A DNA stretch of 64,000 nucleotides. Origin: an uncultured Clostridia bacterium. Lineage in GTDB: Bacteria > Bacillota > Clostridia > Oscillospirales > Ruminococcaceae. The translations under genes were made by a program, and so were the position numbers. The notes under the pieces were generated by a model, which was not told the origin of the DNA, did no database searches, and worked only from the letters and a program-made list of their open reading frames with translations. The stretch spans positions 7,595-71,594 of the forward strand of contig CANPYR010000006.1 in assembly GCA_947588805.1 (NCBI GenBank), read 5' to 3'. Below are positions 1 through 64,000 of the stretch, piece by piece (within the stretch, counting starts at the first letter, position 1; every line of letters begins with the position of its first letter).

Positions 1-1690
1 CTCCGAGATAGAAAAGCCCGCCGTTTAACGCGTACATATCCGCTTTTTCGGTCTCTCTGACCTCGTATCTCGATCTGAAGCCGCCCGCTTCGGCTCTGTC
101 TTCTTCGTTAAGAAGCAGGTCGTTAAAAAGTCCGTACCCTATGTCGTACTGCCGCTCGGGTTCCGCGCCGGTATCGAATTCGTATATCCATTCAAACCTC
201 ACCAGGCTGTCGCCGTTATAGTTTGCGATCTTGGATATCTCTTCCGTAGCGTCCTCAACGTCGTTTACGATTATGAACATACTCGGAACGATAGAAGCAA
301 CCGCTTCTCCCGGCTCGAACATCTTATGGATCGGCCTTACGTCAAAGGTCTTTCCGCGGTTAAACGAAATAGTGGGATAGCTGTAAGTCCCGGTAGATAA
401 ATATACTAAAGCTTCCCCGCCGCCGAGAGCTTCTTTAGTCCCCATGGTATCGTTGTAGTCTTTTAAAGGGACGAAGAAAATTTCATAAAGCCCATCCAAA
501 ACCCCGATCGCGTTCATGGTATCTGCAGTTGCGGGATCCGCTTCTATTCGGTCTCGGGAAAGGACTCCCGCGGTATATGCGCAGCGGTAGTCTATAGTAT
601 TATTTATTCCCGCGCCTTTTCCGGATACGTATTCTTCTATCTTTTCCTTGAGCCTTTCAAGCTTTGCGCTTCCCTCTTCTCCCATCATGGAGCCGTCGTC
701 GAACGTCATGCTGTAATTAAGCTCGCGGGGGTATCTCGTTTTAATCGTGGTTTCGGTATCCGCATAAAGGCAGGCGGTGGAGGATATCATCACAAGCACC
801 ATCGTCGAAAGCACGCAGATAGAAGCGAGCCCGCCGCCGTTTCTTTTCATCCTGTATACCATCGAGGAGACCGAGACGAAATGCTGAGGGCGGTAATAGA
901 AGCGCTTATTTTTCTGAAGCGCTCTTAGAATTATCACCGAGCCGGATATCATGACAAGATAGGTACCGATTATTACCATTATTACCGCAAGGAAAAACAT
1001 AGTGATAGCAGAGAGCGGATTTTTGACCGTCACCGCGATATAATAAGCTCCCGCCAAAAGCGCCGCGCCTACGAGTCCTAAAAAAATATTTCCCTTCGGC
1101 GGCTTTTCGCCTGTGTTTTCGCTCTTAAGAAGATCTATTGCGGTCGAAGTCCTCAACTGTCTTAGGGAGTTAAGGAATATAAGCGCGAAGATAATTCCGA
1201 ATACGGCGGCGGTTCTTATCACCGACGGCAGGGATACCGAAAAATCATAGCTTATACTGCTTGATCTCATCACGTTCACCAGCCCGAGCTCGAAAAGCTT
1301 AGAAAAAAGTATCCCGATACCGAGACCCAAAATAAGAGATATCGCCGCGCAGATAATACTTTCGCACATCATTAAAAGCGCGATATTTTTCTTTCCCATC
1401 CCGAGGACGTTATAAAGTCCGAACTCCTTTTTCCTTCTTTTAATAAGAAACGAGTTGGTATAAAACAGAAACAGACAGGAAAATACCGCCATTATACCGC
1501 CGCCCATTCCCAAAAGCGACTGAATTATATCCCCGCCCCTGATAGCGGAAACGGCTTTATTAGATGAAAGAAAGAGTATTATATAGTGCATTACTATCAT
1601 GACGGTGCTCGTGAGAAAATACGGAACATAAAGTCTTGCGTTCTTTCTTATCCCGTCAAAGGCGAGCTTTGGATAGAATCCGATCTTCAT
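1..1690 (-). CDS. BceB-type FtsX-family ABC transporter permease (first ~563 codons; gene continues past the left edge)
   Basis: Absent from the ORF track because it is open at the window edge. Hand translation of the minus strand from ATG 1690 (ATGA overlap with the ATPase stop) reads [33 protein letters not shown]...LIKRRKKEFGLYNVLGMGKKNIALLMM... with no stop down to position 1. Seven predicted TM segments are followed by a large hydrophilic loop, which is the BceB topology. Confidence 0.85.
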   Translation of the reverse strand, partial: MKIGFYPKLAFDGIRKNARLYVPYFLTSTVMIVMHYIILFLSSNKAVSAIRGGDIIQSLLGMGGGIMAVFSCLFLFYTNSFLIKRRKKEFGLYNVLGMGKKNIALLMMCESIICAAISLILGLGIGILFSKLFELGLVNVMRSSSISYDFSVSLPSVIRTAAVFGIIFALIFLNSLRQLRTSTAIDLLKSENTGEKPPKGNIFLGLVGAALLAGAYYIAVTVKNPLSAITMFFLAVIMVIIGTYLVMISGSVIILRALQKNKRFYYRPQHFVSVSSMVYRMKRNGGGLASICVLSTMVLVMISSTACLYADTETTIKTRYPRELNYSMTFDDGSMMGEEGSAKLERLKEKIEEYVSGKGAGINNTIDYRCAYTAGVLSRDRIEADPATADTMNAIGVLDGLYEIFFVPLKDYNDTMGTKEALGGGEALVYLSTGTYSYPTISFNRGKTFDVRPIHKMFEPGEAVASIVPSMFIIVNDVEDATEEISKIANYNGDSLVRFEWIYEFDTGAEPERQYDIGYGLFNDLLLNEEDRAEAGGFRSRYEVRETEKADMYALNGGLFYLG

Positions 1691-2451
1691 ATATTATCCC
1701 CTCCCGTAGTAAGAAGCGTGAGGGTATCGGTGATCTTCTGATACATCTCCCTGTCGGAGCCGTTGCCCCTGTAAAGCTGATGATAAACTTCGCCGTCCCG
1801 TATGAAAAGCACTCTTCCGGCCACGCTCGCCGCCTTGGTCGAATGCGTTACCATTATAATGGTAAGCCCTGTGGAATTTACCTCCCTGAAAAGTCTTAAA
1901 AGCTCGTCGGAGGATTTTGAATCAAGAGCTCCCGTAGGCTCGTCCGCAAGAATAAGCACGGGGTCGGTTATCATCGCCCTTGCGACCGCGGCGCGCTGTT
2001 TCTGTCCTCCCGAGATCTCGTAGGGGTATTTTTTCAAAAGCGCCGATATCCCGAGCCGCTGAGAAATCCCCATAAGCTTAGACTGCATTTCCTTATAAGG
2101 CTTTCCCGCCAAAACGAGCGGAAGATAGATATTATCCTCTACCGTAAACGTATCAAGAAGGTTGAACTCCTGAAACACAAAGCCGAGATTATCACGCCGA
2201 AACGCTGCAAGAGACGACTCTTTGATCTTAGAAACGTCGAGTCCCTCAAGCATTACCGTACCGCCGGTAGGTCTGTCGAGCGCGGCGAGGATATTCAGAA
2301 GAGTCGTTTTGCCCGATCCCGATTCTCCCATCACCGCGACGAATTCTCCCTCCTCGACCGAGAAGTTTACATTCTTAAGCGCTTCGACCTTTGTTCCTCC
2401 GAACCGCGAGGTATAGGTCTTTTTAAGTCCCTGAACTTCAAGTATGCTCAT
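1687..2451 (-). CDS. ABC transporter ATP-binding protein, BceA/MacB-type
   Basis: 254 aa. Walker [13 protein letters not shown] signature ISGGQKQR, Walker [13 protein letters not shown]. Translationally coupled to the permease. Confidence 0.95.
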
Positions 2452-2537
2452 TTTTTATCACTCCAGAAAAAAGAATCCGAGAATTGCTTCCCGGATATTA
2501 TTCTACGGTATTTTTGCTCGGGTTTCAATTGATTTGT

Positions 2538-2574
2538 CTTACAATTTCGCGGTGAAAACTTACAGTTTTGTAAG
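2538..2574 (-). promoter_or_regulatory. Candidate response-regulator operator upstream of the ABC genes (CTTACAA ... CTTACA-N4-TGTAAG)
   Basis: In the 137-nt gap between the kinase stop and the ATPase start. Palindrome cttacagttttgtaag at 2559-2574 plus a third half-site cttacaa at 2538-2544. The position fits a BceR-type regulated promoter. Confidence 0.4.
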
Positions 2575-2588
2575 ATTAGCGGCGGCGC

Positions 2589-3581
2589 TTATTCCCATCT
2601 TTCCTCCGGCGTCCCTAAATCCAGCCTTATCTTAGTTCCCTTCCCCGGCTCCGACTCCGCGCTTATCCCTATCCCCAAATTCTTCGCGGTCTGCCTGCAA
2701 AGATAAAGCCCGAGCCCGCTCGCATGCTTTTCCGCTCTGCCGTTCAATCCTGTGAAGCCCTTTTCAAATATCCTCGGAAGATCCTGAGCGTCGATCCCTA
2801 TCCCCGTATCTTCAACCGTGAGAATATGCCCCGGCTCCATCCTGACCGAGATCTTTCCCTCGCGGGTGTATTTTAGAGCGTTCGATATTATCTGCTCCAA
2901 AAGAAACTCCATCCACTTCTGATCCGTCACTATCTTTTCCCCGGTCTTCCGATAGTCGAGCGAAAGCTTTCTGTCAATAAATTCCGGCGCGAATTTTTTT
3001 ATCACCGAACCGATTATCGCGTCCAGCTCCTGCTCTTTGAATACGTAGTCGGTATCGCTTGAATCCAGCCGCAAGTACGCAAGGACCATCTCCACATAGC
3101 TCTCGGTCCTCATAAGATCGGTCGTCAGCCGCCTTGATAACGGGGTATCCTCGGACTGAAGCGTCAGTCTCATCGCCGCTATCGGAGTCTTTATTTGATG
3201 CGCCCAGACGGTATAGTAGTCTATCATCTCGCGGTATCTCTCGGAATCCCGGTTCTCTATCTCTATTATCTCGTCTTTAAGCCCGAAAATTATATCCGAA
3301 TAGTCTCTTATTATCAGGCTCCCGCTCTCCGGCAGGGCTTCTATCTCTCTTCCGGAAAATGTCTTTAACGTTTCAAGGCGTTTATGAAGCTCCTTAAAGC
3401 GGTAAAAATCAGCAGCCGCCAAAACCGTTGCCGCGGCAATACAGATAGCCGCGGGATAGAGCGCAGCCTTTACAGGAAGTCTGTAAAGCAAAAAAGAACC
3501 TGCAAACACCGCCGAAAATCCCAAAAATATCAGAGCGGAGTTTTTTCTTTCCTTTAAATATTTTAATATCATTCCGAACAT
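2589..3581 (-). CDS. Intramembrane-sensing histidine kinase (BceS-like)
   Basis: The ORF track gives 2589..3650. I place the start at ATG 3581 (MFGMILKYL...), 5 nt after the regulator stop. Two N-terminal TM helices with a minimal loop, H-box WAHQIKTPI, GHKL blocks NALKYT, DTGIGI, GLGLYL. Confidence 0.9.
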   Translation of the reverse strand: MFGMILKYLKERKNSALIFLGFSAVFAGSFLLYRLPVKAALYPAAICIAAATVLAAADFYRFKELHKRLETLKTFSGREIEALPESGSLIIRDYSDIIFGLKDEIIEIENRDSERYREMIDYYTVWAHQIKTPIAAMRLTLQSEDTPLSRRLTTDLMRTESYVEMVLAYLRLDSSDTDYVFKEQELDAIIGSVIKKFAPEFIDRKLSLDYRKTGEKIVTDQKWMEFLLEQIISNALKYTREGKISVRMEPGHILTVEDTGIGIDAQDLPRIFEKGFTGLNGRAEKHASGLGLYLCRQTAKNLGIGISAESEPGKGTKIRLDLGTPEERWE

Positions 3582-3585
3582 AATC

Positions 3586-4257
3586 TCACTCCACGATATA
3601 ACCGACTCCGTGACGTGTGGAGATAAAGCCCGAAAGCCCCGCCGCGTCAAGCTTTTTTCTAAGCCGGTTCACGTTCACGGTCAGCGTGTTTTCATCCACA
3701 AAAGAATCGGTATTCCAAAGTCTTTCCATAAGTCTTTCACGGCTCACGACGTTTCCCCTGCTCTCCAAAAGGCAGAGAAGTATCCTGTACTCGTTAGGCG
3801 TAAGCGGGATGGCGGAGCCGTTATAGCTTAAGCTTCCGTCGCCTGTGTTCAGGATAGCGCCGCGGTGCTCGATCAGCGGAACCGAGCCGGAAAAGTCGTA
3901 GGTTCTTCTTAAAAGCGCCTGGATCTTCGCAAGAAGGACCGAAAGATCGAATGGTTTCGCGATAAAATCATCCGCGCCGAGATTCATCGCCATTATAATA
4001 TTCATGCTGTCCGAAGCGGAGGAGATGAAAATAATCGGGACTTTTGAAAGCTTTCTTATCTCCGAGCACCAGTAGTATCCGTCAAAAAACGGAAGGGATA
4101 TATCAAGAAGCACAAGCTGAGGGTCGGCGGCGGTGAATTCGCTCAGAACGGCTCGGTAGTCCTTCACCGTCACCGCGTTCATCCCCCAGAGCGCAGCCTG
4201 TTTTTCGACAGCCTGCGCGATAGAACGGTCGTCTTCGACTATAAATACGGTGTACAT
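3586..4257 (-). CDS. OmpR/PhoB-family response regulator (BceR-like)
   Basis: 223 aa. Receiver domain (FIVEDD, LLDISLP) plus a winged-helix C-terminal domain (LTPNEYRILLCL, TRHGVGY). Confidence 0.95.
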   Translation of the reverse strand: MYTVFIVEDDRSIAQAVEKQAALWGMNAVTVKDYRAVLSEFTAADPQLVLLDISLPFFDGYYWCSEIRKLSKVPIIFISSASDSMNIIMAMNLGADDFIAKPFDLSVLLAKIQALLRRTYDFSGSVPLIEHRGAILNTGDGSLSYNGSAIPLTPNEYRILLCLLESRGNVVSRERLMERLWNTDSFVDENTLTVNVNRLRKKLDAAGLSGFISTRHGVGYIVE

Positions 4258-4448
4258 ATTAGCTCCTTAGGTTGGTTTTTATTTGAGTATAGCACAGTTT
4301 TAGGGAGAATGCAAGACGTGCGTTGAGATATCAGAGGGCAGAAGGCAGATATCGGAATTACAAGGGTTTCGTCTTCGGCGAGGATTTTAAAAGATTGAAA
4401 TGATATGTGATGAGTGGCTGTTCTTGTGCAGCAAGCAGGGGAGGGGAG

Positions 4449-4970
4449 TGCGGCGGGATGAGCGGGAGAGGGCAGGAAAACATTGCCGGTTTTGTTCCCG
4501 TTCGACTGCCCTCAAAACAAAGCGTTAAAACTTGCTTTTCGGACTTCGCGGTCATAAACGACCGACCGCTCGTCCTCAAAGAGTTTTAATCGCGTTGTTA
4601 AACGACCGCTTCGGTTGTCTCACGGACAAAACTCGGCAAGTTTGGCGGGCGCAGTCGGTAGTGCTTCCGCAGGAAAGTAGCTCGTCCCGCCGCGCGCGCA
4701 GTGTTAGTCAGCGCGAAATGATATTCGGAAGCAGGAAGTTATAGGTTTAGATAGCAAAGCTTTATCTCTGCACAGTAGTAAAATTTGCGGCAGAGACCTG
4801 CGGTTATATTATGCAGGCTTTTTTGCAGTAAGTAACTGAGTTGTAGCCGCAAAAATTTAATCAGCACTGCGCAGCGCTGAGACCACGGCAAGATGAATAC
4901 GCGGGCGCGGCTTTCGATCCCAACAACCTTCTGCTTATCTTCCCCTTTGAGACTCCCACCCCGGGCGCAG
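4449..4970. repeat. Long inverted repeat, left copy (IR-L)
   Basis: The reverse complement of 8185-8708 aligns along the whole length. The outer ~212 nt (4451-4662) differ at only about 8 positions by hand alignment. The inner ~310 nt are clearly homologous but much more diverged. Confidence 0.9.
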
Positions 4971-5035
4971 GGAGTGTACAAATCGCCCTCATTATCCCCA
5001 CTAATTAAATCTGTCACCAACGGTGACACCTTGAA

Positions 5036-5069
5036 ATTCTGACAATCTGACTTCTGACTTCTGTCCTCT
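5036..5069. repeat. 7-nt array (CTGAC-type): attctgacaatctgacttctgacttctgtcctct
   Basis: Direct reading. Followed by a perfect 9-bp hairpin (5071-5093) and then the promoter at 5109. Confidence 0.85.
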
Positions 5070-5108
5070 TGATGTGGTCGTTTTGACCACATCTCGGGCG
5101 CAGCCCCC

Positions 5109-5137
5109 TTGACGCCGACCCACAAATATGCTATAAT
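5109..5137 (+). promoter_or_regulatory. Sigma-A-type promoter TTGACG-N17-TATAAT (TG-extended)
   Basis: TTGACG 5109-5114, TATAAT 5132-5137 preceded by atgc. About 38 nt upstream of ATG 5176. Confidence 0.65.
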
Positions 5138-5175
5138 CAATCATCCCCCCAATCACCAAAAAAGAGGTCCCCGCC

Positions 5176-5739
5176 ATGTCAAAAATATTCTTCATCTCCG
5201 GCCCCTGCGGCTGCGGGAAAACCACATTCTCAAACCTGTTCGCCCGGCGGCTTGTAAACGCTTCCGGACGGCCCGTATATATCATCCACGGCGACGACTT
5301 CCATCAGGGCTTTATCGAGCCCGAGGACAAGGGCGAATTCTTCGTGGACGGGAAAGCCTCCGACTCGGCAAAATGGGAGGATATCCTGAGATTCAACTGG
5401 GGCTGCATTCTTGAAACCGCCGGGCGAGCGCTTGAAGAGGGGCTCGACGTTGTGATAGATTATGTTATCGAGGATGAGCTCCCGCGCGTTATCGCGCTTT
5501 CCGAGAAATTTAGCGCCGAGCTTTACTATATCGTTCTCACTGCCGACAGTTCGGAGATAGAAAAAAGGATCCTTGAACGCGGCGATACCGACATGACGGA
5601 GCGCGCGATATTTTTAAAGAGAAAGCTGGAAGCCATGCCGGAAAATCGTGGCCGTCTGTATAACAACACCGGAAAAAGCCCGGAGCAGTCGGTAAAAGAG
5701 GTCGAAGCCGCGCTTGAAAAGTTCAGGGTAATATACTGA
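5176..5739 (+). CDS. Small P-loop kinase / AAA-family NTPase (substrate unknown)
   Basis: 187 aa. Walker A GPCGCGKTT near the N-terminus. Size and layout match small nucleotide or antibiotic kinases. Good promoter and RBS upstream. Confidence 0.7.
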   Translation: MSKIFFISGPCGCGKTTFSNLFARRLVNASGRPVYIIHGDDFHQGFIEPEDKGEFFVDGKASDSAKWEDILRFNWGCILETAGRALEEGLDVVIDYVIEDELPRVIALSEKFSAELYYIVLTADSSEIEKRILERGDTDMTERAIFLKRKLEAMPENRGRLYNNTGKSPEQSVKEVEAALEKFRVIY

Positions 5740-6271
5740 ATATTCGGTAATTTTAAGATGAATTTTGATAAATTAACTTGATATATCCTACCCTGCGTTA
5801 AGTTATGTGATAAATAGTCCCGAGACGATTATAGCGAGCGTAACAAAAGACATAATACGCGATCTGCGGATAAGCCCGGGGATGTATGTTGAATATCTCA
5901 GCCACCGAAAAAGCATTTAGAGATCTCCGTTTTCAAAGACGCTAAGCTATGATAGGCAGCTAACCGACATAAACGCCTGTAAACATCCAAACCTGAGCAA
6001 AGATTTTTAGTATGGCGATATGCTATAATGTCCTCAGGAAAGGAGAAGCGAATACTATGCGGGATTTACCCCCTCAAGAATAAAACTCAAGCTCACAAAA
6101 CGATGTTTAGTCATTAAACAGCGTATCCGATAAAAAATACCGTCCGCACGCCGAAAAGCCGATGCGCGGGCGGTGATTTATACTCTTGCGCAGGGACAGA
6201 CGGTCAAAAGACTGTGTATCCGCGCGCAATATTTGTTCCTGACGGATTTTAAAACTCTTTGAAAACCGAAA

Positions 6272-6729
6272 TCATCTCAGACGTTTTTCCATTGTGATTT
6301 CGTCGTCATAACGTTCCCCGGTCGAATAGAAGCCGAGTTTTTCATATAGGTTCTTCGCGGCTTCATTTCCGTCGATATAGCACAGAACGACCTTGTCAAA
6401 TTTGCCGTCGCGCTCCATTCTCTCTAAAATCAGGCGCGCAGCTTCTGTTCCGAAACCTCTTCCCCGGTAGCGCTCGTTTATAAAAAGCCGGCTGAAATCG
6501 TACGCGTTCATTTCATTCAGATCGTAATATAACGCCATTCCCACGGGAATACCGTCACTATAGACGACAAAGGCGTTGCTTCTGTATTTACGGTAGGCGT
6601 ATGCCCTTGCAAGAAGTCCCGCACTGTCGGATACGTAATTTTTTGAGCTTCGGAAACCTTCAGACCTAATCTCCGATTTTCCGGATCTATCTCCTCTAAT
6701 CTGATCGCCGATTTATTCCCTCCAATCAA
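6272..6729 (-). pseudogene. GNAT-family N-acetyltransferase interrupted by a 1-nt frameshift in a homopolymer
   Basis: ORFs 6517..6729 and 6272..6544 are the two halves of one GNAT. Adding one base to the A6 run (plus-strand T6 at 6639-6644) restores ...SEAQKNYVSDSAGLLARAYAYRKYRSNAFVVYSDGIPVGMALYYD...RYRGRGFG. Confidence 0.7.
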
Positions 6730-6827
6730 AGAATATCAAAAAATTTCCGTCTAACAGCCGTACTCTTATATTTCACATCAACCGTCAAAAACCGAAGCGT
6801 TCCTATATTATCGTTCCGCGCACATAA

Positions 6828-6864
6828 ATTCTGACCTCTGACCTCTGACTCTCTGTCCTCTAAT
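6828..6864. repeat. 7-nt array (CTGAC/CTCTAA-type) abutting the bcp stop
   Basis: attctgacctctgacctctgactctctgtcctctaat. The bcp TAG stop (complement of 6860-6862) is the TAG of the last TTAGAGG unit. Confidence 0.85.
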
Positions 6865-7318
6865 CGCGTATATCCGCAAGAGTCTCGGCGGGGTTTTCGG
6901 CAGCCTTCGCCTTGGCATAGATTTTCTCTATCTTCCCGTCCTTGTCTATAAGAAAAGTCGTCCTCACTACTCCCATAGACGTTTTCCCGTAAAGCTTCTT
7001 TTCCTGCCACACCCCGTAAGCCTTTATCGCTTCAAGCTCGGGATCCGAAAGGATGGTGAAATTAAGCCCGTACTGCTCCGCAAATTTTTTATGCGAAGCG
7101 ACGCTGTCCTTGCTTACGCCTAAAATGACCGAGCCGCGCTCTGTTATCTCGGGCTTGAGATCCCTAAACCCGCAGGCCTGTTTCGTACATCCCGAGGTAT
7201 TGTCCTTGGGATAAAAATAGAGTATAACCCGCTTTCCACGGTAGTCCGAGAGCCTATGCGCTTCGCCGCTTTGATCCAAAAGCTCAAAATCCGGCGCTGT
7301 CTGTCCGATTTCCGGCAT
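6860..7318 (-). CDS. bcp: Thiol peroxidase Bcp/PrxQ (peroxiredoxin)
   Basis: 152 aa. Signature YFYPKDNTSGCTKQAC with CxxxxC. Confidence 0.95.
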   Translation of the reverse strand: MPEIGQTAPDFELLDQSGEAHRLSDYRGKRVILYFYPKDNTSGCTKQACGFRDLKPEITERGSVILGVSKDSVASHKKFAEQYGLNFTILSDPELEAIKAYGVWQEKKLYGKTSMGVVRTTFLIDKDGKIEKIYAKAKAAENPAETLADIRD

Positions 7319-7981
7319 TTACTTTTCCTCCCCGTTATTTTTAATATTTTTGATATTTTTAATATTTTTAATATTCTCCGGCATGATCCAGAAACTGTTC
7401 ATACCGTGAAGATAAGTCTTAGCGCCCTTCGGCATCTGAACAAGCGCGTTGAAAGCGTTCATGTAGTCGCCCGCACCCATTCCTACCGCCATCGCTCCCC
7501 AGAGTCCTATGTACCAAAGCTCAGGAAAGATCATCCATAAAATATAGGGGATCATGCCGAAAACGACGTTCGGGAGCATGCACATAATGACAAACCGAGC
7601 CTTTGAGAACAGCTCCGGCGCGACTACGAAGCAGAGTCCCTTCTTAAGATTTGTATACATATACGCGTCGCCCTTGCAGCAGACCGCGTGAAGAAATTCG
7701 TGGGGGACTATCAGTATAAGCGTGCTTAATAAGCAGATTGCGACAAAGACCGCCAAGTACGGGATAAGACCGAATTTATCGATGAATTTACCTACTCCTT
7801 CATTCCCGAAGATCATCACCGGAACGATCAGAGCGAGGGTTATAACAGCCGACAGGGCGTTAAAAATTATCGGAAGCTTTTCGGCTGAAGGCTCCTTGAA
7901 CGGAACGAAGTCCGGCTCATGCTCGCGGGTGGGGAGGGCTTCATAGTTGCCGTCAAATTTTCCCATGTAGTGAAATTTCAT
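7319..7981 (-). CDS. Multi-pass membrane protein with an HExxH-like motif (DUF3267-type putative zincin peptidase)
   Basis: The ORF track start is GTG 8020. I prefer ATG 7981 (MKFHYMGKF...), 5 nt after AAGGAGG. HEFLHA motif within hydrophobic helices. The C-terminus NIKNIKNIKNIKN comes from a 9-nt repeat. Confidence 0.75.
   Translation of the reverse strand: MKFHYMGKFDGNYEALPTREHEPDFVPFKEPSAEKLPIIFNALSAVITLALIVPVMIFGNEGVGKFIDKFGLIPYLAVFVAICLLSTLILIVPHEFLHAVCCKGDAYMYTNLKKGLCFVVAPELFSKARFVIMCMLPNVVFGMIPYILWMIFPELWYIGLWGAMAVGMGAGDYMNAFNALVQMPKGAKTYLHGMNSFWIMPENIKNIKNIKNIKNNGEEK
7336..7376. repeat. In-frame 9-nt tandem repeat (tatttttaa x4) encoding (NIK)n
   Basis: Direct reading. Lies within the last codons of the 7319..7981 gene. 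Confidence 0.9.
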
Positions 7982-8040
7982 ATTTTCCTCCTTTTGGTTG
8001 GTCTGGTTATATTTTAGCACACGGGCAAAGGAATGTCAAT

Positions 8041-8127
8041 ATAGAAGACAGAGGTCAGAAGTCAGATTTGCGGGGAGAGCGATTTCTATCTTCTAACTTC
8101 TAACTCTCTAACTTTCTATCCTCTAAG
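8041..8127. repeat. Composite 7-nt array: TCAGARG units, GC-rich core, then CTTCTAA units
   Basis: atagaagacagaggtcagaagtcaga / tttgcggggagagcgat / ttctatcttctaacttctaactctctaactttctatcctctaag. Confidence 0.85.
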
Positions 8128-8184
8128 ATCAGCTCGCGTACGGAAGGACAAAGGACGGCGAGTCGTGCGCGTCAGCGCACTGGG

Positions 8185-8708
8185 CTGCGCCCGGGGTGGG
8201 AGTCGCAAAGGGGAAGATAAGCAGAAGGTCGTTGTGAGCGAAAGCCGCGCCTGCTGCTTTATCGTGCCGTGGTCTCAGCGCAGCGCAGTACGGTTTAAAT
8301 TCTTGCGGCTACATCACAGTTACGGACAGAAAAAAACCTGTTCAATATAACCGCAAATCTCTGCCGCTGATTTTACTGCTGTGCAGAGATAAAGCTGTGC
8401 TATCTAAGCCTACGCACCCTGCTTCTGAATATCATTTCGCGCTGGACTCAACTTCGAGCACGCGGCGGCGGGATTCGCTACTTTTCTGACTCATCTCTAC
8501 CGACTGCGCCCACCAAACTTGCCGAGTTTTGTCCGTGAGACAACCGAAGCGGTCCGCTAACAACGCGATTAAAACTCTTTGAGGACGAGCGGGCGGTCGT
8601 TTATGACCGCGAAGTCCGAAAAGTAAGTTTTAACGCTTTGTTTTGAGAGCAGTCGAGCGGGAACAAAACCGGCAATGTTTTCCTGCCCTCTCCCGCTCAT
8701 CCCGCCGC
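8185..8708. repeat. Long inverted repeat, right copy (IR-R)
   Basis: Reverse complement of IR-L (4449-4970). Both ends match exactly: ctgcgcccggggtgggagtc at 8185 pairs with gactcccaccccgggcgcag ending at 4970, and tcccgctcatcccgccg near 8708 pairs with cggcgggatgagcggga at 4451. Confidence 0.9.
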
Positions 8709-8876
8709 CGCTAACTTTTCCAATATCTCCCATTTAATTTTTCACTTCGCATCCAAAATATCCAATCATTTCTATAAATATCCATATATCCCTCAATTTC
8801 CCTCGTCATTCTATACAAACATCCCATTCCCAAATTCAGCATTCCTACAAAATTTTACAATCCTATCAAGAGACTA

Positions 8877-8906
8877 TTGAAATGTTTCACCGTTTTGTTA
8901 TATTAT
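8877..8906 (+). promoter_or_regulatory. Candidate promoter TTGAAA-N18-TATTAT for the pilin-like gene
   Basis: Direct reading. About 100 nt upstream of ATG 9004. Confidence 0.45.
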
Positions 8907-9003
8907 AGTAAGGGAAAGTATGATTATAAGCCCCGCACTGTCGGTTTTTTTGTAAGATTAGCCGGCGGCTTCGGCGTGGCTTTTCGGAAAAGAGGACTGT
9001 GAA

Positions 9004-11748
9004 ATGCGGGACCGTAAGGGGTTTACCTATGTCGAGCTGCTGACCGTTTTGGCGATTTTGGCTGTAGTCGCTCTTACGGTTATGCCCTACGCGGCTTCCG
9101 AACAGAAGAGAATAAGACTTAAAATGCTCGACGATCAGGCTCACGCGCTCTATATGGAGTGCCAGCATAAGCTTTACAGCCTTGATTCGGCGGGAGAGCT
9201 CGGAGGGATCCGTAGCCTTTCAAACGCCACCGAGTCCGAGACGGAATATATTTTGTTCGAACAGGATTCGGAAGCGCTGAGCGATCTTACGGAGAGAAAA
9301 TTCGGATTTAAAAGCGCGATACTTGAATATTACGTTAATTCTCCTACAGTTCCGATTGTGAGGAGAGTTTATTATTCCGACAGCATGAGCCCGGAGCAGC
9401 TTGAGATACTTTATAAAAATCTCGGATATAAAATTGACGGGGACTTTCGGGAAAGATATATGATAGGATACAGCGGGGACGACGGGGTTCAGGAATTTCC
9501 GGAGCCGTTTCCTTACCGCCTGATACCGAAGATAAAGGTCATAAACGACGAGGAGCTGTATCTTGAAATAAGCTCCGACGACATTCCGAAGGACGATGAG
9601 AACTTAAGCGTTTCAGTGAATCTTTACGCGGTGAATCCCGACGGCGGCAGGGGAAGCTTTATAAGAAACGTCTCTACCGAGAGAACCGTTCCGGGGTACG
9701 ATCCCGAGGATATGTTCGATCCAGATAATAAAGTGCTTTTTCGCGCGCTTATAGATTCCGCGCAGTACGGAGGAACGGCATTTGCGGAGCTGAACCCGGG
9801 CTATACAGGGGTAAAGGTCGAAGCGGAAGCGGTAATTACATATGTGAAGACGGATAAAAGCGGCGGGGTGATCCGAAAAACATCAGAGGAGGACGCAAAG
9901 AAAGCCTCGGTAATTTTTGACCCGATGTTTGAGGACCGCGATCAGGCGGCTTTTTTAGTTTCTAAGGTAAGACATCTTAACAACCTGAGATATTTAAGCG
10001 GAAGCATAAACGTAGCTCTGACCTCGGATATAGATTTTTCGGATCTCGTTTCGCCTAAGTTTTATCGCGATACCGTCTCCCACAGCCTTTCGCTGACGCC
10101 TATATCTCTTAAGACGGGCGGCTTCACTGGAAGCTTCGACGGGCGAGGGCATATAATAAAGAATATAGTTTTAAACCCGTCCGGCGAACTGTTCGGGCTT
10201 TTTACCGAGATAAAGAGCGGGAGCGCGGTAAGAAATCTGCATTTGAGCGGGAGCGTAATTCTTGACGCGGGGGATTCAAAAATCGCCGGAGCGATATGCG
10301 GAAGACTTTGCTCGGGAGCGACCGTAGAGAACTGTTCGGTATCGGAAATAAAGATAAGAGCAGAAAGTCCCGGGACGGTCGGAGGGATAGCCGGCGAGTG
10401 CCTTGGAGAAATAAAAGGCTGCAGCGCGATATTTGAAGAATTAAAAGCAGGAATCGGTTCAACCGTAGGAGCAATAACAGGAAAACTCCTCGGCGGGACC
10501 GTTTTTTTATCCCACAGCGGCGGGAAGATCATATCCGGCTCCGGCTCGGAGCTTAACGGGATAGCCGGAGGAACCGACGGGATAATAAGAAACTGCTACA
10601 GCGAATGCAGTACGGGATATATTAACGGCTCGGAATTTTACGCGCTGGGAAGCGTGACATGCAAAAATTCTCAGGCTGCGGCGGAATGCTCCTGGATAAG
10701 CATAGGGAAAGAGGAGCGCTTGCCGAGGGACGATATTTCTGTCCCGGGATTTGATACCGCGTACAGGCGTTACAGAAACGGGGAGATATATTCGGGCTTT
10801 GCAATTCCGGAGAGCGTTAAAACGGATTACGGGCCGACAAGATTCGGAAGCGACGCGCTGCCAGAGCCGAGAGGACTTATAGGGATAGTTAAAGTAAGAT
10901 ATGACGGCGGGAACGGATATGAATATGAATTGCGGGAAAGCTTCGACGGTTACGGAAACGACTCCGAAAATTTTCCGAGGATAGAATGGTACAGTCCTCG
11001 CGACGGCGAAGAGAGATATTATATTTTCAGAAACGCTTTTTCCTATCCCGAGGGCGGGGAGGACGGCTGGGAGGTAATTACCGACGGCGAGCTGAGCGAT
11101 GAGGGGACAACGGATTTTTATGTGTATATGAGGGTAACGGATACCGAGCTGGTGACTCTGAGGTTCGGGGATACGGCGCGGGACGTTGAGATTGAGGAGA
11201 GGGAGGAAGAGGAAGAAGTAAAGGAAAAGGGCAGCTTCGGTCTGGCGGCGGTGATGTATGACGAGTGGGCGGGATTTGACGAGTATACTTTTTCACCGAT
11301 CCCCGGCTACGTATTTTATTATCAGTACTTTGACGAGACAGGGCAGATACGCTTACGAGACGGCGGCGACAGCAGAGATCCCGCGGATATCCTGCCATGG
11401 CTTGAGGAGTTCAGCTTTAACGATCCCGAGGATTTGCAGACAAAAATCTTTATCTTCTGGACGAAAACCCTTGAATGCAAGAAAAGCTGGGACATAGAGG
11501 AACTTGACATAGACGGCGAGATACAATATTATTTCAGCGGCGAAGGCGCGGAGCCGTACGAGGATTCGACAGGCGTGAAATATATGGTTTACGAGCTCGG
11601 AGATTTCAGCGCGTATGAAGACTACGGAAGATTCAGCGCGACGTTTAACGCCCCGGGCTGGGAAAAGAGCAGAAAGCTCACAGTTTACGCGAGGGAGTCT
11701 CCGGGAGAGGGGATATACATTCCGCAGTTTGAGGGTTCCGGGCCTTAG
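9004..11748 (+). CDS. Very large protein with a prepilin-type N-terminal cleavage/methylation signal and GLUG-motif repeats
   Basis: 914 aa. The N-terminus MRDRKGFTYVELLTVLAILAVVAL has G-1/F+1/E+5 followed by a hydrophobic helix. The central region carries GLUG-like repeats (GLFTEI, GGIAGEC, NGIAGGTDGIIRNCYS). The C-terminal part is acidic. Confidence 0.8.
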   Translation: MRDRKGFTYVELLTVLAILAVVALTVMPYAASEQKRIRLKMLDDQAHALYMECQHKLYSLDSAGELGGIRSLSNATESETEYILFEQDSEALSDLTERKFGFKSAILEYYVNSPTVPIVRRVYYSDSMSPEQLEILYKNLGYKIDGDFRERYMIGYSGDDGVQEFPEPFPYRLIPKIKVINDEELYLEISSDDIPKDDENLSVSVNLYAVNPDGGRGSFIRNVSTERTVPGYDPEDMFDPDNKVLFRALIDSAQYGGTAFAELNPGYTGVKVEAEAVITYVKTDKSGGVIRKTSEEDAKKASVIFDPMFEDRDQAAFLVSKVRHLNNLRYLSGSINVALTSDIDFSDLVSPKFYRDTVSHSLSLTPISLKTGGFTGSFDGRGHIIKNIVLNPSGELFGLFTEIKSGSAVRNLHLSGSVILDAGDSKIAGAICGRLCSGATVENCSVSEIKIRAESPGTVGGIAGECLGEIKGCSAIFEELKAGIGSTVGAITGKLLGGTVFLSHSGGKIISGSGSELNGIAGGTDGIIRNCYSECSTGYINGSEFYALGSVTCKNSQAAAECSWISIGKEERLPRDDISVPGFDTAYRRYRNGEIYSGFAIPESVKTDYGPTRFGSDALPEPRGLIGIVKVRYDGGNGYEYELRESFDGYGNDSENFPRIEWYSPRDGEERYYIFRNAFSYPEGGEDGWEVITDGELSDEGTTDFYVYMRVTDTELVTLRFGDTARDVEIEEREEEEEVKEKGSFGLAAVMYDEWAGFDEYTFSPIPGYVFYYQYFDETGQIRLRDGGDSRDPADILPWLEEFSFNDPEDLQTKIFIFWTKTLECKKSWDIEELDIDGEIQYYFSGEGAEPYEDSTGVKYMVYELGDFSAYEDYGRFSATFNAPGWEKSRKLTVYARESPGEGIYIPQFEGSGP

Positions 11749-11867
11749 TCGGCATGAAAAACCGCCTGCTTTTCACCGTAAAACCGGTGAAGCGAGCGGG
11801 TCCCGGATACAAAAACAGCCGCCGGGATCCCCGACGGCTTTATCATTATAACTATATGACTATATAA

Positions 11868-13928
11868 CTATTCCTCCGCTCCCGGAATCTCCGGCGGTTG
11901 TCCTTCTGATCCCTCCGGCGGTTCGGGCGGCTGACCGTTCATGCCTTCCATACCCTCCATGCCTTCCGGAATTTCCGGCGGCCGGCCGTTTCCGTTCATT
12001 TCTCCCTCATGGCGACCCATGCCGCCCATCGGGTTCTGCTTGCCTTCGCCCTTCATACCTCCGAAGCGCCCGGCTTCTCCGAACATCTGTCCTCCGCGCG
12101 TTCCTCCGATCCCTATCGTTCCGTAGGTGTTAAGCCCTTCGGTCAAAGTCATGGAAGTGAGCTCGGTACCGCCGGAATAGCTTCCTCCCTCGCATACGCA
12201 ATAGTTTGTCTCGCCCGAGTATTTTCCTCCGTAGGAAACGGTATAGGTCTCTCCCGCAGTCAGATCCGGGGCGCTGAATACGATATTTCCGATATCCTTA
12301 TCCGTCCTGAAGACGTATTCCTTGCCGCCGCCCGAAATCGAGATATAGCTTCCCGACTTCACCGTTTCGTCAAAGGAAACCGAAAGCGTGTTCGCGTTCG
12401 GATTGTCGGGAGCCTGAGCCATTCCCTTAGAGCCGGCGGCGAAGAGGATCCCGCCGTCCATATAGAAATCGCCGTTGTAATCTATCGCTCCGTCGCCGTC
12501 GGATACGGGTCCCGAGACGATAAGCGTGCCGCCTGACATATAGATGTCGCCGTTAGAGTCTATTCCGTCGCCCTGAGAGTTTATATATACGAACCCGCCG
12601 GAGATCCCGAGATAAGACCCGTCGCTCTCGAACATCCCCATCATACCGGTCTCTCCGCTCGAATCGTTGCCGCCCGAAGCGTTGATTCCGTCGTCGTCGG
12701 CTATGATATAGACTTCGCCGCCCGAGATCTCGATAAGCGCGCCCTCAAGCCCCTCGTGGCAGTCAGGCATTTCGATCCTTCCGCCGTTTATATAGATATT
12801 TAAATCAGAGTGAACTGCGTCGTCGCCGGTAGCTATCGAAAGCGTGCCGCCGTTGAATTTTATATCTCCTGCCGCATGGAAAGCGTCGTCGGCGGTATTT
12901 ATAACTATTGTGCCGCTGTTTACGGTTATCCCGCTAAGATTTGATTTTATGCCTTTAAGAGACGAGTCGGAGGGAGCGCTGTCCGCGCCGTTTGATCCCG
13001 CAGTCAGGCTCATAGAGCAGTTTTCAATCGTTATCCCGCGCTCGGTCTGGACGCAGTCGCCGCCCGTGGATGAAAGATAGATATTTGAATCGGTAAGGCT
13101 TGCCCAGCCAAGACTCGAATCGTTTTCCTGAGTCGAGCGGAGACAGTCGCCGGCCGCCGATACTTTCACCGTGGAATTCTGAACGGTAAGGCTGTCCTTG
13201 CCGTTAATTCCGTTATTTTTCGCGGTCACGTCTACTGTGGTATTTATGATCTTAAGGGTATCCTTGCTTATTATCCCGGAATTAAAGTTCGCGTTTACTT
13301 TTAAAGAACCGGTCCCTCGGATGATAAGATCACCCTTAGAGAATATGCAAGCGTCCGGCTCCTCGTCGGGAGCGCTGCAATATTCAAGGCTGTAATTATA
13401 CTGCTCCCCGTCGGTAAAGACGTTCTCGGTGGTCTTATTAAGAAGAAGCGTGACCGAAGCCGCCTTATACACATAAAGAGGAGAGCTGTCAGAGCAGGTT
13501 ACGTTCACGCCGTCAAGTATAAGGACTACGTCCTGACCCTTAGCGCTGACGACTATTCTTCCGTCGGTAAGAGTGCCGGAGAGCCTATAGATACCGCTCT
13601 GGACGATAAGAAGAGTATTGCCGGAAGCCGCCGCGCCCTGTCCTTCGACAGAAATTTCCGAGCCATTGAAAGTAACTACGGTATCGCCCTGCTCGTCGGT
13701 CTGCTGAACCGGGGTGGTAGCGTCGGGGAGGGAGGACTGATCTATCAGCTCAAGCTGACTTGAATTCTGGACCGCGTTATCGCCGCCAAGGATATCGTCC
13801 TTTATCCCGGAAATGATCCCGCCGCCCTCGGGAGCCCAGAACACCATCATAGCGACGGCGAGGACGATAACGAGGACCGCGACGAGGATAATAGCGGGAG
13901 CGGCTGATTTTTTCTTTTTATATGACAT
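11868..13928 (-). CDS. Membrane-anchored beta-helix carbohydrate-binding protein (Cthe_2159 family-like)
   Basis: 686 aa. N-terminal TM helix. Family-typical segments SGTLTDGRIVVSA, DACIFSKGDLIIRGTGSLKVNANFNSGIISKD, DDGINASGG, GDGIDSNGD. G/M/P/E-rich low-complexity tail. Family assignment is from memory. Confidence 0.75.
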   Translation of the reverse strand: MSYKKKKSAAPAIILVAVLVIVLAVAMMVFWAPEGGGIISGIKDDILGGDNAVQNSSQLELIDQSSLPDATTPVQQTDEQGDTVVTFNGSEISVEGQGAAASGNTLLIVQSGIYRLSGTLTDGRIVVSAKGQDVVLILDGVNVTCSDSSPLYVYKAASVTLLLNKTTENVFTDGEQYNYSLEYCSAPDEEPDACIFSKGDLIIRGTGSLKVNANFNSGIISKDTLKIINTTVDVTAKNNGINGKDSLTVQNSTVKVSAAGDCLRSTQENDSSLGWASLTDSNIYLSSTGGDCVQTERGITIENCSMSLTAGSNGADSAPSDSSLKGIKSNLSGITVNSGTIVINTADDAFHAAGDIKFNGGTLSIATGDDAVHSDLNIYINGGRIEMPDCHEGLEGALIEISGGEVYIIADDDGINASGGNDSSGETGMMGMFESDGSYLGISGGFVYINSQGDGIDSNGDIYMSGGTLIVSGPVSDGDGAIDYNGDFYMDGGILFAAGSKGMAQAPDNPNANTLSVSFDETVKSGSYISISGGGKEYVFRTDKDIGNIVFSAPDLTAGETYTVSYGGKYSGETNYCVCEGGSYSGGTELTSMTLTEGLNTYGTIGIGGTRGGQMFGEAGRFGGMKGEGKQNPMGGMGRHEGEMNGNGRPPEIPEGMEGMEGMNGQPPEPPEGSEGQPPEIPGAEE

Positions 13929-14266
13929 ATAAATACCTCCGGAAGCTGGAAATACAGATGATAAAAATAGGATGTGAAGAGGGAAGAGTTTATATTACAA
14001 TTATACCAGAATTTTTTGAGATGTCAACGCAATTTATAAAATTTCATAATTTGAAAATCGCGGGAGGGGATGTGGAGATCGGATGGAGAAAATGTGATTT
14101 TTTTGGTCTGCGCCCGCTCTCACACCCATCCACTGCATAAAAAAGAAAAGCCCCAAAGCCAAGGACTTTCCCGTAAAATCTCTCCGTCGCTCCCCTTTAC
14201 CCCTCCGTCACGGGGAGCCCCAGTTTCACACATATTTCAAAATCTCGCCGAAAGCGAACCCCCGGG

Positions 14267-14301
14267 AATTCTGATATCTGATTTCTGACCTCTGACTTCT
14301 T
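14267..14301. repeat. 7-nt array (CTGAY-type)
   Basis: aattctgatatctgatttctgacctctgacttctt, followed by the GC hairpin gccgcggccgagccgcggc. Lies 3' of the 14327 gene. Confidence 0.85.
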
Positions 14302-14326
14302 GCCGCGGCCGAGCCGCGGCACGGCC

Positions 14327-15697
14327 TTACCACTTATCGTTCTTCGACTGGTACCTCTGCACGCCGTATTGCTTCGCGCGCTTTTTATTCGCTTTTCCTA
14401 CCGCTATCTTCAGTACTATTATCAGCAAAGTATAGATAAGAAAAAATGCGACCGAAAACTTTGCGGCGTCGAAAAATTCCTTCGAGCCGATGAAGCTCTG
14501 CGCTACCGCGATCATCTCCTTCTGCTCGGATCTCGCTACATCCGCTGTCGCGACAAGATTTATTACCGCCATCGTCTCGCCGCCGTACTGCAGCTCCATC
14601 GTCCCCAAAATCTCGCCCTTTTTGACCGGCGCGATCACGTTGTCCTTAAGATCTATTACGCGGTGTACGCTGTCCGCGGGAACGTTGGTGTTCCAGACCC
14701 TTGAATATTCTTCCTCCGGTCTTACTATCACATAATCCACCCCGTCTCCGTATTCGACCGGAACCTCCGCTATCTCCTCGGTGCCGGCTATGAGAGTTGT
14801 GTATGCAAAGCTTGAAAACGCCCACTCGTATATGTTCTTGTGGTCGATCATGTTATACATGACCTGGTTTCCGTCTGCGTCGTACTGCGGCGCGTTGAGG
14901 GTGACAAGAAGATAGCTGTAGCCGTCCTTATATGCGGTTGATATCAGGCATCTTCCCGCTTCGTCAAGCGTTCCGGTCTTTATTCCCTTAGCGTATTCGT
15001 AATAGTAATCGCTGCCCTTCATCATCATGGAATTTGTATGGCTGATGGTGCGCTGTTCGTGGTATGCGGTCTCCTCCATTTCATAGGTTGCGGAGCAGGC
15101 GATCTCGCTGAACATAGGAAGCGACAGGGCGTACTGAGTAAGTATCGCAAGGTCGTGGGCGGTGGTATAGTGATCCTCCCAGAAAAGACCGTGGGCGTTT
15201 GTGAAGTGCGAGTTCTGCATGCCGAGCTGCTGAGCTTTCAGATTCATCATATCCGCGAACGCCGAAAGGCTTCCGGCGACGTTCACTGCAAGAATATTAG
15301 CCGCCTCGCATGCGGAGCGGAGCATAAGAGCGTACAGAAGATCCTTGACCGAGACTTTCTCGCCGTTTCTTATATCCGCGGTCGATGCGCCGGTAAGATA
15401 AAGCTCGTCGAAGCATTCATACCCGCCGGACCAGTAAGTGGAGGACAGCGCGGGGATGTTGTCCATGAACTGCTCAAGAACTATTACCGCGGTCATAATC
15501 TTAGTAAGCGAAGCAGGCGTGAGCTTTACGTCCGGGTTTATCGTGAAGACGGCTTCCCCGGTATCCATATTATAAAGATATACCGCTTCGGAGTAAATTT
15601 CAAAATCCGGTGTAAAGGTAACTGCGGAAAGCTGCGAGGCCGCAAAGATAAATATTATAGCCGCGGCGATCGCTGCGGAAATTATTCTTTTGAACAT
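14327..15697 (-). CDS. D-alanyl-D-alanine carboxypeptidase (PBP5/DacB-like, S11 family) with a C-terminal membrane anchor
   Basis: Signal peptide. SxxK as SLTK and KTG as IKTGT are present. SxN is a variant (SAC). Start moved from GTG 15706 to ATG 15697. Confidence 0.9.
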   Translation of the reverse strand: MFKRIISAAIAAAIIFIFAASQLSAVTFTPDFEIYSEAVYLYNMDTGEAVFTINPDVKLTPASLTKIMTAVIVLEQFMDNIPALSSTYWSGGYECFDELYLTGASTADIRNGEKVSVKDLLYALMLRSACEAANILAVNVAGSLSAFADMMNLKAQQLGMQNSHFTNAHGLFWEDHYTTAHDLAILTQYALSLPMFSEIACSATYEMEETAYHEQRTISHTNSMMMKGSDYYYEYAKGIKTGTLDEAGRCLISTAYKDGYSYLLVTLNAPQYDADGNQVMYNMIDHKNIYEWAFSSFAYTTLIAGTEEIAEVPVEYGDGVDYVIVRPEEEYSRVWNTNVPADSVHRVIDLKDNVIAPVKKGEILGTMELQYGGETMAVINLVATADVARSEQKEMIAVAQSFIGSKEFFDAAKFSVAFFLIYTLLIIVLKIAVGKANKKRAKQYGVQRYQSKNDKW

Positions 15698-15814
15698 CTG
15701 TATCACCCTGAATGCAAAAGTGTTTTGGTTTTAATACTGTCCGGTATAATAATATCACAAAAATCCCTGCGCGTAAAGAGGAAAATTATTAAAATTCAGT
15801 TACAAAGAGCGCGC

Positions 15815-15850
15815 ATAGAGGATAGAATGTCAGAGGGTTAGATGATAGAA
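15815..15850. repeat. Degenerate 7-nt array (ATAGARG/TCAGAGG/TTAGATG)
   Basis: atagaggatagaatgtcagagggttagatgatagaa. Confidence 0.7.
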
Positions 15851-15880
15851 ATAAAATAATCCGCAATTCACAGAGTACTT

Positions 15881-16906
15881 TTATTCCCAAGTCTCCTCCG
15901 GCAGTCCCTCCAAAAACGCCTTCATCTCGCCCGCCATCTCCTTCTGCTCAGAATATCTCGGATGTCCCGGAGTAGCTGTCCCGGTGCGGGAATACATAAA
16001 GTGATAAGCCTTGTTTTCAATGCCGCCGAGACGGTCCTTTATCTCCTCAAGCGCGTCGTCCCAGATCCTGTCATGCCCTAAAACCGTCAGCGCTAAAACT
16101 ACTGTCGCCTTTGGCGCGTGCGAGCGAACGGCGTTTATTATCTCGATATACTTTCCGAGCCACGCTTCGCGCTTTTCCGGCTTTTTAAGCATATCCGGAT
16201 CAGGATTCGCGTCGTTTTGACCTATGGCGAAGATTATCACGTGCGGAACGAATCCGAAATCCCAGTCGCTCTCGGGGCGGTAGCTCGAGTACCTGCACTT
16301 GTCATAGCATGACTCCATACCCTTGGTATTCGGCATTTCAAACCATCCCGTCCCGTCTAAGATAGCAATCCCGCCCTGCGAGGTATCGTAAACCTCGGCC
16401 GGAAGCTCTCTTGCCAAGATCTGCGGGTAAGCGTGCCAAGCGTTATCGAATTGCCCGCAGTGTTCGGGATCCGTTTTTCCGGCGTATTCCTCGCAGTCCA
16501 CGACCGAGCCTGCGGAAACGCTGTCGCCGTAGACTTCAATGCGCTTGTCCGGGGCTTTCGGAAGATCCAAAAGCTCGCCGTCGGTTTCAAGCGATTCCAC
16601 GGTAAAGTAGTGCCCCTCCATTCGCTTGTAGATAACGACAGAGTGATCGGTAAGCGGAAGATTTTCGGCGATTTTTATGTAAACTTTTCCGGAGCCGCCG
16701 ATAAAGAACTTTTTTTCTTCGCCGTCAATGACCGCGCCGAGGATAGAATCTGCGCCGAAGTTGTCGTTAAAGCCGTTAAGGGACAGATTAGTTCCTCTGA
16801 AGCGGAAGGAAACGGCGGTTCCCGGCCATGTGAGAACGATCGAGCCGTTCTCAACGCTTACGCGCCCGGTAAAACGGATTTTTTCGGATACGGGACTGAA
16901 ATTCAT
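15881..16906 (-). CDS. SGNH/GDSL-family esterase (carbohydrate-esterase-like)
   Basis: 341 aa. Blocks VYGDSVSAGS and GQNDAN. N-terminal beta-sandwich-like region. AGGAGG RBS. Confidence 0.8.
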   Translation of the reverse strand: MNFSPVSEKIRFTGRVSVENGSIVLTWPGTAVSFRFRGTNLSLNGFNDNFGADSILGAVIDGEEKKFFIGGSGKVYIKIAENLPLTDHSVVIYKRMEGHYFTVESLETDGELLDLPKAPDKRIEVYGDSVSAGSVVDCEEYAGKTDPEHCGQFDNAWHAYPQILARELPAEVYDTSQGGIAILDGTGWFEMPNTKGMESCYDKCRYSSYRPESDWDFGFVPHVIIFAIGQNDANPDPDMLKKPEKREAWLGKYIEIINAVRSHAPKATVVLALTVLGHDRIWDDALEEIKDRLGGIENKAYHFMYSRTGTATPGHPRYSEQKEMAGEMKAFLEGLPEETWE

Positions 16907-17202
16907 ATAGTTTACCTCCTGATAAATTTAGAGTTGGAACGGGGGATTTAAGCGTAGGACGCTGCGGGAATAGGAATAAAAGCAAAGATGACCGAAGCGG
17001 CCGGCGGCAGTTACTCCAAATTCGGCAAATCCGCGCCTTCGCCTCTTTCTAACACCATTATATCTCAACTCCGCGCAAATTTCAACACATTTTTTAATTT
17101 CCCTGCAAATTTGCTATTGAAAAATTCCGCGACTTGTTATATAATATATTGGTCAAAAAATGTCCGGTATAGCCGACGGATAAGATTGAAAGAGGTTTTT
17201 TC

Positions 17203-19086
17203 ATGGACTTTGCAGATATAGACAGAGATTTCAGATACGACGGGGAGCTCGGAGCGGAGCCGGGAGAGGATTCCACTTCCTTTTCGGTTTGGGCTCCGGC
17301 GGCCGAAGAGGTGGAGCTAAGACTATATTCCTCTCAGGAAACCGCGGAATTTCAGGCCTTTCGGATGATAAGGGGAGGAGACGGCGTATACAGAACCGTT
17401 ATACCGAAAAATCTTTGCGGGACTTATTATACCTACGCTTACACCTATAACGGAGAGACGAAAGAGAATATAGATATCTATGCCAGGGCCTGCGGGATAA
17501 ACGGGAAAAGAGGGTATATCGCTGACCTTCGCAAAACGGACCCGTTCGGCTGGGAAAAGGAAAAATACGTTACTGCCGAAAGCCCGACGGACGCGGTTAT
17601 ATATGAAATTTCGGTGAGGGATTTTTCTTCGGACCGGTCCTCGCAGATAGCCCCGAGCGCGAGGGGGATGTACGCGGCGTTCTATGACAGGTATTCTCGG
17701 CTTCCGTCCGGAGTCCCGACCTGCTTGGGACATCTTAAGGAATTAGGTATCACTCACGTCCAGCTTATGCCGGTGTTTGATTTCGAGGGCGTAGACGAAA
17801 GGGATCCCGGCTCGGAATATAACTGGGGCTACAATCCCGCAAACTATAATATCCCGGACGGCTCCTATTCAAGAGAACCGCACGTCCCGGAGAGAAGGGT
17901 GAACGAGCTTAAAAAGCTCGTCCAGGCGCTCCACAGAGAGGGTATAGGCGTGGTTATGGACGTGGTATACAATCACACCTACAGAACCGAGGATTCCGCT
18001 CTGAGCTCCGCTTTTCCGAAATATTACTACCGCGCCGACGGGGAAGGAAATTATTCTAACGGCTCGGGGTGCGGAAACGAGCTTGCTTCCGAGCGGGCTA
18101 TGGTGAGAAAGTATATCGTGGATTCCGTCCTCTTTTGGGCGAAGGAATATAAGATAGACGGCTTCAGGTTCGATCTTATGGGCGTTTTGGATACCGAGAC
18201 CGTGAACGAGATCTCAAGGCGGCTTCATGAGATAAATCCCTGCGCGCTTATCTACGGCGAGGGCTGGACCGGAGGGAGAATAGCCCTGCCTAACGATTTA
18301 GCTGCTATGCAGTATAACGCGAACCGAGTTCCGGGGATAGGATTTTTCAACGACGGCTTCCGGGACGCTATTAAGGGCGATACGTTTTCGGACGAGGGGC
18401 TTGGGTATATAAGCGGGAACTATCATTTCAGACAGACCATACTAAACGGTCTTTTGGGGCATTCCGGGTGGGCGACTTCTCCGGTGCAGATCATAAACTA
18501 CTGCGAAGCGCATGACAATCTCACTCTTTGGGACAAGCTTTCGGTCTCGGTCGGAGCTTGCTCCGAGGAGGACAGAAAGAAGATGTCGAGACTTGCAATG
18601 TTTTTGGTGCTGACCGCTCAGGGGATACCGTTTTTGCACGGCGGCCAGGACTTTCTCCGATCGAAGCCGCTCGGGACCTTTATATATGATCACAACTCCT
18701 ATAATTCTCCGGATATAGTGAATTCGATAAAGTGGAATATGCTTGAAAAGAATATACGCGAGTCGGAATACTGCTGCGGGCTTATCAAGTTCAGAAAGAA
18801 ACATTCCGCGTTCAGGATGAGGAGCTTTGAGGAGATAAATTCCTCCGCGGAGGTCATTTCATCCCCCGACGGCACCATAGCTTTAAGGCTCAGGACCGAG
18901 CCGGAGGACGTTCTGATACTTGTTAATCCTATACCGAGGGCAAAGATGATAATGCTTCCCGACGGCGAGTGGTATCTTCACGTCAGCGACGTAGGGTGCT
19001 CAGAAAAGCCTATGGCTACCTACTGCGAGGGAGTCATAGTCCCGCCGATCTCGGGTATGATACTTATAAGAAAGAAGGAAAACTGA
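17203..19086 (+). CDS. pulA: Type I pullulanase (GH13)
   Basis: 627 aa. YNWGYNP, VVMDVVYNHT, DGFRFDLMG, YGEGW, YCEAHDN. Confidence 0.9.
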   Translation: MDFADIDRDFRYDGELGAEPGEDSTSFSVWAPAAEEVELRLYSSQETAEFQAFRMIRGGDGVYRTVIPKNLCGTYYTYAYTYNGETKENIDIYARACGINGKRGYIADLRKTDPFGWEKEKYVTAESPTDAVIYEISVRDFSSDRSSQIAPSARGMYAAFYDRYSRLPSGVPTCLGHLKELGITHVQLMPVFDFEGVDERDPGSEYNWGYNPANYNIPDGSYSREPHVPERRVNELKKLVQALHREGIGVVMDVVYNHTYRTEDSALSSAFPKYYYRADGEGNYSNGSGCGNELASERAMVRKYIVDSVLFWAKEYKIDGFRFDLMGVLDTETVNEISRRLHEINPCALIYGEGWTGGRIALPNDLAAMQYNANRVPGIGFFNDGFRDAIKGDTFSDEGLGYISGNYHFRQTILNGLLGHSGWATSPVQIINYCEAHDNLTLWDKLSVSVGACSEEDRKKMSRLAMFLVLTAQGIPFLHGGQDFLRSKPLGTFIYDHNSYNSPDIVNSIKWNMLEKNIRESEYCCGLIKFRKKHSAFRMRSFEEINSSAEVISSPDGTIALRLRTEPEDVLILVNPIPRAKMIMLPDGEWYLHVSDVGCSEKPMATYCEGVIVPPISGMILIRKKEN

Positions 19087-19087
19087 A

Positions 19088-20479
19088 ATGGATATGAAAA
19101 TGAAAAAAGTTTTTGAAGCTATAGAAAACAGCCGCCCTCAGATGGTAAAGACTCTTTCGGAGCTTATATCTTTTCCGAGCTTCAGAGCGGCTCCCGAGGA
19201 GGGAGCGCCGTTCGGAAGAGCCGCAAGAGAATGCCTTGACCGCGCGCTTGAAATATGCAAAGAGTTCGGATTTGCGATACAAAACATAGACGGATATGCC
19301 GGGACGGCTTCGTACGACGAAAAGGAGCCTAAGCTCGGAATCCTTGCTCATCTTGACGTGGTCCCCGCCGGAGACGGCTGGACTAAAGAGCCTTTTAAGG
19401 CGATTACCGAGGACGGGCTTTTATTCGGAAGAGGAGCTATGGACGATAAGGGACCGGCGGTTTCGGTCATGTACGCCATGAAGGCTCTCAAGGATACGGG
19501 AGTAGAGCTTAAAAACGGCGTTGAGCTTATAATGGGGACGGACGAAGAGTGCGGGTCTTCGGATATAGCATACTTCAGAAAAAAAGAAAAGCTCCCGGAG
19601 TTTTTATTCACACCCGACGCGAGCTATCCCTTGATAAATATCGAAAAAGGCCATCTTAACGCGCTCTTTTCGGCCGAAGCCCGGTCGCGAATCCTTCTTG
19701 AAATGCACGGCGGCAAAACCGTGAACGCGATCCCCGCGTCGGCCTCGGCTATAGTGAAAACCGCTCACGAAAAAGTGACGGAAGCAGTCAGAAAAGCCGG
19801 CTGCAGCGCGGCGTTTACGGTGACTGACGGTGAAAACGGAGCGGTGAAGATCTCGGTCGAGGGAAAGAGCGCTCACGCTTCAACTCCCGAGATGGGGGAT
19901 AACGCGCTCACGGCGCTTATAAAGGTCCTGTCGCTCTTAGAGCTTGACAGCCCCGCAAAGGAGCGCATAGACGGTCTTATGAATGCTTTCCCGTACAAAG
20001 AGACGGACGGAGAGAGCGCATATTTAAAATCAAGCGACAGCATTTCCGGCGCGCTGACCTTATGCTTCAGCATACTTGATTACACCGACGGAAAATTCTC
20101 CGGAGCAATAGACATAAGATTTCCCGTATGCGAGACCGTGAAATCGGTCGGAGACAGGCTCGGGGCGGCGCTTAAGGGCGCGGGATTTGAAGCAGAGATC
20201 CGCGGCTCGGAGCCCCACTGCGTTCCGTCTGACAGTCCGTTTATTAAAGAGCTTCTTTCTGCGTATGAAGCGGTGACGGGGAAAAAAGGAGAGCCGATAG
20301 CGATCGGCGGCGGGACCTACGTTCACGGAATGCCGGGTGGGGTAGCGTTCGGCTGCGAAGTCGAGGGGGAGGACAACAGGATCCACGGCGCGGACGAATT
20401 TATAAGAATCGACGCTCTGATCGAAAACGCGAAGATATTCGCAGAAGCTATCGTCAGGGTGGCGGGAGTATCAAAATAG
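19088..20479 (+). CDS. pepV: M20-family dipeptidase (PepV/Sapep-like)
   Basis: 463 aa. ILAHLDVVPAGDGW and GRGAMDDKGP motifs. Confidence 0.85.
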   Translation: MDMKMKKVFEAIENSRPQMVKTLSELISFPSFRAAPEEGAPFGRAARECLDRALEICKEFGFAIQNIDGYAGTASYDEKEPKLGILAHLDVVPAGDGWTKEPFKAITEDGLLFGRGAMDDKGPAVSVMYAMKALKDTGVELKNGVELIMGTDEECGSSDIAYFRKKEKLPEFLFTPDASYPLINIEKGHLNALFSAEARSRILLEMHGGKTVNAIPASASAIVKTAHEKVTEAVRKAGCSAAFTVTDGENGAVKISVEGKSAHASTPEMGDNALTALIKVLSLLELDSPAKERIDGLMNAFPYKETDGESAYLKSSDSISGALTLCFSILDYTDGKFSGAIDIRFPVCETVKSVGDRLGAALKGAGFEAEIRGSEPHCVPSDSPFIKELLSAYEAVTGKKGEPIAIGGGTYVHGMPGGVAFGCEVEGEDNRIHGADEFIRIDALIENAKIFAEAIVRVAGVSK

Positions 20480-20497
20480 GATCAGGGGGGAAAGATA

Positions 20498-20698
20498 ATG
20501 AAGATAACCTTAAATGAAAACGAAAAGATAGTTTCAACGATACGCGAGGGGCTTTTGAAGCGCGAGCTGCACTGCCCATGCCGCAGAGAGATGAGCGAGG
20601 ATACGGTATGCATGTGCAAGGAATTCCGCGAACAGATAGCGGATCCGGATTTTGAAGGATACTGCCACTGCATGCTGTACTACAAGAGCAAAGAATAA
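20498..20698 (+). CDS. Ferredoxin-thioredoxin reductase catalytic-subunit-like mini-protein
   Basis: 66 aa. Cysteine motifs CPCR, CMC and CHCMLY match the CPC / CxC / CHCMLF pattern of FTR catalytic chains, with different spacing. Good RBS. Lies immediately upstream of trxA. Confidence 0.6.
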   Translation: MKITLNENEKIVSTIREGLLKRELHCPCRREMSEDTVCMCKEFREQIADPDFEGYCHCMLYYKSKE

Positions 20699-20731
20699 AT
20701 AAAGAAATAAATTAAGAAAGGACCGATAGAT

Positions 20732-21046
20732 ATGCATATTGAGATCACATCCGAGAATTTTGAAAAGGAGATAATAAACGCGGAAAAGCCGGTTATAGCC
20801 GACTTCTGGGCCGAATGGTGCGGCCCTTGCAGAATGATGGCTCCGGTTTTGGAGGAGATCTCCGAGGAGAGAAGCGATATCACCGTCGCGAAGATAAACG
20901 TAGACGACGAGGGAGAGCTTGCGAATAAATTTAACGTGAACGCGATCCCGACGGTTATTTTATTCAAGGACGGTAAAGCCGCAGCGACTTCGGTGGGGTA
21001 TAAGGAGAAGGAGCAGCTGCTTAAGGATTTGGGGATTAGAGGTTAG
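20732..21046 (+). CDS. trxA: Thioredoxin
   Basis: 104 aa. WCGPC active site. Confidence 0.95.
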   Translation: MHIEITSENFEKEIINAEKPVIADFWAEWCGPCRMMAPVLEEISEERSDITVAKINVDDEGELANKFNVNAIPTVILFKDGKAAATSVGYKEKEQLLKDLGIRG

Positions 21047-21084
21047 AAGTTAGAGGTTAGAGATTAGAGGTTAGAAATTAGAAG
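21035..21084. repeat. 7-nt array, seven TTAGARG units, beginning inside the last codons of trxA
   Basis: attagaggttagaagttagaggttagagattagaggttagaaattagaag. The trxA stop TAG (21044-21046) is part of unit 2. Confidence 0.95.
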
Positions 21085-21140
21085 CGTCGGTAACGGCGGG
21101 GGGGGAAGCCCTTTTCAATCTCCTGCATTTAATTTCCGCC

Positions 21141-21179
21141 AAAACAAAGCTGCGGCGACTAAACCGCAGCTTTTTCTTT
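21141..21179. terminator. Bidirectional intrinsic terminator between trxA and apgM
   Basis: 9-bp stem aagctgcgg/ccgcagctt with loop cgactaaa. Flanked by an A-run upstream and a T-run downstream. Confidence 0.75.
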
Positions 21180-21299
21180 ATAATTATTACTTCTATCCGA
21201 TCCCGGCATTAGTCGCAGCCTGTCGCAGCGTCCGCTGATCCGCTAATCCGCAAATCCGCGAATCTAACCGCCGCAAAAGCAAGAATCAACTCTCGCCCC

Positions 21300-22514
21300 T
21301 CAATTCTCCACGCCGAGCATTTTCCCCATCAGGTCATGTCCCGTGGGCTCGTATATTCCCGCTTCGGCGGCCGTTCTCTCGCAGAACTTCCCGACTCCTC
21401 TTTTCTTCTCGGAGCTGTTGTAGATAAGATACGGAACGGGATCGTTAGTATGCGTTCTCAAAGAGAGCGGAGTCGGATGATCGGGCAGGATCATCACTTT
21501 GTAATCTCCCATTCCGTCAAGCGCTTTAAGTACCGGCCCGAGGATCTTTTCGTCGATAAGCTCAATAGATCTCACTTTATTTTCGATCTCGTATCTGTGA
21601 CCGCACTCATCCGGAGCTTCGACATGAATATACACGAAATCCTGACCCCGCTTGAATTCTTCGACAGCGGCCTGAGCTTTTCCCTCGAAGTTCGTATCGA
21701 GATATCCGGTCGCGCCCTCGACGTTTACGACGTTCATCCCGGAAAACTTCCCGATCCCTTTTAAAAGATCTACCGCGGAGATCATCGAAGCCTTGACTCC
21801 GTACTTTTCTCTGAAGTCCGCAAGCGGCTTTTTTACGCCTTCCCCCCAGAACCACATAGAGTTGGCGGGACGTTCGCCGCGGGCTTCTCTTTCCTTGTTG
21901 ACGGGATGATCCTTAAGAACGTCGTAGCTCTTTCTCATCATCTCATAAAGCTTTCTTGCGTTCGGGTGATCCGGGAGATGACCTCTTATCGGCTTTCCGG
22001 TGATATCGTGCGGCGGCGTTAAGGTCCCGAGATCAAGCGTGCCGCCGTTCCAGATAAGGCAGTGACGGTAGCTTACTCCGCTGTAGAGCGTGAATTCGTC
22101 ATTATCAAACGCTTCTTTTAAAGAATCGACGAGAATCTTAGCTTCCGCGGTGGAGATATCCCCGGCGCAGTAGTCTATAATAGTCTTGTCGTCGTATTCC
22201 GGCTCGTCGGAGAGTGTGACGAGGTTGCAGCGAAGAGATACGTCGGTGGGCTTCATATCCACGCCGATAGAACCCGCTTCCAGAGGAGAACGTCCCGAGT
22301 AATACACCGCGGGGTCGTATCCCAAAACGGAGAGATTCGCAACGTCGCTTCCGGGCTTAAGGCCGTCGGCTACGGTCTTAACGAGACCGACCTCGGATAC
22401 CTCGGCAAGCTTATCCATATTCGGCTTAAAAGCCTTCTCCATCGGCGTAAGGCCGCCGAGCTCCGGGACGGGTCTGTCAGCCATCCCGTCGCACAAAAGA
22501 ACCAGATATTTCAT
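21300..22514 (-). CDS. apgM: Cofactor-independent phosphoglycerate mutase, archaeal type (ApgM family)
   Basis: 404 aa. N-terminus MKYLVLLCDGMADRP and overall family layout. Confidence 0.85.
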   Translation of the reverse strand: MKYLVLLCDGMADRPVPELGGLTPMEKAFKPNMDKLAEVSEVGLVKTVADGLKPGSDVANLSVLGYDPAVYYSGRSPLEAGSIGVDMKPTDVSLRCNLVTLSDEPEYDDKTIIDYCAGDISTAEAKILVDSLKEAFDNDEFTLYSGVSYRHCLIWNGGTLDLGTLTPPHDITGKPIRGHLPDHPNARKLYEMMRKSYDVLKDHPVNKEREARGERPANSMWFWGEGVKKPLADFREKYGVKASMISAVDLLKGIGKFSGMNVVNVEGATGYLDTNFEGKAQAAVEEFKRGQDFVYIHVEAPDECGHRYEIENKVRSIELIDEKILGPVLKALDGMGDYKVMILPDHPTPLSLRTHTNDPVPYLIYNSSEKKRGVGKFCERTAAEAGIYEPTGHDLMGKMLGVEN

Positions 22515-22656
22515 ATTTAAGCTCCTTTATCAAATAATATTCGGCCGAAGTCCAAGCCCGCGGACTGAGTCCGGCTAAGTTTTAAGCTATCCCAAGCCGC
22601 AGCGCTTTTTCGGCGATCGGTACTATTATATCACAGGCGCGGGAAAAAAGCAAGCT

Positions 22657-22725
22657 TTTAGAGGTTAGCAAGTTAGAGATTAGAAATTAGAGATTAGAAA
22701 ATTAGAAATTAGAAATTATAGAATA
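22657..22725. repeat. 7-nt array, about nine TTAGARR units
   Basis: tttagaggttagcaagttagagattagaaattagagattagaaaattagaaattagaaattatagaata. Confidence 0.9.
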
Positions 22726-23003
22726 ACCCTCCCCGCGCCGGGATTTAAGGCATGGGTTCAAGATATGTAACCACCTTAACAGTGCGGAAAATGCTCAAAA
22801 TTCATGAAAGTATGATTTTGTTTTTTGGAAGAAAAATGTGGAATATAACGAAAATGCGCTTGCATTATGCTCAAAGTATATATAATATATACAAAAATTA
22901 CTGATACTTTAAATGATTAAAGCATAATTTTGCCTTTAAGACGTATGTACAATCAGCATTTTGGCAATATTTTGCAAATGTACAACTCAAATTCACCCTG
23001 CAT

Positions 23004-23032
23004 GAATTTTCGACATTTTCAACATTTTCGAC
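23004..23032. repeat. 9-nt tandem repeat CATTTTCGA/CAA x3
   Basis: gaattttcgacattttcaacattttcgac. A related array lies at 23387-23424. Confidence 0.85.
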
Positions 23033-23035
23033 CTG

Positions 23036-23350
23036 ATAGTTGTTAGAGAATAGTAGTTAGTAGTTAGTATTCGAGGTACTGCCAGACGGCGATATCCTGA
23101 AAGTTGCGTGGGGGATTACTAACTACTAACAACTAATAACTATGAACTATAAGCACAATAGGGCCTATTGTGCTTAAAATGTCTATTGTGCAGGTAGTTG
23201 TTAGAGAATAGTAGTTAGTAGTTAGTATTCGAGGTACTGCCGGGCGGCGATATCCTGAAAGCTGCGTGGGGATTACTAACTACTAACAACTAATAACTAT
23301 GAACTATACGCTTAATTGCCCCAATAATGTTTAAAATGCGTATTATTCAC
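23036..23350. repeat. Two tandem ~158-nt units, each a long imperfect hairpin with GTTAGTA/TACTAAC-type 7-nt arms
   Basis: Unit 1 spans 23036-23193 and unit 2 spans 23194-~23350. Arms agttgttagagaatagtagttagtagttagta ... tactaactactaacaactaataactatgaact flank a ~45-nt loop that is nearly identical in the two units. Unit 1 is followed by the perfect hairpin agcacaata-gggcc-tattgtgct. Confidence 0.9.
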
Positions 23351-23386
23351 AAGCGACACACTCTCAGACCCCAACCCTCAAAACAT

Positions 23387-23424
23387 GAATTTTGCACATT
23401 TTGCACATTTTGCACATTTTGTCC
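23387..23424. repeat. 9-nt tandem repeat CATTTTGCA x3-4
   Basis: gaattttgcacattttgcacattttgcacattttgtcc. Confidence 0.9.
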
Positions 23425-23484
23425 CTCAAAATGCGCAAAGTTCACAAAATTCACAAATCTTCCCCCCGAAACCCCTGCCTACCA

Positions 23485-23520
23485 ACCTCTGATTTCTGAC
23501 CTCTGACCTCTGTCTTCTCA
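23485..23520. repeat. 7-nt array (CTCTGAY-type) containing the esterase stop codon
   Basis: acctctgatttctgacctctgacctctgtcttctca. The complement of 23518-23520 is the TGA stop of the 23518..24654 gene. Confidence 0.9.
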
Positions 23521-24654
23521 ATGCTCCTGTATGAACTCCGCAAGCTTCGCGGCGGCTTTATCATGCGTTCTCTCGGTCGGGTGCCAGTCGGCGGCTATGC
23601 CGTCTAAGGCTTGGTTTTGGTTGTCGAACATCATGCTGAACACATTTTCGTCTCCGGTCTCGGTCTTATACTCCTCTACCGCCTGTTCTACGTATCTGTA
23701 GAGGTTCTGACCCATTATCCCGAGAACGCAGAATATTTTGCTGTCGGGGTTATTTTCCCTCACGGTCTTTAGGAAATTTATGTATTCGGTTTTGTATTCC
23801 TCGCAGCGTTCCGCGATATTTTTGCAGTAGCTGTCGTCGTTCGTCCCCAAATTTATAACGACCGCGTCCGGCTTCTTTTTGAATTCCCAATCGATCTCGG
23901 AGGGCTTGAAGCCGTTATTATCGGTCCGGCAGTATCCGTATTTGCAATAGAGCGGCGGGACGGTCTGCTCGGAGACCTTGCGGCTGCCGTCCGAGTATCC
24001 CGAAATAATTCCGTAGCCGCTGAAGGATACGAGACTGTAGTCAGCGTTTAAAAGCTCCGCTGTTTTTATCGCATAAGCTTTAGTGCAGTCTTCTGTGCGC
24101 GTAGAAAAGTGGTGATTTGCGTCCTCGTCGTCTACTCCGTAGCCGCAGGTGATGGAATCCCCGACGAATTCAATAAGCATTTCTTTATCTTCGGCGGGCT
24201 TGACTTCGGCCCCGTTGACGGTGATGTTTGTGATAGCGAAGGTTGACATAGGGGATTCCGAGAGCTTAACTATTTTGATATCGCTCTGCGCGTTTTCCCC
24301 GGCGCATTCGATTTCATACGTCTCCGAAGCGTTATCAATCATGTCGTCAACAACTCTTTCGCCGTTCAGATAAACTGCGATCCTCGCCTGAGTGTCGGCC
24401 GTAGAAGGGTTCGCGGCGTTGGGATCCCCCTCGACGGTAACGGAGCAGCTTTTGCCCGTGAAAGTGAATTCAACGCCGGTTCCGGAGAGCGCGCAAAAGA
24501 TCTTCCCATCGTCAAAATAAGTTCTTCCGAGCGATTTAAAATTTTTTTCTTTAAGATCGATATCTCTCACAGAGACCCCCTCCTTGCCCGCAGAGCAGGC
24601 TGAAAATCCGAGTATTGCCGCCAGAATAAGCGCGGCGGCCTTTTTATTACGCAT
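23518..24654 (-). CDS. Lipoprotein SGNH/GDSL esterase with an N-terminal beta-sandwich (CE2-like architecture)
   Basis: 378 aa. Lipobox LGFSAC. Blocks GDSITCGYG, GTNDD, DWHP. Confidence 0.8.
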   Translation of the reverse strand: MRNKKAAALILAAILGFSACSAGKEGVSVRDIDLKEKNFKSLGRTYFDDGKIFCALSGTGVEFTFTGKSCSVTVEGDPNAANPSTADTQARIAVYLNGERVVDDMIDNASETYEIECAGENAQSDIKIVKLSESPMSTFAITNITVNGAEVKPAEDKEMLIEFVGDSITCGYGVDDEDANHHFSTRTEDCTKAYAIKTAELLNADYSLVSFSGYGIISGYSDGSRKVSEQTVPPLYCKYGYCRTDNNGFKPSEIDWEFKKKPDAVVINLGTNDDSYCKNIAERCEEYKTEYINFLKTVRENNPDSKIFCVLGIMGQNLYRYVEQAVEEYKTETGDENVFSMMFDNQNQALDGIAADWHPTERTHDKAAAKLAEFIQEH

Positions 24655-24715
24655 AATTTAGCTCCTTTCGGATGGTTTGGGTATATTATACTATATTTTG
24701 ACGGAAAAAGCAACT

Positions 24716-24798
24716 GTTAGAGGATAGAAAGTTAGAAATTAGAAGATAGAATAATCCCCGAAAATCTGACCTCTGACCTCTGATATCTGTCTTCTAAT
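24716..24798. repeat. Inverted pair of 7-nt arrays (TTAGARR units, short core, CTGAYMT units) ending 5 nt before a -35 box
   Basis: gttagaggatagaaagttagaaattagaagatagaata / atccccgaaaa / tctgacctctgacctctgatatctgtcttctaat. Confidence 0.9.
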
Positions 24799-24803
24799 AG
24801 CGC

Positions 24804-24833
24804 TTGACTTTCATCCCCAACTTATGCTATAAT
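24804..24833 (+). promoter_or_regulatory. Promoter TTGACT-N18-TATAAT (TG-extended)
   Basis: TTGACT 24804-24809. atgcTATAAT with TATAAT at 24828-24833. Upstream of the GH3 gene. Confidence 0.65.
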
Positions 24834-24881
24834 TTTCTCATAAATTTCCCGGTCGCATATGCGGGGGAAGGAGGAAAATTC

Positions 24882-27158
24882 ATGCAAAAAAAAGAAATTC
24901 GCAGGCTTATCTCGGAGATGACTCTTGAAGAAAAGGCGGGGCTCTGCTCGGGGCTTGATTTTTGGCACACTAAAAACGTCTCGCGGCTCGGGATCCCCTC
25001 CGTGATGGTCTCGGACGGACCTCACGGCCTGAGAAAGCAGGACTTCAAAGCGGATCATCTCGGCGTGAACGACAGCATTAAAGCCGTCTGTATGCCGGCG
25101 GCATGCGCGACTGCGGCGAGCTTCGACAGGGAGCTTGTGGAAAAAATGGGGGAATCTATCGGCAAAAGCTGCCAGCACGAGGGCGTGAGCATTGTCTTAG
25201 GACCTGCGGTAAATATCAAGCGCTCGCCGCTCTGCGGAAGAAATTTTGAATATTTTTCCGAGGATCCTTATCTTGCTGGCGAAATAGCTTCGGCATATAT
25301 TAAAGGCGTGCAGTCGCAAAACGTCGGGACTTCGATAAAGCACTTCGCGGCCAACAGCCAGGAGCATAGGAGGATGAGTTCATCCTCAAACGTAGACGAG
25401 CGCACGCTTCGGGAGATATACTTCCCGGCGTTTGAAGCTGCGGTAAAAAACTCTGCGCCCTGGACGGTGATGTGCTCCTATAACAGGATAAACGGGACCT
25501 ACGCTTCGGAAAATAAATGGCTTCTTACCGACGTTCTAAGAAACGAGTGGGGATTTGAAGGATATGTTATGAGCGACTGGGGCGCGGTCTCGGACAGGGT
25601 AAAGGGACTTGAAGCGGGGCTCGATCTTGAAATGCCGTCGTCGGGCGGGGCTAACGATAAGAAGATAGTCGAAGCGGTAAGAGACGGAAGGCTTGACGAA
25701 GCCGTGGTCGATAGGGCGGTTGAGAGGATACTTGAAGCCGCGTACCGCTATCTCGAAAACGCAAAGCCCGAGACTCCCTGGGACAAGGAAGCGGATCATC
25801 TTCTGTCCGCAAGGATAGCAGAGGAATGCATGGTATTACTCAAAAATAGCGGCGCTCTGCCGATAGATAAAAAAGCCAAGGCCGCGTTTATCGGAGAGTT
25901 TGCCGAAAGACCGAGATACCAGGGCGGCGGTTCGAGCCATATAAACAGCTTCAAAGTCACGTCGGCTCTTGAAGCCGCTAAGGAAAACGGTCTTGACGTT
26001 ATCTACGCAAGAGGATACGATACCAAAGCCGACTGCGCGAGCGAGGAGATGACGGCCGAAGCCGTGAGCGCGGCCAAGACTTCCGACGTGGCGGTAGTAT
26101 TCGCAGGTCTGCCCGATTCATACGAGTCGGAGGGGTATGACAGAAGGCATATGCGGCTGCCGGAGTATCAGAATAAGCTTATAAGCGCAGTAGCAAAAGC
26201 GAACCCGAACACCGTAGTCGTTTTGCATAACGGTTCTCCCGTGGAGACTCCGTGGATAGACGAGGTGAACGCGGTGCTTGAAGCGTATCTTGGCGGTCAG
26301 GCTGTGGGAATAGCGGAAGTAAGAATTCTTTACGGAGACGCTAATCCCTGCGGAAGGCTTGCGGAGACGTTTCCAAAGAAGCTCTCGGACAACCCGTCGT
26401 ATCTGTATTATTTCGGCGAAGAGAATGAAGCCGACTACCGAGAGGGGATATTCGTCGGGTACAGATACTATAAGAAGAAGGAGATCCCGGTTCAGTTCCC
26501 GTTCGGCCACGGGCTTAGCTATACCGAATTTGAGTATTCCGATCTTCGTCTTTCGTCGGAGAAAATAAAGGATACCGAGACTCTGAGCGCGACGGTAAGG
26601 ATCAAAAACGTCGGCTCTCGCGCGGGAAAAACGGTCGCGCAGCTTTATGTCAAGGATACCGAAAGCTCGGCTATACGTCCCGTGATGGAGCTTAAGGGAT
26701 TTGAGAAGATATATCTTGAGCCGGGAGAGTCTAAGGACGTGGAATTTAAGCTCGGAAAGAGAGCCTTTGCATACTGGAGCCGGGAGCTTAAAGACTGGCA
26801 TGTAGAGACCGGAGAGTTCGTGATAATGATCGGCGAATCGTCTGAGGATATCAGGGTGAGCGGAGCGGTAACGGTTGAGTCCACGGACGTGATCAAGAGA
26901 AAATATTCGGCCGATTCCATCTTCATGGATATAATGGCGGATCCCGTCGCGAGGGAAAAATTCATACCGTTTTTAAAGGACCTCGGACAGGTAAGGCCCG
27001 CTGAGGACGGAACGGAAGCCGCAAAGGAAGCTATGAGCGAAGCCATGAACAACGCCATGCAGAACAGCCTGCCGTTAAGGGGAGTAGTGATGTTCAGCGG
27101 CGGCAGGGTCCCGTGGGAGCTGATAGAGCGTATAGTGGAAGTGTTGAACGGGGAGTAA
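24882..27158 (+). CDS. bglX: GH3 beta-glucosidase/beta-xylosidase-type glycoside hydrolase
   Basis: The ORF track begins at 24804. Start placed at ATG 24882 (MQKKEIRRL) after GGAGGA. KHFAANSQE and SDWGA motifs. C-terminal Fn3-like domain. Confidence 0.92.
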   Translation: MQKKEIRRLISEMTLEEKAGLCSGLDFWHTKNVSRLGIPSVMVSDGPHGLRKQDFKADHLGVNDSIKAVCMPAACATAASFDRELVEKMGESIGKSCQHEGVSIVLGPAVNIKRSPLCGRNFEYFSEDPYLAGEIASAYIKGVQSQNVGTSIKHFAANSQEHRRMSSSSNVDERTLREIYFPAFEAAVKNSAPWTVMCSYNRINGTYASENKWLLTDVLRNEWGFEGYVMSDWGAVSDRVKGLEAGLDLEMPSSGGANDKKIVEAVRDGRLDEAVVDRAVERILEAAYRYLENAKPETPWDKEADHLLSARIAEECMVLLKNSGALPIDKKAKAAFIGEFAERPRYQGGGSSHINSFKVTSALEAAKENGLDVIYARGYDTKADCASEEMTAEAVSAAKTSDVAVVFAGLPDSYESEGYDRRHMRLPEYQNKLISAVAKANPNTVVVLHNGSPVETPWIDEVNAVLEAYLGGQAVGIAEVRILYGDANPCGRLAETFPKKLSDNPSYLYYFGEENEADYREGIFVGYRYYKKKEIPVQFPFGHGLSYTEFEYSDLRLSSEKIKDTETLSATVRIKNVGSRAGKTVAQLYVKDTESSAIRPVMELKGFEKIYLEPGESKDVEFKLGKRAFAYWSRELKDWHVETGEFVIMIGESSEDIRVSGAVTVESTDVIKRKYSADSIFMDIMADPVAREKFIPFLKDLGQVRPAEDGTEAAKEAMSEAMNNAMQNSLPLRGVVMFSGGRVPWELIERIVEVLNGE

Positions 27159-27194
27159 TGAGGGAAGAACCGGGGATGGGGATTCAGAAAATAT

Positions 27195-27234
27195 AAAAAA
27201 GAGCAGACGGGTTTACGTCTGCTTTTTATTTTTG
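27195..27234 (+). terminator. Intrinsic terminator of the GH3 gene
   Basis: Stem agcagacg/cgtctgct, loop ggttta, then tttttattttt. Confidence 0.8.
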
Positions 27235-27332
27235 CGCAGTAGATTTGACTTTATTTGACATACCGCAGGAGTAAAATAGTGGGTAGAGGGGATAGCGGAA
27301 GCGGCCGCCGCTTCCCCGGATCATTCTAAGAA

Positions 27333-27746
27333 TCAGACCGCGGTGAGATATTTTAAAATATTTCTTCTTGTAACTATCCCGATATATACGCCGTCGTCGT
27401 CGGTCACGGGGACGAAGTTCTGATTCATGGCAAGCCGGACAAGCTCTTCTCGTGTCGCGGTTATCCTCACCGGCTTGTATTCCCGCGAGGTCCTGCCGGA
27501 GAGGATGTCCCTAAGCTTTAATTCTTCGGCGTTTCTCATCGATATCCCCGATTCTCCCGCCATGTCAAGAAGATACCATAAGAAATCTCCTTCGGCTACC
27601 ACGGTGAGAAATTCCCCGCCGCGGCGTATCACGGGGATACGCGAATAACCGTGCGCGCGCATTTTCTCAAGCGCCTGCCTTACGGTGTAGTCGTCGAACA
27701 GATAGGCGGTATCCTGCTTCGGCGTTAAAAAGTATGCGATATTCAT
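27333..27746 (-). CDS. CBS-domain pair protein
   Basis: 137 aa with a two-CBS-repeat layout. Confidence 0.75.
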   Translation of the reverse strand: MNIAYFLTPKQDTAYLFDDYTVRQALEKMRAHGYSRIPVIRRGGEFLTVVAEGDFLWYLLDMAGESGISMRNAEELKLRDILSGRTSREYKPVRITATREELVRLAMNQNFVPVTDDDGVYIGIVTRRNILKYLTAV

Positions 27747-27797
27747 AAATTAGCTCCGTATTAAAATGTATTTTTAAATTTATTTTATATCCGTATT

Positions 27798-28937
27798 CTA
27801 TCCGAGAAGCTCCTCAAGGCACTTTCCGGAATCCATCACCGCTTGCGCGTTTTCAAGTCCCACGTACCTGTAGTGCCACGGCTCGTATATGTAGCCGGTG
27901 ATATCCTCTTTTCCTTTAGGATATCTTAACACAAATCCGTATTCTGCGCAGTGCTCGATAAGCCAGGAGAATTCCTCGGTGTTTTCAAATTCCTCGTAGG
28001 TATCCCAGTGGTTGTAATCTATTATATCCACCGCAAGACCGGCGTTATGTTCGCTTCCCCCGGGAGGAGCGATATTTATCGATACGTCGTAATACGCTTC
28101 GTCGTAGGACATGCCGTAGTCGTTCATTCTCTGCTTGACGTTTCTGTCGAAAAGATTTTTCTGGTAGTCGATAGTTCTGTACGCGGAGAGAACCTTTAAA
28201 TCTATCCCGTCCTCCTTGGCGGCGGCTATCATATCCCGGCAGTGCTTAGCGGCGACCGCTTCAAGCTCGTAGCTGCCCTGGACGTAGTCGGTCTCTATTG
28301 AATAGTCGTCCGGCAGGAACACCTGTTTATTCACCAAAAAATAATAGTCCTCGTCGTTTTCAAACCTGTACCCTTCCGGAAGAGCTATCTGAGTTTCCGG
28401 CACTACCGGTTTCTCCGGAGAAAGATACTCCGCGTATGCGCAAGCCTTCACGCCGTTAAAGATTAGAACGTACCAGCTCCCGTCATAAGTTCTTCCAATG
28501 ACCTCGGCGCTGTCGCCGGGATTGAGCTGTCCTACGATCTTGGCTTCCGTGGAGGGATATTCCCTTACGTTAAGGGTAGCGGTAGCGAACAGTTCGGCGC
28601 TCATGCTGTCGAAAGCGAAATCTTTAGGATCCGAAGTCGTGATCAATTCTTCAGTTTCCTCCTCTGAGACAGTAGGAGCTTCCGTATTTTCCGGCAGCGT
28701 CTCGGAAACGGTCTCGGTATCCGAAACGACCGTCTCGGCGCTTGACTCTTCGGGAGCTTCGGAACTGCTATCCGCCGAAGTATCGAATACCGGAGAAATT
28801 TCCGTCGGGGGAGTATTCACGGTTATATCGCCGGAGGAAAGAGGAGATCTGTCCCGAACGGCGCAGCCCGAAAGCAGCAGCGCGGAAAGCGCGGAAGCGA
28901 AAAACAGTTGTTTAGCGTTTGTTTTGATTATCTTCAT
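27798..28937 (-). CDS. Lipoprotein with an SH3 domain and a VanY/M15B D-Ala-D-Ala carboxypeptidase domain
   Basis: 379 aa. Lipobox LLSGC. S/E/T-rich linker. SH3-like ATLNVREYPS...GDSAEVIG. M15B motifs SAYR, SEHNAGLAVDI, EPWHYRYVG. Confidence 0.85.
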   Translation of the reverse strand: MKIIKTNAKQLFFASALSALLLSGCAVRDRSPLSSGDITVNTPPTEISPVFDTSADSSSEAPEESSAETVVSDTETVSETLPENTEAPTVSEEETEELITTSDPKDFAFDSMSAELFATATLNVREYPSTEAKIVGQLNPGDSAEVIGRTYDGSWYVLIFNGVKACAYAEYLSPEKPVVPETQIALPEGYRFENDEDYYFLVNKQVFLPDDYSIETDYVQGSYELEAVAAKHCRDMIAAAKEDGIDLKVLSAYRTIDYQKNLFDRNVKQRMNDYGMSYDEAYYDVSINIAPPGGSEHNAGLAVDIIDYNHWDTYEEFENTEEFSWLIEHCAEYGFVLRYPKGKEDITGYIYEPWHYRYVGLENAQAVMDSGKCLEELLG

Positions 28938-29100
28938 TTTTTAAAGTCCTTCTTTGCGCGGCGGGAGAAGCCCTGCCGAAAATTTATTCCCGCCCGGGTA
29001 ATCGCGTTATCCCGAACCGTCGATTCTATTTTATCACATAATTCCGAAAATTTCAATAACAAACTTATTAAGAATGCGTTACAAATGGGTAACAGATCAG

Positions 29101-29422
29101 AAAGGAAAGCGGCGGGGTGATTTGCTGCCATTTTATGTAACCGCCGCCGACTGCTCACCCCCGCAAATCCCCCCGCCGCCCAACTTTCTATCTTCTAACC
29201 CTCTAACTCTCTATCCTCTATAATCTGTCATCTGACTTCTGTCTTCTGTCATCTAAAAGGAAAGCGGCGGGGTGATTTGCTGCCATTTTATGTAACCGCC
29301 GCCGACTGCGCCCACCCGCCATCCCTAACCCGCAAATCCCCCCGCCGCCCAACTTTCTATCTTCTAACCCTCTAACCCTCTATCCTCTATAATCTGTCAT
29401 CTGACTTCTGATTTCTGTCTTC
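29101..29422. repeat. Tandem duplication (units 29101-29255 and 29256-29422) of a mosaic element: GC-rich hairpin module plus 7-nt arrays
   Basis: Each unit reads aaaggaaagcggcggggtgatttgctgccattttatgtaaccgccgccgactgc...cgcaaatccccccgccgcccaactttctatcttctaaccctctaac...tatcctctataatctgtcatctgacttctg...tcttct. Unit 2 has a ~14-nt insertion. The second unit ends at the spoIIP RBS. Confidence 0.92.
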
Positions 29423-29437
29423 TAAAAGGAGGTATAT

Positions 29438-30613
29438 ATGAAAAATAAAAACAAAAACGGTTCGGACTATTCGTTCGGGATCTTCGCCGCCGCTGCGGTC
29501 TTTACCGTTCTGACGGTGTTCTCGGGATCGCTATTGAGACTCCCCGACTCAGGATATGCAAAAGGTCTCGCGGTTATGTCTGCGCGGCTTATGAGTATCG
29601 GCTCGCAGCTTAAAAATACGCAGGAACAGGATGAAAACACGCTGGAGGAGCCGCAGCGCGCGCCGGTAATAAGGGAAAAAACCGCAAGACGGCTTATAGC
29701 GCTTTCCGGCTTCGGAGCTTGGGATATCGAAGCCGCGCCGGATGAAACGGAGCCTGATGATGATGAAACCGAGGAAGCGGCGGACGAAGACGGCAATTTC
29801 AAGCTTGAATATCCCGAAAGCTTGGGAGAAAGCGGCGGGAAGATCATAAGAAAGACGTATACATACCGTCCGTCCGCGACATATCTTGAGCTTCCCGGCG
29901 GGGGAATGCTCAGAAACTGCACAGATATCGATCCCGAGTATCTTTTGGAGCAGGCGCAGAGAAAGCCTGATTTTTCTTCGGATGAAAACGGTCCGCTCGT
30001 GCTTATTATGCATACCCACACGACCGAAAGCTATGAACCGACCGAGAGAGACAGATACGATAAGGATTTTTCTTCAAGAACGACAGATCTTGAAAAGAGC
30101 GTCGCGAAGGTCGGAGAGATGATAGCAAACGAGCTTGAAAAAGAGGGGATAGGAGTTATACACGACGTTACGGTCCATGATTATCCGAGATACACCGGAG
30201 CTTACGACAGAAGCGCGGAGACGGTGAGGGGATATCTTGAAAAATATCCGTCTATAAAAATTGTTATAGACGTTCACCGCGACGCAATAGAAGAGGACGG
30301 AGTGAGATACGCCCCGGTAGTGGAGATTGACGGAAGGTCGGCCGCGCAGGTGATGATAATTTCGGGCTGCAAAAACGTCCCGCAGTACAGATATAATTTA
30401 AGGATAGCAGCGCGGCTTCAGTCGCAGATGGAGAGCGATTATCCCGGACTTACAAGGCCGATACTGTTTGACGAGAGAAATTATAATCAGGAGTATACGC
30501 ACGGAAGCTTTCTTATAGAGATGGGTTCGAGCGCGAATTCCCTCGCCGAAGCTCTTTACAGCGGCGAGCTTGTAGGAAAAAGTCTTGCCAAAACGATAAA
30601 AGCCCTCGATTAG
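29438..30613 (+). CDS. spoIIP: Stage II sporulation protein P (SpoIIP amidase family)
   Basis: 391 aa. N-terminal TM helix. Conserved core LIMHTHTTESY, VIDVHRD, FLIEMGSSANS. Confidence 0.85.
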   Translation: MKNKNKNGSDYSFGIFAAAAVFTVLTVFSGSLLRLPDSGYAKGLAVMSARLMSIGSQLKNTQEQDENTLEEPQRAPVIREKTARRLIALSGFGAWDIEAAPDETEPDDDETEEAADEDGNFKLEYPESLGESGGKIIRKTYTYRPSATYLELPGGGMLRNCTDIDPEYLLEQAQRKPDFSSDENGPLVLIMHTHTTESYEPTERDRYDKDFSSRTTDLEKSVAKVGEMIANELEKEGIGVIHDVTVHDYPRYTGAYDRSAETVRGYLEKYPSIKIVIDVHRDAIEEDGVRYAPVVEIDGRSAAQVMIISGCKNVPQYRYNLRIAARLQSQMESDYPGLTRPILFDERNYNQEYTHGSFLIEMGSSANSLAEALYSGELVGKSLAKTIKALD

Positions 30614-30768
30614 AGGACAGAAGTCAGAAGTCAGAAGTCAGAGGACAGGCGGCGGGATTCGCTGCTTTTTATGAAACCGTTACCAACTGCGCCCTCCCGC
30701 CCGCCCTCCCCCGCAAATCCCGCCGCCGGTATCCCAACTAACAACTAACCACTAACAACTAACAACTA
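30611..30768. repeat. Mosaic element: TCAGARG array, 12-bp inverted repeat GGCGGCGGGATT/AATCCCGCCGCC flanking a GC-rich core, then CTAACAA array
   Basis: Starts with the spoIIP TAG stop (tagaggacagaagtcagaagtcagaagtcagaggacagg). Ends caactaacaactaaccactaacaactaacaacta, 2 nt before the TTGACA at 30771. Confidence 0.9.
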
Positions 30769-30770
30769 TA

Positions 30771-30799
30771 TTGACATCTCCTTTAAAATATGATAAAAT
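30771..30799 (+). promoter_or_regulatory. Promoter TTGACA-N17-TAAAAT
   Basis: Direct reading. Upstream of the GH127 gene. Confidence 0.6.
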
Positions 30800-30887
30800 A
30801 AGTGACAGCGTAAAAATTGCGCTCGGTAAATTTACTTTTCTGTCACTGGACATTATACCTAAATCAAAAAGGACGAGGAGATAAGTT

Positions 30888-32795
30888 ATGCTTAATATGC
30901 CTAATCAATGCCAAAAATTCGGGTTTTTCCCGCTCGGTTCAATCGTTCCCACCGATCCGTATTCGCAAAATGCTATAAAAAAAGAAACGGAATATCTTAA
31001 GTCGTTCGATATCGATCGCGTGCTCGCGGGATTTCGTAAAAACGCCGGAATAAAGACCGAAGCCGAACCGTACGGCGGCTGGGAGAGCCTTCTTATCGGC
31101 GGTCACGCTATGGGACATTATTTCTCCGCTCTCGCGCAGTCCTGCGTGAACAGGGCTTTGCCGGACGAGGATCGCAAGACTCTTAAAGGCATGCTCGACA
31201 GGATTATCGACGGCCTTGCGGATTGCCAGCTTCCGAACGGCTTTTTGTGGGCGGGAAAGATCTTGGATCCCGAAAATATCGAGATACAGTTTGATAACGT
31301 CGAAAAGGGCAAATGCCAGCTCTTTACCGAAGCCTGGGTGCCGTGGTATACTATGCATAAGATCTTCGGCGGTCTTTTGGCTGCGTATGAGTTCGCGGGC
31401 TCCGAAAAGGCTCTCAATATCGCGAAAAAGCTCGGAGATTGGGTCTATAACCGCGCCGTCAAGTGGGATGAGGATACCAGAAAGACCGTGCTCTCTATCG
31501 AGTACGGCGGCATGAACGACGTTCTTTACGAGCTGTACCGCTTTACCGGGATAGACCGATATGCAGCTGCGGCTCACGCTTTTGACGAAGAACAGCTGTT
31601 TTCGGATATCCTCACCGGCCGCGAAAATCTTCTCACAGGCCGTCATGCGAATACCACCATCCCGAAAATTATCGGAATGCTTAAAAGATATACCGTATGC
31701 CAGGGTAAGACTATCACAGCTTCCGTGATCGGGGCGTGGAAGAAGGACGTGAATCCCGAAAACGCCGAAAAGCCCGTCACCCAGACGGTGGAAGCTTCCG
31801 GATATCTTGAAGTCGCGAAGCTCTTTTGGGATAACGTTATAAAGCATCATACCTACCACACCGGCGGCAATTCGGAGTGGGAGCACTTCCGCGAGGACGA
31901 TAAGCTTGATAAGAACCGCACCAACGCGAACTGCGAGACCTGCAACGTTTATAACATGATAAAGCTCACAAAAGAGCTCTTCACTGTCACCGGCGAGAGA
32001 AAGTACGCGGACTATCTTGAGACAGCATATATAAATCACATACTCGCTTCACAGAATCCCGATACGGGAATGACTACCTACTTCCAGGCGATGGCGACGG
32101 GGTACTTCAAGGTGTTTTCAAGCCCCTGGGACGACTTCTGGTGCTGCACGGGTTCAGGCATGGAGAACTTCACCAAATTAGGAGAGCTTCTTGCCGCAGG
32201 AGACAAAAACAGGATAACCGTTCTGAGCTATATGCCGTTCGAGCTTAAGGCTGATGGGATAGAAGCGGAGCTGTGCGGAGACGCAGCGAGAGAAGGCAGG
32301 TCGGTGCTTAAGATAAAGAGCGGGGAGAAGATAAGGATCAGGCTCAGGATCCCCGACTGGACCACCTGCGAGCCGGAGATACTTATAAACGGCTGCTCGG
32401 CGGGGATACTTGTACGCGGAGGATTTGCGGAGCTTGAAAAGCCGCTTTCAAAGGGCGACAGCGTAGAGATCAGGCTTTCGTCGGCGTTAAAAGCGCTGAG
32501 TCTAACGGACAGCGAAGATACGGTAGCGCTCAAATACGGTCCGTATCTCTTAGCGGCGGAATTGGGCGACAGCGACATGAGCACCTATCGCGGAGGAGTA
32601 GCGGTAGCGTTTGCGGAAAAGAGCGTTTCGGACGGAGTCCTGAAGCTTAACGTAAGCGCGGGGGAATTCAAGAAAAACCCCGAAAAGTACGCAAAGAACG
32701 TCGGAAACATAGAGTACGAGCTTGGCGGCATGAAATTTATTCCCTATTATCTGATAAAGAACAGATACGGAATTTATTGGAAAATCGAAGAATAA
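30888..32795 (+). CDS. GH127-family (DUF1680) beta-L-arabinofuranosidase-like glycoside hydrolase
   Basis: 635 aa. GHAMGHY. Zn/catalytic Cys motifs CETCN and WCCTGSG. Confidence 0.85.
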   Translation: MLNMPNQCQKFGFFPLGSIVPTDPYSQNAIKKETEYLKSFDIDRVLAGFRKNAGIKTEAEPYGGWESLLIGGHAMGHYFSALAQSCVNRALPDEDRKTLKGMLDRIIDGLADCQLPNGFLWAGKILDPENIEIQFDNVEKGKCQLFTEAWVPWYTMHKIFGGLLAAYEFAGSEKALNIAKKLGDWVYNRAVKWDEDTRKTVLSIEYGGMNDVLYELYRFTGIDRYAAAAHAFDEEQLFSDILTGRENLLTGRHANTTIPKIIGMLKRYTVCQGKTITASVIGAWKKDVNPENAEKPVTQTVEASGYLEVAKLFWDNVIKHHTYHTGGNSEWEHFREDDKLDKNRTNANCETCNVYNMIKLTKELFTVTGERKYADYLETAYINHILASQNPDTGMTTYFQAMATGYFKVFSSPWDDFWCCTGSGMENFTKLGELLAAGDKNRITVLSYMPFELKADGIEAELCGDAAREGRSVLKIKSGEKIRIRLRIPDWTTCEPEILINGCSAGILVRGGFAELEKPLSKGDSVEIRLSSALKALSLTDSEDTVALKYGPYLLAAELGDSDMSTYRGGVAVAFAEKSVSDGVLKLNVSAGEFKKNPEKYAKNVGNIEYELGGMKFIPYYLIKNRYGIYWKIEE

Positions 32796-32810
32796 AAGCG
32801 ACTGTAAAGG

Positions 32811-32839
32811 AGATTCCCGAAAGGGAATCTTCTTTTTCT
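32811..32839 (+). terminator. Intrinsic terminator of the GH127 gene
   Basis: Stem agattccc/gggaatct, GAAA loop, then tctttttct. Confidence 0.85.
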
Positions 32840-32842
32840 ACG

Positions 32843-32920
32843 CTTCTAACTTCTATCTTCTAACCCTCTAACCCTCTAACTTCTAATCTGCCTTCTGATT
32901 TCTGATTTCTGTCCTCTAAT
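32843..32920. repeat. 7-nt array, about eleven CTTCTAA/CCTCTAA/TTCTGAT units, between a terminator and a promoter
   Basis: cttctaacttctatcttctaaccctctaaccctctaacttctaatctgccttctgatttctgatttctgtcctctaat. Confidence 0.95.
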
Positions 32921-32925
32921 CGCCC

Positions 32926-32954
32926 TTGCATTTTCCGAAAGAACATGATATAAT
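32926..32954 (+). promoter_or_regulatory. Promoter TTGCAT-N17-TATAAT
   Basis: Direct reading. Lies 5 nt after the array and upstream of the flavodoxin gene. Confidence 0.65.
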
Positions 32955-33026
32955 ATCCCCAAAGGCGCTCTCGCCGCTAATCCCGGCAGGGGCTCGCCTG
33001 CAATCGAAAGGAGATCGCTTATCGCT

Positions 33027-33518
33027 ATGAAAACTCTTGTAATTTATTATTCAACAGGTTCCTCCACCGAGGAAGCCGCCCTTCGCCTTGCCAAGGAATT
33101 CTCCGCGGATACCGAAAAAATCTCTACCGTCGAGGAATATCCCAAGGATAACGAAGCCATGCTCGCGCAGGCTCAGAAAGAGGTCGAGTCGGGATATACT
33201 CCGGAAATAAAGCCGCTTTCCAAAAATCCCGCGGACTATGACGTTATCTTTATCGGCACCCCTACCTGGTGGTATACTATGGCTCCGGCAGTCCTTACGC
33301 TTCTTAGGAGCGTGAGCTTTGCGGGTAAAACCGTCCTTCCGTTCCAGACTCATGTCGGACAGCCAGGTCACGTTATTCCGGATATGCGAAAAGAGCTCAA
33401 GGGCGCGATGGTATTTTCGGGATTAAGGCTTGAATACGACGGCAATAAACTCTCTCCGCGTTCAGAAACCGAGTTTACGGAATGGACGGCGGCCGTTAAG
33501 AAAGAAATTTATAAATAA
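33027..33518 (+). CDS. Flavodoxin-family protein
   Basis: 163 aa. MKTLVIYYSTGSSTE and GTPTWWY segments. Confidence 0.8.
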   Translation: MKTLVIYYSTGSSTEEAALRLAKEFSADTEKISTVEEYPKDNEAMLAQAQKEVESGYTPEIKPLSKNPADYDVIFIGTPTWWYTMAPAVLTLLRSVSFAGKTVLPFQTHVGQPGHVIPDMRKELKGAMVFSGLRLEYDGNKLSPRSETEFTEWTAAVKKEIYK

Positions 33519-33610
33519 GCTTTGATAGGTCCGAGATTTTTTGACGAAATATATTTATATATATAATATATAAGAATCTTAAATAATAATTCCGAAAGGC
33601 GGTTTTAAAA

Positions 33611-34231
33611 ATGTTGACGCTCATGTTGAACGGAAGCCCGCGAGCAAACGGAAACACCGCGCTTGCGCTTGCGGAGATGAAAAAAATTTTTGACAAAAAC
33701 GGCGTAGAAACCGAGATCATCCATGTCGGAAATCAGGACGTCAGGGGATGTACGGCATGCATGAAATGCGCCGAGACCGGAAAGTGCGTTTTTGACGATA
33801 TCGTGAACGAGACGCTCCCGAAGCTTGAAAAGGCCGACGGGATCGTTATCGCGAGCCCGGTGTATTACGCTTCCCCGAACGGGACGCTTCTTTCGTTTCT
33901 TGACAGGCTATTCTACGCTTCGCGCGCGGACAAGACGATGAAAGTAGGAGCGAGCGTTGCGGTCGCAAGAAGAGGAGGATGCACGGCGACGTTTGACGTT
34001 TTGAATAAATATTTCACGATAAGCGGAATGCCTATCGCTTCGAGCCAGTACTGGAACATGGTCCACGGCCGGACTCCCGGACAGGCCGCGGCCGACGAAG
34101 AGGGAATGCAGACCATGCGGACGCTTGCCGAGAATATGACGTTTTTGATGAGGGCGATAGAGCTCGGAAAAGAGAAATTCGGGCTCCCCGAGAAGGAAAA
34201 AGTACGGGCTTGGACTAATTTTGTCAGGTGA
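33611..34231 (+). CDS. NAD(P)H-dependent FMN reductase / iron-sulfur flavoprotein-like
   Basis: 206 aa. LNGSPRANGNT. Cys cluster CTACMKCAETGKC. Confidence 0.8.
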   Translation: MLTLMLNGSPRANGNTALALAEMKKIFDKNGVETEIIHVGNQDVRGCTACMKCAETGKCVFDDIVNETLPKLEKADGIVIASPVYYASPNGTLLSFLDRLFYASRADKTMKVGASVAVARRGGCTATFDVLNKYFTISGMPIASSQYWNMVHGRTPGQAAADEEGMQTMRTLAENMTFLMRAIELGKEKFGLPEKEKVRAWTNFVR

Positions 34232-34232
34232 A

Positions 34233-34322
34233 ATAGACAGAGGACAGATAACAGAAATCAGAGGACAGAAAGGTGTGAGCGTGCAATTTCTGACTTCTGA
34301 AATCTGAATTCTGACATCTAAT
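34233..34322. repeat. Inverted pair of 7-nt arrays between convergent genes (possible bidirectional terminator-like hairpin)
   Basis: atagacagaggacagataacagaaatcagaggacagaa / 16-nt loop / tttctgacttctgaaatctgaattctgacatctaat. By eye the arms are roughly two-thirds complementary. Confidence 0.85.
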
Positions 34323-34327
34323 TGCTT

Positions 34328-35470
34328 TTATACTCTGAAAATAAATCCGAATACCCGTTTCATCCCGATAAAGAAATTCATCTTTCGGATATCCTCGGCG
34401 GCTACTATCCGCACCGAGAAAAGCTCCTCGCCGTCAACGCTGTAGATCGCCCTTCCGACCTCGTCTCCCTTTTTTATCGGCGCTTTTAACTTCTCCCCGT
34501 ACTCGATACTTATATCCAGCTTATCCTTCTGCGACTTTCTTATCACAAAGGCCTGCGCGCTCTGCGCTTCGCTTATCACCTCGGTTTTTTCCCCGCCGTC
34601 TATTCTGACCGGCTCCGTCCAAAGCTCTCCGCGCTTCGGCTTGTAGATCATGTACGCCGAAAAGCCCGCGTTGAGCTTTTCTTTTGCAGTCGCGAACAGC
34701 GTGTTTTCATCCCTCTCGCCGAATATCACGCATACAATCTTTAGTCCGTCCCGCTCCGCGGCGGCTATAAGGCAGTTTTCGGTTTTTTTAGAATAATATT
34801 CCTTCATTCCCTTAATGCCGTTATAAGAAAGAATCAGCCTGTTAGTTGAAGCAAGCTGAGTTTTTCCGTCTCTTACAGAGTCCAGCCAGGTGGTGAAATA
34901 TACGCTCAGGCTGTCATGCTCCAAAAGAGCCGAAGCGAGAATAGCGGTATCTTCGGCGGTGGTAACTGTTCTTTCATCGGTTCCCGTGCAGTCAAAATAC
35001 TCCGTTCCGACCATCCCGAGCTTTTCGGCGCGGGCGTTCATCATTTTAGTAAAGCCATCTTCGGTTTGTCCCAAGGCTTCCGCTAAAACGGTGCACGCGT
35101 CGTTCGCATTTCCTATAGTTATGGATTTCACCAGCTCCTCTACGGAGATTTCTTCGCCCGGCATAAGCCAGATCTGCGCTCCCTGCTTTGAATTTGCGTG
35201 TTCGGACGTTTTTAACACGGTATCGTAAGAAAGTTTCCCGTCGCGCATGGCTTCGGCGGTAAGTAAGAGAGTCATGAGCTTCGCGGAGTGATGAGCGGGA
35301 AAGCTTGCGGAGCCGTTTTCGGAATATAAAAGCGTGGAAGTGTTTCCCTCCATTAAGACATAGGAATAGGGGACGGTTACGGCGGCCTCGGCATGCTCGG
35401 CGAAGCAGGTAAGCGGAACGCTGCATATGATAAGACAGAGGGAAAGAATTATTGCGGAGAGCTTTTTCAT
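34328..35470 (-). CDS. PBP5/DacB-like protein with degenerate catalytic motifs (probable pseudo-enzyme)
   Basis: 380 aa with a signal peptide and overall S11 carboxypeptidase layout. The SxxK position reads HSAK, SxN reads NAN (IGNANDA) and KTG reads KEY (GMKEYYS). Confidence 0.8.
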   Translation of the reverse strand: MKKLSAIILSLCLIICSVPLTCFAEHAEAAVTVPYSYVLMEGNTSTLLYSENGSASFPAHHSAKLMTLLLTAEAMRDGKLSYDTVLKTSEHANSKQGAQIWLMPGEEISVEELVKSITIGNANDACTVLAEALGQTEDGFTKMMNARAEKLGMVGTEYFDCTGTDERTVTTAEDTAILASALLEHDSLSVYFTTWLDSVRDGKTQLASTNRLILSYNGIKGMKEYYSKKTENCLIAAAERDGLKIVCVIFGERDENTLFATAKEKLNAGFSAYMIYKPKRGELWTEPVRIDGGEKTEVISEAQSAQAFVIRKSQKDKLDISIEYGEKLKAPIKKGDEVGRAIYSVDGEELFSVRIVAAEDIRKMNFFIGMKRVFGFIFRV

Positions 35471-35574
35471 TTTTCATATGACCTCGATTTATGGATTTGT
35501 AAAGGTGTATGCGTAAGGTCGGGAAAATATGAAAGGGGAGGGGAGCGATGTGATGAGCTGCTTTAGAAGCAGTC

Positions 35575-35617
35575 AAAAAAGGGGGAGAACGCCGCAGGCG
35601 TTCTCCCCCTATCTTTT
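35575..35617 (-). terminator. Intrinsic terminator of the ABC/small-protein/ABC operon (bidirectional shape)
   Basis: 12-bp stem gggggagaacgc/gcgttctccccc. A6 lies on the plus-strand 5' side, giving a U-run on the minus strand. About 40 nt after the stop at 35657. Confidence 0.8.
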
Positions 35618-35656
35618 GCATACGCTGTCCCGCACGGATTATGCGGACTTTTTTAT

Positions 35657-37894
35657 TTAATTCGCTCCCGCAAATTCCGGCTTCGGATCCTCGCGCGCGT
35701 CGATATTAGCTTCCTTCATCTTCGTGTTCTTCCTCTGAGCCATAACGAGCTGGTAGTAAACCCCGCCCTTATGCTTCATCAGCTCTTCATGAGTTCCCGT
35801 CTCGACAAGCCTTCCCTTGTCTAAGACTATAAGCTGATCGGCGTTTGAAAGAGTCGAAAGACGGTGAGCTATCGCTATCGTCGTTCTTCCGCGGCAGAGC
35901 TCCGCAAGACCTTCCTGGATCTGTCTCTCGGTCTCGGTATCAAGACTCGCAGTCGCTTCGTCAAGAATTATGATCTTCGGATTGTGAAGTATCGCTCTTG
36001 CAATAGCGACTCTCTGTCTCTCGCCGCCGGAGAGGGTGTGGCCTTTGTTTCCGACTCTTGTGTTGTAGCCGTCCGGAAGCTTGGTGATGAATTCGTGGCA
36101 GTGCGCGATCTTCGCGGCCTGTACTACCTCTTCAAATGTGGCGTCCGGCTTTGCATATGTAAGATTTTCAAGAACGGTTCCCTCGAAGAGATAAGTCTCC
36201 TGCAGGACCACGCCGACCTGCGAACGAAGACTCTCCTGAGAGATCTTTCTTATATCCACGCCGTCGATTGTAAGGGACCCTTGGGTAACGTCGTAAAGAC
36301 GGAGAATCAGGTTAATCATCGTAGATTTTCCCGCTCCCGAGTGACCGACGATGCCGTACATCTTTCCCTTGTCGAGCTTTATGTTTATGTTTTTAAGCAC
36401 GGGATTGTAGATCTTGTAGCCGAAGTACACGTCCTTGAATTCGATGTTGCCCTTTATGTCAAGATCTACGCAGTCGGAGCTGTCTCTTACGTCGGTGTTC
36501 TCTTCAAGAATCTCAAAGACCTTTGAAGCGGATATCGAAACGTCCGCTATCTGTCTCGGAAGCTGTAAGAGCCATCTTAACGGGTTGTAGAGCATTCCGA
36601 CGTAAGAAGTGAATCTTGTCAGCTCGCCTAAGGTCATAGTCCCGAAGGCGGGGATGCGGTTAAGTATCATCATCGCGCCGAAGTAGAGAACGAAATAGTT
36701 GCCTATGGTGAGAAGAAAATCGCACGCCGGCCAGATATAGTACCAGACTATCTCGGCCTTAGAGCTTGCCTTCGCGGCCTTGAAAGAAGCGTCGCGGTAT
36801 TTTTCGATCTCTATATCCTCGGTCCCGCAGGTCTTAACGACCCTGATACCGTCGAGCGCGTCGTGTAAAAGCTTAGAGTGCGCGTTAGAGAATCTCCAGC
36901 TTCTTCCGTAGTACATCTGGATAGTATTGTACGCGCGCTTGATGATGAAAGCGACAAGCGGTATGGGAACGATCGCCAAAAGCGCAAGCTTCCAGTTCAT
37001 AATGAACATTATCACCGTTACGATTATGAGCGAGAAAATTCTTACGACAGCGCTCTTTCCGTTATCTGTAAGAAAGCTCTGGAGCTTATTAGCGTCGTTC
37101 GATACGCGGCTTATAAGGTCTCCGGCGGTCTTTTTGGAGATAGATGACATGGACAGATCAAGAGTCTTGCTGAATACGTCCTGTCTCAGGTCCTGGCCGA
37201 GGTTCAGGGAAACATAGAAGCTCGCCTTCATGTTAGCCCAGTCAAGAAATGTGTTTATTATGATTATTACGAACATCGACGCGCAGAGCACCGCGAAGCC
37301 GACCCAGTTAGACTGATTCTTAGGCCATACGTAGTCGTCGATAAGCAGCTGGTTGATGTACGGAGAAACGACGTTTAAAAGCTCGCTGAAAACGGTGCAG
37401 GCGATAGCGGCAAGAAACGCCCATTTATACTTTTTGAGCCTGCCGAAAAGCTTCGAGAAGGTCTTGACCTTTGACGCGCAGTAGGGGCATTCGGTGAAGC
37501 TGTCGAGCGGAAGTCCGCACTTAGGGCATTTCGGCTCGTCGATATCCGACTCTTCTACCAAAACGCCGGTGGTTAGGTAGTGGTTAAGTATCTTGCAAAG
37601 CTCTGCAAAAGCGATGAAGTTATCCTGAGTGAAGGCGCAGATGCACTTGACGTTTCTGTCCTTGACTCTTCCCACCATCATCGAGCAGCCGATAAGCTGT
37701 TCGCAGGCGTATTCCTCAAACTCGTCGAAGGCGATGGTATCTTTAAGCTCGCCCTTGATATAGACCTGAATTTCCGAGCGGGTAACGCAAAGCGTTCCGT
37801 CCGTCTTTTTCGCCTTGCCGTAGAGATTAAAAGGCAGCGAAAACAGAAATTCCGACAGCTCATGTCCTTCAGGCGCCTTTAAAAGGAGATTCAA
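35657..37894 (-). CDS. ABC exporter half (TMD-NBD) with a ~150-aa N-terminal cytoplasmic domain ending in a zinc ribbon
   Basis: 745 aa. TTG start after GGGGAG. CPKCG...CPYC. 6-TM exporter domain. GHSGAGKST, LSGGERQR, IILDEATASLD. Confidence 0.9.
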   Translation of the reverse strand: MNLLLKAPEGHELSEFLFSLPFNLYGKAKKTDGTLCVTRSEIQVYIKGELKDTIAFDEFEEYACEQLIGCSMMVGRVKDRNVKCICAFTQDNFIAFAELCKILNHYLTTGVLVEESDIDEPKCPKCGLPLDSFTECPYCASKVKTFSKLFGRLKKYKWAFLAAIACTVFSELLNVVSPYINQLLIDDYVWPKNQSNWVGFAVLCASMFVIIIINTFLDWANMKASFYVSLNLGQDLRQDVFSKTLDLSMSSISKKTAGDLISRVSNDANKLQSFLTDNGKSAVVRIFSLIIVTVIMFIMNWKLALLAIVPIPLVAFIIKRAYNTIQMYYGRSWRFSNAHSKLLHDALDGIRVVKTCGTEDIEIEKYRDASFKAAKASSKAEIVWYYIWPACDFLLTIGNYFVLYFGAMMILNRIPAFGTMTLGELTRFTSYVGMLYNPLRWLLQLPRQIADVSISASKVFEILEENTDVRDSSDCVDLDIKGNIEFKDVYFGYKIYNPVLKNINIKLDKGKMYGIVGHSGAGKSTMINLILRLYDVTQGSLTIDGVDIRKISQESLRSQVGVVLQETYLFEGTVLENLTYAKPDATFEEVVQAAKIAHCHEFITKLPDGYNTRVGNKGHTLSGGERQRVAIARAILHNPKIIILDEATASLDTETERQIQEGLAELCRGRTTIAIAHRLSTLSNADQLIVLDKGRLVETGTHEELMKHKGGVYYQLVMAQRKNTKMKEANIDAREDPKPEFAGAN

Positions 37895-37960
37895 TTCTCA
37901 GCACTCCCCTTTCTTTTTAATAATAAAACAGAATATAACGCAGTAAAAGCAAATAAAGTA

Positions 37961-38542
37961 TCAGACAAAAATCTCAAGTATCTGTAAGCTCTTCTTATCA
38001 AGCTTTTCTATGTCGGGGCAGAAGTACTTGTTTCCGTCCACGTCCACCGCGTAGAGAAGGCTCTCGGAGAGCATTCTGAAGTTTGAGTACCAGTCTCTTA
38101 CGCAGATGGTTTTTCTTCCGCTCGAGGTCTCGATATCGACAAAGATAAAACCGCGGTTGTTATCCTTAATCGAGAAGATCTTTTTTATCTCGGGCATATA
38201 ATACTTATATTCAAGATACTGGTCGAGCATCTCAAACTGATCCTTAGGAAGCTCGCTCATGTCCTTTATAACGCCTAATTCGACAAACTCGTTTTCCTTG
38301 TTGTCATACGCGACGCTTATATAGGTGGTCTTAGAGAAGAACGGCACGAGCCTTGTGAGACGGACGTTGAAGTAGTCCTCGTTTTTATATTTAAGACTTA
38401 TGAAATTCCCGTCGTCCCTGTAAAACTTAAGATCTTTACAGTCAAGGATGACCAGCCGGTCTATCTCGAATTTCTCTTCAAGCGCCTTTCTCTCGATCTC
38501 CATGTCCTTTGCAAGGTCTTTTTTGTTTTCGTTTTTATCCAA
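37961..38542 (-). CDS. Small soluble protein encoded between the two ABC genes (DUF1854-like, from memory)
   Basis: The ORF track start is 38584. I prefer TTG 38542, 6 nt after AAGGAGG, giving MDKNENKKDL... No TM segments. The family name is recalled, not searched. Confidence 0.65.
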   Translation of the reverse strand: MDKNENKKDLAKDMEIERKALEEKFEIDRLVILDCKDLKFYRDDGNFISLKYKNEDYFNVRLTRLVPFFSKTTYISVAYDNKENEFVELGVIKDMSELPKDQFEMLDQYLEYKYYMPEIKKIFSIKDNNRGFIFVDIETSSGRKTICVRDWYSNFRMLSESLLYAVDVDGNKYFCPDIEKLDKKSLQILEIFV

Positions 38543-38617
38543 AGTATTACCTCCTTTTTGGGCCGCAGAAGCGGCGGCGTTCATTATTCGGGCGCCTTAT
38601 TTTACGTCCGCGCCGCC

Positions 38618-41203
38618 CTATCCTTCCTCGATAAACTTAAGCGCGTCGGCCTGAAGAATATAGAGGTCGAAGTATTTTCCTTCGAGCGCCATGAGCTCGT
38701 CGTGAGTGCCGAGCTCTTTGAGCTCGCCGTTTTCGATAACGCAGAGCATATCCGCGTCTCTTAATGTCGAAAGCCTGTGGGCGATAGAGATTATCGTTCT
38801 GCCCTCCTTGAGAGCGTCTATGGCGACCTGGATCTTTCTCTCGGTCTTTGTATCCATAGAAGCTGTGGCTTCGTCAAGTATAAGAATATTCGGGTTCTGA
38901 ATTATCGCTCTTGCGATGGAGATCCTCTGTCTCTCGCCGCCCGAAAGACTGTGGCCGCCTCTTCCTATCTTGGTGTTGTAGCCGTCCGGAAGCTTGGTGA
39001 TGAATTCATGCGCGTTTGCGCTCTTCGCGGCTTCTATGACCTCTTCGATGGTGGCGTCCGGTCTTGAATATCTTATATTGTCCGCGACCGTGCCCATGAA
39101 CAGATATGTTTCCTGCGAGACTATGCCGATATTTCTTCTTAAGTCCTTTGTCGGTATCCTCTTTATCGGCACGCCGTCTATCGTTATCTCTCCTCCGGTC
39201 ACGTCGTAGAGCCTTGCGATAAGATTTATTATCGTGGACTTTCCGGCTCCGGTCTTTCCGACTATGCCGAACATCTGTCCTCCGGTCACGCTGAAGCTGA
39301 GGTTTTTAAGTATCGGCCTGCCGGCTTCGTATTCAAAGCTTACGTTCTTGAATTCGATATCGCCCTTCATGTTCTCGATGTGGATCGGTTCCTCCGGCTC
39401 GGGAACGGTGGGCTTCGCGTCAAGTATTTCGAACATTCTTGAAGCCGCGTCTATGCATCTCGCCCAGCGGTCGCCTATAGACATGAAGAAATCCATCGGC
39501 TCGTAGATCATATCGGTATAGCCCAAAAGCAGCATTATCGTTCCGTATTCAAACTTTCCCTTTATTACAAGGAAGCATCCGAAGCAGAAGAGCCCTCTTG
39601 AAACTATCGAATAAAAGCTCCACATGAACGGTCTCGTCGAAGTGATCTTGTTGTTGATACGCGTGTTTACTTCATAAGCGGTCCGGTTCTTTTTCTTATA
39701 TCTCTTTCTTTCCTTGTCCTCTTTAGCGAAGCTCTTTACTACTCTCTGACCGTTCATAACGTCCGAAAGCACCGAGTTTAAGCTTCTCATCGCAACGTCA
39801 AGCTTGCGGTAGAGCTTTCTCTGGGATTTATAGAGATAGTTGTCGAACGCGAGCACGACGGTGATGATGATTATGATGGCGAGGGAAATCACCGGGCTCA
39901 GCCAGAACATAACTCCCGCCACGCCGACAAGCTTGATTATATTCGCGCAGCCGTAGGGGACGATATCGACGAAGAAGTTATATACGTTCTGACTGTCGCG
40001 GTCTACTCTTGACATCAAGGATCCGGTCTGCTTAGACGTAAAGAACGCGAGCGACAGATTAGACATCGTTCCGTAGATCTTGGTGCGAAGCTTGTGCGTG
40101 ACGATAGGAACGACTTTAGCGGTGATAACGCCCGAGACGATACCGGTAAGTCTTCCCAAAAGGTTTACGACTACCATCATAAGGATAACGAACAGCACCT
40201 GTCCGTAATATCTCCCGCCCTCCTTCAGAACGTCGTCGTAGAGCACCTTGGTGCCGAACCACGGCGAAATGACGGCGAAGACGTTTGACATGATGATGGT
40301 AAGAAAGATAAGGCTTATTTCTATCTTGAAGTCTTTAAACATCCCGACGAGCCTGTCGAATACCGAGCGGCGGTCTATGCACCTCGGGCAGACCGGTCTG
40401 TTCGGGTCGGGATAGGGCTGATGGCAGATCGGGCAGTTCAGCTGCACCGCGTCCAAAAGCGCGTCGTTGTTTTCGACTCCGCGGTGGATATTATTGAGTC
40501 TTTCGCAGAATTTCTCAAATTTATCCGAATATCCTATTGAAAATCTTGCGACTACGATGTTCGGGCGGTTCTTGTCATAGCTTGAACCGAAGCCGCCCCT
40601 GAAGTGCCCGCCGTGGCCGGGAAGGTGGAATACTCCGTCAGAGCTTGTGAAGCCCATCCCGCCGGATCCGGGAGTAACGTCGCCGTAGTCTCCGTGCTCG
40701 GCTCTTTGGTGGGAAAATCCCCCGCCCTGCATTTCGGGGTAGTTCATAGGCGGCGGCGGGAAGCTCTTCGGAGCCGTCCTTACAGCTGCCGAGGGATCCG
40801 GAAAGACCTCGGTCTCGCCGTCGTTCAGAAGCCCTAAAACAAGCCTTGCGGAGTTCTGATGGCGATCGACGTAGGCGGTCTTTATATCCTTGATCCTGTA
40901 CTCATGATAATCCTCTACGGTATATGTAAGAAGCTCCGGAAAGTAATATCCCTTTACAAAGCCGCGAAGGATGGGAATGTCGCGCATCCGTTCCTTTCTG
41001 CGTTCGCTTTTCGGAGTCTCTTCGTATTCCTCATACCCTGAGATCACATAGAGGTTCTCGGAATCTATAACGCAGTACACGTCATAGTATCTTCCCTCGC
41101 CGTCAAGATCGGCTTTAACGCAGTAAAGAAGATTTTCAACGTCTACACCGCGCTCCGCAAGTCTTTGGGAAACCGCCTGCGGCAGCGCGTCAAAATACTT
41201 CAT
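38618..41203 (-). CDS. ABC exporter half (TMD-NBD) with a ~300-aa N-terminal domain, Gly-rich linker and zinc ribbon
   Basis: The ORF track start is TTG 41233. ATG 41203 (MKYFDALPQ...) follows AAGGAGAG. CPICH...CPRC. GKTGAGKST, LSGGERQR, LILDEATASMD. Confidence 0.9.
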   Translation of the reverse strand: MKYFDALPQAVSQRLAERGVDVENLLYCVKADLDGEGRYYDVYCVIDSENLYVISGYEEYEETPKSERRKERMRDIPILRGFVKGYYFPELLTYTVEDYHEYRIKDIKTAYVDRHQNSARLVLGLLNDGETEVFPDPSAAVRTAPKSFPPPPMNYPEMQGGGFSHQRAEHGDYGDVTPGSGGMGFTSSDGVFHLPGHGGHFRGGFGSSYDKNRPNIVVARFSIGYSDKFEKFCERLNNIHRGVENNDALLDAVQLNCPICHQPYPDPNRPVCPRCIDRRSVFDRLVGMFKDFKIEISLIFLTIIMSNVFAVISPWFGTKVLYDDVLKEGGRYYGQVLFVILMMVVVNLLGRLTGIVSGVITAKVVPIVTHKLRTKIYGTMSNLSLAFFTSKQTGSLMSRVDRDSQNVYNFFVDIVPYGCANIIKLVGVAGVMFWLSPVISLAIIIIITVVLAFDNYLYKSQRKLYRKLDVAMRSLNSVLSDVMNGQRVVKSFAKEDKERKRYKKKNRTAYEVNTRINNKITSTRPFMWSFYSIVSRGLFCFGCFLVIKGKFEYGTIMLLLGYTDMIYEPMDFFMSIGDRWARCIDAASRMFEILDAKPTVPEPEEPIHIENMKGDIEFKNVSFEYEAGRPILKNLSFSVTGGQMFGIVGKTGAGKSTIINLIARLYDVTGGEITIDGVPIKRIPTKDLRRNIGIVSQETYLFMGTVADNIRYSRPDATIEEVIEAAKSANAHEFITKLPDGYNTKIGRGGHSLSGGERQRISIARAIIQNPNILILDEATASMDTKTERKIQVAIDALKEGRTIISIAHRLSTLRDADMLCVIENGELKELGTHDELMALEGKYFDLYILQADALKFIEEG

Positions 41204-41295
41204 TCCGTTCTCTCCTTTCTTATGCTTTTCCAAAAGCAGTACTTTTTCCGATGGTAAATTCTTTTTTCGGCATCACTCCAAAAACTGTAAATTCA

Positions 41296-41331
41296 ATAAA
41301 AAATCGTCCTGGATACTCTCGCATCCGGACG
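41296..41331 (-). terminator. Terminator/attenuator hairpin between the leader ORF and the ABC operon
   Basis: On the minus strand: cgtccggat-gcgagagt-atccaggacg (9 bp with one bulge) followed by atttttta. Sits 5 nt after the leader ORF stop and ~93 nt before ATG 41203. Confidence 0.6.
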
Positions 41332-41336
41332 GGCGT

Positions 41337-41429
41337 TTACATAATATGATTATCAAAAACCTCATGCCGAGACAAGGAGCGCATTCGTATTAAATTGTGT
41401 GGGTATCCCGTAAAAGCACGGTATTTCAT
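41337..41429 (-). CDS. Candidate 30-aa leader peptide (MKYRAFTGYPHNLIRMRSLSRHEVFDNHIM)
   Basis: Below the ORF-track size cutoff. ATG lies 8 nt after AAGGAGA. Lies downstream of a near-consensus promoter and upstream of a terminator hairpin. Confidence 0.45.
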   Translation of the reverse strand: MKYRAFTGYPHNLIRMRSLSRHEVFDNHIM

Positions 41430-41507
41430 TTTTAGCGTCTCCTTTCTTAAGCCTTCCGCAATCAATATATAGTGGTTATATATAAGCGGTATTTTTAAAT
41501 CTTGTTT

Positions 41508-41536
41508 AGTATAAGCCTATTCCGAGAATTTGTCAA
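41508..41536 (-). promoter_or_regulatory. Promoter TTGACA-N17-TATACT (minus strand) driving the leader ORF and ABC operon
   Basis: The complement of 41531-41536 is TTGACA. The complement of 41508-41513 is TATACT. Confidence 0.65.
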
Positions 41537-41706
41537 GAGTTTTTCGGAAAAAATTCATCATAGAATTTTTAAATATTTTTGCAATTATTTGTGCATTTTG
41601 CTATACGTCCTCGGGAGACCGTTCAAAGACTCTCATTCAAGGCGGGAGCCGGCTGCATTTTCCTCTTTATGATACTAAAATTTCACGCCGCTTTCACACA
41701 TACTTC

Positions 41707-41735
41707 TTGATTTCTGACCTTATATATGTTATAAT
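41707..41735 (+). promoter_or_regulatory. Promoter TTGATT-N17-TATAAT for the fused ABC gene
   Basis: Direct reading. About 50 nt upstream of ATG 41786. Confidence 0.6.
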
Positions 41736-41785
41736 CACTAAGAATTGAACTGTGTTTTTATATAAAATACCAAGGGGGCTTTTAA

Positions 41786-44731
41786 ATGTTAAAGCTTGAA
41801 AATATTGTCAAGGACTACGACGCGGGCGGCGAGAAGGTCCGCGCGCTGAAAGGGATATCCATCGAATTTCGCCGTTCGGAGTTCGTGGCGGTGCTGGGGC
41901 AGTCGGGATGCGGCAAGACCACGCTTTTAAATATCATCGGCGGGCTTGATCAGTATACCTCGGGCGATCTCTCGATAAACGGAAGATCGACTAAAAAATT
42001 CAAGGACTCGGACTGGGATACCTACCGAAACCACTCCATAGGATTTGTGTTCCAGAGCTATAACCTTATCCCTCACCAGACGGTTCTTGCGAACGTAGAG
42101 CTTGCTCTCACGCTTTCGGGAGTCGGGAAGTCCGAGAGGAGAAAAAGAGCGATAGAAGCGCTCGAGAGGGTAGGGCTCGGGAACCAGCTTAAGAAAAAGC
42201 CGAACCAGATGTCGGGCGGCCAGATGCAGAGGGTAGCTATCGCGAGGGCGCTGGTAAACGATCCCGAGATACTTCTTGCAGACGAGCCGACGGGAGCTCT
42301 TGACAGCCAGACCTCGGTGCAGATAATGGAGATCCTCAAGGAGATATCAAAGGATAAGCTTATAATAATGGTAACTCATAACCCGGAGCTTGCGGAGAAA
42401 TACGCTTCAAGAACGGTGAGACTTCTTGACGGCGAGCTTTTAAGCGATTCGGATCCCTTTGACGGCGTCGAGAAGGAGCAGAGCCGAGCTTCCGAGGTTC
42501 AGCCGCTCAAAAAGGGCAAAAAAACGTCGATGTCGTTTTTCACCGCGTTATCGCTTTCTCTTAATAATCTTATGACGAAAAAGGCGAGGACTATTTTAAC
42601 GTCCTTCGCGGGTTCCATAGGAATAATCGGAATAGCGCTTATACTCTCGGTATCAACCGGCGTTCAGACCTATATCGACAGGGTGCAGGAGGATACGCTT
42701 TCAAGCTATCCGATAACGATAAACGCGCAGGAGGTCGATATGACTCAGCTCATGACCTCGCTTCGGGATACGGCGAACGGGAGCGCCGAGGAGGATCACC
42801 AGCTTGACGCGGTTTATGAATCAAAGATAATGTACGAGATGATGAACTCGCTGAACTCGATGGAGACTCAGGAAAACAACCTTGTAAAATTCAAGGACTA
42901 CATCGAGAACACCGACAGCATAAAACAGTACTCCTCTGCGGTGAGCTATGTATATAACTGCCCGCTGAACGTATATGTAAAAAATACGGAAGGGGATATC
43001 GTTAAATCGGATATACTTGAGCTTATGAGCGGGATATATTCGATGATGGGATTTGAGACTTCAAGCTCGGTGCTTTCTAACTTTATGCAGATAAACGCAT
43101 GGCAGGAAATGCTGGAGGGGATGAACGGCGAGCCTGTGAACGAGCTTCTGAAAGAACAGAACGAGCTTGTGGCCGGAAGATGGCCGGAAAATTACGACGA
43201 GGTCGTGGTAGTCGTAAGCGAGAAGAACGAGCTCTCGGATATGATGCTATACGCGCTCGGACTTAAGACCATGGACCAGATCCAGGACGCTATGAAGGCG
43301 GCGGCGAATCAGGAGAAGATAGATACCTCGGAATTCGGCAGCTGGAGCTATGAGGATATAATGAATCTTGATTTCAGAGTCATACTCGACTGCGACAAGT
43401 ATCAGAGATCCGGGGACGCATATACCGACGTGAGCGAGAACGAGACGGGTCTTGAATATCTTTACAACTCGGATAACGCCATAAAGCTCAAGGTCGTGGG
43501 GATCGTAAGACCGTCTGCGAACGCGGTCGCTAACTTCCTGACCGGCGCGGTATGCTATCCCGCTTCCCTCACAAGGGAGATAATTGAAAGAACGAATTCG
43601 AGCGCCATCGTCAAGGCTCAGGAGGACGATCCCGAGGTGGACGTTATTTCCGGGCTTAAGTTCAGAAAAGAAGGCGAAGAGCCGGATGAAGAGGAGATCA
43701 AGGGCGCTGTGGACGAATGGCTGAGCGCGCAGAGCGTTCAGGAAAAGGCGCTTATTTATACCGAGCTCGCGTCTATCCCGACAGAAGAATATCTTTCCGC
43801 AACGGTTGCGCAGTACCGCGCGACTCTTGACGACGCGGCTATAGACGATATGCTTGCGCAGGCGTTTATATCCCAGACTCAGATGGACGAACAGACGGTA
43901 AGGGACTATATAAGCAATATGGATCCCGAGACCAAGGAAGGATATGTGGAGCAGGTCCTTGCGGCTACAGTAACTCAGCAGTACGCGGAGGGGATAGGTG
44001 CGCAGATGGGAGCTATGAGCGCGGAGCAGACCGCCGCTATGCTCGACAGCGCCGAGATGACTCCGGAGCAGTACCGTTATATATTTGAAAATCATCTTCC
44101 CTCCACGCGCTCCGATTCTACCTACGATGAAAACATGTCTAAGCTCGGAAAGGTCGATCTTGATTCCCCGCGCTCGATATATATCTACGCTTCGACCTTT
44201 GAAAATAAAGACTTCATCTCTGACGCTATCGAAGAATACAACGAAGCCGGAGAGGAAGAGGATCAGATCGTATATACCGACTATGTGAAGCTTCTCATGT
44301 CGAGCGTGACTACTATAATCTCGGCTATAAGCTATGTGCTGATAGCGTTCGTCGCGATATCGCTTATCGTAAGCTCGATAATGATAGGAATCATAACCTA
44401 CATCTCGGTTCTTGAAAGAACGAAGGAGATAGGAATCCTCCGCTCGGTCGGAGCTTCAAAGAAGGATATCTCGCGCGTGTTCAACGCCGAGACTCTGATA
44501 GTGGGATTCGTCGCCGGAGCCTTCGGCATCGGTATCACGCTTCTTCTGATACTTCCTATAAATATAATCCTTCACACTCTCACGGGTATCGATACTCTTT
44601 CCGCGATACTTCCCGTAGGGGGAGCGGTGACGCTCGTTCTTATAAGCATGGCGCTTACGCTTATAGCGGGACTCATCCCGTCCGGGATAGCCGCGAAGAA
44701 GGATCCCGTCGTAGCGCTTCGCACGGAGTGA
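41786..44731 (+). CDS. Fused ABC ATPase plus FtsX-type permease (MacB-like) with a very large extracytoplasmic domain
   Basis: 981 aa. [28 protein letters not shown]. One TM helix, ~550 hydrophilic residues, then a C-terminal FtsX 3-TM bundle. Confidence 0.9.
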   Translation: MLKLENIVKDYDAGGEKVRALKGISIEFRRSEFVAVLGQSGCGKTTLLNIIGGLDQYTSGDLSINGRSTKKFKDSDWDTYRNHSIGFVFQSYNLIPHQTVLANVELALTLSGVGKSERRKRAIEALERVGLGNQLKKKPNQMSGGQMQRVAIARALVNDPEILLADEPTGALDSQTSVQIMEILKEISKDKLIIMVTHNPELAEKYASRTVRLLDGELLSDSDPFDGVEKEQSRASEVQPLKKGKKTSMSFFTALSLSLNNLMTKKARTILTSFAGSIGIIGIALILSVSTGVQTYIDRVQEDTLSSYPITINAQEVDMTQLMTSLRDTANGSAEEDHQLDAVYESKIMYEMMNSLNSMETQENNLVKFKDYIENTDSIKQYSSAVSYVYNCPLNVYVKNTEGDIVKSDILELMSGIYSMMGFETSSSVLSNFMQINAWQEMLEGMNGEPVNELLKEQNELVAGRWPENYDEVVVVVSEKNELSDMMLYALGLKTMDQIQDAMKAAANQEKIDTSEFGSWSYEDIMNLDFRVILDCDKYQRSGDAYTDVSENETGLEYLYNSDNAIKLKVVGIVRPSANAVANFLTGAVCYPASLTREIIERTNSSAIVKAQEDDPEVDVISGLKFRKEGEEPDEEEIKGAVDEWLSAQSVQEKALIYTELASIPTEEYLSATVAQYRATLDDAAIDDMLAQAFISQTQMDEQTVRDYISNMDPETKEGYVEQVLAATVTQQYAEGIGAQMGAMSAEQTAAMLDSAEMTPEQYRYIFENHLPSTRSDSTYDENMSKLGKVDLDSPRSIYIYASTFENKDFISDAIEEYNEAGEEEDQIVYTDYVKLLMSSVTTIISAISYVLIAFVAISLIVSSIMIGIITYISVLERTKEIGILRSVGASKKDISRVFNAETLIVGFVAGAFGIGITLLLILPINIILHTLTGIDTLSAILPVGGAVTLVLISMALTLIAGLIPSGIAAKKDPVVALRTE

Positions 44732-44806
44732 TTTAAGTAATAAACAGAATCAGGCAGGAACTTTTTTAAGCTTCCTGCCGAATTTAAAGGAGATAAATTT
44801 AAAAAT

Positions 44807-45244
44807 ATGAAAGCAATAGTACAGAGGGTGCTTAGGGCGAGCGTATCGGTGGACGGAAAGACGGTGGGAAAGATAGAGAAGGGGTTTACGGTGCTTGTAG
44901 GGATAGGAAAAGGGGACGGCATAGAAAAGTGCAGGGCGATGGCTGAGAAGATATCTAAGCTCAGGATCTTTTCGGATGAAAACGGAAAAACCAATCTCTC
45001 GCTCAAGGATGTAAACGGTAAAATTCTTGCGATCTCGCAGTTTACTCTCTTTGCGGATTGCTCTCACGGAAACCGCCCCAACTTTTTGGAAGCCGCGCCG
45101 CCGGATATGGCGAACGAATTGTACGAAAGCTTCTGCGAAAGCCTTTCCAAACTCGGCTTTAGCCCCGAAAAGGGAGTTTTCGGCGGGGATATGAAGATAG
45201 ATATGCTCTGCGACGGGCCGTTTACGGTCTCGCTTGAAATATGA
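44807..45244 (+). CDS. dtd: D-aminoacyl-tRNA deacylase
   Basis: 145 aa. MKAIVQRV...SQFTLFAD...GVFGGDM pattern typical of Dtd. Confidence 0.92.
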   Translation: MKAIVQRVLRASVSVDGKTVGKIEKGFTVLVGIGKGDGIEKCRAMAEKISKLRIFSDENGKTNLSLKDVNGKILAISQFTLFADCSHGNRPNFLEAAPPDMANELYESFCESLSKLGFSPEKGVFGGDMKIDMLCDGPFTVSLEI

Positions 45245-45276
45245 TTTCAGAATTTTAGGGAGGATGAAGCTAAGCT

Positions 45277-45615
45277 ATGAATATTCAGATATTCGGCCGC
45301 TCAAAGTGCTTTGATTCAAAAAAAGCCGAGAGATGGTTCAAAGAAAGAGGAATAAAATTCCAGCTGATAGATCTTGATTCAAAGGGACTGAGCCCAAAGG
45401 AGCTTGACGGCGTTATAGCGGCGGTCGGGCTTGAAGCTCTTATAGACGCTAAGTCAAAATCAAAGGACGCGGCGGTTATTAAATATCTCGGGAGCGACGG
45501 CGCAAAGAGGGATAAGCTTTTGGAGGATCCGAAGCTTATAAAGTCCCCGATAGTAAGAAACGGTCGGCAGGCGACGGTGGGATATGCCCCGGAGGTCTGG
45601 GGGAGCTGGGAGTGA
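45277..45615 (+). CDS. ArsC/Spx-family thioredoxin-fold protein
   Basis: 112 aa. N-terminal MNIQIFGRSKCFDSKKAERWF with a single Cys. Confidence 0.75.
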   Translation: MNIQIFGRSKCFDSKKAERWFKERGIKFQLIDLDSKGLSPKELDGVIAAVGLEALIDAKSKSKDAAVIKYLGSDGAKRDKLLEDPKLIKSPIVRNGRQATVGYAPEVWGSWE

Positions 45616-45640
45616 AACGGATGATTTTGAAATTTTAAAT

Positions 45641-45757
45641 CCTGCAAAAATTCAAGCTGAGAGCTTGCAATTCTGCAATTTGTCCCTAATTGTTGCAGTT
45701 TTACCAAGCTTTTGCCCGAAATCTGCAAGATTTTTTCTTCATCCTGCAAATTTCCTA

Positions 45758-45765
<8 letters not shown>
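45641..45765. repeat. Cluster of 6-7 YTGCAA(W)TT motifs upstream of gdhA
   Basis: cctgcaaaaatt, cttgcaatt, ctgcaattt, gttgcagtttt, tctgcaagatttt, cctgcaaattt and attgcattc. The last overlaps the -35 box. Confidence 0.7.
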
Positions 45766-47178
<1,413 letters not shown>

Positions 47179-47216
47179 TTTTTGATTTTGATAGGTTAAT
47201 GAATTGAATTTTGGGA

Positions 47217-47250
47217 GGTCCCCTTGCTTTATAGCATGGGGATCTTTTTT
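47217..47250 (+). terminator. Intrinsic terminator of gdhA
   Basis: Stem ggtccccttgc/gcatggggatc followed by T6. Confidence 0.8.
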
Positions 47251-47418
47251 GACGGGGGACTGTGAGAAGTTGCGGCGAGAAGAGCAGGTGCGAGAAGCGC
47301 AGGTTTTGATGTGACTTATTGCCGGCTGCGCCCGCCCATATGTCAGGCTCTCGTTCTATTCTTACCTCTATCTGCTTCCCCTTGCAGCTTTTACCACCTA
47401 ATCCTCTTAATATTTACA

Positions 47419-47447
47419 TTGACCTCGCGCTTAAATTGATATATAAT
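47419..47447 (+). promoter_or_regulatory. Promoter TTGACC-N17-TATAAT
   Basis: Direct reading. Upstream of the solute-binding lipoprotein gene. Confidence 0.6.
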
Positions 47448-47495
47448 AACAGTACGAATATCTGATCGTAATATTAAAAACTTGGGGGTATGACT

Positions 47496-48932
47496 ATGAA
47501 AAGAATTATTTCGGCGTTTTTGGCTGCGATCATAATTATATCGCTTGTCGGCTGCGGTTCCAAAAAGAGACAGATAATCGAGCTCACGCTTTCAACCGAG
47601 GACGCGGAAGCCATACTTCGCGCTGCGGGTATCACCCTTCCCGACGCCGAGGACGCTCCCGCCGCGAACTCTACTATCCAGTGGTTCAGCTTCTGGGACG
47701 GTTTCCATAACTACGGCGAGGACGAGGTCGTGAACACGGGATACTGGACTTTCAAAAACAAGTACAACTGCGAGATAGAATGGGTGGAGACGACCTGGGA
47801 GGACCAGAATTCGGATCTTGCAAACCTCGTTCTTTCGGGAAAATCTCCCGACTTCGGACAGGCCGGCGAAGGGATATTCCCGAGCGGGGCTTTGAAGGGG
47901 ATGTATCGCCCGGTGGATGAGTTTGTCAATTACGACGACCCGCTCTGGGAGGGCGTAAAGGAATTCGCCCGCGACTATTACAGCCTTAACGGCAGACCCT
48001 ATTTCATCATCACCGACTCGTCCTTTGACAAAGTGGTTTGCTATAACCGCCGCGTGATGAACGAGTGGGGATTCGACGATCCGGCCCAGCTTTACTGGAA
48101 CGACGAGTGGACCTGGGACGAGTTTTACGATATGTGCGCGGACTTTTCGGACTATGACGACGATCGCTTTGCGCTTGACGGCTGGTTCTTCCCGGCGGGG
48201 ATAATGCATTCGAGCGGTACTAATATCGTAAGCTACGATCCCGAGCAGATGAAGTTCGTATCCAACGTAGACGACCCGAGACTTGAGCGCGCTGAGAATC
48301 TCATATACGATCTCACGAAAAACGACTGTATCTATCCCGTATCGCAGAGGGGATGGACGACGCGCGACGGGATAGGGATGAAGGACGGGAAGCTTTTATT
48401 CTACATAGCCGGAGTATGGAGCTTCCAGACGACGGTCGAAGAGACCGCAAGGCAGTTCGGCGACGTAAAGGAGAAGGAGCTAATGCTCGTGCCGCTTCCG
48501 CGCGACGGCGAGGGCGACGGGAAATATTACTTAGAGTCCGGAGTCGTAGGCTACGTGATGATAAAGGGCGGGACAAACCCCGAGGGAGTCGGTTTGTTCT
48601 GCTCCTGCGAGAGATTCAAGGTCCTGGACCCGACGGTTGTGAACATCGACCGCAGGCAGCTTAAGGAGACATATCTCTGGACCGACGAGATGCTTGATAT
48701 GTGGGATGAATGCTACAGGATAGCGCAGAATTCCTATCAGAACGGCGAAGCGATCGTACTTTACGGAGACGGTCTCGGAGCCGCAAACAGCGCGGCTTCG
48801 GCGTTTGAGACTCAGGGCTTCACCGAAGAAGCTCAGACCTGGGCTCAGCTAAAGGAAGCAAATTCCGATACGCTTGCGTTCTATTTAGACGCGCTGAATG
48901 AAGAAATAGCGGCGTTTGACTATCAGGATTAG
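47496..48932 (+). CDS. Extracellular solute-binding lipoprotein (sugar ABC type), with no cognate permease genes adjacent
   Basis: Second ATG chosen for RBS spacing. Signal peptide with lipobox LVGCGS. Size ~478 aa. Confidence 0.8.
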   Translation: MKRIISAFLAAIIIISLVGCGSKKRQIIELTLSTEDAEAILRAAGITLPDAEDAPAANSTIQWFSFWDGFHNYGEDEVVNTGYWTFKNKYNCEIEWVETTWEDQNSDLANLVLSGKSPDFGQAGEGIFPSGALKGMYRPVDEFVNYDDPLWEGVKEFARDYYSLNGRPYFIITDSSFDKVVCYNRRVMNEWGFDDPAQLYWNDEWTWDEFYDMCADFSDYDDDRFALDGWFFPAGIMHSSGTNIVSYDPEQMKFVSNVDDPRLERAENLIYDLTKNDCIYPVSQRGWTTRDGIGMKDGKLLFYIAGVWSFQTTVEETARQFGDVKEKELMLVPLPRDGEGDGKYYLESGVVGYVMIKGGTNPEGVGLFCSCERFKVLDPTVVNIDRRQLKETYLWTDEMLDMWDECYRIAQNSYQNGEAIVLYGDGLGAANSAASAFETQGFTEEAQTWAQLKEANSDTLAFYLDALNEEIAAFDYQD

Positions 48933-49013
48933 GGGTGGGGATAATAAGGGGTATGGGATATATTTCCCCCGCCGGTTAGATGGGGCGTCATAAGAAATTA
49001 AATTTGTATTCTG

Positions 49014-49050
49014 AAACGTCATGATTTCGGTCATGACGTTTTCATTTCTC
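49014..49050 (+). terminator. Intrinsic terminator
   Basis: Stem aaacgtcatga/tcatgacgttt followed by a T-rich tail. Confidence 0.8.
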
Positions 49051-49154
49051 TTTACTTTTGCAAAAGGTCGTTAAAAATTATACGCCAAAAATCCTCTCCC
49101 CCGCAACCTTTTCATATTTTTGTCGAGATATATTACAGGCGCCTGAAAGAAAGG

Positions 49155-49721
49155 ATGGTTGATTTGCAGGACGGCGAAATTATTGATATGCTCTTTGAGC
49201 GAAACGAAGCGGCGCTTTACGCTTGCCGCGAAAAATACGGAAACTATCTTCTTAAAATCTCTTTTAACCTGCTCGGGGATCTTCCCGACTGCGAGGAGAC
49301 TCTTGACGACGTGCTTTTGGGAGTTTGGAGGGCAATTCCCCCCGAACGGCCGCAGCGCCTTAAGGCATGGCTCGCTAAGCTTACGCGGCGCTCGTGTATA
49401 GATATCCTCAGGAGAAAAGGACGTGCAAAACGCGCGGGCGAAGAGTATACGGCTTCTTTGGATGAGCTCGCGGAGGTGATCCCGGGAAAAAGCGATCCTG
49501 AAAAGGATTTCGATCTTAAGCTTCTTGGGGATGAGATAAACGGCTGGCTCAAAACGCTTCCCGAACCGAAACGGAGTATTTTTGTCATGAGATATTTCTA
49601 CTCCGAGCCGATAGGGAAAATAGCGGAAAGAACCGGATTTAAGGAGAACAGCGTAAAAAGCATTCTTTTACGGCTTCGGGGCGGGCTTAAAAAACACCTT
49701 GAAGAGCGCGGAATGTATTAG
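49155..49721 (+). CDS. ECF-type sigma-70 family RNA polymerase sigma factor
   Basis: 188 aa. Region 2 (DDVLLGVWRAI) and region 4 HTH (IGKIAERTGFKENSVKSILLRLRGGLKKHL). Confidence 0.85.
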   Translation: MVDLQDGEIIDMLFERNEAALYACREKYGNYLLKISFNLLGDLPDCEETLDDVLLGVWRAIPPERPQRLKAWLAKLTRRSCIDILRRKGRAKRAGEEYTASLDELAEVIPGKSDPEKDFDLKLLGDEINGWLKTLPEPKRSIFVMRYFYSEPIGKIAERTGFKENSVKSILLRLRGGLKKHLEERGMY

Positions 49722-49748
49722 TGTTAAATCAAAAAAGGAGTGTGCAAA

Positions 49749-50519
49749 ATGAATAAAGAAAACATTTACGACGCTATGGGGAATATCGACGGAGAGTATA
49801 TCGAAGCGGCGGCCGAGACAGGCGCGAAAAAGAAAAAATCCCGAAGATTTCCTTGGGCGGCGATCGCTGCGGCAGCACTTGTAACGGTCATGACGGTGGG
49901 CGCTGCGGCTGCGGCGGGAGGGCGTTTTACCGACATAAAAAATATCTTCGGCACAGTTACCGGAACTAAATTCGAGGACGCGACAGATGATCTTAAGCTT
50001 GAAATCATCGGATTTAAAAACGGCAGTCCGGAAATAATCGCCGAGAGGACTGATCCCGAAAAGCTTCCGTTCAGTCTTCCCGGGAACACGCTTAAGCTTG
50101 GGGAATATCAGCTTACAGACAGCAGCGGAAATGTGATCGCTGAGAGAAAGTATAATTCGGACGACGCGCCGGAGATCAGGTATAACGACGACGCTAATGG
50201 AGAGTTTGGGGATGAAGCAGCGGAAGAATATATTGGGATCTCGGGGATAGATCCCGATAAGCTTACAAAAACAGGCAGAAAAGTTATATATCTGACCGCC
50301 GAGCGGAATGCGGACGGGACGTACAGCGGCGGCGCGGTAGAGGAGCGGGAGATTTATGCTTCTGCCGACGGGAAAGAGTATCTCTTTATCGAAAATTCTT
50401 CGCCGCTCGCTCCGGGTGAGTACGAGATTTCGGTGAAGTCGGTTATTATGTTGTCGAAAGGAGATCAGGATATGGAGATCACGGGGGAGTGGAGATTGGT
50501 ATTTGAGATAGCGGGGTGA
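49749..50519 (+). CDS. Single-pass membrane protein downstream of the sigma factor (possible anti-sigma)
   Basis: ATG 49749 after GGAG. Short cytoplasmic N-terminus (NIDGEYIEAAAE), one TM helix, ~190-aa extracytoplasmic domain. No zf-HC2 motif seen. Confidence 0.5.
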   Translation: MNKENIYDAMGNIDGEYIEAAAETGAKKKKSRRFPWAAIAAAALVTVMTVGAAAAAGGRFTDIKNIFGTVTGTKFEDATDDLKLEIIGFKNGSPEIIAERTDPEKLPFSLPGNTLKLGEYQLTDSSGNVIAERKYNSDDAPEIRYNDDANGEFGDEAAEEYIGISGIDPDKLTKTGRKVIYLTAERNADGTYSGGAVEEREIYASADGKEYLFIENSSPLAPGEYEISVKSVIMLSKGDQDMEITGEWRLVFEIAG

Positions 50520-50560
50520 TGGGAATTCAAATCCCGGGAGGGCCCGTTCCTCACACACTG

Positions 50561-50601
50561 TTTCCGATATCTGATTTTTGACATCCGACATCTAACCCCT
50601 C
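50561..50601. repeat. Degenerate 7-nt array abutting a -35 box
   Basis: tttccgatatctgatttttgacatccgacatctaacccctc. Confidence 0.6.
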
Positions 50602-50630
50602 TTGAAATCCCCGCCGTTTTATGCTATAAT
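50602..50630 (+). promoter_or_regulatory. Promoter TTGAAA-N17-TATAAT (TG-extended)
   Basis: Direct reading. Upstream of the LytTR regulator. Confidence 0.65.
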
Positions 50631-50663
50631 CCTCTCATCCCCTCAAACAAAGGAGCTCACGCT

Positions 50664-51356
50664 ATGCTTACCTTCTCACTCTGCGACGACAACGCTTCAG
50701 AGCGCGAATATATAAAAAATCTCGTCATTGACTGGTCGGTCCGGTCTGGCGCTGAGATCAGCCTGCGCGAATATCCTTCGGCAGAAAGCTTTTTATTCGA
50801 CTGCGAGGACTTCCGGCCGGATATCCTGCTTCTTGACGTCGAAATGCCCGGGCAGTCCGGGGTGGAACTCGCAAAAAGGCTTCGGCGCTTGGACAAGGTT
50901 ATGCAGATAGTCTTTATCACCGCGTACTCCGACTACATCGCCGAGGGGTACGAGGTCGCGGCGCTCCACTATCTCCTTAAGCCGGTCGATACCGAAAAGC
51001 TCTTTTCGGTGCTTTCGATCGCCGCCGAGCGCGTCAGGCGGGACTGCCGGAAAATCACCGTCGAAACGACCGACGGCGCAGAGGTTTTGCCGCTTTACGA
51101 CGTCCGATACATCGAATCCCGGAAAAATTACGCCGTGATACACGCCGAGCGGGAATACACCGTAAGGCGCACTTTAAGTGAATTTTTATCGGCGCTGGAC
51201 GGCAGATTTTTAAGGGTCGGGCGTTCGTTTATAATAAATCTTTTGTGGGTAAGAAGAGTGGGGCGAACCGAAGTCGAGCTTAAATCCGGCGAAGTGATTC
51301 CCATCCCGCGCTCGGCGTTTGAGACTGTGAATCGGGCTATAATCAACATGAAGTGA
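50664..51356 (+). CDS. LytTR-family response regulator
   Basis: 230 aa. Receiver domain (LLLDVEMPG) plus a LytTR DNA-binding domain (YIESRKNYAVIH...). Confidence 0.9.
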   Translation: MLTFSLCDDNASEREYIKNLVIDWSVRSGAEISLREYPSAESFLFDCEDFRPDILLLDVEMPGQSGVELAKRLRRLDKVMQIVFITAYSDYIAEGYEVAALHYLLKPVDTEKLFSVLSIAAERVRRDCRKITVETTDGAEVLPLYDVRYIESRKNYAVIHAEREYTVRRTLSEFLSALDGRFLRVGRSFIINLLWVRRVGRTEVELKSGEVIPIPRSAFETVNRAIINMK

Positions 51357-51363
51357 GGAAAAT

Positions 51364-52041
51364 ATGAAGCATTTATCAAGGCGCGCTGACCGCCGAATCG
51401 CCGCATATCAGCAGGAGCTGATAAAAACGCACTACGCCGAGGTCGAGTCGATGTACAGAAAAATGCGCGGCTGGCGGCACGACTACCGAAACCACATCCA
51501 GACGATGAAGGCCCACGCGCAAAAGGGCGACATGGCGGCGGTGCTGGCTTATCTTGACATGCTCGACAAGGATCTTAAAACCGTCGATACGGTCATAAAG
51601 ACCGGAAACCCTATGACCGACGCGATCTTAAACTCTAAGATCACCCTTGCGCGAGATAAAAAGATAGAGGTGAAAGCCGACGCGAATATCTCCTGCGTTC
51701 TGGGAATTTCCGAGCTTGAGCTTTGTTCGGTCATCGGGAATCTCTTTGACAACGCCATCGAAGCGAGCGTGAAGCTGCCCGAAAGGGAGCGTAAGATCCG
51801 AGTTTATATGGAGATCAAGGAGACGGAGCAGCTCTATATTTCTTTCACGAACTTTACCGCTTCAAAGAAGCTTAAAATGCTGCTCGGGAGGTATGAAAGC
51901 ACCAAGGGAAAGGAACACGGGCTCGGGCTTGAGAGGATAGATACGATCGTAAGCCGTCTCGGTGGATATATCTCCCGAAACTCCGAGGACGGGGCGTTTA
52001 CTACGGAGATTTTGATACCGATCGCTGCCGAAAGTCGCTGA
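51364..52041 (+). CDS. GHKL histidine kinase of the AgrC/HPK10 type lacking any transmembrane sensor domain
   Basis: 225 aa. Starts directly at the H-box region (WRHDYRNHIQ). N-box GNLFDNAIEA. G-box GLGLERI. No hydrophobic segment. Confidence 0.8.
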   Translation: MKHLSRRADRRIAAYQQELIKTHYAEVESMYRKMRGWRHDYRNHIQTMKAHAQKGDMAAVLAYLDMLDKDLKTVDTVIKTGNPMTDAILNSKITLARDKKIEVKADANISCVLGISELELCSVIGNLFDNAIEASVKLPERERKIRVYMEIKETEQLYISFTNFTASKKLKMLLGRYESTKGKEHGLGLERIDTIVSRLGGYISRNSEDGAFTTEILIPIAAESR

Positions 52042-52045
52042 TATA

Positions 52046-52153
52046 GCAGCAACAAAACCGGCTTTCATCATGAACGCGGGGTTTTGTCTGCGTGGCAACC
52101 GAATCGGTCGTTTTTGATGAGGGCAGCCACGCAGCAACAAAACCAGCTTTCAT
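52046..52153. promoter_or_regulatory. Two 23-nt direct repeats GCAGCAACAAAACCRGCTTTCAT (52046-52068 and 52131-52153) upstream of the ABC pair
   Basis: Direct reading. The repeats differ at one position and are spaced 85 nt start to start. They are followed by a TG-extended -10 (52209-52217) with no good -35. Confidence 0.5.
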
Positions 52154-52238
52154 TTCATCCCTAAAAACCCGCATTTCGTCCCGGATTCTACACCCGGGAC
52201 GATTTTTATGCTATAATAGCCGCAAGAGGTGATAATAT

Positions 52239-54098
52239 ATGTCCGAAAAAGACGTCAAAGACAAAAAAACAAGGGAAAAGCCGACCTACGGCGCTCCGCG
52301 CTGCCTTTTGTTCACTTGCGGGCGGGTGTGGAGATACTCAAAGCAGTTCTTTATATTGATATGGACGACCTTGGCGGCTAATCTTATTTGCACGGTCCTG
52401 AACTTTTACTTTGCGCCTTCTCTGATCGGCACTTTGGAGCGCGGCGAAGGGATTGCGGCGTTCATGCTCACGCTTCTTGTTCTGGGCGGCGGGCAGGCGC
52501 TCGTCAAGGGAATAATCAACTATATCGACAAAAACTGCGTCTCGTACAGACAGATACTCAAATCTCGGCTCACCGAGGAAGTCACAGAAAAAATCGCTGC
52601 GACGTCCTATCCGAATTTTCTGACCGAAAAATTCAAAAACCGCACCTCGCAGGCCTTTGAAGCGACCGAGAGCGGTGTGATCAACTCGTTTTGCGATCTT
52701 ATAACATACTTTCTGAAAACGTTGATACTCTTCGGGTTTTATCTGTATTTTCTGACCGATCTTCACCCGCTCTTGGGGTTTGTCACGGGGATTTTGTCGG
52801 GTATAATGTTCTTTTACAACCGCTGGGCGTACGCCTGGGGTCAGCGCCATAGGGACGAGGAATCGGAGGTATGGCGCAAGTGGGACTATGTAAGAGACAA
52901 CATGGTAAAGCTGCCGTTTATTAAAGAGCTTAAGCTTTTCGGAATGACGGGGTGGATAGAGAGCATATTCCGGGAAGTGTATATGATCTCGGCAAGACTT
53001 TCTGTTAAGCGGGAAAAATTCTTCGCCTGGCGCGGCGTTGTCAATATTATAACCAACGTTTTGCAGCAAGGGTTTGCGTTCTATATCTTAATTTCCGCGG
53101 CGATACGCGGGGAGATAACCGCGGCAAGGTTTGTGCTTTTGGTCTCGGCTATCGACAACTTTGCGGCGCAGGTCGGAGGGGTGTTCGATTCAATTAACCA
53201 TGTCAGGCAAGACTGTCTTAAGGTCAATAATTTCATGGAGTTTATAAACTACCCCGAGCCGTTTAAGTTTGAGAACGGCGCCCCCGTTCCGCGCGCGGAT
53301 GGCTATGAAATCAAGCTTGAAAACGTCAGCTATACCTATCCAGGCGCGGATAAAAAGACTCTCGATCGCTTTGACATAACGATACGCAGGGGCGAAAAGC
53401 TTGCTATGGTCGGGCTAAACGGCGCGGGAAAAACTACCGTGGTGAAGCTGATCTGCGGGTTTATAGATCCCGACGAGGGCAGAGTTTTACTTAACGGTCA
53501 GGATATCCGCGACTTTGACCGCCGCGACTATTACAGACTGTTTTCGGCGGTGTTCCAGCAATTTTCCGTGATCGATTCTACTATCGCGCAAAATATCTCG
53601 CAGACGGTTGAAAATATCGACCGTCTGAAGCTTGACGACTGCATAAAAAAAGCGGGGCTTGAAAAGACGATAAAAAAGCTCCCGCAGGGGATTGAAACCC
53701 ACCTCGGGCGGGACGTTTACGACGACGGGATAATGCTGTCCGGCGGGCAGACTCAACGGCTTTTGCTTGCGCGCGCGTTATATAAAAACGCGCCGATACT
53801 TGTTCTTGACGAGCCGACGGCCGCGCTCGATCCGCTTGCGGAAAACGATATTTATATGAAATACAACGCTATGTGCTCGGGAAAGACTTCGGTGTTTATC
53901 TCCCACCGCTTCGCTTCGACGAGGTTCTGCGACAGGGTAGTTTACGTCGCCGACGGAAGGGCGGCCGAGGTCGGCACTCACGACGAGCTGATAAAACTCG
54001 GCGGCGGGTATGCTAAGCTCTTTGAGGTCCAGGCGAGATATTACCGCGAGGGCGATATCCGCGAAGCTATAAGAAAGGAGAAGGAAAACCATGCCTAA
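52239..54098 (+). CDS. ABC exporter half-transporter (TMD-NBD)
   Basis: 619 aa. GLNGAGKTT, LSGGQTQR, LVLDEPTAALD. Confidence 0.9.
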   Translation: MSEKDVKDKKTREKPTYGAPRCLLFTCGRVWRYSKQFFILIWTTLAANLICTVLNFYFAPSLIGTLERGEGIAAFMLTLLVLGGGQALVKGIINYIDKNCVSYRQILKSRLTEEVTEKIAATSYPNFLTEKFKNRTSQAFEATESGVINSFCDLITYFLKTLILFGFYLYFLTDLHPLLGFVTGILSGIMFFYNRWAYAWGQRHRDEESEVWRKWDYVRDNMVKLPFIKELKLFGMTGWIESIFREVYMISARLSVKREKFFAWRGVVNIITNVLQQGFAFYILISAAIRGEITAARFVLLVSAIDNFAAQVGGVFDSINHVRQDCLKVNNFMEFINYPEPFKFENGAPVPRADGYEIKLENVSYTYPGADKKTLDRFDITIRRGEKLAMVGLNGAGKTTVVKLICGFIDPDEGRVLLNGQDIRDFDRRDYYRLFSAVFQQFSVIDSTIAQNISQTVENIDRLKLDDCIKKAGLEKTIKKLPQGIETHLGRDVYDDGIMLSGGQTQRLLLARALYKNAPILVLDEPTAALDPLAENDIYMKYNAMCSGKTSVFISHRFASTRFCDRVVYVADGRAAEVGTHDELIKLGGGYAKLFEVQARYYREGDIREAIRKEKENHA

Positions 54099-55974
54099 AA
54101 AGCAAAAAGAGAAAAAATACGAAATGTCGGTAAAAGAGTCGGCGCAGTGGACGCTTAAGGCGATAAAGCTTTTGCACAGTCTCGCCCCGGGAGAGATGGA
54201 GCTTGAATTTGCGAACGATATAAGCAATATAATATTTAATTATGTAAACATCTATCTCATGGCGCGGCTTATCGACGAGTTGGCGACTCGCATGCGACCG
54301 GAAAAGCTTGTATTGTTCGCGGTGTTGATAATTGTATGCTTAATTTTCGATCAGGTCTTTTACTACATATTCTTCCATATCAAGCAGTACAAAGGCATTT
54401 TCAGGGGCGAAAAGAAGCAGTATATGCTTAACAAAAAGCTGACGAGTCTTGACTTCGCGGACGCAGAGGGCCAGGAGATCCGCGACCGATTCTTTAAGAT
54501 AAAACAGGACCAGGATTGGCTGAATATGGGGATAGACGGCGCATACAACATTTTGGAAAGCTTTATAGGCGGAGCTGTTATGATTTTAGGCGGCGTGGTT
54601 CTGTCGGTAAGTTTTTTCTTTACAAAAGTCCCCGACGGAACTAAGGGCGCATGGTTTCTGAATTCTCCGCTTTTAATTTTAGCTGTAACAGCGATAATCG
54701 CGATAATCACAAAACTCGCTACGGCAAGCGGCATCAAGGCTTATAATATCGAAAGCCGAACAAACGACGCGTCGTCGAAGATGAACAGAATGCAGCGGCA
54801 TACCGAAGATATCCTGAAGGACGAAAACCGCGCGCTCGATATGCGAATCTATGACCAGCGCTCCCAGATAATCGCAATGAGACGGGAAGCCGTCGACCAC
54901 GGCTACGCTGCTATGGTGAAAAAGTATTCCCGGGGCTCGGCGGGACTTTTGAGGGCGGCGCAGAGCTTCGCAGTGTGGCTTCCCGACTCGGTCATGTTTT
55001 TTGCAGTCGGTTTAAAAGCCCTCGCCGGGGCGTTCACGATAGGCGCTGTCACGCAGTATGTTCAGGCGCTGACGAGAGTTTCGGACTGCATTTCGGAGGC
55101 GATCTTTAATCTTTCAAACATGCGGATAAACGCGCCGTATATTAAGAAGGTTTTTGATTTTATGGAGCTGCCGAATAAGATGTATCAGGGCTCCTTAACG
55201 ACCGAAAAGCGTTCCGATCGGCAGTACGACGTTGAATTTCGCGACGTGAGCTTCAGATATCCCACCGCGAAAAACTGGGCTCTTCGGCATGTGAACATAA
55301 AATTCCGAGTAGGCACGCGGCTTGCGGTAGTAGGCGAGAACGGCTCCGGAAAGAGCACGTTCATAAAGCTTCTCTGTCGGCTTTACGACCCGCAGGAGGG
55401 GGAAATTCTCCTCAACGGCATCGACATAAAAAAATACAATCCCAAGGATTACATGGACGTGTTCTCGGTTGTTTTTCAGGACTATTTCCTGCTTTCACAG
55501 CCGCTCGGCGAGAATGTAGGCTGCTCGAAGGATTATAACCGTGAAAAAGCCGAGAAATGCCTTTGCGAAGCGGGTTTCGGGGAACGTCTCAAATCGCTTC
55601 CGGACGGGTTGGATACATATATAAATAAAGAATTTGAGCCGACAGGCGTGCAATTCTCGGGCGGCGAGCTGCAAAAGATCGCGATAGCGAGGGCGTTATA
55701 CAAAAACGCGCCGTTTATAATTTTAGACGAGCCGACCGCCGCGCTCGATCCAATTGCGGAAGCGGAGATATATAAGCAGTTTGACGAAATTACCGGAGAC
55801 CGCACCGCGATCTATATAAGCCACAGGCTTTCAAGCTGCAGGTTCTGCGACGAGATAGCGGTGTTCGACGAGGGAAGGATAGTGGAGCGCGGGAAGCATG
55901 ACGAGCTGATAAAGGCGCGCGGGAGGTATAAAGAGCTTTGGGAAGCCCAGGCGGGGTACTATGGTAGTTGTTAG
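54091..55974 (+). CDS. ABC exporter half-transporter (TMD-NBD), partner of the previous gene
   Basis: 627 aa. 8-nt overlap with the upstream gene. GENGSGKST, FSGGELQK, IILDEPTAALD. Confidence 0.9.
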   Translation: MPKKQKEKKYEMSVKESAQWTLKAIKLLHSLAPGEMELEFANDISNIIFNYVNIYLMARLIDELATRMRPEKLVLFAVLIIVCLIFDQVFYYIFFHIKQYKGIFRGEKKQYMLNKKLTSLDFADAEGQEIRDRFFKIKQDQDWLNMGIDGAYNILESFIGGAVMILGGVVLSVSFFFTKVPDGTKGAWFLNSPLLILAVTAIIAIITKLATASGIKAYNIESRTNDASSKMNRMQRHTEDILKDENRALDMRIYDQRSQIIAMRREAVDHGYAAMVKKYSRGSAGLLRAAQSFAVWLPDSVMFFAVGLKALAGAFTIGAVTQYVQALTRVSDCISEAIFNLSNMRINAPYIKKVFDFMELPNKMYQGSLTTEKRSDRQYDVEFRDVSFRYPTAKNWALRHVNIKFRVGTRLAVVGENGSGKSTFIKLLCRLYDPQEGEILLNGIDIKKYNPKDYMDVFSVVFQDYFLLSQPLGENVGCSKDYNREKAEKCLCEAGFGERLKSLPDGLDTYINKEFEPTGVQFSGGELQKIAIARALYKNAPFIILDEPTAALDPIAEAEIYKQFDEITGDRTAIYISHRLSSCRFCDEIAVFDEGRIVERGKHDELIKARGRYKELWEAQAGYYGSC

Positions 55975-56175
55975 AGAATAGTTGTTAGTAGTTAGTTGGG
56001 AATATTGATGGATGGGATTTAGGATAGACGGAATGTTATGGGATCTGAGTGTTAAATTGTCTGTACTTCTCAAGGGTGGGGAATATATTCTATCCTCTGA
56101 TTATCTATCGGCTGTTTTCTAAAAGGCGAAGCCTTGGGACTAACTACTAATATATATTAAGCTATAACTAAAAGA
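55962..56175. repeat. Mosaic element with GTTAGTA-type arms (same type as 23036-23350), starting inside the last codons of the ABC gene
   Basis: Left arm ggtagttgttagagaatagttgttagtagttagttggg contains the TAG stop at 55972-55974. Right arm ggactaactactaatatatattaagctataactaaaag. Confidence 0.85.
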
Positions 56176-56266
56176 TCCCCGCTCGGGCTGTCGGCTCGGG
56201 CGGGGGGATTATTAAAAGCATTTTTCACCCTGTTTTTCTATTTTCATACTTTCCCCCTAATTTTTA

Positions 56267-56295
56267 TTGACAACGCGCAAAAATTGTTGTATAAT
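56267..56295 (+). promoter_or_regulatory. Promoter TTGACA-N17-TATAAT
   Basis: Direct reading. Both hexamers are consensus. Confidence 0.7.
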
Positions 56296-56310
56296 ATTAG
56301 ATATAAATAA

Positions 56311-56330
56311 TTGCACGCTTTAAAGTGCAA
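56311..56330. promoter_or_regulatory. 20-bp palindrome TTGCAC-N8-GTGCAA just downstream of the -10 (candidate operator)
   Basis: ttgcacgctttaaagtgcaa. No regulator gene adjacent. Confidence 0.4.
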
Positions 56331-56374
56331 AATATTGCGCTTTATGCGACATTCTATGACGAAGGGTGAAAAAT

Positions 56375-58012
56375 ATGGTCATTACAGAGCTACTTGAAAG
56401 AAACGCCCGGCTTTACGGCGACGAGCAGGCGCTTGTCGAGCTCAGCCCGTCCGAGGAAAGGGACCGCGTCGTTACTTGGCGCGAAGCAAGCCTTATCGAA
56501 AGCGCGCGCCCGCATTCCCCATACCGCAGGGCTCTAAGCTGGCGTGACTTCGACAGAAGGGCGAACAGAGTCGCGAACCTCCTTCTGAGCCGAAACATCG
56601 AAAGAGGGGCGAAGGTCGGGATTTTAATGATGAACTGCCTTGAATGGCTCCCGGTCTATTTCGGGATCCTAAAGGCCGGCTGCATCGCCGTACCGCTCAA
56701 CTTCCGCTATTCAAGCGACGAGATCAAATACTGTCTTGAGCTTGCGGACGTTGAGGTTCTGGTCTTCGGGCCGGAGTTTATAAGCAGAATGGATTCTATC
56801 GCGGACAAGCTTCCCGGCGTGAGGATGATGTTTTTCGTCGGCGGAGAGAAGCCGGATTATACCGAGGACCTTGTCAGGCTGATGGGATTTTGCTCGTCGA
56901 GCGCGCCGCCTGTGGCGCTTAGCGAGGAGGATCACGCCGCGATATACTTCTCTTCCGGCACTACCGGCTTTCCGAAGGCTATTTTACATAATCACCGCGC
57001 TCTGTATGCCTCCTGCGAGACGGAGCAGGCGCACCACGGACAGACGAGAGAGGACGTATTTTTATGCATCCCGCCGCTCTATCATACCGGGGCGAAGATG
57101 CACTGGTTCGGGAGCCTTATTTCCGCAAGCAAGGCGGTGCTCTTAAGAGGAGTTAAGCCGGAGTGGATACTTCGGGCGATAACCGAAGAAAAATGCACGA
57201 TAGTATGGCTTTTAGTGCCGTGGGCTCAGGATATGCTCGACGCTATAGAGTCGGGAAAAGTCAAGACAGATAACTATCTTTTGGATCAGTGGAGACTTAT
57301 GCATATCGGCGCGCAGCCCGTGCCGCCGAGCCTTATAAGGCGCTGGAAGCAGGTGTTCCCGCACCACGACTACGATACTAACTACGGCTTAAGCGAATCT
57401 CTCGGTCCGGGATGCGTACACCTCGGAATTGAAAACAGCCACAAGGTCGGAGCCATAGGAAAAGCGGGATATCACTGGGAAGCCAAGGTCGTGAATGAAA
57501 ACGGCGGCGAGGTGAGCGGAGACGAGGTCGGAGAGCTTATCGTAAAGGGTCCCGGCGTCATGATCTGCTACTACAAGAACAAGGAAGCCACCGACGAGAT
57601 ACTTAAAGACGGCTGGCTTTATACCGGAGACATGGCGAAGGTCGATAGCGACGGTTTCATATATCTTGTAGACAGAAAGAAGGACGTTGTAATCTCCGGC
57701 GGCGAGAATATCTATCCCGTACAGATAGAGGATTATTTAAGGCAGTACGATAAGATAAAAGACGTCGCGGTCATAGGAATGCCCGACGCGAGACTCGGAG
57801 AAATTGCCGCCGCTATCATCTCGGTCAAGGAAGGAGCGGAATGCTCGGAGGACGAGATAAACAAATTCTGCGAAGGGCTTCCGAGATATAAAAGACCGAG
57901 AAAGATAATCTTTGCGGACGTTCCGAGGAATCCGACCGGAAAGATAGAAAAACCTGCGCTCAGAGAAAAATACTGCGGAGGAAGGCTCGTAGAGGAGCAA
58001 ATACTTTCGTGA
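56375..58012 (+). CDS. AMP-forming acyl-CoA synthetase / fatty-acid-CoA ligase family
   Basis: AMP-binding motif YFSSGTTGFPKAI, YTGDMA, DRKKDVVISGGENIYP. ATG 56375 preferred over GTG 56366. Confidence 0.9.
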   Translation: MVITELLERNARLYGDEQALVELSPSEERDRVVTWREASLIESARPHSPYRRALSWRDFDRRANRVANLLLSRNIERGAKVGILMMNCLEWLPVYFGILKAGCIAVPLNFRYSSDEIKYCLELADVEVLVFGPEFISRMDSIADKLPGVRMMFFVGGEKPDYTEDLVRLMGFCSSSAPPVALSEEDHAAIYFSSGTTGFPKAILHNHRALYASCETEQAHHGQTREDVFLCIPPLYHTGAKMHWFGSLISASKAVLLRGVKPEWILRAITEEKCTIVWLLVPWAQDMLDAIESGKVKTDNYLLDQWRLMHIGAQPVPPSLIRRWKQVFPHHDYDTNYGLSESLGPGCVHLGIENSHKVGAIGKAGYHWEAKVVNENGGEVSGDEVGELIVKGPGVMICYYKNKEATDEILKDGWLYTGDMAKVDSDGFIYLVDRKKDVVISGGENIYPVQIEDYLRQYDKIKDVAVIGMPDARLGEIAAAIISVKEGAECSEDEINKFCEGLPRYKRPRKIIFADVPRNPTGKIEKPALREKYCGGRLVEEQILS

Positions 58013-58090
58013 TAATATTATTTCGGACGCAGGACGGCATTTATTATATATAACTAAAATCAAGTTTGACTTTTGACAGGAGAGAATTTT

Positions 58091-59656
58091 ATGGATCTAT
58101 TTATTAAACTCGCCATGCTGATAATATTCTTCGGCGTGATGGTAGCTATCGGGCTTTACTGCCGAAAGCATGCGACGGACGTAAACGGTTTCGTGCTCGG
58201 CGGCAGAAACGTAGGCCCCTGGCTCACGGCTTTTGCATACGGCACCAGCTATTTCTCGGCGGTTGTGTTTGTGGGATACGCCGGGCAGTTCGGATGGAAG
58301 TACGGCGTGGCGGCGACCTGGGCGGGACTCGGAAACGCCTTTATCGGCTCGCTTATGGCCTGGGCGATACTCGGAAGAAGAACAAGGGTAATGACTCAGC
58401 ATCTTGACAGCGCGACCATGCCGGAATTCTTCGGGAAGCGCTTTGACAGCTCCGCTCTTAAGCTCTGCGCTTCGGCGATTATCTTCATCTTCCTGATCCC
58501 CTACACCGCTTCGCTTTATAACGGTCTTAGCAGACTTTTCGCGATGGCGTTTGATATCGATTACGCGGTCTGCGTAATAGTTATGGCGGTGCTGACCGGA
58601 ATATATGTGATCGCCGGAGGATATATGGCGACCGCGATAAACGACTTTATACAGGGTATAATCATGATCTTCGGGATCGTGGCGGTAATAGCGGCGGTTC
58701 TTAACAGCCAGGGCGGCTTCCTGATGGCGCTTGAAAAGATGGCGAACGTGAGCGATCCCGCGGTATCGAGCGCTCCGGGAGTATTCAATTCCTTCTTCGG
58801 CCCCGACCCGATAAACCTTCTCGGAGTCGTTATCTTAACCTCCCTCGGGACCTGGGGTCTGCCGCAGATGGTGCAGAAATTCTACGCGATCAAGAGCGAG
58901 TCCGCTATAAACAAGGGTATGATAATCTCGACCGTTTTCGCTCTTATAGTGGCGGGAGGATGCTACTTCCTGGGCGGTTTCGGAAGACTTTTCTCCGACA
59001 AGATGGAGATCGTGAACGGTATCCCTAACGGAAGCTACGATTCGGTCATCCCGACTATGCTTTCGGGACTTCCGACTCTTCTGATAGCGGTGGTTGTGAT
59101 CCTTGTGCTCTCGGCTTCTATGTCTACGCTTTCCTCTCTGGTCCTGACTTCAAGCTCCACTCTGACTCTTGATTTCATCAAGGGAACGATAGTTAAGAAC
59201 ATGGACGAAAAGAAGCAGGTAAGAGTGATAAGAACTCTTGTGGCGGTATTTATCGCCATCTCCGCAGTGCTGGCTATCATCCAGTACCGCTCGAGCGTCA
59301 CCTTTATAGCTCAGCTCATGGGCGTAAGCTGGGGCGCGCTTGCGGGAGCTTTCCTGGCTCCGTTTATGTACGGGCTTTACTGGAAGCGCACCTCCAAAGC
59401 CGCTTGCTGGGTAAGCTTCGTATTTTCCACCGTGTTCATGCTTCTTGTTATCTCGCCGCTTAAAACTTTCCTCCCGGCGCTCTTGCAGTCCCCGATAAAC
59501 GCGGGCGCGTTCTGCATGATAATGGGGCTTATAATCGTGCCGATTATAAGTATGTTCACTTCCGCGCCGAAAAAAGAACGGCTTGACGAGATATTCGCCT
59601 GCTACGACAAGACAGTAACCGTAAAGGTAAAGGATTCCATAGGCGAAGAAGCGTAA
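58091..59656 (+). CDS. Sodium:solute symporter (SSS) family transporter
   Basis: ATG 58091 after AGGAGAG. About 13 TM segments. Family-like GGYMATAINDFIQG segment. Confidence 0.88.
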   Translation: MDLFIKLAMLIIFFGVMVAIGLYCRKHATDVNGFVLGGRNVGPWLTAFAYGTSYFSAVVFVGYAGQFGWKYGVAATWAGLGNAFIGSLMAWAILGRRTRVMTQHLDSATMPEFFGKRFDSSALKLCASAIIFIFLIPYTASLYNGLSRLFAMAFDIDYAVCVIVMAVLTGIYVIAGGYMATAINDFIQGIIMIFGIVAVIAAVLNSQGGFLMALEKMANVSDPAVSSAPGVFNSFFGPDPINLLGVVILTSLGTWGLPQMVQKFYAIKSESAINKGMIISTVFALIVAGGCYFLGGFGRLFSDKMEIVNGIPNGSYDSVIPTMLSGLPTLLIAVVVILVLSASMSTLSSLVLTSSSTLTLDFIKGTIVKNMDEKKQVRVIRTLVAVFIAISAVLAIIQYRSSVTFIAQLMGVSWGALAGAFLAPFMYGLYWKRTSKAACWVSFVFSTVFMLLVISPLKTFLPALLQSPINAGAFCMIMGLIIVPIISMFTSAPKKERLDEIFACYDKTVTVKVKDSIGEEA

Positions 59657-59690
59657 TACAAATAATAAAATATAATAAATATTATAAATT

Positions 59691-59727
59691 AAATCCGGCT
59701 CTTCCTAAAAGAAAGCCGGATTTTTTG
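59691..59727. terminator. Bidirectional intrinsic terminator between convergent genes
   Basis: Stem aaatccggct/agccggattt followed by T-runs on both strands. Confidence 0.8.
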
Positions 59728-59752
59728 CATATCGAACCCCGTTTAGTCGGGA

Positions 59753-60721
59753 TCAGTAAAGCGCGGGAAGCTCGGACTTTGTGACAGCGCAGGGGCTGTT
59801 ATAGAGACTTCTGAGATATTCGTACGTGTTCACATTCTCCCCTAAAACGAAGCCGTGAGACCATGTCATATAATACGACCAGCCTATTTTTCTTCGGGAT
59901 ATCTCCTCTACGTCGGGAAGAGTCCCTATCTCTCCTATCGCCGCGATCTTGTTACGGGACGTGATCTTTATAAGCTCGCGGTATTTATCCTCCTGCGCGG
60001 TGTGGCAGTGCGGTTCGGGATACATATCGCGGGAAATTATATCCGTAACGTCGTCCCCGGGATAGCAGGAAGCGAGCGGAGAATTCGCGACCCAGATGAG
60101 ATTATTGAGCTTATGTATCTCGGTGTAGCGCTTATACATCATCCTGAAGAGCTTTTTTACCGTCTCGGGGCCCTTAGCTCCCCACCAGAACCAGCTGCCC
60201 TCGGCTTCGTGAAAGGGTCTCCAGAGTATCGGGATCCCTTTATCGCAAAACGGTCTTAGGAGCCCTGCCATACAGTCCATGTCGGAAATAAGCGCGATAT
60301 TTTCGGGCGTGCCGTCTACAGTCGCTTTTTCGGCGTCAAAGTCGGTGTTTTTGGTAAAGAATGACTTCGAGCGCCCGCCGAGCGGCGAGAACCAATGCCA
60401 TGTGAAGGTTATAAGCCCCTTTTCGTTCGCCCACTCCCACGCGCGCTTTAAAGTGCCGTAATTGCGCTCGACTTCGTCAATGCATTCCGCGTCGGTATCA
60501 AGATAATTTATGTTCGGGGAATATGACAAAAGCTCAAACCCCAAAAGCGCGGGCTTTTTCCCGGTTATCTCTTCAATTTTAAAAAGCTCCTCCTGCGCCA
60601 TGGTCTGCGTATGCTGACCGGTTACTATCTTTTCGCCTGAGATATCTGACAGAAATCTGAGCACGTTCTTTACGCCCTCCTGAGCGTTCGGATTGACCGG
60701 AGTATACAGCTTCTCGCTCAT
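59753..60721 (-). CDS. GH26-family glycoside hydrolase (beta-mannanase-like), no signal peptide
   Basis: 322 aa. WRPFHEAEGSWFWWG catalytic-region motif. Confidence 0.85.
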   Translation of the reverse strand: MSEKLYTPVNPNAQEGVKNVLRFLSDISGEKIVTGQHTQTMAQEELFKIEEITGKKPALLGFELLSYSPNINYLDTDAECIDEVERNYGTLKRAWEWANEKGLITFTWHWFSPLGGRSKSFFTKNTDFDAEKATVDGTPENIALISDMDCMAGLLRPFCDKGIPILWRPFHEAEGSWFWWGAKGPETVKKLFRMMYKRYTEIHKLNNLIWVANSPLASCYPGDDVTDIISRDMYPEPHCHTAQEDKYRELIKITSRNKIAAIGEIGTLPDVEEISRRKIGWSYYMTWSHGFVLGENVNTYEYLRSLYNSPCAVTKSELPALY

Positions 60722-60905
60722 GCTTTTTGCTCCTTTCGCAGTTTCTGCTCTAAGTATATCACCGTGAGTAAAGAAATTAAATTGTGATTTTAAACAAAGT
60801 TATAGAATGAGATTTGGAGGATTAGACGGAGTCTGACCGCTTGTGCGCGAAAAACGACCGATTGTGTAATCGTGGGTTGAAATTAGAGCGGAACGGGGGT
60901 AGGCT

Positions 60906-61026
60906 TTTAGATGTTAGAGGGTTAGATGGTTAGAAGATTAGAAGATTAGAAGATAGAATTCGGAGAGCGGCGGCGGGATGAGCTGCGCTGTCAGAGGACG
61001 GAATTGAGAAATCAGAAGTCAGAATA
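60906..61026. repeat. Mosaic element: TTAGAWG array, GCGGCGGCGGGATGAGC core, TCAGARG array (same orientation)
   Basis: tttagatgttagagggttagatggttagaagattagaagattagaagatagaa ... tcagaggacggaattgagaaatcagaagtcagaatac. Confidence 0.9.
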
Positions 61027-61070
61027 CAGCCCACGTTCACGCCGGATTCCGGCCGTCTGCGCCCGAAATA

Positions 61071-61099
61071 TTGACTTTAAATTGCCGGCATGATATACT
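61071..61099 (+). promoter_or_regulatory. Promoter TTGACT-N17-TATACT
   Basis: Direct reading. Upstream of the permease pair. Confidence 0.6.
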
Positions 61100-61211
61100 T
61101 AATTATATACCAAACAGGAGGTAAAAGAAGATAGAAGCCCTCGCAAAGGAAGCTGCCGCTGAGGCTGCGAAGAGGATCAAAGAGTAAAGAAAAAAAGAAA
61201 AGGAGAGAATA

Positions 61212-62048
61212 ATGAAACGCTTCAGGTTGAAAATCGCGCTTTTAAGCCTTCCCGCCGCAGTCGGATTTTTGATTTTTTATATCGTCCCGTTTTTCCGAAG
61301 TATCGGCTATTCCTTCATAGAAAGTGTTGCAAATAAGGATTTTGCGGGCCTTTCTAACTATAAGTCGGTGCTTAGAAACGAATTTTTCCGGCTCGCTTTA
61401 AAAAACACTTTGATCTTTTCTATCGTCGGCGTTTTCGCCATCATGCTTTTGGCTCTCGGGCTTTCCGTCGCGTTGGTCAAGCTTTCCAAGAGATTTTCGT
61501 TTATAAAAAGCTTCTTTGTCATGCCGTACGTCCTGCCTTCGGCGAGCATAATCTTTTTCTGGCAGACGTTTTTCGATACCGGAGCGTATGCCGCGCTCAG
61601 CGAAATTAACGGCTTAGGCGGCTTCTTTGACGTTCTGCCGCTTTATGTCGTCTATCTTTGGAAAAACGTCGGGATAAATATAATCCTGATTACCTCCGCG
61701 CTTACAAAGATCGCGCCGGAAATATATGAAGCCGCGGCGCTTGACGGCGCTCACGGGCTTAAGCTTCACGCAAAGATCACGCTCCCTCTCATCTCCCCGA
61801 GCCTGTTTTTCGTAGGCGTTTTAAGCTTTGTGAATTCGCTTAAGATCTTTAAGGAAAGCTATCTTTTCTACGCTTCAAACTACCCTCCCGACGCGGCGTA
61901 CATGATCCAAAACTATATGAACAACCACTTCTACAAGCTTAATTACCAGACGCTTTCGACTGCGGTCGTTATTTTCACGCTCGTTATGGCCGCTGTGATC
62001 TTCGCCTGGTATAAGCTGGAAAATAAGCTTTCGGAGGGGACGTACTGA
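61212..62048 (+). CDS. Sugar ABC transporter permease (CUT1, MalF/UgpA-like)
   Basis: 278 aa, 6 TM segments. EAA loop EAAALDGAHGLKLHAKITLPL. Confidence 0.9.
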   Translation: MKRFRLKIALLSLPAAVGFLIFYIVPFFRSIGYSFIESVANKDFAGLSNYKSVLRNEFFRLALKNTLIFSIVGVFAIMLLALGLSVALVKLSKRFSFIKSFFVMPYVLPSASIIFFWQTFFDTGAYAALSEINGLGGFFDVLPLYVVYLWKNVGINIILITSALTKIAPEIYEAAALDGAHGLKLHAKITLPLISPSLFFVGVLSFVNSLKIFKESYLFYASNYPPDAAYMIQNYMNNHFYKLNYQTLSTAVVIFTLVMAAVIFAWYKLENKLSEGTY

Positions 62049-62818
62049 TGAAAAAGGCGAGAAAGATTTTGACGCTAAGACTCGTGATTTTGGGATTTTT
62101 CGCGGTAATTTTCGCGATTCCCGTGATCACGACGGCGATAAAATCGCTCTCCTTCGAGGGCAAAATCGGTCTTAAGCAGTACTGGGAACTGTTTGTGACA
62201 AATTTCACCTACTCCGACTTCTTCCGGAACTCGGTATTCTATGCCGCGGCGATAACCGTTATAAGCGTCGTCATCTCCCTCCCGCTCGGCTTTTTATTCG
62301 CAAAGATCAGATTCAAGGGCCGCGACAGCCTGTTCTTCGTCTTTATCTTGGTAATGCTCCTGCCGTTTCAGGCGACTCTTCTTCCGAACTACATCCGGCT
62401 TCGCGACTTTAAACTTCTGAACACTCCGCTCGCGCTCACCCTGCCGATGATATTTTCGCCGTTCGCGGTATTTCTGCTCCGGCAGTTTATGAAATCCATC
62501 CCAGACGACCTGATAGACTTCACGCTCTTAGAAACGTCGTCTGTATTTAAAACCTTCCGTTATGCGATCCTCCCGCAGATAAAATCCGCGCTCGTATCGT
62601 TATCCATCTTAATTTTCTGCGAGAGCTGGAACATGGTGGATCAGGCGTTGATCTTCTCGATGGAAAACGATAAGATCCTGCCGCTCTCGGTCATGCTGAG
62701 CGAGCTTCCCGAGAACGTCCGCTACGCCGGAGGGACGGTGTATATGTTCCCGATAATAATGCTTTTCGTGATGTTTCGCGAGACGCTTGAGGAGTCGATG
62801 GAGGCGTACAAATTATGA
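62048..62818 (+). CDS. Sugar ABC transporter permease (CUT1, MalG/UgpE-like)
   Basis: 256 aa. ATGA-coupled to the upstream gene. Confidence 0.9.
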   Translation: MKKARKILTLRLVILGFFAVIFAIPVITTAIKSLSFEGKIGLKQYWELFVTNFTYSDFFRNSVFYAAAITVISVVISLPLGFLFAKIRFKGRDSLFFVFILVMLLPFQATLLPNYIRLRDFKLLNTPLALTLPMIFSPFAVFLLRQFMKSIPDDLIDFTLLETSSVFKTFRYAILPQIKSALVSLSILIFCESWNMVDQALIFSMENDKILPLSVMLSELPENVRYAGGTVYMFPIIMLFVMFRETLEESMEAYKL

Positions 62819-63198
62819 AAAAAGCGGTAACGGTTCTAAGCATAATTTTCAGCGCGGTCATAGTATTTTTCAGCATATTCGGCGAAAGACTGTATTATTC
62901 TACCAAACCGAAGGTAGAATTAGAGCGTCCGCTGCGGATTGACGGAGCGCTTTTGGCGCCGGAGTCGGCGGTTTTTCACGACGCGGGCGGCAGCTGCATA
63001 GTCTGCGTAGAGAGCGAGCAAGGGTTTTCGGTCGAGATCCTTACAACGCGTAAAATAAGGCTTGCGTGGGTGAGACCGGACTCAACGGGGTACTATGAGG
63101 GGTATGTTTTAGTGCAGCCGCAGACCGACCCGACCGGGCCGATAGTAATAAATTCGACCCGCCCGCTCCGCGGCGGGCAGAGAGTCGTGGAGGGGTGA
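62815..63198 (+). CDS. Small membrane-anchored hypothetical protein coupled to the permease genes
   Basis: 127 aa. One N-terminal TM helix. 4-nt overlap with the upstream gene. Confidence 0.5.
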   Translation: MKKAVTVLSIIFSAVIVFFSIFGERLYYSTKPKVELERPLRIDGALLAPESAVFHDAGGSCIVCVESEQGFSVEILTTRKIRLAWVRPDSTGYYEGYVLVQPQTDPTGPIVINSTRPLRGGQRVVEG

Positions 63199-63414
63199 GG
63201 GGGTGTGGAAACAAAAATCCTCGCCCCGGCAAGCGCCAAGGCGGGAGAAAATCAGAATATTCCCCAATTGGGGATATATGAAGCTATAAGCACTGTTACA
63301 TAATATACCTCATACGGTTGATTTGCATCGATGGTTACATCTGCTATTCTATAAATTGAATATCCTTCAAATGCTGATGAGTTATCAAAACTTTCGGTGT
63401 AAAGCATACTTTCA

Positions 63415-63798
63415 TCAACATTCCATTCCGGCGTTTTTAACAGTAAGCTTTGTAAGATCGATTCCGTCGCCGTTTTTAATCATTATTCCGCAGAATACGA
63501 TATTTCCGCCTTGGAGTACTTCTCCATATTTAGTTTCGCCATTGTCAATTCCCGAACCCTTTCTAATCAAATTTCCCCAATTTACCTCTCTAAGAGCAAA
63601 TGCCCCGATGGAGTCAGGATTATAAACGATATCCGGAGAATGAGGTTGGCTGACTTTATGCTGATGGTGCGCAAAGGCATCGTTATATTCGGAAGTTCCT
63701 TCTCGAATTGTAAGGCTACTTTCGCATGCACTGTAAATTATTTTGCTTCCATATAGTATTTCAAGGTTGAGGTCGGTAAATTCAGTAACTCCAAACAT
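63415..63798 (-). CDS. Hypothetical protein in a low-GC segment (possibly frameshifted with a 51-codon ORF at 63252..63407)
   Basis: I take the internal ATG at 63798 of track ORF 63415..63933. The part upstream of it overlaps the transposase fragment out of frame. No clear RBS and no recognisable motif. Confidence 0.3.
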   Translation of the reverse strand: MFGVTEFTDLNLEILYGSKIIYSACESSLTIREGTSEYNDAFAHHQHKVSQPHSPDIVYNPDSIGAFALREVNWGNLIRKGSGIDNGETKYGEVLQGGNIVFCGIMIKNGDGIDLTKLTVKNAGMEC

Positions 63799-63805
63799 AT
63801 TGACA

Positions 63806-64000
63806 TCAATAATGATAAGAGAATACATTTGACATAATGTTGCGGTAAAAATGCACCGTGCAACGCTGGTATTTTGCATCCGGAAAGACTTCGTGAACCG
63901 ATTCGCACATTCCGAGGTTCTTATCTCCGACAACCAATTTAACGCCGTCGAGTCCTCGCGATTTGAGCCATACCAAGAAACTCTGCCAACTTTCCTTATC
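63806..64000 (-). pseudogene. IS256-family (Mutator-type) transposase fragment, truncated at its C-terminal side
   Basis: Hand translation of the minus strand: DKESWQSFLVWLKSRGLDGVKLVVGDKNLGMCESVHEVFPDAKYQRCTVHFYRNIMSNV then FSYHY-stop. The W..FL..LK.RGL.GV.L...D...G......VFP.A..QRC.VHF.RN pattern is the IS256 transposase core. About 150 expected downstream residues are missing. Confidence 0.75.

Follow-up and report, generated by a model that had tools for sequence, protein, structure and literature searches.

The 7-base tandem repeats that tile intergenic spacers in a 64,000-nt stretch of DNA (the window) from a gut-type, spore-forming Clostridia bacterium related to Oscillospiraceae are genuine, and represent a local, unusually modular example of the widespread, still unexplained heptanucleotide repeats of bacteria. 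The reading we lean towards is that they are LSSR/STRR-type arrays assembled as modular mosaics, probably transcribed as 3'UTR or spacer elements, with arm pairs folding into long hairpins.

Enrichment, repeat unit and recurrence between assemblies

Chains were defined as at least three T[TC]AGA/TCT[AG]A (YAGA/TCTR) cores at 7-8 nt spacing and counted against a crude ORF map of the window. The 9,603 nt of intergenic DNA hold 20 such chains versus one in 54,397 nt of ORF DNA; the expectation from dinucleotide shuffles is 0.01 and 0.14 chains, respectively. The lone 'coding' chain (5036-5069) lies in a doubtful ORF without a Pfam match, and as gene calls on same-species contigs shorten this ORF to 4739-4981, the chain can be counted as intergenic too. 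These counts bear out the proposal of an earlier note on this DNA that the arrays are enriched in intergenic sequence and avoid coding DNA save for the last codons of genes. All arrays listed there were recovered at or within a few nucleotides of their positions (TRF and inspection of the sequence), and they are, as it held, not CRISPR. They do occur in multiple spacers, but not in 'at least 17' or in 'most': we count ~26 arrays in 14 spacers, or 44% of the 32 that measure 60 bp or more. Two stretches reported as arrays, 23036-23350 and 55962-56175, proved to be hairpin elements with array arms rather than continuous arrays, and the suggested core CT[AG]AC gives way to the better conserved TCT[AG]A / T[CT]AGA. 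The self-match excess is confined to periods 7-9 of the periods 4-12 scanned. Across 115 scored units the spacing is 7 nt 74 times and 8 nt 20 times, and the consensus is [T/A][T/C]AGA[A/G/T][G/A/T], with no C on the purine-rich strand except at position 2. Arrays of 8-mers (TCTAACCC, TCCGCTAA) and 9-mers (ATTTTGCAC) share the landscape with the heptamers. The elements are as follows, where R and Y denote the purine-rich and pyrimidine-rich array forms and A, B and C the dispersed modules described below.

4332-4352, + strand: short R array of 3 units (CAGAGGG/CAGAAGG)
5036-5069, - strand: module B-like, Y array on +; forms the left arm's inner end in a 620-nt inverted repeat, 40 nt upstream of a -35 box at 5109
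6828-6866, - strand: module B, R-type on the ahpC sense (-) strand; outer unit provides GAT-TAG, the last codon and stop of ahpC
8042-8068, + strand: module B reverse complement, R when read on +; read on -, it stops 2 nt before the -35 box TTGACA at 8039
8085-8126, - strand: module A (TTCTAACTTCTAACTCTCTAACTTTCTATCCTCTA), 89% identity
14267-14301, - strand: module B, R-type in the sense direction of a - strand PBP gene, 32 nt past its stop
15815-15851, + strand: module A reverse complement; Y-type read on the - strand, 38 nt upstream of a promoter-like site at 15777
21035-21084, + strand: R array of 7 units, TTAGAGG/TTAGAAG (TRF), providing the final 3 codons and TAG stop of the thioredoxin gene
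21231-21264, - strand: 8-mer array, TCCGCTAA on + and T[TC]AGCGGA on - (TRF)
22657-22725, + strand: R array, Y-type on the - strand (TRF), where it stops 2-3 nt short of a weak -35 (TTGCTT)
23034-23153, unstranded: hairpin element of module C arm (GTTGTTAGAGAATAGTAGTTAGTAGTTAGT), 41-nt core and complementary arm
23192-23310, unstranded: second module C hairpin element, in tandem with the first at a distance of 158 nt
23385-23462, - strand: 9-mer inverted pair, (ATTTTGCAC)n / (CAAAATGYR)n (TRF); the - strand is the 3'UTR side of a CE2 esterase gene
23485-23520, - strand: module B, R-type on the sense strand; unit zero is the TGA stop of gene 23518-24654
24717-24751, + strand: module A reverse complement, R arm of a pair in a divergent spacer
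24764-24797, - strand: module B, Y arm of this pair, 6 nt before the -35 TTGACT at 24804
29096-29258, unstranded: composite 1, GC-rich core (GCGGCGGGGTGATTTGC ... GCAAATCCCCCCGCCGCC), module A, module B
29251-29427, unstranded: composite 2, tandem copy at 93-96% identity, running to the spoIIP ribosome-binding site
30607-30648, + strand: module B reverse complement; CGAT-TAG provides the last codon and stop of spoIIP
30648-30731, + strand: GC-rich core, terminator-like hairpin followed by a T run
30735-30770, - strand: module C reverse complement, (ACTAACA)n (TRF), abutting the -35 TTGACA at 30771
32837-32922, - strand: adjacent modules A and B, each Y-type, flanked by a terminator hairpin and the 32926 promoter
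34232-34326, unstranded: module B reverse complement, 15-nt spacer, module B; fills the entire 96-nt convergent spacer, R-type past the stop of each gene
50562-50601, - strand: degenerate Y-type array abutting the -35 TTGAAA at 50602 and overlapping the first annotated codons of a - strand gene
55962-56174, unstranded: module C arm, ~140-nt core holding a short Y array (56089-56110), complementary arm 56139-56174; the module C arm overlaps the final 13 nt, stop included, of the ABC transporter ORF ending at 55974
60905-61026, + strand: module A reverse complement (60905-60958) and module B reverse complement (60993-61026), with a partial GC core in between; no other spacer has two R arrays and lacks a Y array

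Short repeats, and related assemblies that are low-coverage metagenomes, could point to a low-complexity assembly artefact, but this is effectively refuted, as the arrays recur in independent same-species assemblies. Array regions are 98.9-100% identical in contigs from at least six other samples and two assembly pipelines (array 6828-6866 being identical in contigs L132-L136 and array 15815-15851 in L001). The sole difference is a clean indel in contig L130 of exactly +7 nt, i.e. one extra unit at 32849, and because unit number thus differs between strains by whole heptamers, slipped-strand mispairing is indicated. At the same spacer, related genera lack the DNA that the arrays add: the VanY-spoIIP spacer is 500 nt in the window and 170 nt in the relatives, in which both composites (29096-29427) are missing. 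Array positions differ between genera and are not conserved.

Position and polarity relative to genes

The arrays tile spacers from the stop codon, which is frequently unit 1, up to the next -35 box or ribosome-binding site, sometimes replacing the last 1-3 codons of the gene and providing its stop. In the convergent trx/pgm spacer the R array at 21035-21084 lies between the thioredoxin stop and a bidirectional terminator (21146-21173), and the 8-mer array lies between this terminator and the stop of the phosphoglycerate mutase gene. The promoter of the mutase gene, as read from the sequence, has TGATATAAT as its extended -10 in addition to the weak -35 TTGCTT.

Polarity is fixed, with the purine strand trailing the upstream gene in its sense direction and the pyrimidine strand preceding the downstream promoter. 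Arrays next to a gene 3' end are purine-rich in the sense direction in 8 of 10 cases, and six -35 boxes are preceded, at 0-8 nt, by the end of a Y array (array positions -36 to -70), consistent with the earlier observation that arrays frequently end right at such boxes. A scan recovered the boxes proposed at 24804, 30771 and 50602, whereas the site at 32926, as read from the sequence, has a weak -35 box paired with an extended -10. Sense strands of ORFs in the window are purine-loaded (mean purine fraction 0.538, above 0.5 in 40 of 45 ORFs). All nine window spacers holding both forms have the R arm first and the Y arm second, whichever strand is read, and among loci from many phyla this order outnumbers the reverse 24:1 (p = 1.5e-6). 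Of the three YAGA pairs in the window, two occupy divergent spacers, upstream of the promoters of both genes. The order also holds in divergent spacers, which neither flanking gene transcribes, and there is no obvious need for a terminator or 3'-end role at such pairs. Pairs in other phyla are found mainly where genes are tandem or convergent, and their arms lie 0-30 nt away from an ORF end.

The abutment of Y arrays on -35 boxes would suit the idea of the earlier note of cooperative protein binding or insulation, taken here as putative double-stranded sites for a regulator or nucleoid protein that shield promoters from upstream terminators, in which every third unit would face the same side of the helix (21 nt is, arithmetically, two helical turns). 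We judge this very improbable: it offers no reason for the polarity relative to the upstream stop codon or for the R-then-Y order, many arrays occupy 3'UTR positions far from promoters, the mixture of 7- and 8-nt spacings disrupts helical phasing and, unlike UP elements, the arrays are not A/T-rich. Nothing in the analysis favours binding to double-stranded DNA; the gene-relative polarity and R-then-Y chirality, together with a G.U-dependent folding asymmetry, instead point to single-strand or hairpin properties.

Modules, mosaics and predicted hairpins

Aperiodic details recur among the arrays at 66-97% identity (89-97% for module A), thereby defining three dispersed modules with fixed outer ends (…CTGTCYTCTAA) and indicating that the arrays are not independent slippage products. 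The modules join with a GC-rich core into mosaics, and copies of entire modules and of 155-169-nt composites are spread over many spacers, in one case in tandem. That the arrays are scattered copies of a small module set with defined ends, combined in mosaics, had been missed in the earlier note.

A neutral origin is unlikely in our view, despite much that agrees with it. Slippage would favour 7-nt units, and functionless arrays would expand in unconstrained sequence until halted by stop codons, terminators or -35 boxes, their polarity reflecting strand-asymmetric mutation or purine loading. Arrays that tile all free spacer and end exactly at functional boundaries, their unconserved positions, the unit indels between strains, the many unrelated heptamers, 8-mers and 9-mers in the same genomes and the alternation of C and T at unit position 2, which amounts to a sense-strand transition, all fit this account, as does the slippage origin proposed by Mrazek for such repeats, as cited in PMC4679880. 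Independent slippage does not, however, give the same aperiodic module at 6-14 loci, in the window the R-then-Y order extends to divergent spacers transcribed from neither flanking gene, and the chirality across phyla demands a directional mechanism.

Equally doubtful is a MITE-like foldback element of R arm, variable core and Y arm, in which the arrays would be terminal inverted repeats moved by a transposase encoded elsewhere, solitary arrays decayed half-elements, and the chirality the fixed sequence of the termini. The outermost unit is constantly T(T)AGA ... TCTAA, even with TCAGA inner units, the module end is conserved, and the arms are 76-92% complementary. At one Oscillospiraceae MAG locus (L039), R arm, conserved 45-nt core and Y arm recur three times inside 1 kb, and the core of one copy is inverted. 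The composites in the spoIIP 5' region, missing in relatives, have AAAGGA at all three junctions, and an inserted module takes the place of the final SpoIIP codons; the protein ends 2-3 residues earlier than its homologues. Against this, three pairs in the window (rcA-B, rcB-A and rcB-B) are core-less and cores vary between copies, so that a single progenitor is not evident. We saw no unambiguous target-site duplication, as the flanking TA belongs to the unit itself; a transposase gene was found neither in the 64 kb nor in the sequences of relatives examined, and the strains compared show no empty-site polymorphism. Whole-unit copy-number change is slippage behaviour, and a shared chirality across phyla would demand a common transposition mechanism.

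Computed folding gives arm pairs in the window z-scores from -2.7 to -5.8. The pair 8042-8068/8085-8126 is predicted to pair as RNA on the - strand only (-27.8 kcal/mol, z -2.7, versus -21, z -0.3, on +), while 24717-24797 prefers the + strand (-29.0 kcal/mol, z -5.8, versus -19.5) and the 9-mer pair 23385-23462 the - strand (-27.2 versus -20.3 kcal/mol), an asymmetry arising through G.U pairs. The convergent pair 34232-34326 reaches -28.8 and -26.3 kcal/mol (z about -3.3 and -3.7) and the module C hairpin 23034-23153 reaches -38.9 kcal/mol (z -4.0). Lacking GC-rich stems and clean U tracts, these hairpins are not canonical terminators, and about half of the arrays are solitary arms, unable to fold.

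Possible roles and relation to known repeats

Under our preferred reading of transcribed, hairpin-forming mosaics, the arrays would be part of 3'UTR or inter-cistronic RNA, as suggested by several arrays between a stop codon and an intrinsic terminator and by pairs in other phyla that fill spacers too short for a promoter. Paired arms would form long hairpins tolerating several registers, which may act like REP/BIME as barriers to 3' exonucleases or, alternatively, as weak bidirectional terminators or insulators marking transcription-unit ends. The 7-nt period may be set by slippage, or by the 7-nt footprint of an OB-fold protein, rather than by helix phasing.

A 7-nt footprint and a preference for T/C-rich heptamers characterise cold-shock proteins, and HutP recognises UAG-N4-UAG. 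The heptamers could be putative single-strand sites, each bound as RNA or ssDNA by one OB-fold or similar protein that controls termination, translation or the formation of hairpins. A 7-nt period that combines a conserved core of 4-5 nt with 2-3 free positions, the UAG every 7 nt in TTAGA-type arrays and the strand polarity relative to transcription are consistent with this, the near-universal cold-shock proteins would suit the wide phyletic spread, and a binding protein has already been suggested for TAACTGA repeats (PMC4679880). CAG-type units misfit HutP, CspB specificity is weak and 17% of spacings are 8 nt, and we rate the idea as quite improbable.

Heptanucleotide tandem repeats (LSSR/STRR) are a long-known bacterial class (Mrazek 2007 and STRR, reviewed in PMC4679880 and PMC4692102). 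Neither a literature search nor Rfam yielded a named family with these units, as the earlier note had supposed, but this class is a precedent for them. The GGGAATC heptamers of Xanthomonas and GGGGAYT heptamers of Nostoc follow a stop-codon and strand rule, with evidence of transcription (PMC4692102); the window arrays share this rule of position and strand, and we therefore place them in the same class. In their organisation, with few modules, defined ends and mosaics, they resemble BIME and BOX elements.

Distribution, unit structure and strain variation of the arrays

Tandem Repeats Finder returned period-7 arrays at every coordinate where the earlier note had placed one, as is also plain in the sequence, and in a scan of periods 4-12 (21-nt windows) the self-match excess was confined to periods 7, 8 and 9. 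With an array defined as at least three cores [TC]AGA, or the complement TCT[AG], at 7-8 nt spacing, the window contains 20 arrays in 9,603 nt of intergenic DNA versus 1 in 54,397 nt of ORF DNA, the expectations from dinucleotide-preserving shuffles being 0.01 and 0.14 respectively. The claim that the arrays avoid coding DNA apart from last codons is thereby borne out. The lone 'coding' array (5036-5069) lies in an ORF with no Pfam match, which gene calls on same-species contigs cut to 4739-4981, so that all arrays are intergenic bar a few terminal codons. The feature is real and highly non-random. Its spread had been overstated, since arrays (~26 in total) are found in only 14 of the 32 spacers measuring 60 bp or more, rather than in most intergenic regions or at least 17 of them. 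The earlier distinction from CRISPR stands, as the arrays have a period of 7-8 nt and no spacers, versus 23-47 nt CRISPR repeats with unique spacers.

The unit matrix, based on 115 units, is [T/A][T/C]AGA[A/G/T][G/A/T], and array length is 3 to 10 units. C is confined to unit position 2 of the purine-rich strand, with a C:T ratio of 46:54 there. Arrays of purine-rich heptamers (T[TC]AGA type) are hereafter called R arrays or arms, and those of the pyrimidine-rich complement (TCT[AG]A) Y arrays or arms. Unit spacing is 7 nt in 74 of 94 cases and 8 nt in the other 20, a mixture which speaks against the helix-face phasing suggested earlier. A reading as HutP-type RNA sites was rejected: UAG-N4 is present only in TTAGA-type units, 46% of the units being CAG, and the arrays stand at gene 3' ends and upstream of promoters instead of in a hut leader. 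Among the products encoded in the window (~49% GC) are SpoIIP, PBPs and numerous glycoside hydrolases and esterases; the closest SpoIIP homologues are 67-69% identical, the few named ones belonging to 'Oscillospiraceae bacterium' or 'Ruminococcus sp.' MAGs. Further short tandem arrays, of period 8-9 nt, are found at 23385-23462 (ATTTTGCAC), 23006-23032 (ATTTTCGAC), 21231-21264 (TCCGCTAA) and 7336-7375 (TATTTTTAA), the last inside the 3' end of the DUF3267 gene.

Relatives available for comparison were either same-species contigs, 98.9-100% identical to the window, or carried SpoIIP homologues at 67-69% identity. The same-species contigs (ERZ27249407, ERZ27249413, ERZ27059666, ERZ27059787, SRR27728186 and ERR10663680/1; SPAdes-style and Logan assemblies) match the window at this level with the arrays included. 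In the most divergent of them, L130, array 32837-32886 has one additional unit (CTTCTAT, +7 nt at 32849) and one substitution, a single copy-number event among ~6 strains. Because the difference is exactly one extra unit, whole-unit slippage is directly evidenced. A low-complexity assembly artefact was rejected, as contigs of other samples carry the arrays and L130 differs by one clean unit and one substitution. Stepwise unit drift inside single arrays is visible at loci from other phyla (L003, L006, L011, L016, L018 and L114), as where GGTCAGA passes via GGTCAGT to GGTCGGT, or TTCTGAA via TTCCGTA to TTTCGCA; this suggests local spread of new unit variants by slippage from one array end.

Position, polarity and order of the arms

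In eight arrays the start is -10 to +32 nt from a stop codon and the sense strand is the R strand, against two in the opposite orientation (p = 0.11 taken alone), and the TAG or TGA stop often doubles as unit 1 or unit 0. Between the trx stop codon and a bidirectional terminator (21146-21173) there is an array, matched by an 8-mer array in the mirror position for the convergent pgm gene, and from this placement both should be in 3'UTRs. The earlier note also reported that arrays end 0-10 nt before -35 boxes, which agrees with our finding that Y arrays stop 0-8 nt upstream at six sites:

Y arrays abutting -35 boxes in the window
8039, minus strand: Y array leading into a -35 box
~22654, minus strand: Y array leading into a weak -35 box with extended -10, read from sequence
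24804: Y array leading into a -35 box
30771: Y array leading into a -35 box
32926: Y array leading into a -35 box, with extended -10
50602: Y array leading into a -35 box

This adjacency is the only point in favour of the earlier proposal of double-stranded DNA binding or an insulator, a reading that we regard as very improbable. One further Y array terminates at the spoIIP ribosome-binding site. Some spacers are completely filled by array, terminator and promoter (e.g. 24655-24803, 30614-30887, 32796-33026 and 34232-34327). Degenerate heptamers at 50562-50601 (GATGTCG/GATGTCA/AAAATCA/GATATCG, minus strand) would encode the first 10 residues of an annotated 307-aa ORF (49668-50591), the true start of which is probably further downstream.

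All nine spacers with both array types have R before Y when read on the plus strand (p = 0.004), whether the flanking genes are divergent, convergent or in tandem. As this order reads identically on both strands, it is a true chirality. The same order was found in other genomes. A scan for runs of four TYAGARN units, in which each GTDB species was represented by a single genome, yielded at least 120 loci, those listed spanning Acidobacteriota, Verrucomicrobiota, Planctomycetota, Bacteroidota, Cyanobacteria, Chloroflexota, Patescibacteria and Spirochaetota together with a few Proteobacteria and several Clostridia MAGs. Contexts among the matches listed resemble those of the window, with arrays at gene ends, neighbouring arrays of other heptamers, unit drift and frequent inverted pairs, and the ratio of R to Y is 26:15 by 3' gene ends versus 7:15 by 5' ends (Fisher p = 0.02, among the matches listed). 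The R-then-Y order holds for inverted pairs within 200 nt in 17 of 18 cases among the GTDB matches listed, 6 of 6 in metagenomes and 1 of 1 in relatives, giving 24:1 overall (p = 1.5e-6, the GTDB part being from the matches listed), although some genomes contribute two or three pairs and the independent cases are therefore fewer than this ratio suggests. Where both neighbours were callable among the matches listed, the pairs occupy tandem (13), convergent (4) and divergent (2) spacers. Their arms are often 0-30 nt from ORF ends (again among the matches listed), a distance with no room for a promoter, so that many pairs must be transcribed within operons or 3'UTRs. The purine-arm-first rule, valid for either strand, is simple, very strong and directly testable, and is to our knowledge the most useful new handle on these repeats; if it holds genome-wide, it would constrain every model of their origin or action.

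Modules, composites and the spoIIP spacer

Comparison of the repeats within the window revealed aperiodic details shared between loci, indicating that the arrays are dispersed modules rather than independent products of slippage. Three modules recur:

Array modules of the window
Module A, TTCTATCTTCTAACCCTCTAACCCTCTATCCTCTA: direct at 8091, 29186, 29355 and 32851 (89-97% identity); reverse complement at 15815 and 60905
Module B, ATCTGTCATCTGACTTCTGATTTCTGTCTTCTAA: direct at 29223, 29392, 32887, 24764, 23487, 14269, 34289, 6828 and 5036; reverse complement at 30610, 8042, 34232 and 60993
Module C, GTTGTTAGAGAATAGTAGTTAGTAGTTAGT: direct at 23034, 23192 and 55962; reverse complement at 23118, 23275, 30737 and 56139

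The outer end of module B is constant (…TCTGTC(C/T)TCTAA) however many inner TCTGAC units there are. Arrays at 29109, 29264 and 30648 are linked by a GC-rich core (GCGGCGGGGTGATTTGC … ACTGCGCCC … GCAAATCCCCCGCCGCC), with partial copies at 8462, 4644 (reverse complement) and 60970, and the modules and core are combined in varied orders and orientations into mosaics. A purely neutral by-product of slippage would account for the tiling of spacers and the non-conserved positions of the arrays, but leaves the shared module sequences and the chirality unexplained, and we consider it unlikely. A tRNA origin of the core (…GGGATTCGCT…ACTGCGCCCACCA) was dropped as neither ARAGORN nor Rfam supported it; no tRNA genes were found in the window, and Rfam gave no match at gathering score and, with E allowed up to 5, just three chance-level hits, none of them at the arrays or hairpin elements. 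Beyond the species, a metagenome scan with module A recovered only unrelated (TTAGAGGG)n and (TTAGAAGG)n arrays. At seven of these loci (L142, L144, L169, L182, L188, L235 and L256) (TTAGAGGG)n directly adjoins (TTAGGG)n or (CCCTAA)n, the contigs are 60-74% GC and the arrays frequently occupy contig ends; they resemble variant repeats of eukaryotic telomeres or subtelomeres and have no relation to the window.

Several larger repeats are also present. A ~620-nt inverted repeat (4450-5069 and 8042-8708, 86-93% complementary) surrounds a 3.2-kb segment encoding an AAA_18 kinase-like protein, an acetyltransferase-like ORF, ahpC and DUF3267; its inner ends are module-B arrays, it holds the GC core of the short composites, and related sequence occurs in the relatives L125 and L126 (77-79%). 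Its short ORFs look like chance translations, and a protein-coding reading was rejected. The segment could be invertible or composite-element-like, and no recombinase was seen there. At 23036-23350 two tandem copies of a 158-nt unit each form a strong hairpin (-39 kcal/mol), in which heptamer-array arms enclose a 41-nt core (TTCGAGGTACTGCCAGACGGCGATATCCTGAAAGTTGCGTGGGGGAT); the unit matches nothing in Rfam and could be a small RNA or a MITE. The gene pairs at 35914-36213 and 38827-39126, and at 53739-53856 and 55657-55774 (73-77% DNA identity over 100-300 nt), are ordinary tandem paralogues of ABC transporters.

Upstream of spoIIP, a composite of core, module A and module B (155-169 nt) is present as a tandem duplicate at 93-96% identity. 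The two copies stand between a conserved promoter-like block and the ribosome-binding site, the VanY-spoIIP spacer measuring 500 nt as opposed to ~170 nt, array-free, in three relatives, and AAAGGA is present at all three junctions. At the other end of the gene, the protein terminates in …KALD* instead of the …KALAGQ* or similar of its homologues, and the GAT-TAG responsible is part of a module (CGATTAGAGG) also found at the end of ahpC and at 32914. The arrays thus supply stops, trim C-termini, abut -35 boxes and vary by whole units, and so affect gene calling, strain typing and possibly expression. The relatives carry arrays of their own elsewhere, at stop codons or as an inverted pair between convergent genes (L122, at 3754 and 13466/13547). 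In the relative L124 a fragment resembling the reverse complement of a tRNA 3' half (TGGTGGAGC…GGGATTCGAACCC, ~9930-9990) is placed between the promoter-like block and the ribosome-binding site of spoIIP; since this is where the window has its two composites, the site may be insertion-prone.

The paired arms of the window could alternatively be the terminal inverted repeats of small MITE-like elements. Terminal inverted repeats bounding a short non-coding element, with hairpins of -27 to -39 kcal/mol, fit this reading, as does an Oscillospiraceae MAG locus (L039) where an R arm, a conserved 45-nt core and a Y arm are present together three times within 1 kb, one copy having the core inverted and each adjoining a canonical terminator; fixed termini, the L039 copies and the chirality would all be explained together. 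Against it, no unambiguous target duplication, constant core or transposase was found in the window. The flanking TA belongs to the unit itself; AAAGGA stands at the spoIIP composite junctions, and in distant relatives the spacer is without the element. We give MITE-like elements a rather low probability.

Folding, possible action and related repeats

R and Y arms are 76-92% complementary, and paired arrays are predicted to fold on one or both strands:

Predicted folding energies of paired arrays
34228-34332: plus strand -28.8 kcal/mol; minus strand -26.3 kcal/mol (z about -3.5)
23030-23160, module C element: plus strand -38.9 kcal/mol; minus strand -38.6 kcal/mol
24712-24803: plus strand -29.0 kcal/mol (z -5.8); minus strand -19.5 kcal/mol (z -1.2)
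8036-8130: plus strand -21 kcal/mol; minus strand -27.8 kcal/mol
23385-23462, 9-mer inverted pair: plus strand -20.3 kcal/mol; minus strand -27.2 kcal/mol

The strand asymmetry arises because TTAGA:TCTGA pairing is U.G on one strand and C.A on the other, and for the 9-mer pair the better-folding strand is the 3'UTR strand of the adjacent gene. The array hairpins are rich in A, U and G.U pairs and, lacking a GC-rich stem followed by a clean U run, are not canonical terminators, which stand apart beside some arrays (21146 and near 32812).

Position, polarity, fold energies and analogy lead us to prefer a REP/BIME-like mode of action, in which the arrays would be transcribed as spacer or 3'UTR elements, their R and Y arms would pair into long, register-tolerant hairpins, and these hairpins would keep transcription units apart and define or shield 3' ends. 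This mechanism is weakened by the pairs in divergent spacers and the many solitary arms. A broader possibility is that heptamer arrays are products or targets of one conserved mechanism and constitute a general bacterial transcription-unit boundary element; the near-universal R-then-Y order (24:1 and 9/9) and shared stop-codon and strand rule would then argue that they are not species-specific junk. We think this improbable. Such arrays might be read, by an abundant protein whose footprint is 7 nt (such as an OB fold of the cold-shock or S1 type) binding the arms on single strands, or written directionally, if repeats were added to the 3' ends of a break that was then joined, leaving the same head-to-head signature as telomere fusions.

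We are confident in assigning the arrays to the heptanucleotide-repeat class, with unit slippage as their mode of evolution and with copying between spacers as modules. Like that class they have at least three head-to-tail units beyond chance, a non-coding excess, unit-wise variation and a stop-codon and strand rule. They are not a new kind of element but a new, well-structured form of the known heptanucleotide repeats. Such repeats have reportedly been recognized in bacteria since 1990, and we know of no function or generating mechanism established for them. Our literature search found no paper naming TTAGAGG or TCAGAAG arrays, or such repeats in Clostridia.

The preferred REP/BIME-like action draws on extragenic, transcribed elements of enterobacteria at 3' ends and between cistrons, which form hairpins, tile spacers and are built as mosaics of unit types in alternating orientation with specific linkers. 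The few unit types of the window (modules A, B, C and core) are likewise assembled into extragenic mosaics. REP units, however, are ~35-nt imperfect palindromes with a GTAG head and no internal 7-nt period, mobilised by RAYT transposases, whereas single window arrays are direct repeats without that head, complementary only when paired, and no RAYT (IS200/IS605-like) transposase was found among 20 proteins scanned from the 64-kb window. The BOX elements of Streptococcus pneumoniae, modular and intergenic (boxA, boxB in variable number, boxC), and Correia and other bacterial MITEs, bounded by terminal inverted repeats, also form hairpins, can contain or adjoin promoters and can undergo RNA processing. 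Their units, at 45-60 nt rather than 7 nt, set them apart, sequence similarity to the window arrays is not expected, and in Correia elements the TA duplications are clear and the core is constant. Foldback transposons, with long inverted arms of short tandem repeats and variable or absent cores, offer an analogy only, being eukaryotic, with much longer arms and transposase in some copies.

Among simple repeats, the named STRR units are CCCCAGT, TTGGTCA and CAACAGT, from which the window units differ, and we know of no earlier description of modular mosaics or R-then-Y chirality for STRR. The window nevertheless resembles STRR and other long simple repeats of 5-11 nt, as far as these are summarized in later papers, in its intergenic heptamer excess, sporadic phyletic spread and slippage-type variation (Mazel, 1990; Mrazek, 2007; via PMC4679880, PMC4692102). 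In many bacteria heptanucleotides outnumber all other long simple repeats, and slippage linked to a 7-nt polymerase contact has been proposed, according to the same summaries (Mrazek, 2007; via PMC4679880, PMC4692102). TAACTGA repeats of Beggiatoaceae, Cyanobacteria and Bacteroidetes are intergenic direct repeats, present in 2-6 copies and strand-biased relative to genes, but are located immediately 5' of start codons in place of a Shine-Dalgarno sequence; they were proposed to act at the RNA level, and OB-fold proteins, notably cold-shock proteins, to read them one heptamer each (MacGregor, 2015; PMC4679880). The window arrays, in contrast, are mainly just after stop codons and before -35 boxes, only the spoIIP case abutting a ribosome-binding site.

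The closest counterparts are GGGAATC of Xanthomonas and GGGGA(C/T)T of Nostoc, 7-nt units in 2-26 copies at hundreds of intergenic loci, whose G-rich strand is the coding strand where they overlap a stop codon or lie 0-50 bp from it, and the non-coding strand where they precede ORFs (Rehm et al., 2015; PMC4692102). They are mostly transcribed, inverted repeats occur, lengths differ between close relatives and no function was found (PMC4692102). The window arrays share the stop-codon and strand rule, inverted pairs and length variation between relatives, but differ in host, a Clostridia (Firmicutes) bacterium, in unit sequence (T[TC]AGA[AG]N without G tracts), in showing no four-unit preference, in having modules with fixed ends and in using divergent spacers. 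G-quadruplex formation was rejected for them, with at most GG per unit, none in TCAGAAG, and lengths of 3-10 units. The window is thus a compact Clostridia case, of gut or rumen type, of heptamer repeats without the G-quadruplex option, and because it obeys the GGGAATC/GGGGAYT rule with units unable to form such structures, the quadruplex explanation is not general.

What the first reader, a model, noticed from the sequence alone, without database searches (positions are those of the whole stretch)
4449..8708. Pair of ~520-bp inverted repeats bracketing a 3.2-kb four-gene cassette
Positions 4449-4970 are the reverse complement of 8185-8708. The outer ~212 nt of each copy differ at only about 8 positions in my hand alignment. 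The inner ~310 nt are homologous but much more diverged, and some differences look compensatory in small hairpins (for example tgca...tgca in one copy versus acag...ctgt in the other).

The repeats enclose four genes: a P-loop kinase, a frameshifted GNAT, bcp and a DUF3267-type membrane protein. The cassette also holds a 530-nt gene-free stretch. There is no transposase or recombinase inside, and I see no target-site duplication.

Three explanations fit: a non-autonomous composite or MITE-like mobile unit with long terminal inverted repeats, a segment invertible by homologous recombination, or two convergent copies of a ~0.5-kb structured RNA gene. 7-nt arrays flank both copies.
Basis: seen in the sequence. 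Interest (0 to 1): 0.7.

Follow-up and report, generated by a model that had tools for sequence, protein, structure and literature searches.

The report
Two copies of a dispersed intergenic repeat
The two 520-bp inverted repeats are real, but they are two copies of a patchwork intergenic repeat made of hairpin elements nested inside one another and found elsewhere in this genome. They are not the ends of a mobile cassette, not a DNA switch, and not a single large RNA gene.

Summary
Window 4450-4972 is the reverse complement of 8185-8708 (87% identity). The outer 244 nt are 93% identical and the inner ~280 nt about 84-86%.

The interpretation changes. The outer 244 nt is a discrete element built of three nested palindromes, which I call F, DE and H:
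- F: a GC-rich ~80-nt palindrome.
- DE: a ~120-nt hairpin inserted in F.
- H: an ~84-nt hairpin inserted in DE.

Each layer also occurs on its own elsewhere. F occurs three times at 29.1-30.7 kb of the window. DE occurs without H at 52.1 kb and in a second contig. H occurs alone in another genome and as a 75-nt tandem array. A third near-complete copy (C) lies at an unlinked locus of what appears to be the same organism.

Outer-module identity is about the same for all three pairs (91-93%). Inner identity is 84% for A-B but only ~47% for A or B against C. The two halves therefore have different histories.

No Rfam family matches. Conserved structure is limited to the nested hairpins; the inner half shows none. 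There is no target-site duplication, transposase or recombinase. The cassette's promoters lie inside it, so inversion would switch nothing. Every assembly seen has one orientation.

Verdict: a lineage-specific mosaic palindromic repeat family, comparable to BIME, BOX or Correia elements. Interest is modest.

The parts
4450..4972 (+). Unit A, the full 520-nt repeat copy, in 'unit orientation'
8185..8708 (-). Unit B, the full repeat copy and reverse complement of A (87% identity)
4450..4693 (+). Outer module of A. F arms lie at about 4450-4472 and 4644-4693 and enclose DE (about 4473-4643). It is closed by the 10-bp helix GCGGCGGGAU / GUCCCGCCGC.
8465..8708 (-). Outer module of B, with the same nested architecture
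4516..4599 (+). H hairpin (84 nt) nested in DE of unit A
8559..8642 (-). H hairpin nested in DE of unit B
4694..4972 (+). Inner module of A. It is 84% identical to B, about 47% to copy C, and shows no conserved structure.
8185..8464 (-). Inner module of B
5109..5137 (+). Strong sigma-70-like promoter (TTGACG-17-TATAAT, 11 of 12) for the kinase gene, inside the cassette
8011..8039 (-). Strong sigma-70-like promoter (TTGACA-17-TAAAAT, 11 of 12) for the DUF3267-bcp genes, inside the cassette
8877..8904 (+). Promoter-like site for the 914-aa gene, outside unit B and downstream of it in F orientation
4384..4411 (-). Weak promoter-like site (9 of 12) between unit A and the response-regulator gene
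5176..5739 (+). P-loop kinase gene (AAA_18 / AAA_33)
6272..6729 (-). GNAT acetyltransferase split over two overlapping frames (apparent frameshift). Only an 88-aa ORF is called here in other samples too.
6860..7318 (-). bcp / AhpC-TSA peroxiredoxin gene
7319..7981 (-). DUF3267 membrane protein gene (220 aa from ATG 7981)
4329..4349 (-). Heptamer array (TCTGCCY)n, 72 nt upstream of the response-regulator start codon
5046..5066 (+). Heptamer array (TCTGACT)n upstream of the kinase promoter
6830..6850 (+). Heptamer array just after the bcp stop codon. It is complementary to 8046-8069.
8039..8126 (.). Heptamer arrays (TCTGACY on the minus strand at 8039-8066; TTCTAAC at 8084-8126) between unit B and the DUF3267 gene
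29109..29181 (+). F1, an F-type palindrome standing alone and followed by heptamer arrays
29264..29350 (+). F2, an F-type palindrome standing alone. It is followed by heptamer arrays that abut the RBS of gene 29438.
30650..30728 (+). F3, an F-type palindrome 37 nt after the stop codon of gene 29438-30613. It is flanked by arrays and followed by a promoter at 30771-30799.
52075..52150 (-). E, a DE-type hairpin without H, whose second stem has fully covaried
60968..60995 (+). Short F-arm remnant (GCGGCGGCGGGATGAGCTGCGC) between two heptamer arrays

Best explanation
Units A and B are two paralogous copies of a repeat-laden stretch of intergenic DNA. They are not a functional pair. Each copy has two parts with different histories.

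Outer part (244 nt). This is a discrete, dispersed element made of three palindromes nested like an onion:
- F is a GC-rich ~80-nt palindrome.
- DE, a ~120-nt hairpin, is inserted in F after GACTGCGCCC.
- H, an 84-nt hairpin, is inserted in the loop of DE.
Copies of this composite stay about 91-93% alike wherever they lie. This is either because they spread recently or because copies are homogenised by gene conversion. The mosaic pattern of shared variants supports conversion.

Inner part (~280 nt). This is older flanking DNA, duplicated once in inverted orientation together with the element. It has since drifted to 84% identity with no sign of constraint.

Read in F orientation, every copy heads the same arrangement: palindrome, then a pyrimidine-rich heptamer array, then a promoter, then a gene. 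Here those genes are the response-regulator operon to the left of A and the 914-aa gene to the right of B. These two genes point away from each other, so the two copies are inverted relative to one another and happen to bracket the four genes between them.

Shown: the repeat, its nesting, its dispersal, the unequal divergence, the hairpin covariation, and the absence of mobility or switch features.
Inferred: that the layers arose by insertion of one palindromic element into another. Also inferred is a local action on transcripts or DNA (terminator, insulator or hairpin), as for REP, BIME, BOX and Correia elements.
For: 1. Dispersal.
- Copy C (L093 7015-7267, also L094 and L095) comes from the same samples at the same ~3-4x coverage and is also on record from NCBI. 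It lies between a malic-enzyme gene and an SBP_bac_8 gene and matches unit positions 1-254 at 90-92%.
- Copy D (L095 9259-9376) and copy E (window 52075-52150) carry DE without H.
- F1, F2 and F3 stand alone at 29109-29181, 29264-29350 and 30650-30728, and they align to the two ends of the outer module.
- H stands alone in another genome (L096, GCA_947588775.1, between a recF-like gene and gyrB, 95% over 67 nt). It also forms a 75-nt tandem array at L093 1-300.

2. Different histories of the two halves.
- Outer identity: A-B 92.6%, A-C 91.8%, B-C 91.1%.
- Inner identity: A-B 84.0%, A-C 48.2%, B-C 46.1%.
- The drop falls at the closing helix of F (seen in the alignment).
- Variants are mosaic: B matches C within H, while A matches C on both sides of H. 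H of A shares its two variant sites with H of L096.

3. Hairpins are maintained.
- H: 94.5% of cells are paired and 5 pairs changed on both sides. No shuffle of 500 reached the observed score.
- DE: 88% of cells are paired and 3 pairs changed on both sides.
- In the two-copy test the outer module keeps structure better than random substitutions (1 of 200 on the plus strand). The inner module does not (17 of 200 and 101 of 200).

4. Common architecture.
- Promoter-like sites lie between the element and the co-oriented gene for B (8877-8904), C (L093 6938-6910) and F3 (30771-30799), and weakly for A (4411-4384).
- Heptamer arrays lie in the same interval.

5. Short-read contigs that enter the outer module repeatedly stop inside it. 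Examples are L005, L006, L008, L097, L110, L001 and L003. This is expected of a multi-copy repeat, although the assemblies are only 3-4x deep.
Against: - Only about 110 kb of this organism was available, so the genome-wide copy number is unknown. It could be small.
- No cognate transposase or REP-associated (RAYT) transposase, no clear target-site duplication and no empty site were found. 'Insertion' of one layer into another is inferred from alignments alone. A modular RNA that gains and loses hairpins would give the same alignments.
- Exact-motif scans of 185,579 species genomes and of JGI metagenomes returned only chance hits. The family is very narrow or diverges fast.
- High H identity across two genomes (95%) and hairpin covariation are also what a functional RNA would show.
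- Copy C may share weak homology with the first ~100 nt of the inner part (nhmmer extends to position 354). The inner part may therefore belong to the element after all.
Confidence: 0.6

Rival explanations
1. The unit, or at least its outer 244 nt, is a multi-copy structured non-coding RNA. It is transcribed in F orientation towards the response-regulator, 914-aa and malic-enzyme genes. It acts in cis on the neighbouring transcription unit or in trans. F, DE and H would then be RNA domains gained and lost during evolution.
For: - The F-orientation strand of A folds with z = -5.4, against -2.5 for the other strand.
- The hairpins show compensatory changes.
- Structure in the outer module is conserved between A and B.
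- H is 95% identical in a second genome.
- All copies have a constant orientation relative to the downstream gene.
Against: - No Rfam family matches, even at E <= 10.
- No promoter-like site is predicted upstream of or inside the unit on either strand.
- Wobble pairs do not favour one strand. A has G-U pairs in the closing helix and in DE on the unit strand. C has two changes in H that are C-A mismatches on that strand and G-U pairs on the other (read).
- Each 'domain' occurs alone and in tandem arrays, which is unusual for a single RNA.
- The inner half shows no structure conservation.
Confidence: 0.17
2. The 4.3-kb region is a non-autonomous composite mobile unit. A and B serve as long terminal inverted repeats, and a transposase encoded elsewhere moves the four genes.
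For: - The inverted repeats bracket accessory-type genes.
- Homologues of the kinase (best non-self 72%) sit in unrelated contexts in other Clostridia.
Against: - There is no target-site duplication.
- There is no transposase or recombinase inside.
- No second copy of the cassette was found.
- The repeat occurs singly at the C locus and its sub-modules occur alone.
- The arms are only 87% identical and diverge most at the inner ends.
- The loci of kinase homologues carry no unit.
Confidence: 0.05
3. The repeats mediate RecA-dependent inversion of 4973-8184, giving two genome isomers with a functional consequence such as phase variation.
For: Exact identity runs of 51, 42, 35 and 30 nt exceed typical minimal processing segments. 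This threshold is from my own knowledge. One Logan contig (L008) joins the response-regulator flank to an outer part carrying the B-type base at position 54.
Against: - The window and the assembled junctions (L087, L088) all have the same orientation.
- Both cassette promoters lie inside the segment and would move with their genes.
- No invertase gene lies nearby.
- A single shared base is equally explained by gene conversion.
- The inner arms have drifted to 84% identity, so frequent exchange is unlikely.
Confidence: 0.08

Closest known systems
BIMEs / REP elements of enterobacteria (bacterial interspersed mosaic elements); comparison from my own knowledge
   Same: - Extragenic, dispersed and palindromic.
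- Built as mosaics of smaller repeated motifs.
- Found between genes, where they can act as terminators, mRNA stabilisers or protein-binding sites.
- Other mobile elements are known to insert into them.
   Different: - REPs are 20-40 nt with a conserved GTAG head and are tied to RAYT transposases. Here the modules are 80-245 nt, carry no GTAG head, and no RAYT was seen.
- There is no sequence similarity.
- The nesting here is hairpin within hairpin, rather than alternating REPs joined by linkers.
BOX elements of Streptococcus pneumoniae, and ERIC / RUP / Correia (NEMIS) elements; comparison from my own knowledge
   Same: - Modular (boxA-boxB-boxC) or long imperfect-palindrome repeats of 100-200 nt in intergenic regions.
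- Variable module content between copies.
- Stable hairpins when transcribed.
- Effects on neighbouring gene expression.
   Different: - Different sequence and lineage (an uncultured cellulolytic-type clostridial MAG).
- Three nesting levels.
- Association with heptamer arrays.
- Copy number unknown.
- A target duplication (TA for Correia elements) is not evident.
Large structured RNAs of Firmicutes in Rfam (OLE, GOLLD, ROOL, HEARO, raiA)
   Same: Size class (0.25-0.5 kb), strong predicted folding and an intergenic location.
   Different: - No covariance-model match at any threshold used.
- The unit breaks down into independently occurring hairpins.
- Half of it has no conserved structure.
Intergenic TAACTGA heptamer direct repeats of Beggiatoaceae, Cyanobacteria and Bacteroidetes (MacGregor 2015, PMC4679880, abstract read). 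This is the closest known parallel for the flanking 7-nt arrays only.
   Same: - Tandem heptamers of 2-6 or more copies.
- Almost exclusively intergenic, many within a few nucleotides upstream of start codons.
- A shared CTGA core: TCTGATA here is one base from a rotation of TAACTGA.
   Different: - Here several related heptamers occur (TCTGACY, TCTAACC, CAACTAA, TTAGAAG).
- The arrays also sit right after stop codons in the opposite orientation, so arrays bracketing a gene are complementary.
- The host is a Firmicute.

Membership tests
Composite transposon / MITE with long terminal inverted repeats (whole 4.3-kb unit) | Terminal inverted repeats | tested here: met
   520-bp arms at 87% identity
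Composite transposon / MITE with long terminal inverted repeats (whole 4.3-kb unit) | Target-site duplication flanking the unit | tested here: not met
   The flanks ...GGGGAGGGGAGT | unit A and unit B | CGCTAACTTTTCC share no direct repeat.
Composite transposon / MITE with long terminal inverted repeats (whole 4.3-kb unit) | A transposase inside, or an autonomous relative with the same ends | tested here: not met
   Pfam finds only a kinase, GNAT, AhpC-TSA and DUF3267 inside. No relative with these ends appeared in the phage, plasmid, genome or metagenome searches.
Composite transposon / MITE with long terminal inverted repeats (whole 4.3-kb unit) | Presence/absence polymorphism (empty sites) | not testable with these tools
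   No close relative lacking the cassette could be retrieved. All contigs come from the same species.
Invertible DNA switch (inverton / shufflon) | Both orientations present in sequence data | tested here: not met
   The window, L087 and L088 all show the same junction at unit B. These are only low-coverage assemblies, so minor isomers are not excluded.
Invertible DNA switch (inverton / shufflon) | A site-specific recombinase nearby | tested here: not met
   The neighbours are a response regulator, a histidine kinase, an ABC transporter and a 914-aa pilin-like protein. Further out lie a Cthe_2159-domain protein and a PBP5-type peptidase.
Invertible DNA switch (inverton / shufflon) | Inversion reconnects a promoter or coding end | tested here: not met
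   Both strong promoters (5109-5137 and 8039-8011) lie inside the segment next to their genes.
Known large structured RNA families (Rfam 15) | Covariance-model match | tested here: not met
   No hit at the gathering score over the whole window. Only noise at E <= 10 over 4000-9200.
Single ~0.5-kb structured RNA gene (novel) | Structure conserved along the whole unit | tested here: not met
   The outer module is conserved (1 of 200). The inner module is not (17 of 200 and 101 of 200).
Single ~0.5-kb structured RNA gene (novel) | Own promoter and terminator, and a discrete transcript | tested here: inconclusive
   No sigma-70-like site lies upstream of or within the units on either strand. The terminator-like hairpin at 4880-4861 is broken in B. 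Transcript data are not available.
Dispersed mosaic palindromic repeats (REP/BIME, BOX, ERIC, Correia-type) | Several dispersed copies confined to intergenic DNA | tested here: met
   A, B, C, D, E, F1-F3, an F remnant, H alone and an H array are all intergenic.
Dispersed mosaic palindromic repeats (REP/BIME, BOX, ERIC, Correia-type) | Palindromic modules combined in variable ways | tested here: met
   Alignments show F alone, F with DE, F with DE and H, DE alone, and H alone.
Dispersed mosaic palindromic repeats (REP/BIME, BOX, ERIC, Correia-type) | Hairpin potential kept through changes on both arms | tested here: met
   H has 5 pairs changed on both sides and DE has 3.
Dispersed mosaic palindromic repeats (REP/BIME, BOX, ERIC, Correia-type) | High genome-wide copy number | not testable with these tools
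   Only the 64-kb window and about 50 kb of other contigs of this organism were available.
Dispersed mosaic palindromic repeats (REP/BIME, BOX, ERIC, Correia-type) | Sequence homology to a named family, or an associated RAYT or IS | not tested
   No library of these DNA repeats was available and no RAYT or IS was seen in the sequence in hand. The call is therefore 'same kind', not membership of a named family.

The most novel reading that the evidence does not exclude
The nested palindromes and the heptamer arrays together form a lineage-specific system that marks the ends of transcription units. In this reading, F-type hairpins and mutually complementary (UCUGAYY)n / (RRUCAGA)n arrays mark the 5' and 3' ends of transcription units. 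They act at the RNA level, through 5'-3' end pairing, insulation, or binding of an abundant RNA-binding protein. Units A, B and C would be enlarged, transcribed versions carrying extra RNA domains.
Probability: 0.15. Interest if true: 0.6.

Novelty: new member of a known kind. Interest (0 to 1): 0.3.

Why it matters
For the finding itself the value is mainly in clearing up what it is. A striking pair of 520-bp inverted repeats around four genes is neither a new mobile cassette, nor a DNA switch, nor a new giant RNA. It is a by-product of a repeat family sitting in front of two genes that point away from each other.

The family still has some interest. It is a clean example of palindromic elements nested three deep in an uncultured clostridial lineage, and one layer (H) is shared at 95% with another genome. 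It also explains why short-read assemblies of this organism break at these loci.

The accompanying heptamer arrays are the more unusual feature. Their orientation depends on whether they lie at the start or the end of a gene. They would deserve their own study.

Tried and rejected
- Rfam at gathering score (whole window) and at E <= 10 (4000-9200): nothing meaningful. The weak RsaOG and CRISPR-DR22 hits are noise.
- blastn of unit A against phage and plasmid collections: no match.
- Exact-motif scans, where every hit extended no further than the motif:
  - viral contigs with 3 motifs;
  - Genome contigs with CGGACAAAACTCGGCAAG, 16 hits;
  - Metagenome contigs with TCGGACTTCGCGGTCATA, 12 hits.
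  Both single-use scans are therefore spent. In hindsight they would have been better run after the sub-modules were known.
- Fishing with the spurious 80-aa ORF of the inner part: only itself.
- Homologues of the kinase as anchors for synteny: their contexts are unrelated and carry no unit.
- Exact look-ups of cassette and flank proteins to find an inverted isomer or an empty site: only the same arrangement, with contigs breaking inside the repeat.
- Protein-coding reading of the unit: rejected. The indels are 5, 1 and 1 nt, and most substitutions in the longest shared frame are non-synonymous.
- tRNA-like nature of the 75-nt array or of the units: ARAGORN finds nothing.
- Integron attC, diversity-generating retroelement repeat pairs (DGR TR/VR), tracrRNA and CRISPR readings: considered from the sequence and dropped. 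There is no integrase, reverse transcriptase or cas gene. The 75-nt array has no unique spacers. The cassette genes have their own promoters.
- Literature searches for nested bacterial MITEs in Clostridia and for the heptamer sequences: nothing relevant except MacGregor 2015 on TAACTGA repeats.

Full report
**1. The observation**

The repeat finder on 3500-9700 recovers four collinear inverted-repeat segments. Together they cover 4450-4970 against 8185-8708 (244 nt at 93%, 27 nt at 96%, 83 nt at 87%, 152 nt at 86%). blastn gives one 527-column alignment at 87.5% identity, E = 0, and finds no further full copy in the 64-kb window.

A global alignment shows 64 substitutions (26 transitions, 38 transversions). 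It also shows indels of 5, 1 and 1 nt, so the sequence is not under coding constraint.

Pfam confirms the enclosed genes: an AAA_18/AAA_33 kinase, a GNAT split over two overlapping frames, an AhpC-TSA peroxiredoxin and a DUF3267 protein. It also identifies the flanks: a response regulator and histidine kinase on the left, and a 914-aa protein with an N-terminal methylation motif on the right. Nothing in the cassette is a transposase or recombinase, and the flanks share no direct repeat.

**2. First tests of the three proposed readings**

- Rfam finds nothing at gathering score in the window and only noise at E <= 10 in 4000-9200.
- Strong sigma-70-like promoters lie between each unit and the adjacent cassette gene: 5109-5137 on the plus strand and 8039-8011 on the minus strand, each 11 of 12. 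The units are therefore not obvious leaders of those genes. An inversion of 4973-8184 would carry both promoters along with their genes.
- Phage and plasmid collections hold nothing similar.
- Exact look-ups of the cassette and flank proteins returned only low-coverage metagenome contigs of the same species. Every contig that crosses the junction at unit B has the window's orientation (L087, L088). Contigs that enter the outer part of a unit repeatedly stop inside it.

**3. Finding more copies**

Gene callers had called short spurious ORFs inside the units. The inner-part ORF had no relatives. A profile of the outer-part ORFs found two relatives, and their contigs were decisive.

- Copy C (L093 7015-7267, also L094 and L095) comes from the same samples at the same coverage. 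The ORF that led to it (P0123) is on record from both NCBI and ENA, like the window's own proteins, so it probably comes from the same MAG. It lies between a malic-enzyme gene and an SBP_bac_8 gene and matches unit positions 1-254 at 90-92%.
- Copy D (L095 9259-9376) matches positions 2-66 and 159-201. It is the same element without the long central hairpin.
- L096 comes from a different genome (GCA_947588775.1) and lies between a recF-like gene and gyrB. It carries only that central hairpin, at 95% over 67 nt, and its basal stem is changed on both arms.
- L093 1-300 is a tandem array of 75-nt units. Each unit has the basal stem of the same hairpin with a different tip.

Inside the window, further pieces turned up:
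- A DE-type hairpin at 52075-52150.
- Three solitary GC-rich palindromes at 29109-29181, 29264-29350 and 30650-30728.
- A remnant at 60968-60995.

**4. Anatomy**

Aligning the solitary palindromes (F1-F3) with the reverse complement of A, B, C and D shows that F corresponds to the two ends of the outer module. The ~190 nt between those ends is absent from F1-F3. That inserted block is the DE-type hairpin. D and E show DE without the 84-nt H hairpin that A, B and C carry in its loop. The outer 244 nt is therefore F containing DE containing H, and each layer also exists alone.

Both inner hairpins are maintained.
- For H, 94.5% of cells pair and five pairs changed on both sides. No shuffle of 500 reached the observed covariation score, and shifting the pairing register drops pairing to 29-49%.
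- For DE, 88% of cells pair and three pairs changed on both sides, all contributed by E. The second stem of E reads GCUGCGUGGC / GCCACGCAG where A has CCGUUCGAC / GUCUCACGG.

Such symmetry is expected both for RNA or single-stranded-DNA hairpins and for paired transposon ends. It does not by itself say which.

**5. Two halves, two histories**

Outer-module identity is nearly the same in all pairs: A-B 92.6%, A-C 91.8%, B-C 91.1%. Inner-module identity is 84.0% for A-B but 48% and 46% against C. nhmmer extends weak homology in C only to about position 354. The change occurs at the closing helix of F.

A single element under uniform relative constraint would keep the inner-to-outer divergence ratio roughly constant. 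It does not. The outer composite has therefore either spread or been homogenised more recently than the inner DNA diverged.

The variant pattern is mosaic. B matches C inside H, and A matches C on both sides of H. H of A shares its two variant bases with H of the other genome. This points to exchange between copies.

I also tested structure conservation with only two copies. The real B was compared with versions of A carrying the same substitutions at random positions.
- Whole unit: consensus energy better than all but 3 of 100 simulations on the plus strand and 12 of 100 on the minus strand.
- Outer module alone: 1 of 200 and 10 of 200.
- Inner module alone: 17 of 200 and 101 of 200.

The 'compensatory' impression in the inner half is not supported. 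The tgca / acag example is a hairpin kept in place but shifted by one base.

**6. Context and orientation**

Read in F orientation (the reverse complement of the orientation used for A above), every copy is followed by the same elements. First comes a pyrimidine-rich heptamer array or a degenerate G-poor version of one. Then comes a promoter-like site and a co-oriented gene.

| Copy | Promoter-like site | Gene |
|---|---|---|
| B | 8877-8904 | 914-aa gene |
| C | L093 6938-6910 | malic enzyme |
| F3 | 30771-30799 | gene 30888 |
| F1 / F2 | none predicted; arrays abut the RBS | gene 29438 |
| A | 4411-4384 (weak) | response regulator |

The response-regulator operon and the 914-aa gene point away from each other, so their upstream elements are inverted relative to each other. 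That is what produces the bracket.

The 5' arm of F contains a short GC hairpin followed by a T-run (flagged). F3 sits 37 nt after a stop codon. A terminator or insulator role is therefore plausible for solitary F, but this feature is degenerate in A. The function is inferred, not shown.

**7. Verdict on mechanisms**

- Mobile composite: no target duplication, no transposase, no second copy of the cassette, and the arm occurs singly. Disfavoured.
- Recombinational inversion: exact runs of 51, 42, 35 and 30 nt make it physically possible. Only one orientation is seen, nothing would switch, and the arms have drifted apart.
- One 0.5-kb RNA gene: no family match, no promoter-like site, half the unit without conserved structure, and the rest separable into independent modules.

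Best reading, at confidence about 0.6: two paralogous copies of an intergenic segment whose outer 244 nt is a member of a dispersed, nested, palindromic repeat family. It is the same kind of thing as BIME, BOX, ERIC or Correia elements but unrelated in sequence. Whether the layers move as DNA or are RNA domains remains open. I give the RNA reading about 0.17.

**8. Limits**

- Both large exact-motif scans returned only chance hits.
- Only about 110 kb of the organism was available.
- Copy number, mobility, transcription and the state of close relatives could not be tested.

**9. Novelty and score**

This is a new member of a known kind, and interest is modest (0.3). The heptamer arrays noted below are the more unusual feature. 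A partial precedent exists in the TAACTGA repeats of Beggiatoaceae, Cyanobacteria and Bacteroidetes (PMC4679880).

Noticed in passing
Window-wide, e.g. 4329-4349, 5046-5066, 6830-6850, 8039-8126, 14270-14297, 21034-21082, 22671-22698, 23488-23515, 24730-24799, 29210-29258, 29379-29427, 30608-30649, 32845-32921, 34235-34323, 60905-61030: Tandem heptamer arrays (TCTGAYY, TCTAACC, TTAGAAG and CAACTAA types) number 18 in 64 kb against 0.02 expected, and all are intergenic. Upstream of start codons the coding strand reads (UCUGAYY)n, sometimes abutting the RBS. Immediately after stop codons it reads the complement, (RRUCAGA)n.
   Followed up: partly
Window 29393-29425 with 30610-30642; 6827-6850 with 8046-8069; 23488-23515 with 24730-24750; 34235-34269 with 34289-34323: Because of the orientation rule above, several transcription units are bracketed by mutually complementary arrays. 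Examples are gene 29438-30613 (33 nt, 88%) and the DUF3267-bcp operon (24 nt, 88%). The convergent pair at 34.2-34.3 kb could form a ~30-bp hairpin. This suggests 5'-3' UTR pairing or bidirectional termination, but neither was tested.
   Followed up: no
L093 1-300 (ENA ERZ27059666 NODE_1756; contig end): A tandem array of at least 4 nearly identical 75-nt units. Each is a hairpin with the basal stem of H and a different tip (GGCUCC GCA GGAGCC). It lies next to a Na/Ala symporter gene and runs off the contig end. ARAGORN finds no tRNA.
   Followed up: partly
L096 1525-2106 (GCA_947588775.1, CANPZQ010000144.1): In a different genome, the 580-nt spacer between a recF-like gene (plus an 84-aa gene) and gyrB carries the H hairpin at 95% identity. 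It sits inside a longer palindrome (GGGAACC...GGTTCCC) beside another 15-bp-arm palindrome. An element shared between genomes close to the usual replication-origin gene neighbourhood is noteworthy.
   Followed up: partly
Window 29096-29430: A ~155-169-nt composite (F palindrome, TCTAACC array, TCTGACT array) is duplicated in tandem at 93-96% identity, directly upstream of the RBS of gene 29438. No sigma-70-like promoter is predicted on that strand, so the whole block may be a long 5' leader.
   Followed up: no
Window 4331-4395 and 14232-14295; L095 8993-9030 and L093 300-345: Two further small dispersed modules. One is a heptamer array followed by ATATCRGAATT...GGGKTTCG..TTCGGCGAG..ATTTT, upstream of two different genes (80% over 65 nt). 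The other is GGTTTCGCCGGCCTTTCCTCAAAAGGCCGCAG, shared by two contigs. This organism's intergenic DNA is unusually rich in repeats.
   Followed up: no
Window 5740-6271: A 532-nt AT-richer stretch (GC about 42-44%) lies between the kinase and GNAT genes. It has no ORF above 40 aa and no Rfam match. The GNAT next to it is split over two frames, and only an 88-aa ORF is called there in the other samples too.
   Followed up: partly
Window 8709-8880: A ~170-nt stretch almost devoid of G on the plus strand lies between unit B and the promoter of the 914-aa gene. It looks like a degenerate heptamer array. If transcribed, it would be C-rich, G-poor and unstructured, like a binding site for the Rho termination factor.
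   Followed up: no
Window 52043-52160 (minus strand): The DE-type hairpin E is flanked by a 23-nt direct repeat (ATGAAAGCYGGTTTTGTTGCTGC). This suggests a partial tandem duplication at the 3' end of gene 51364-52041.
   Followed up: no
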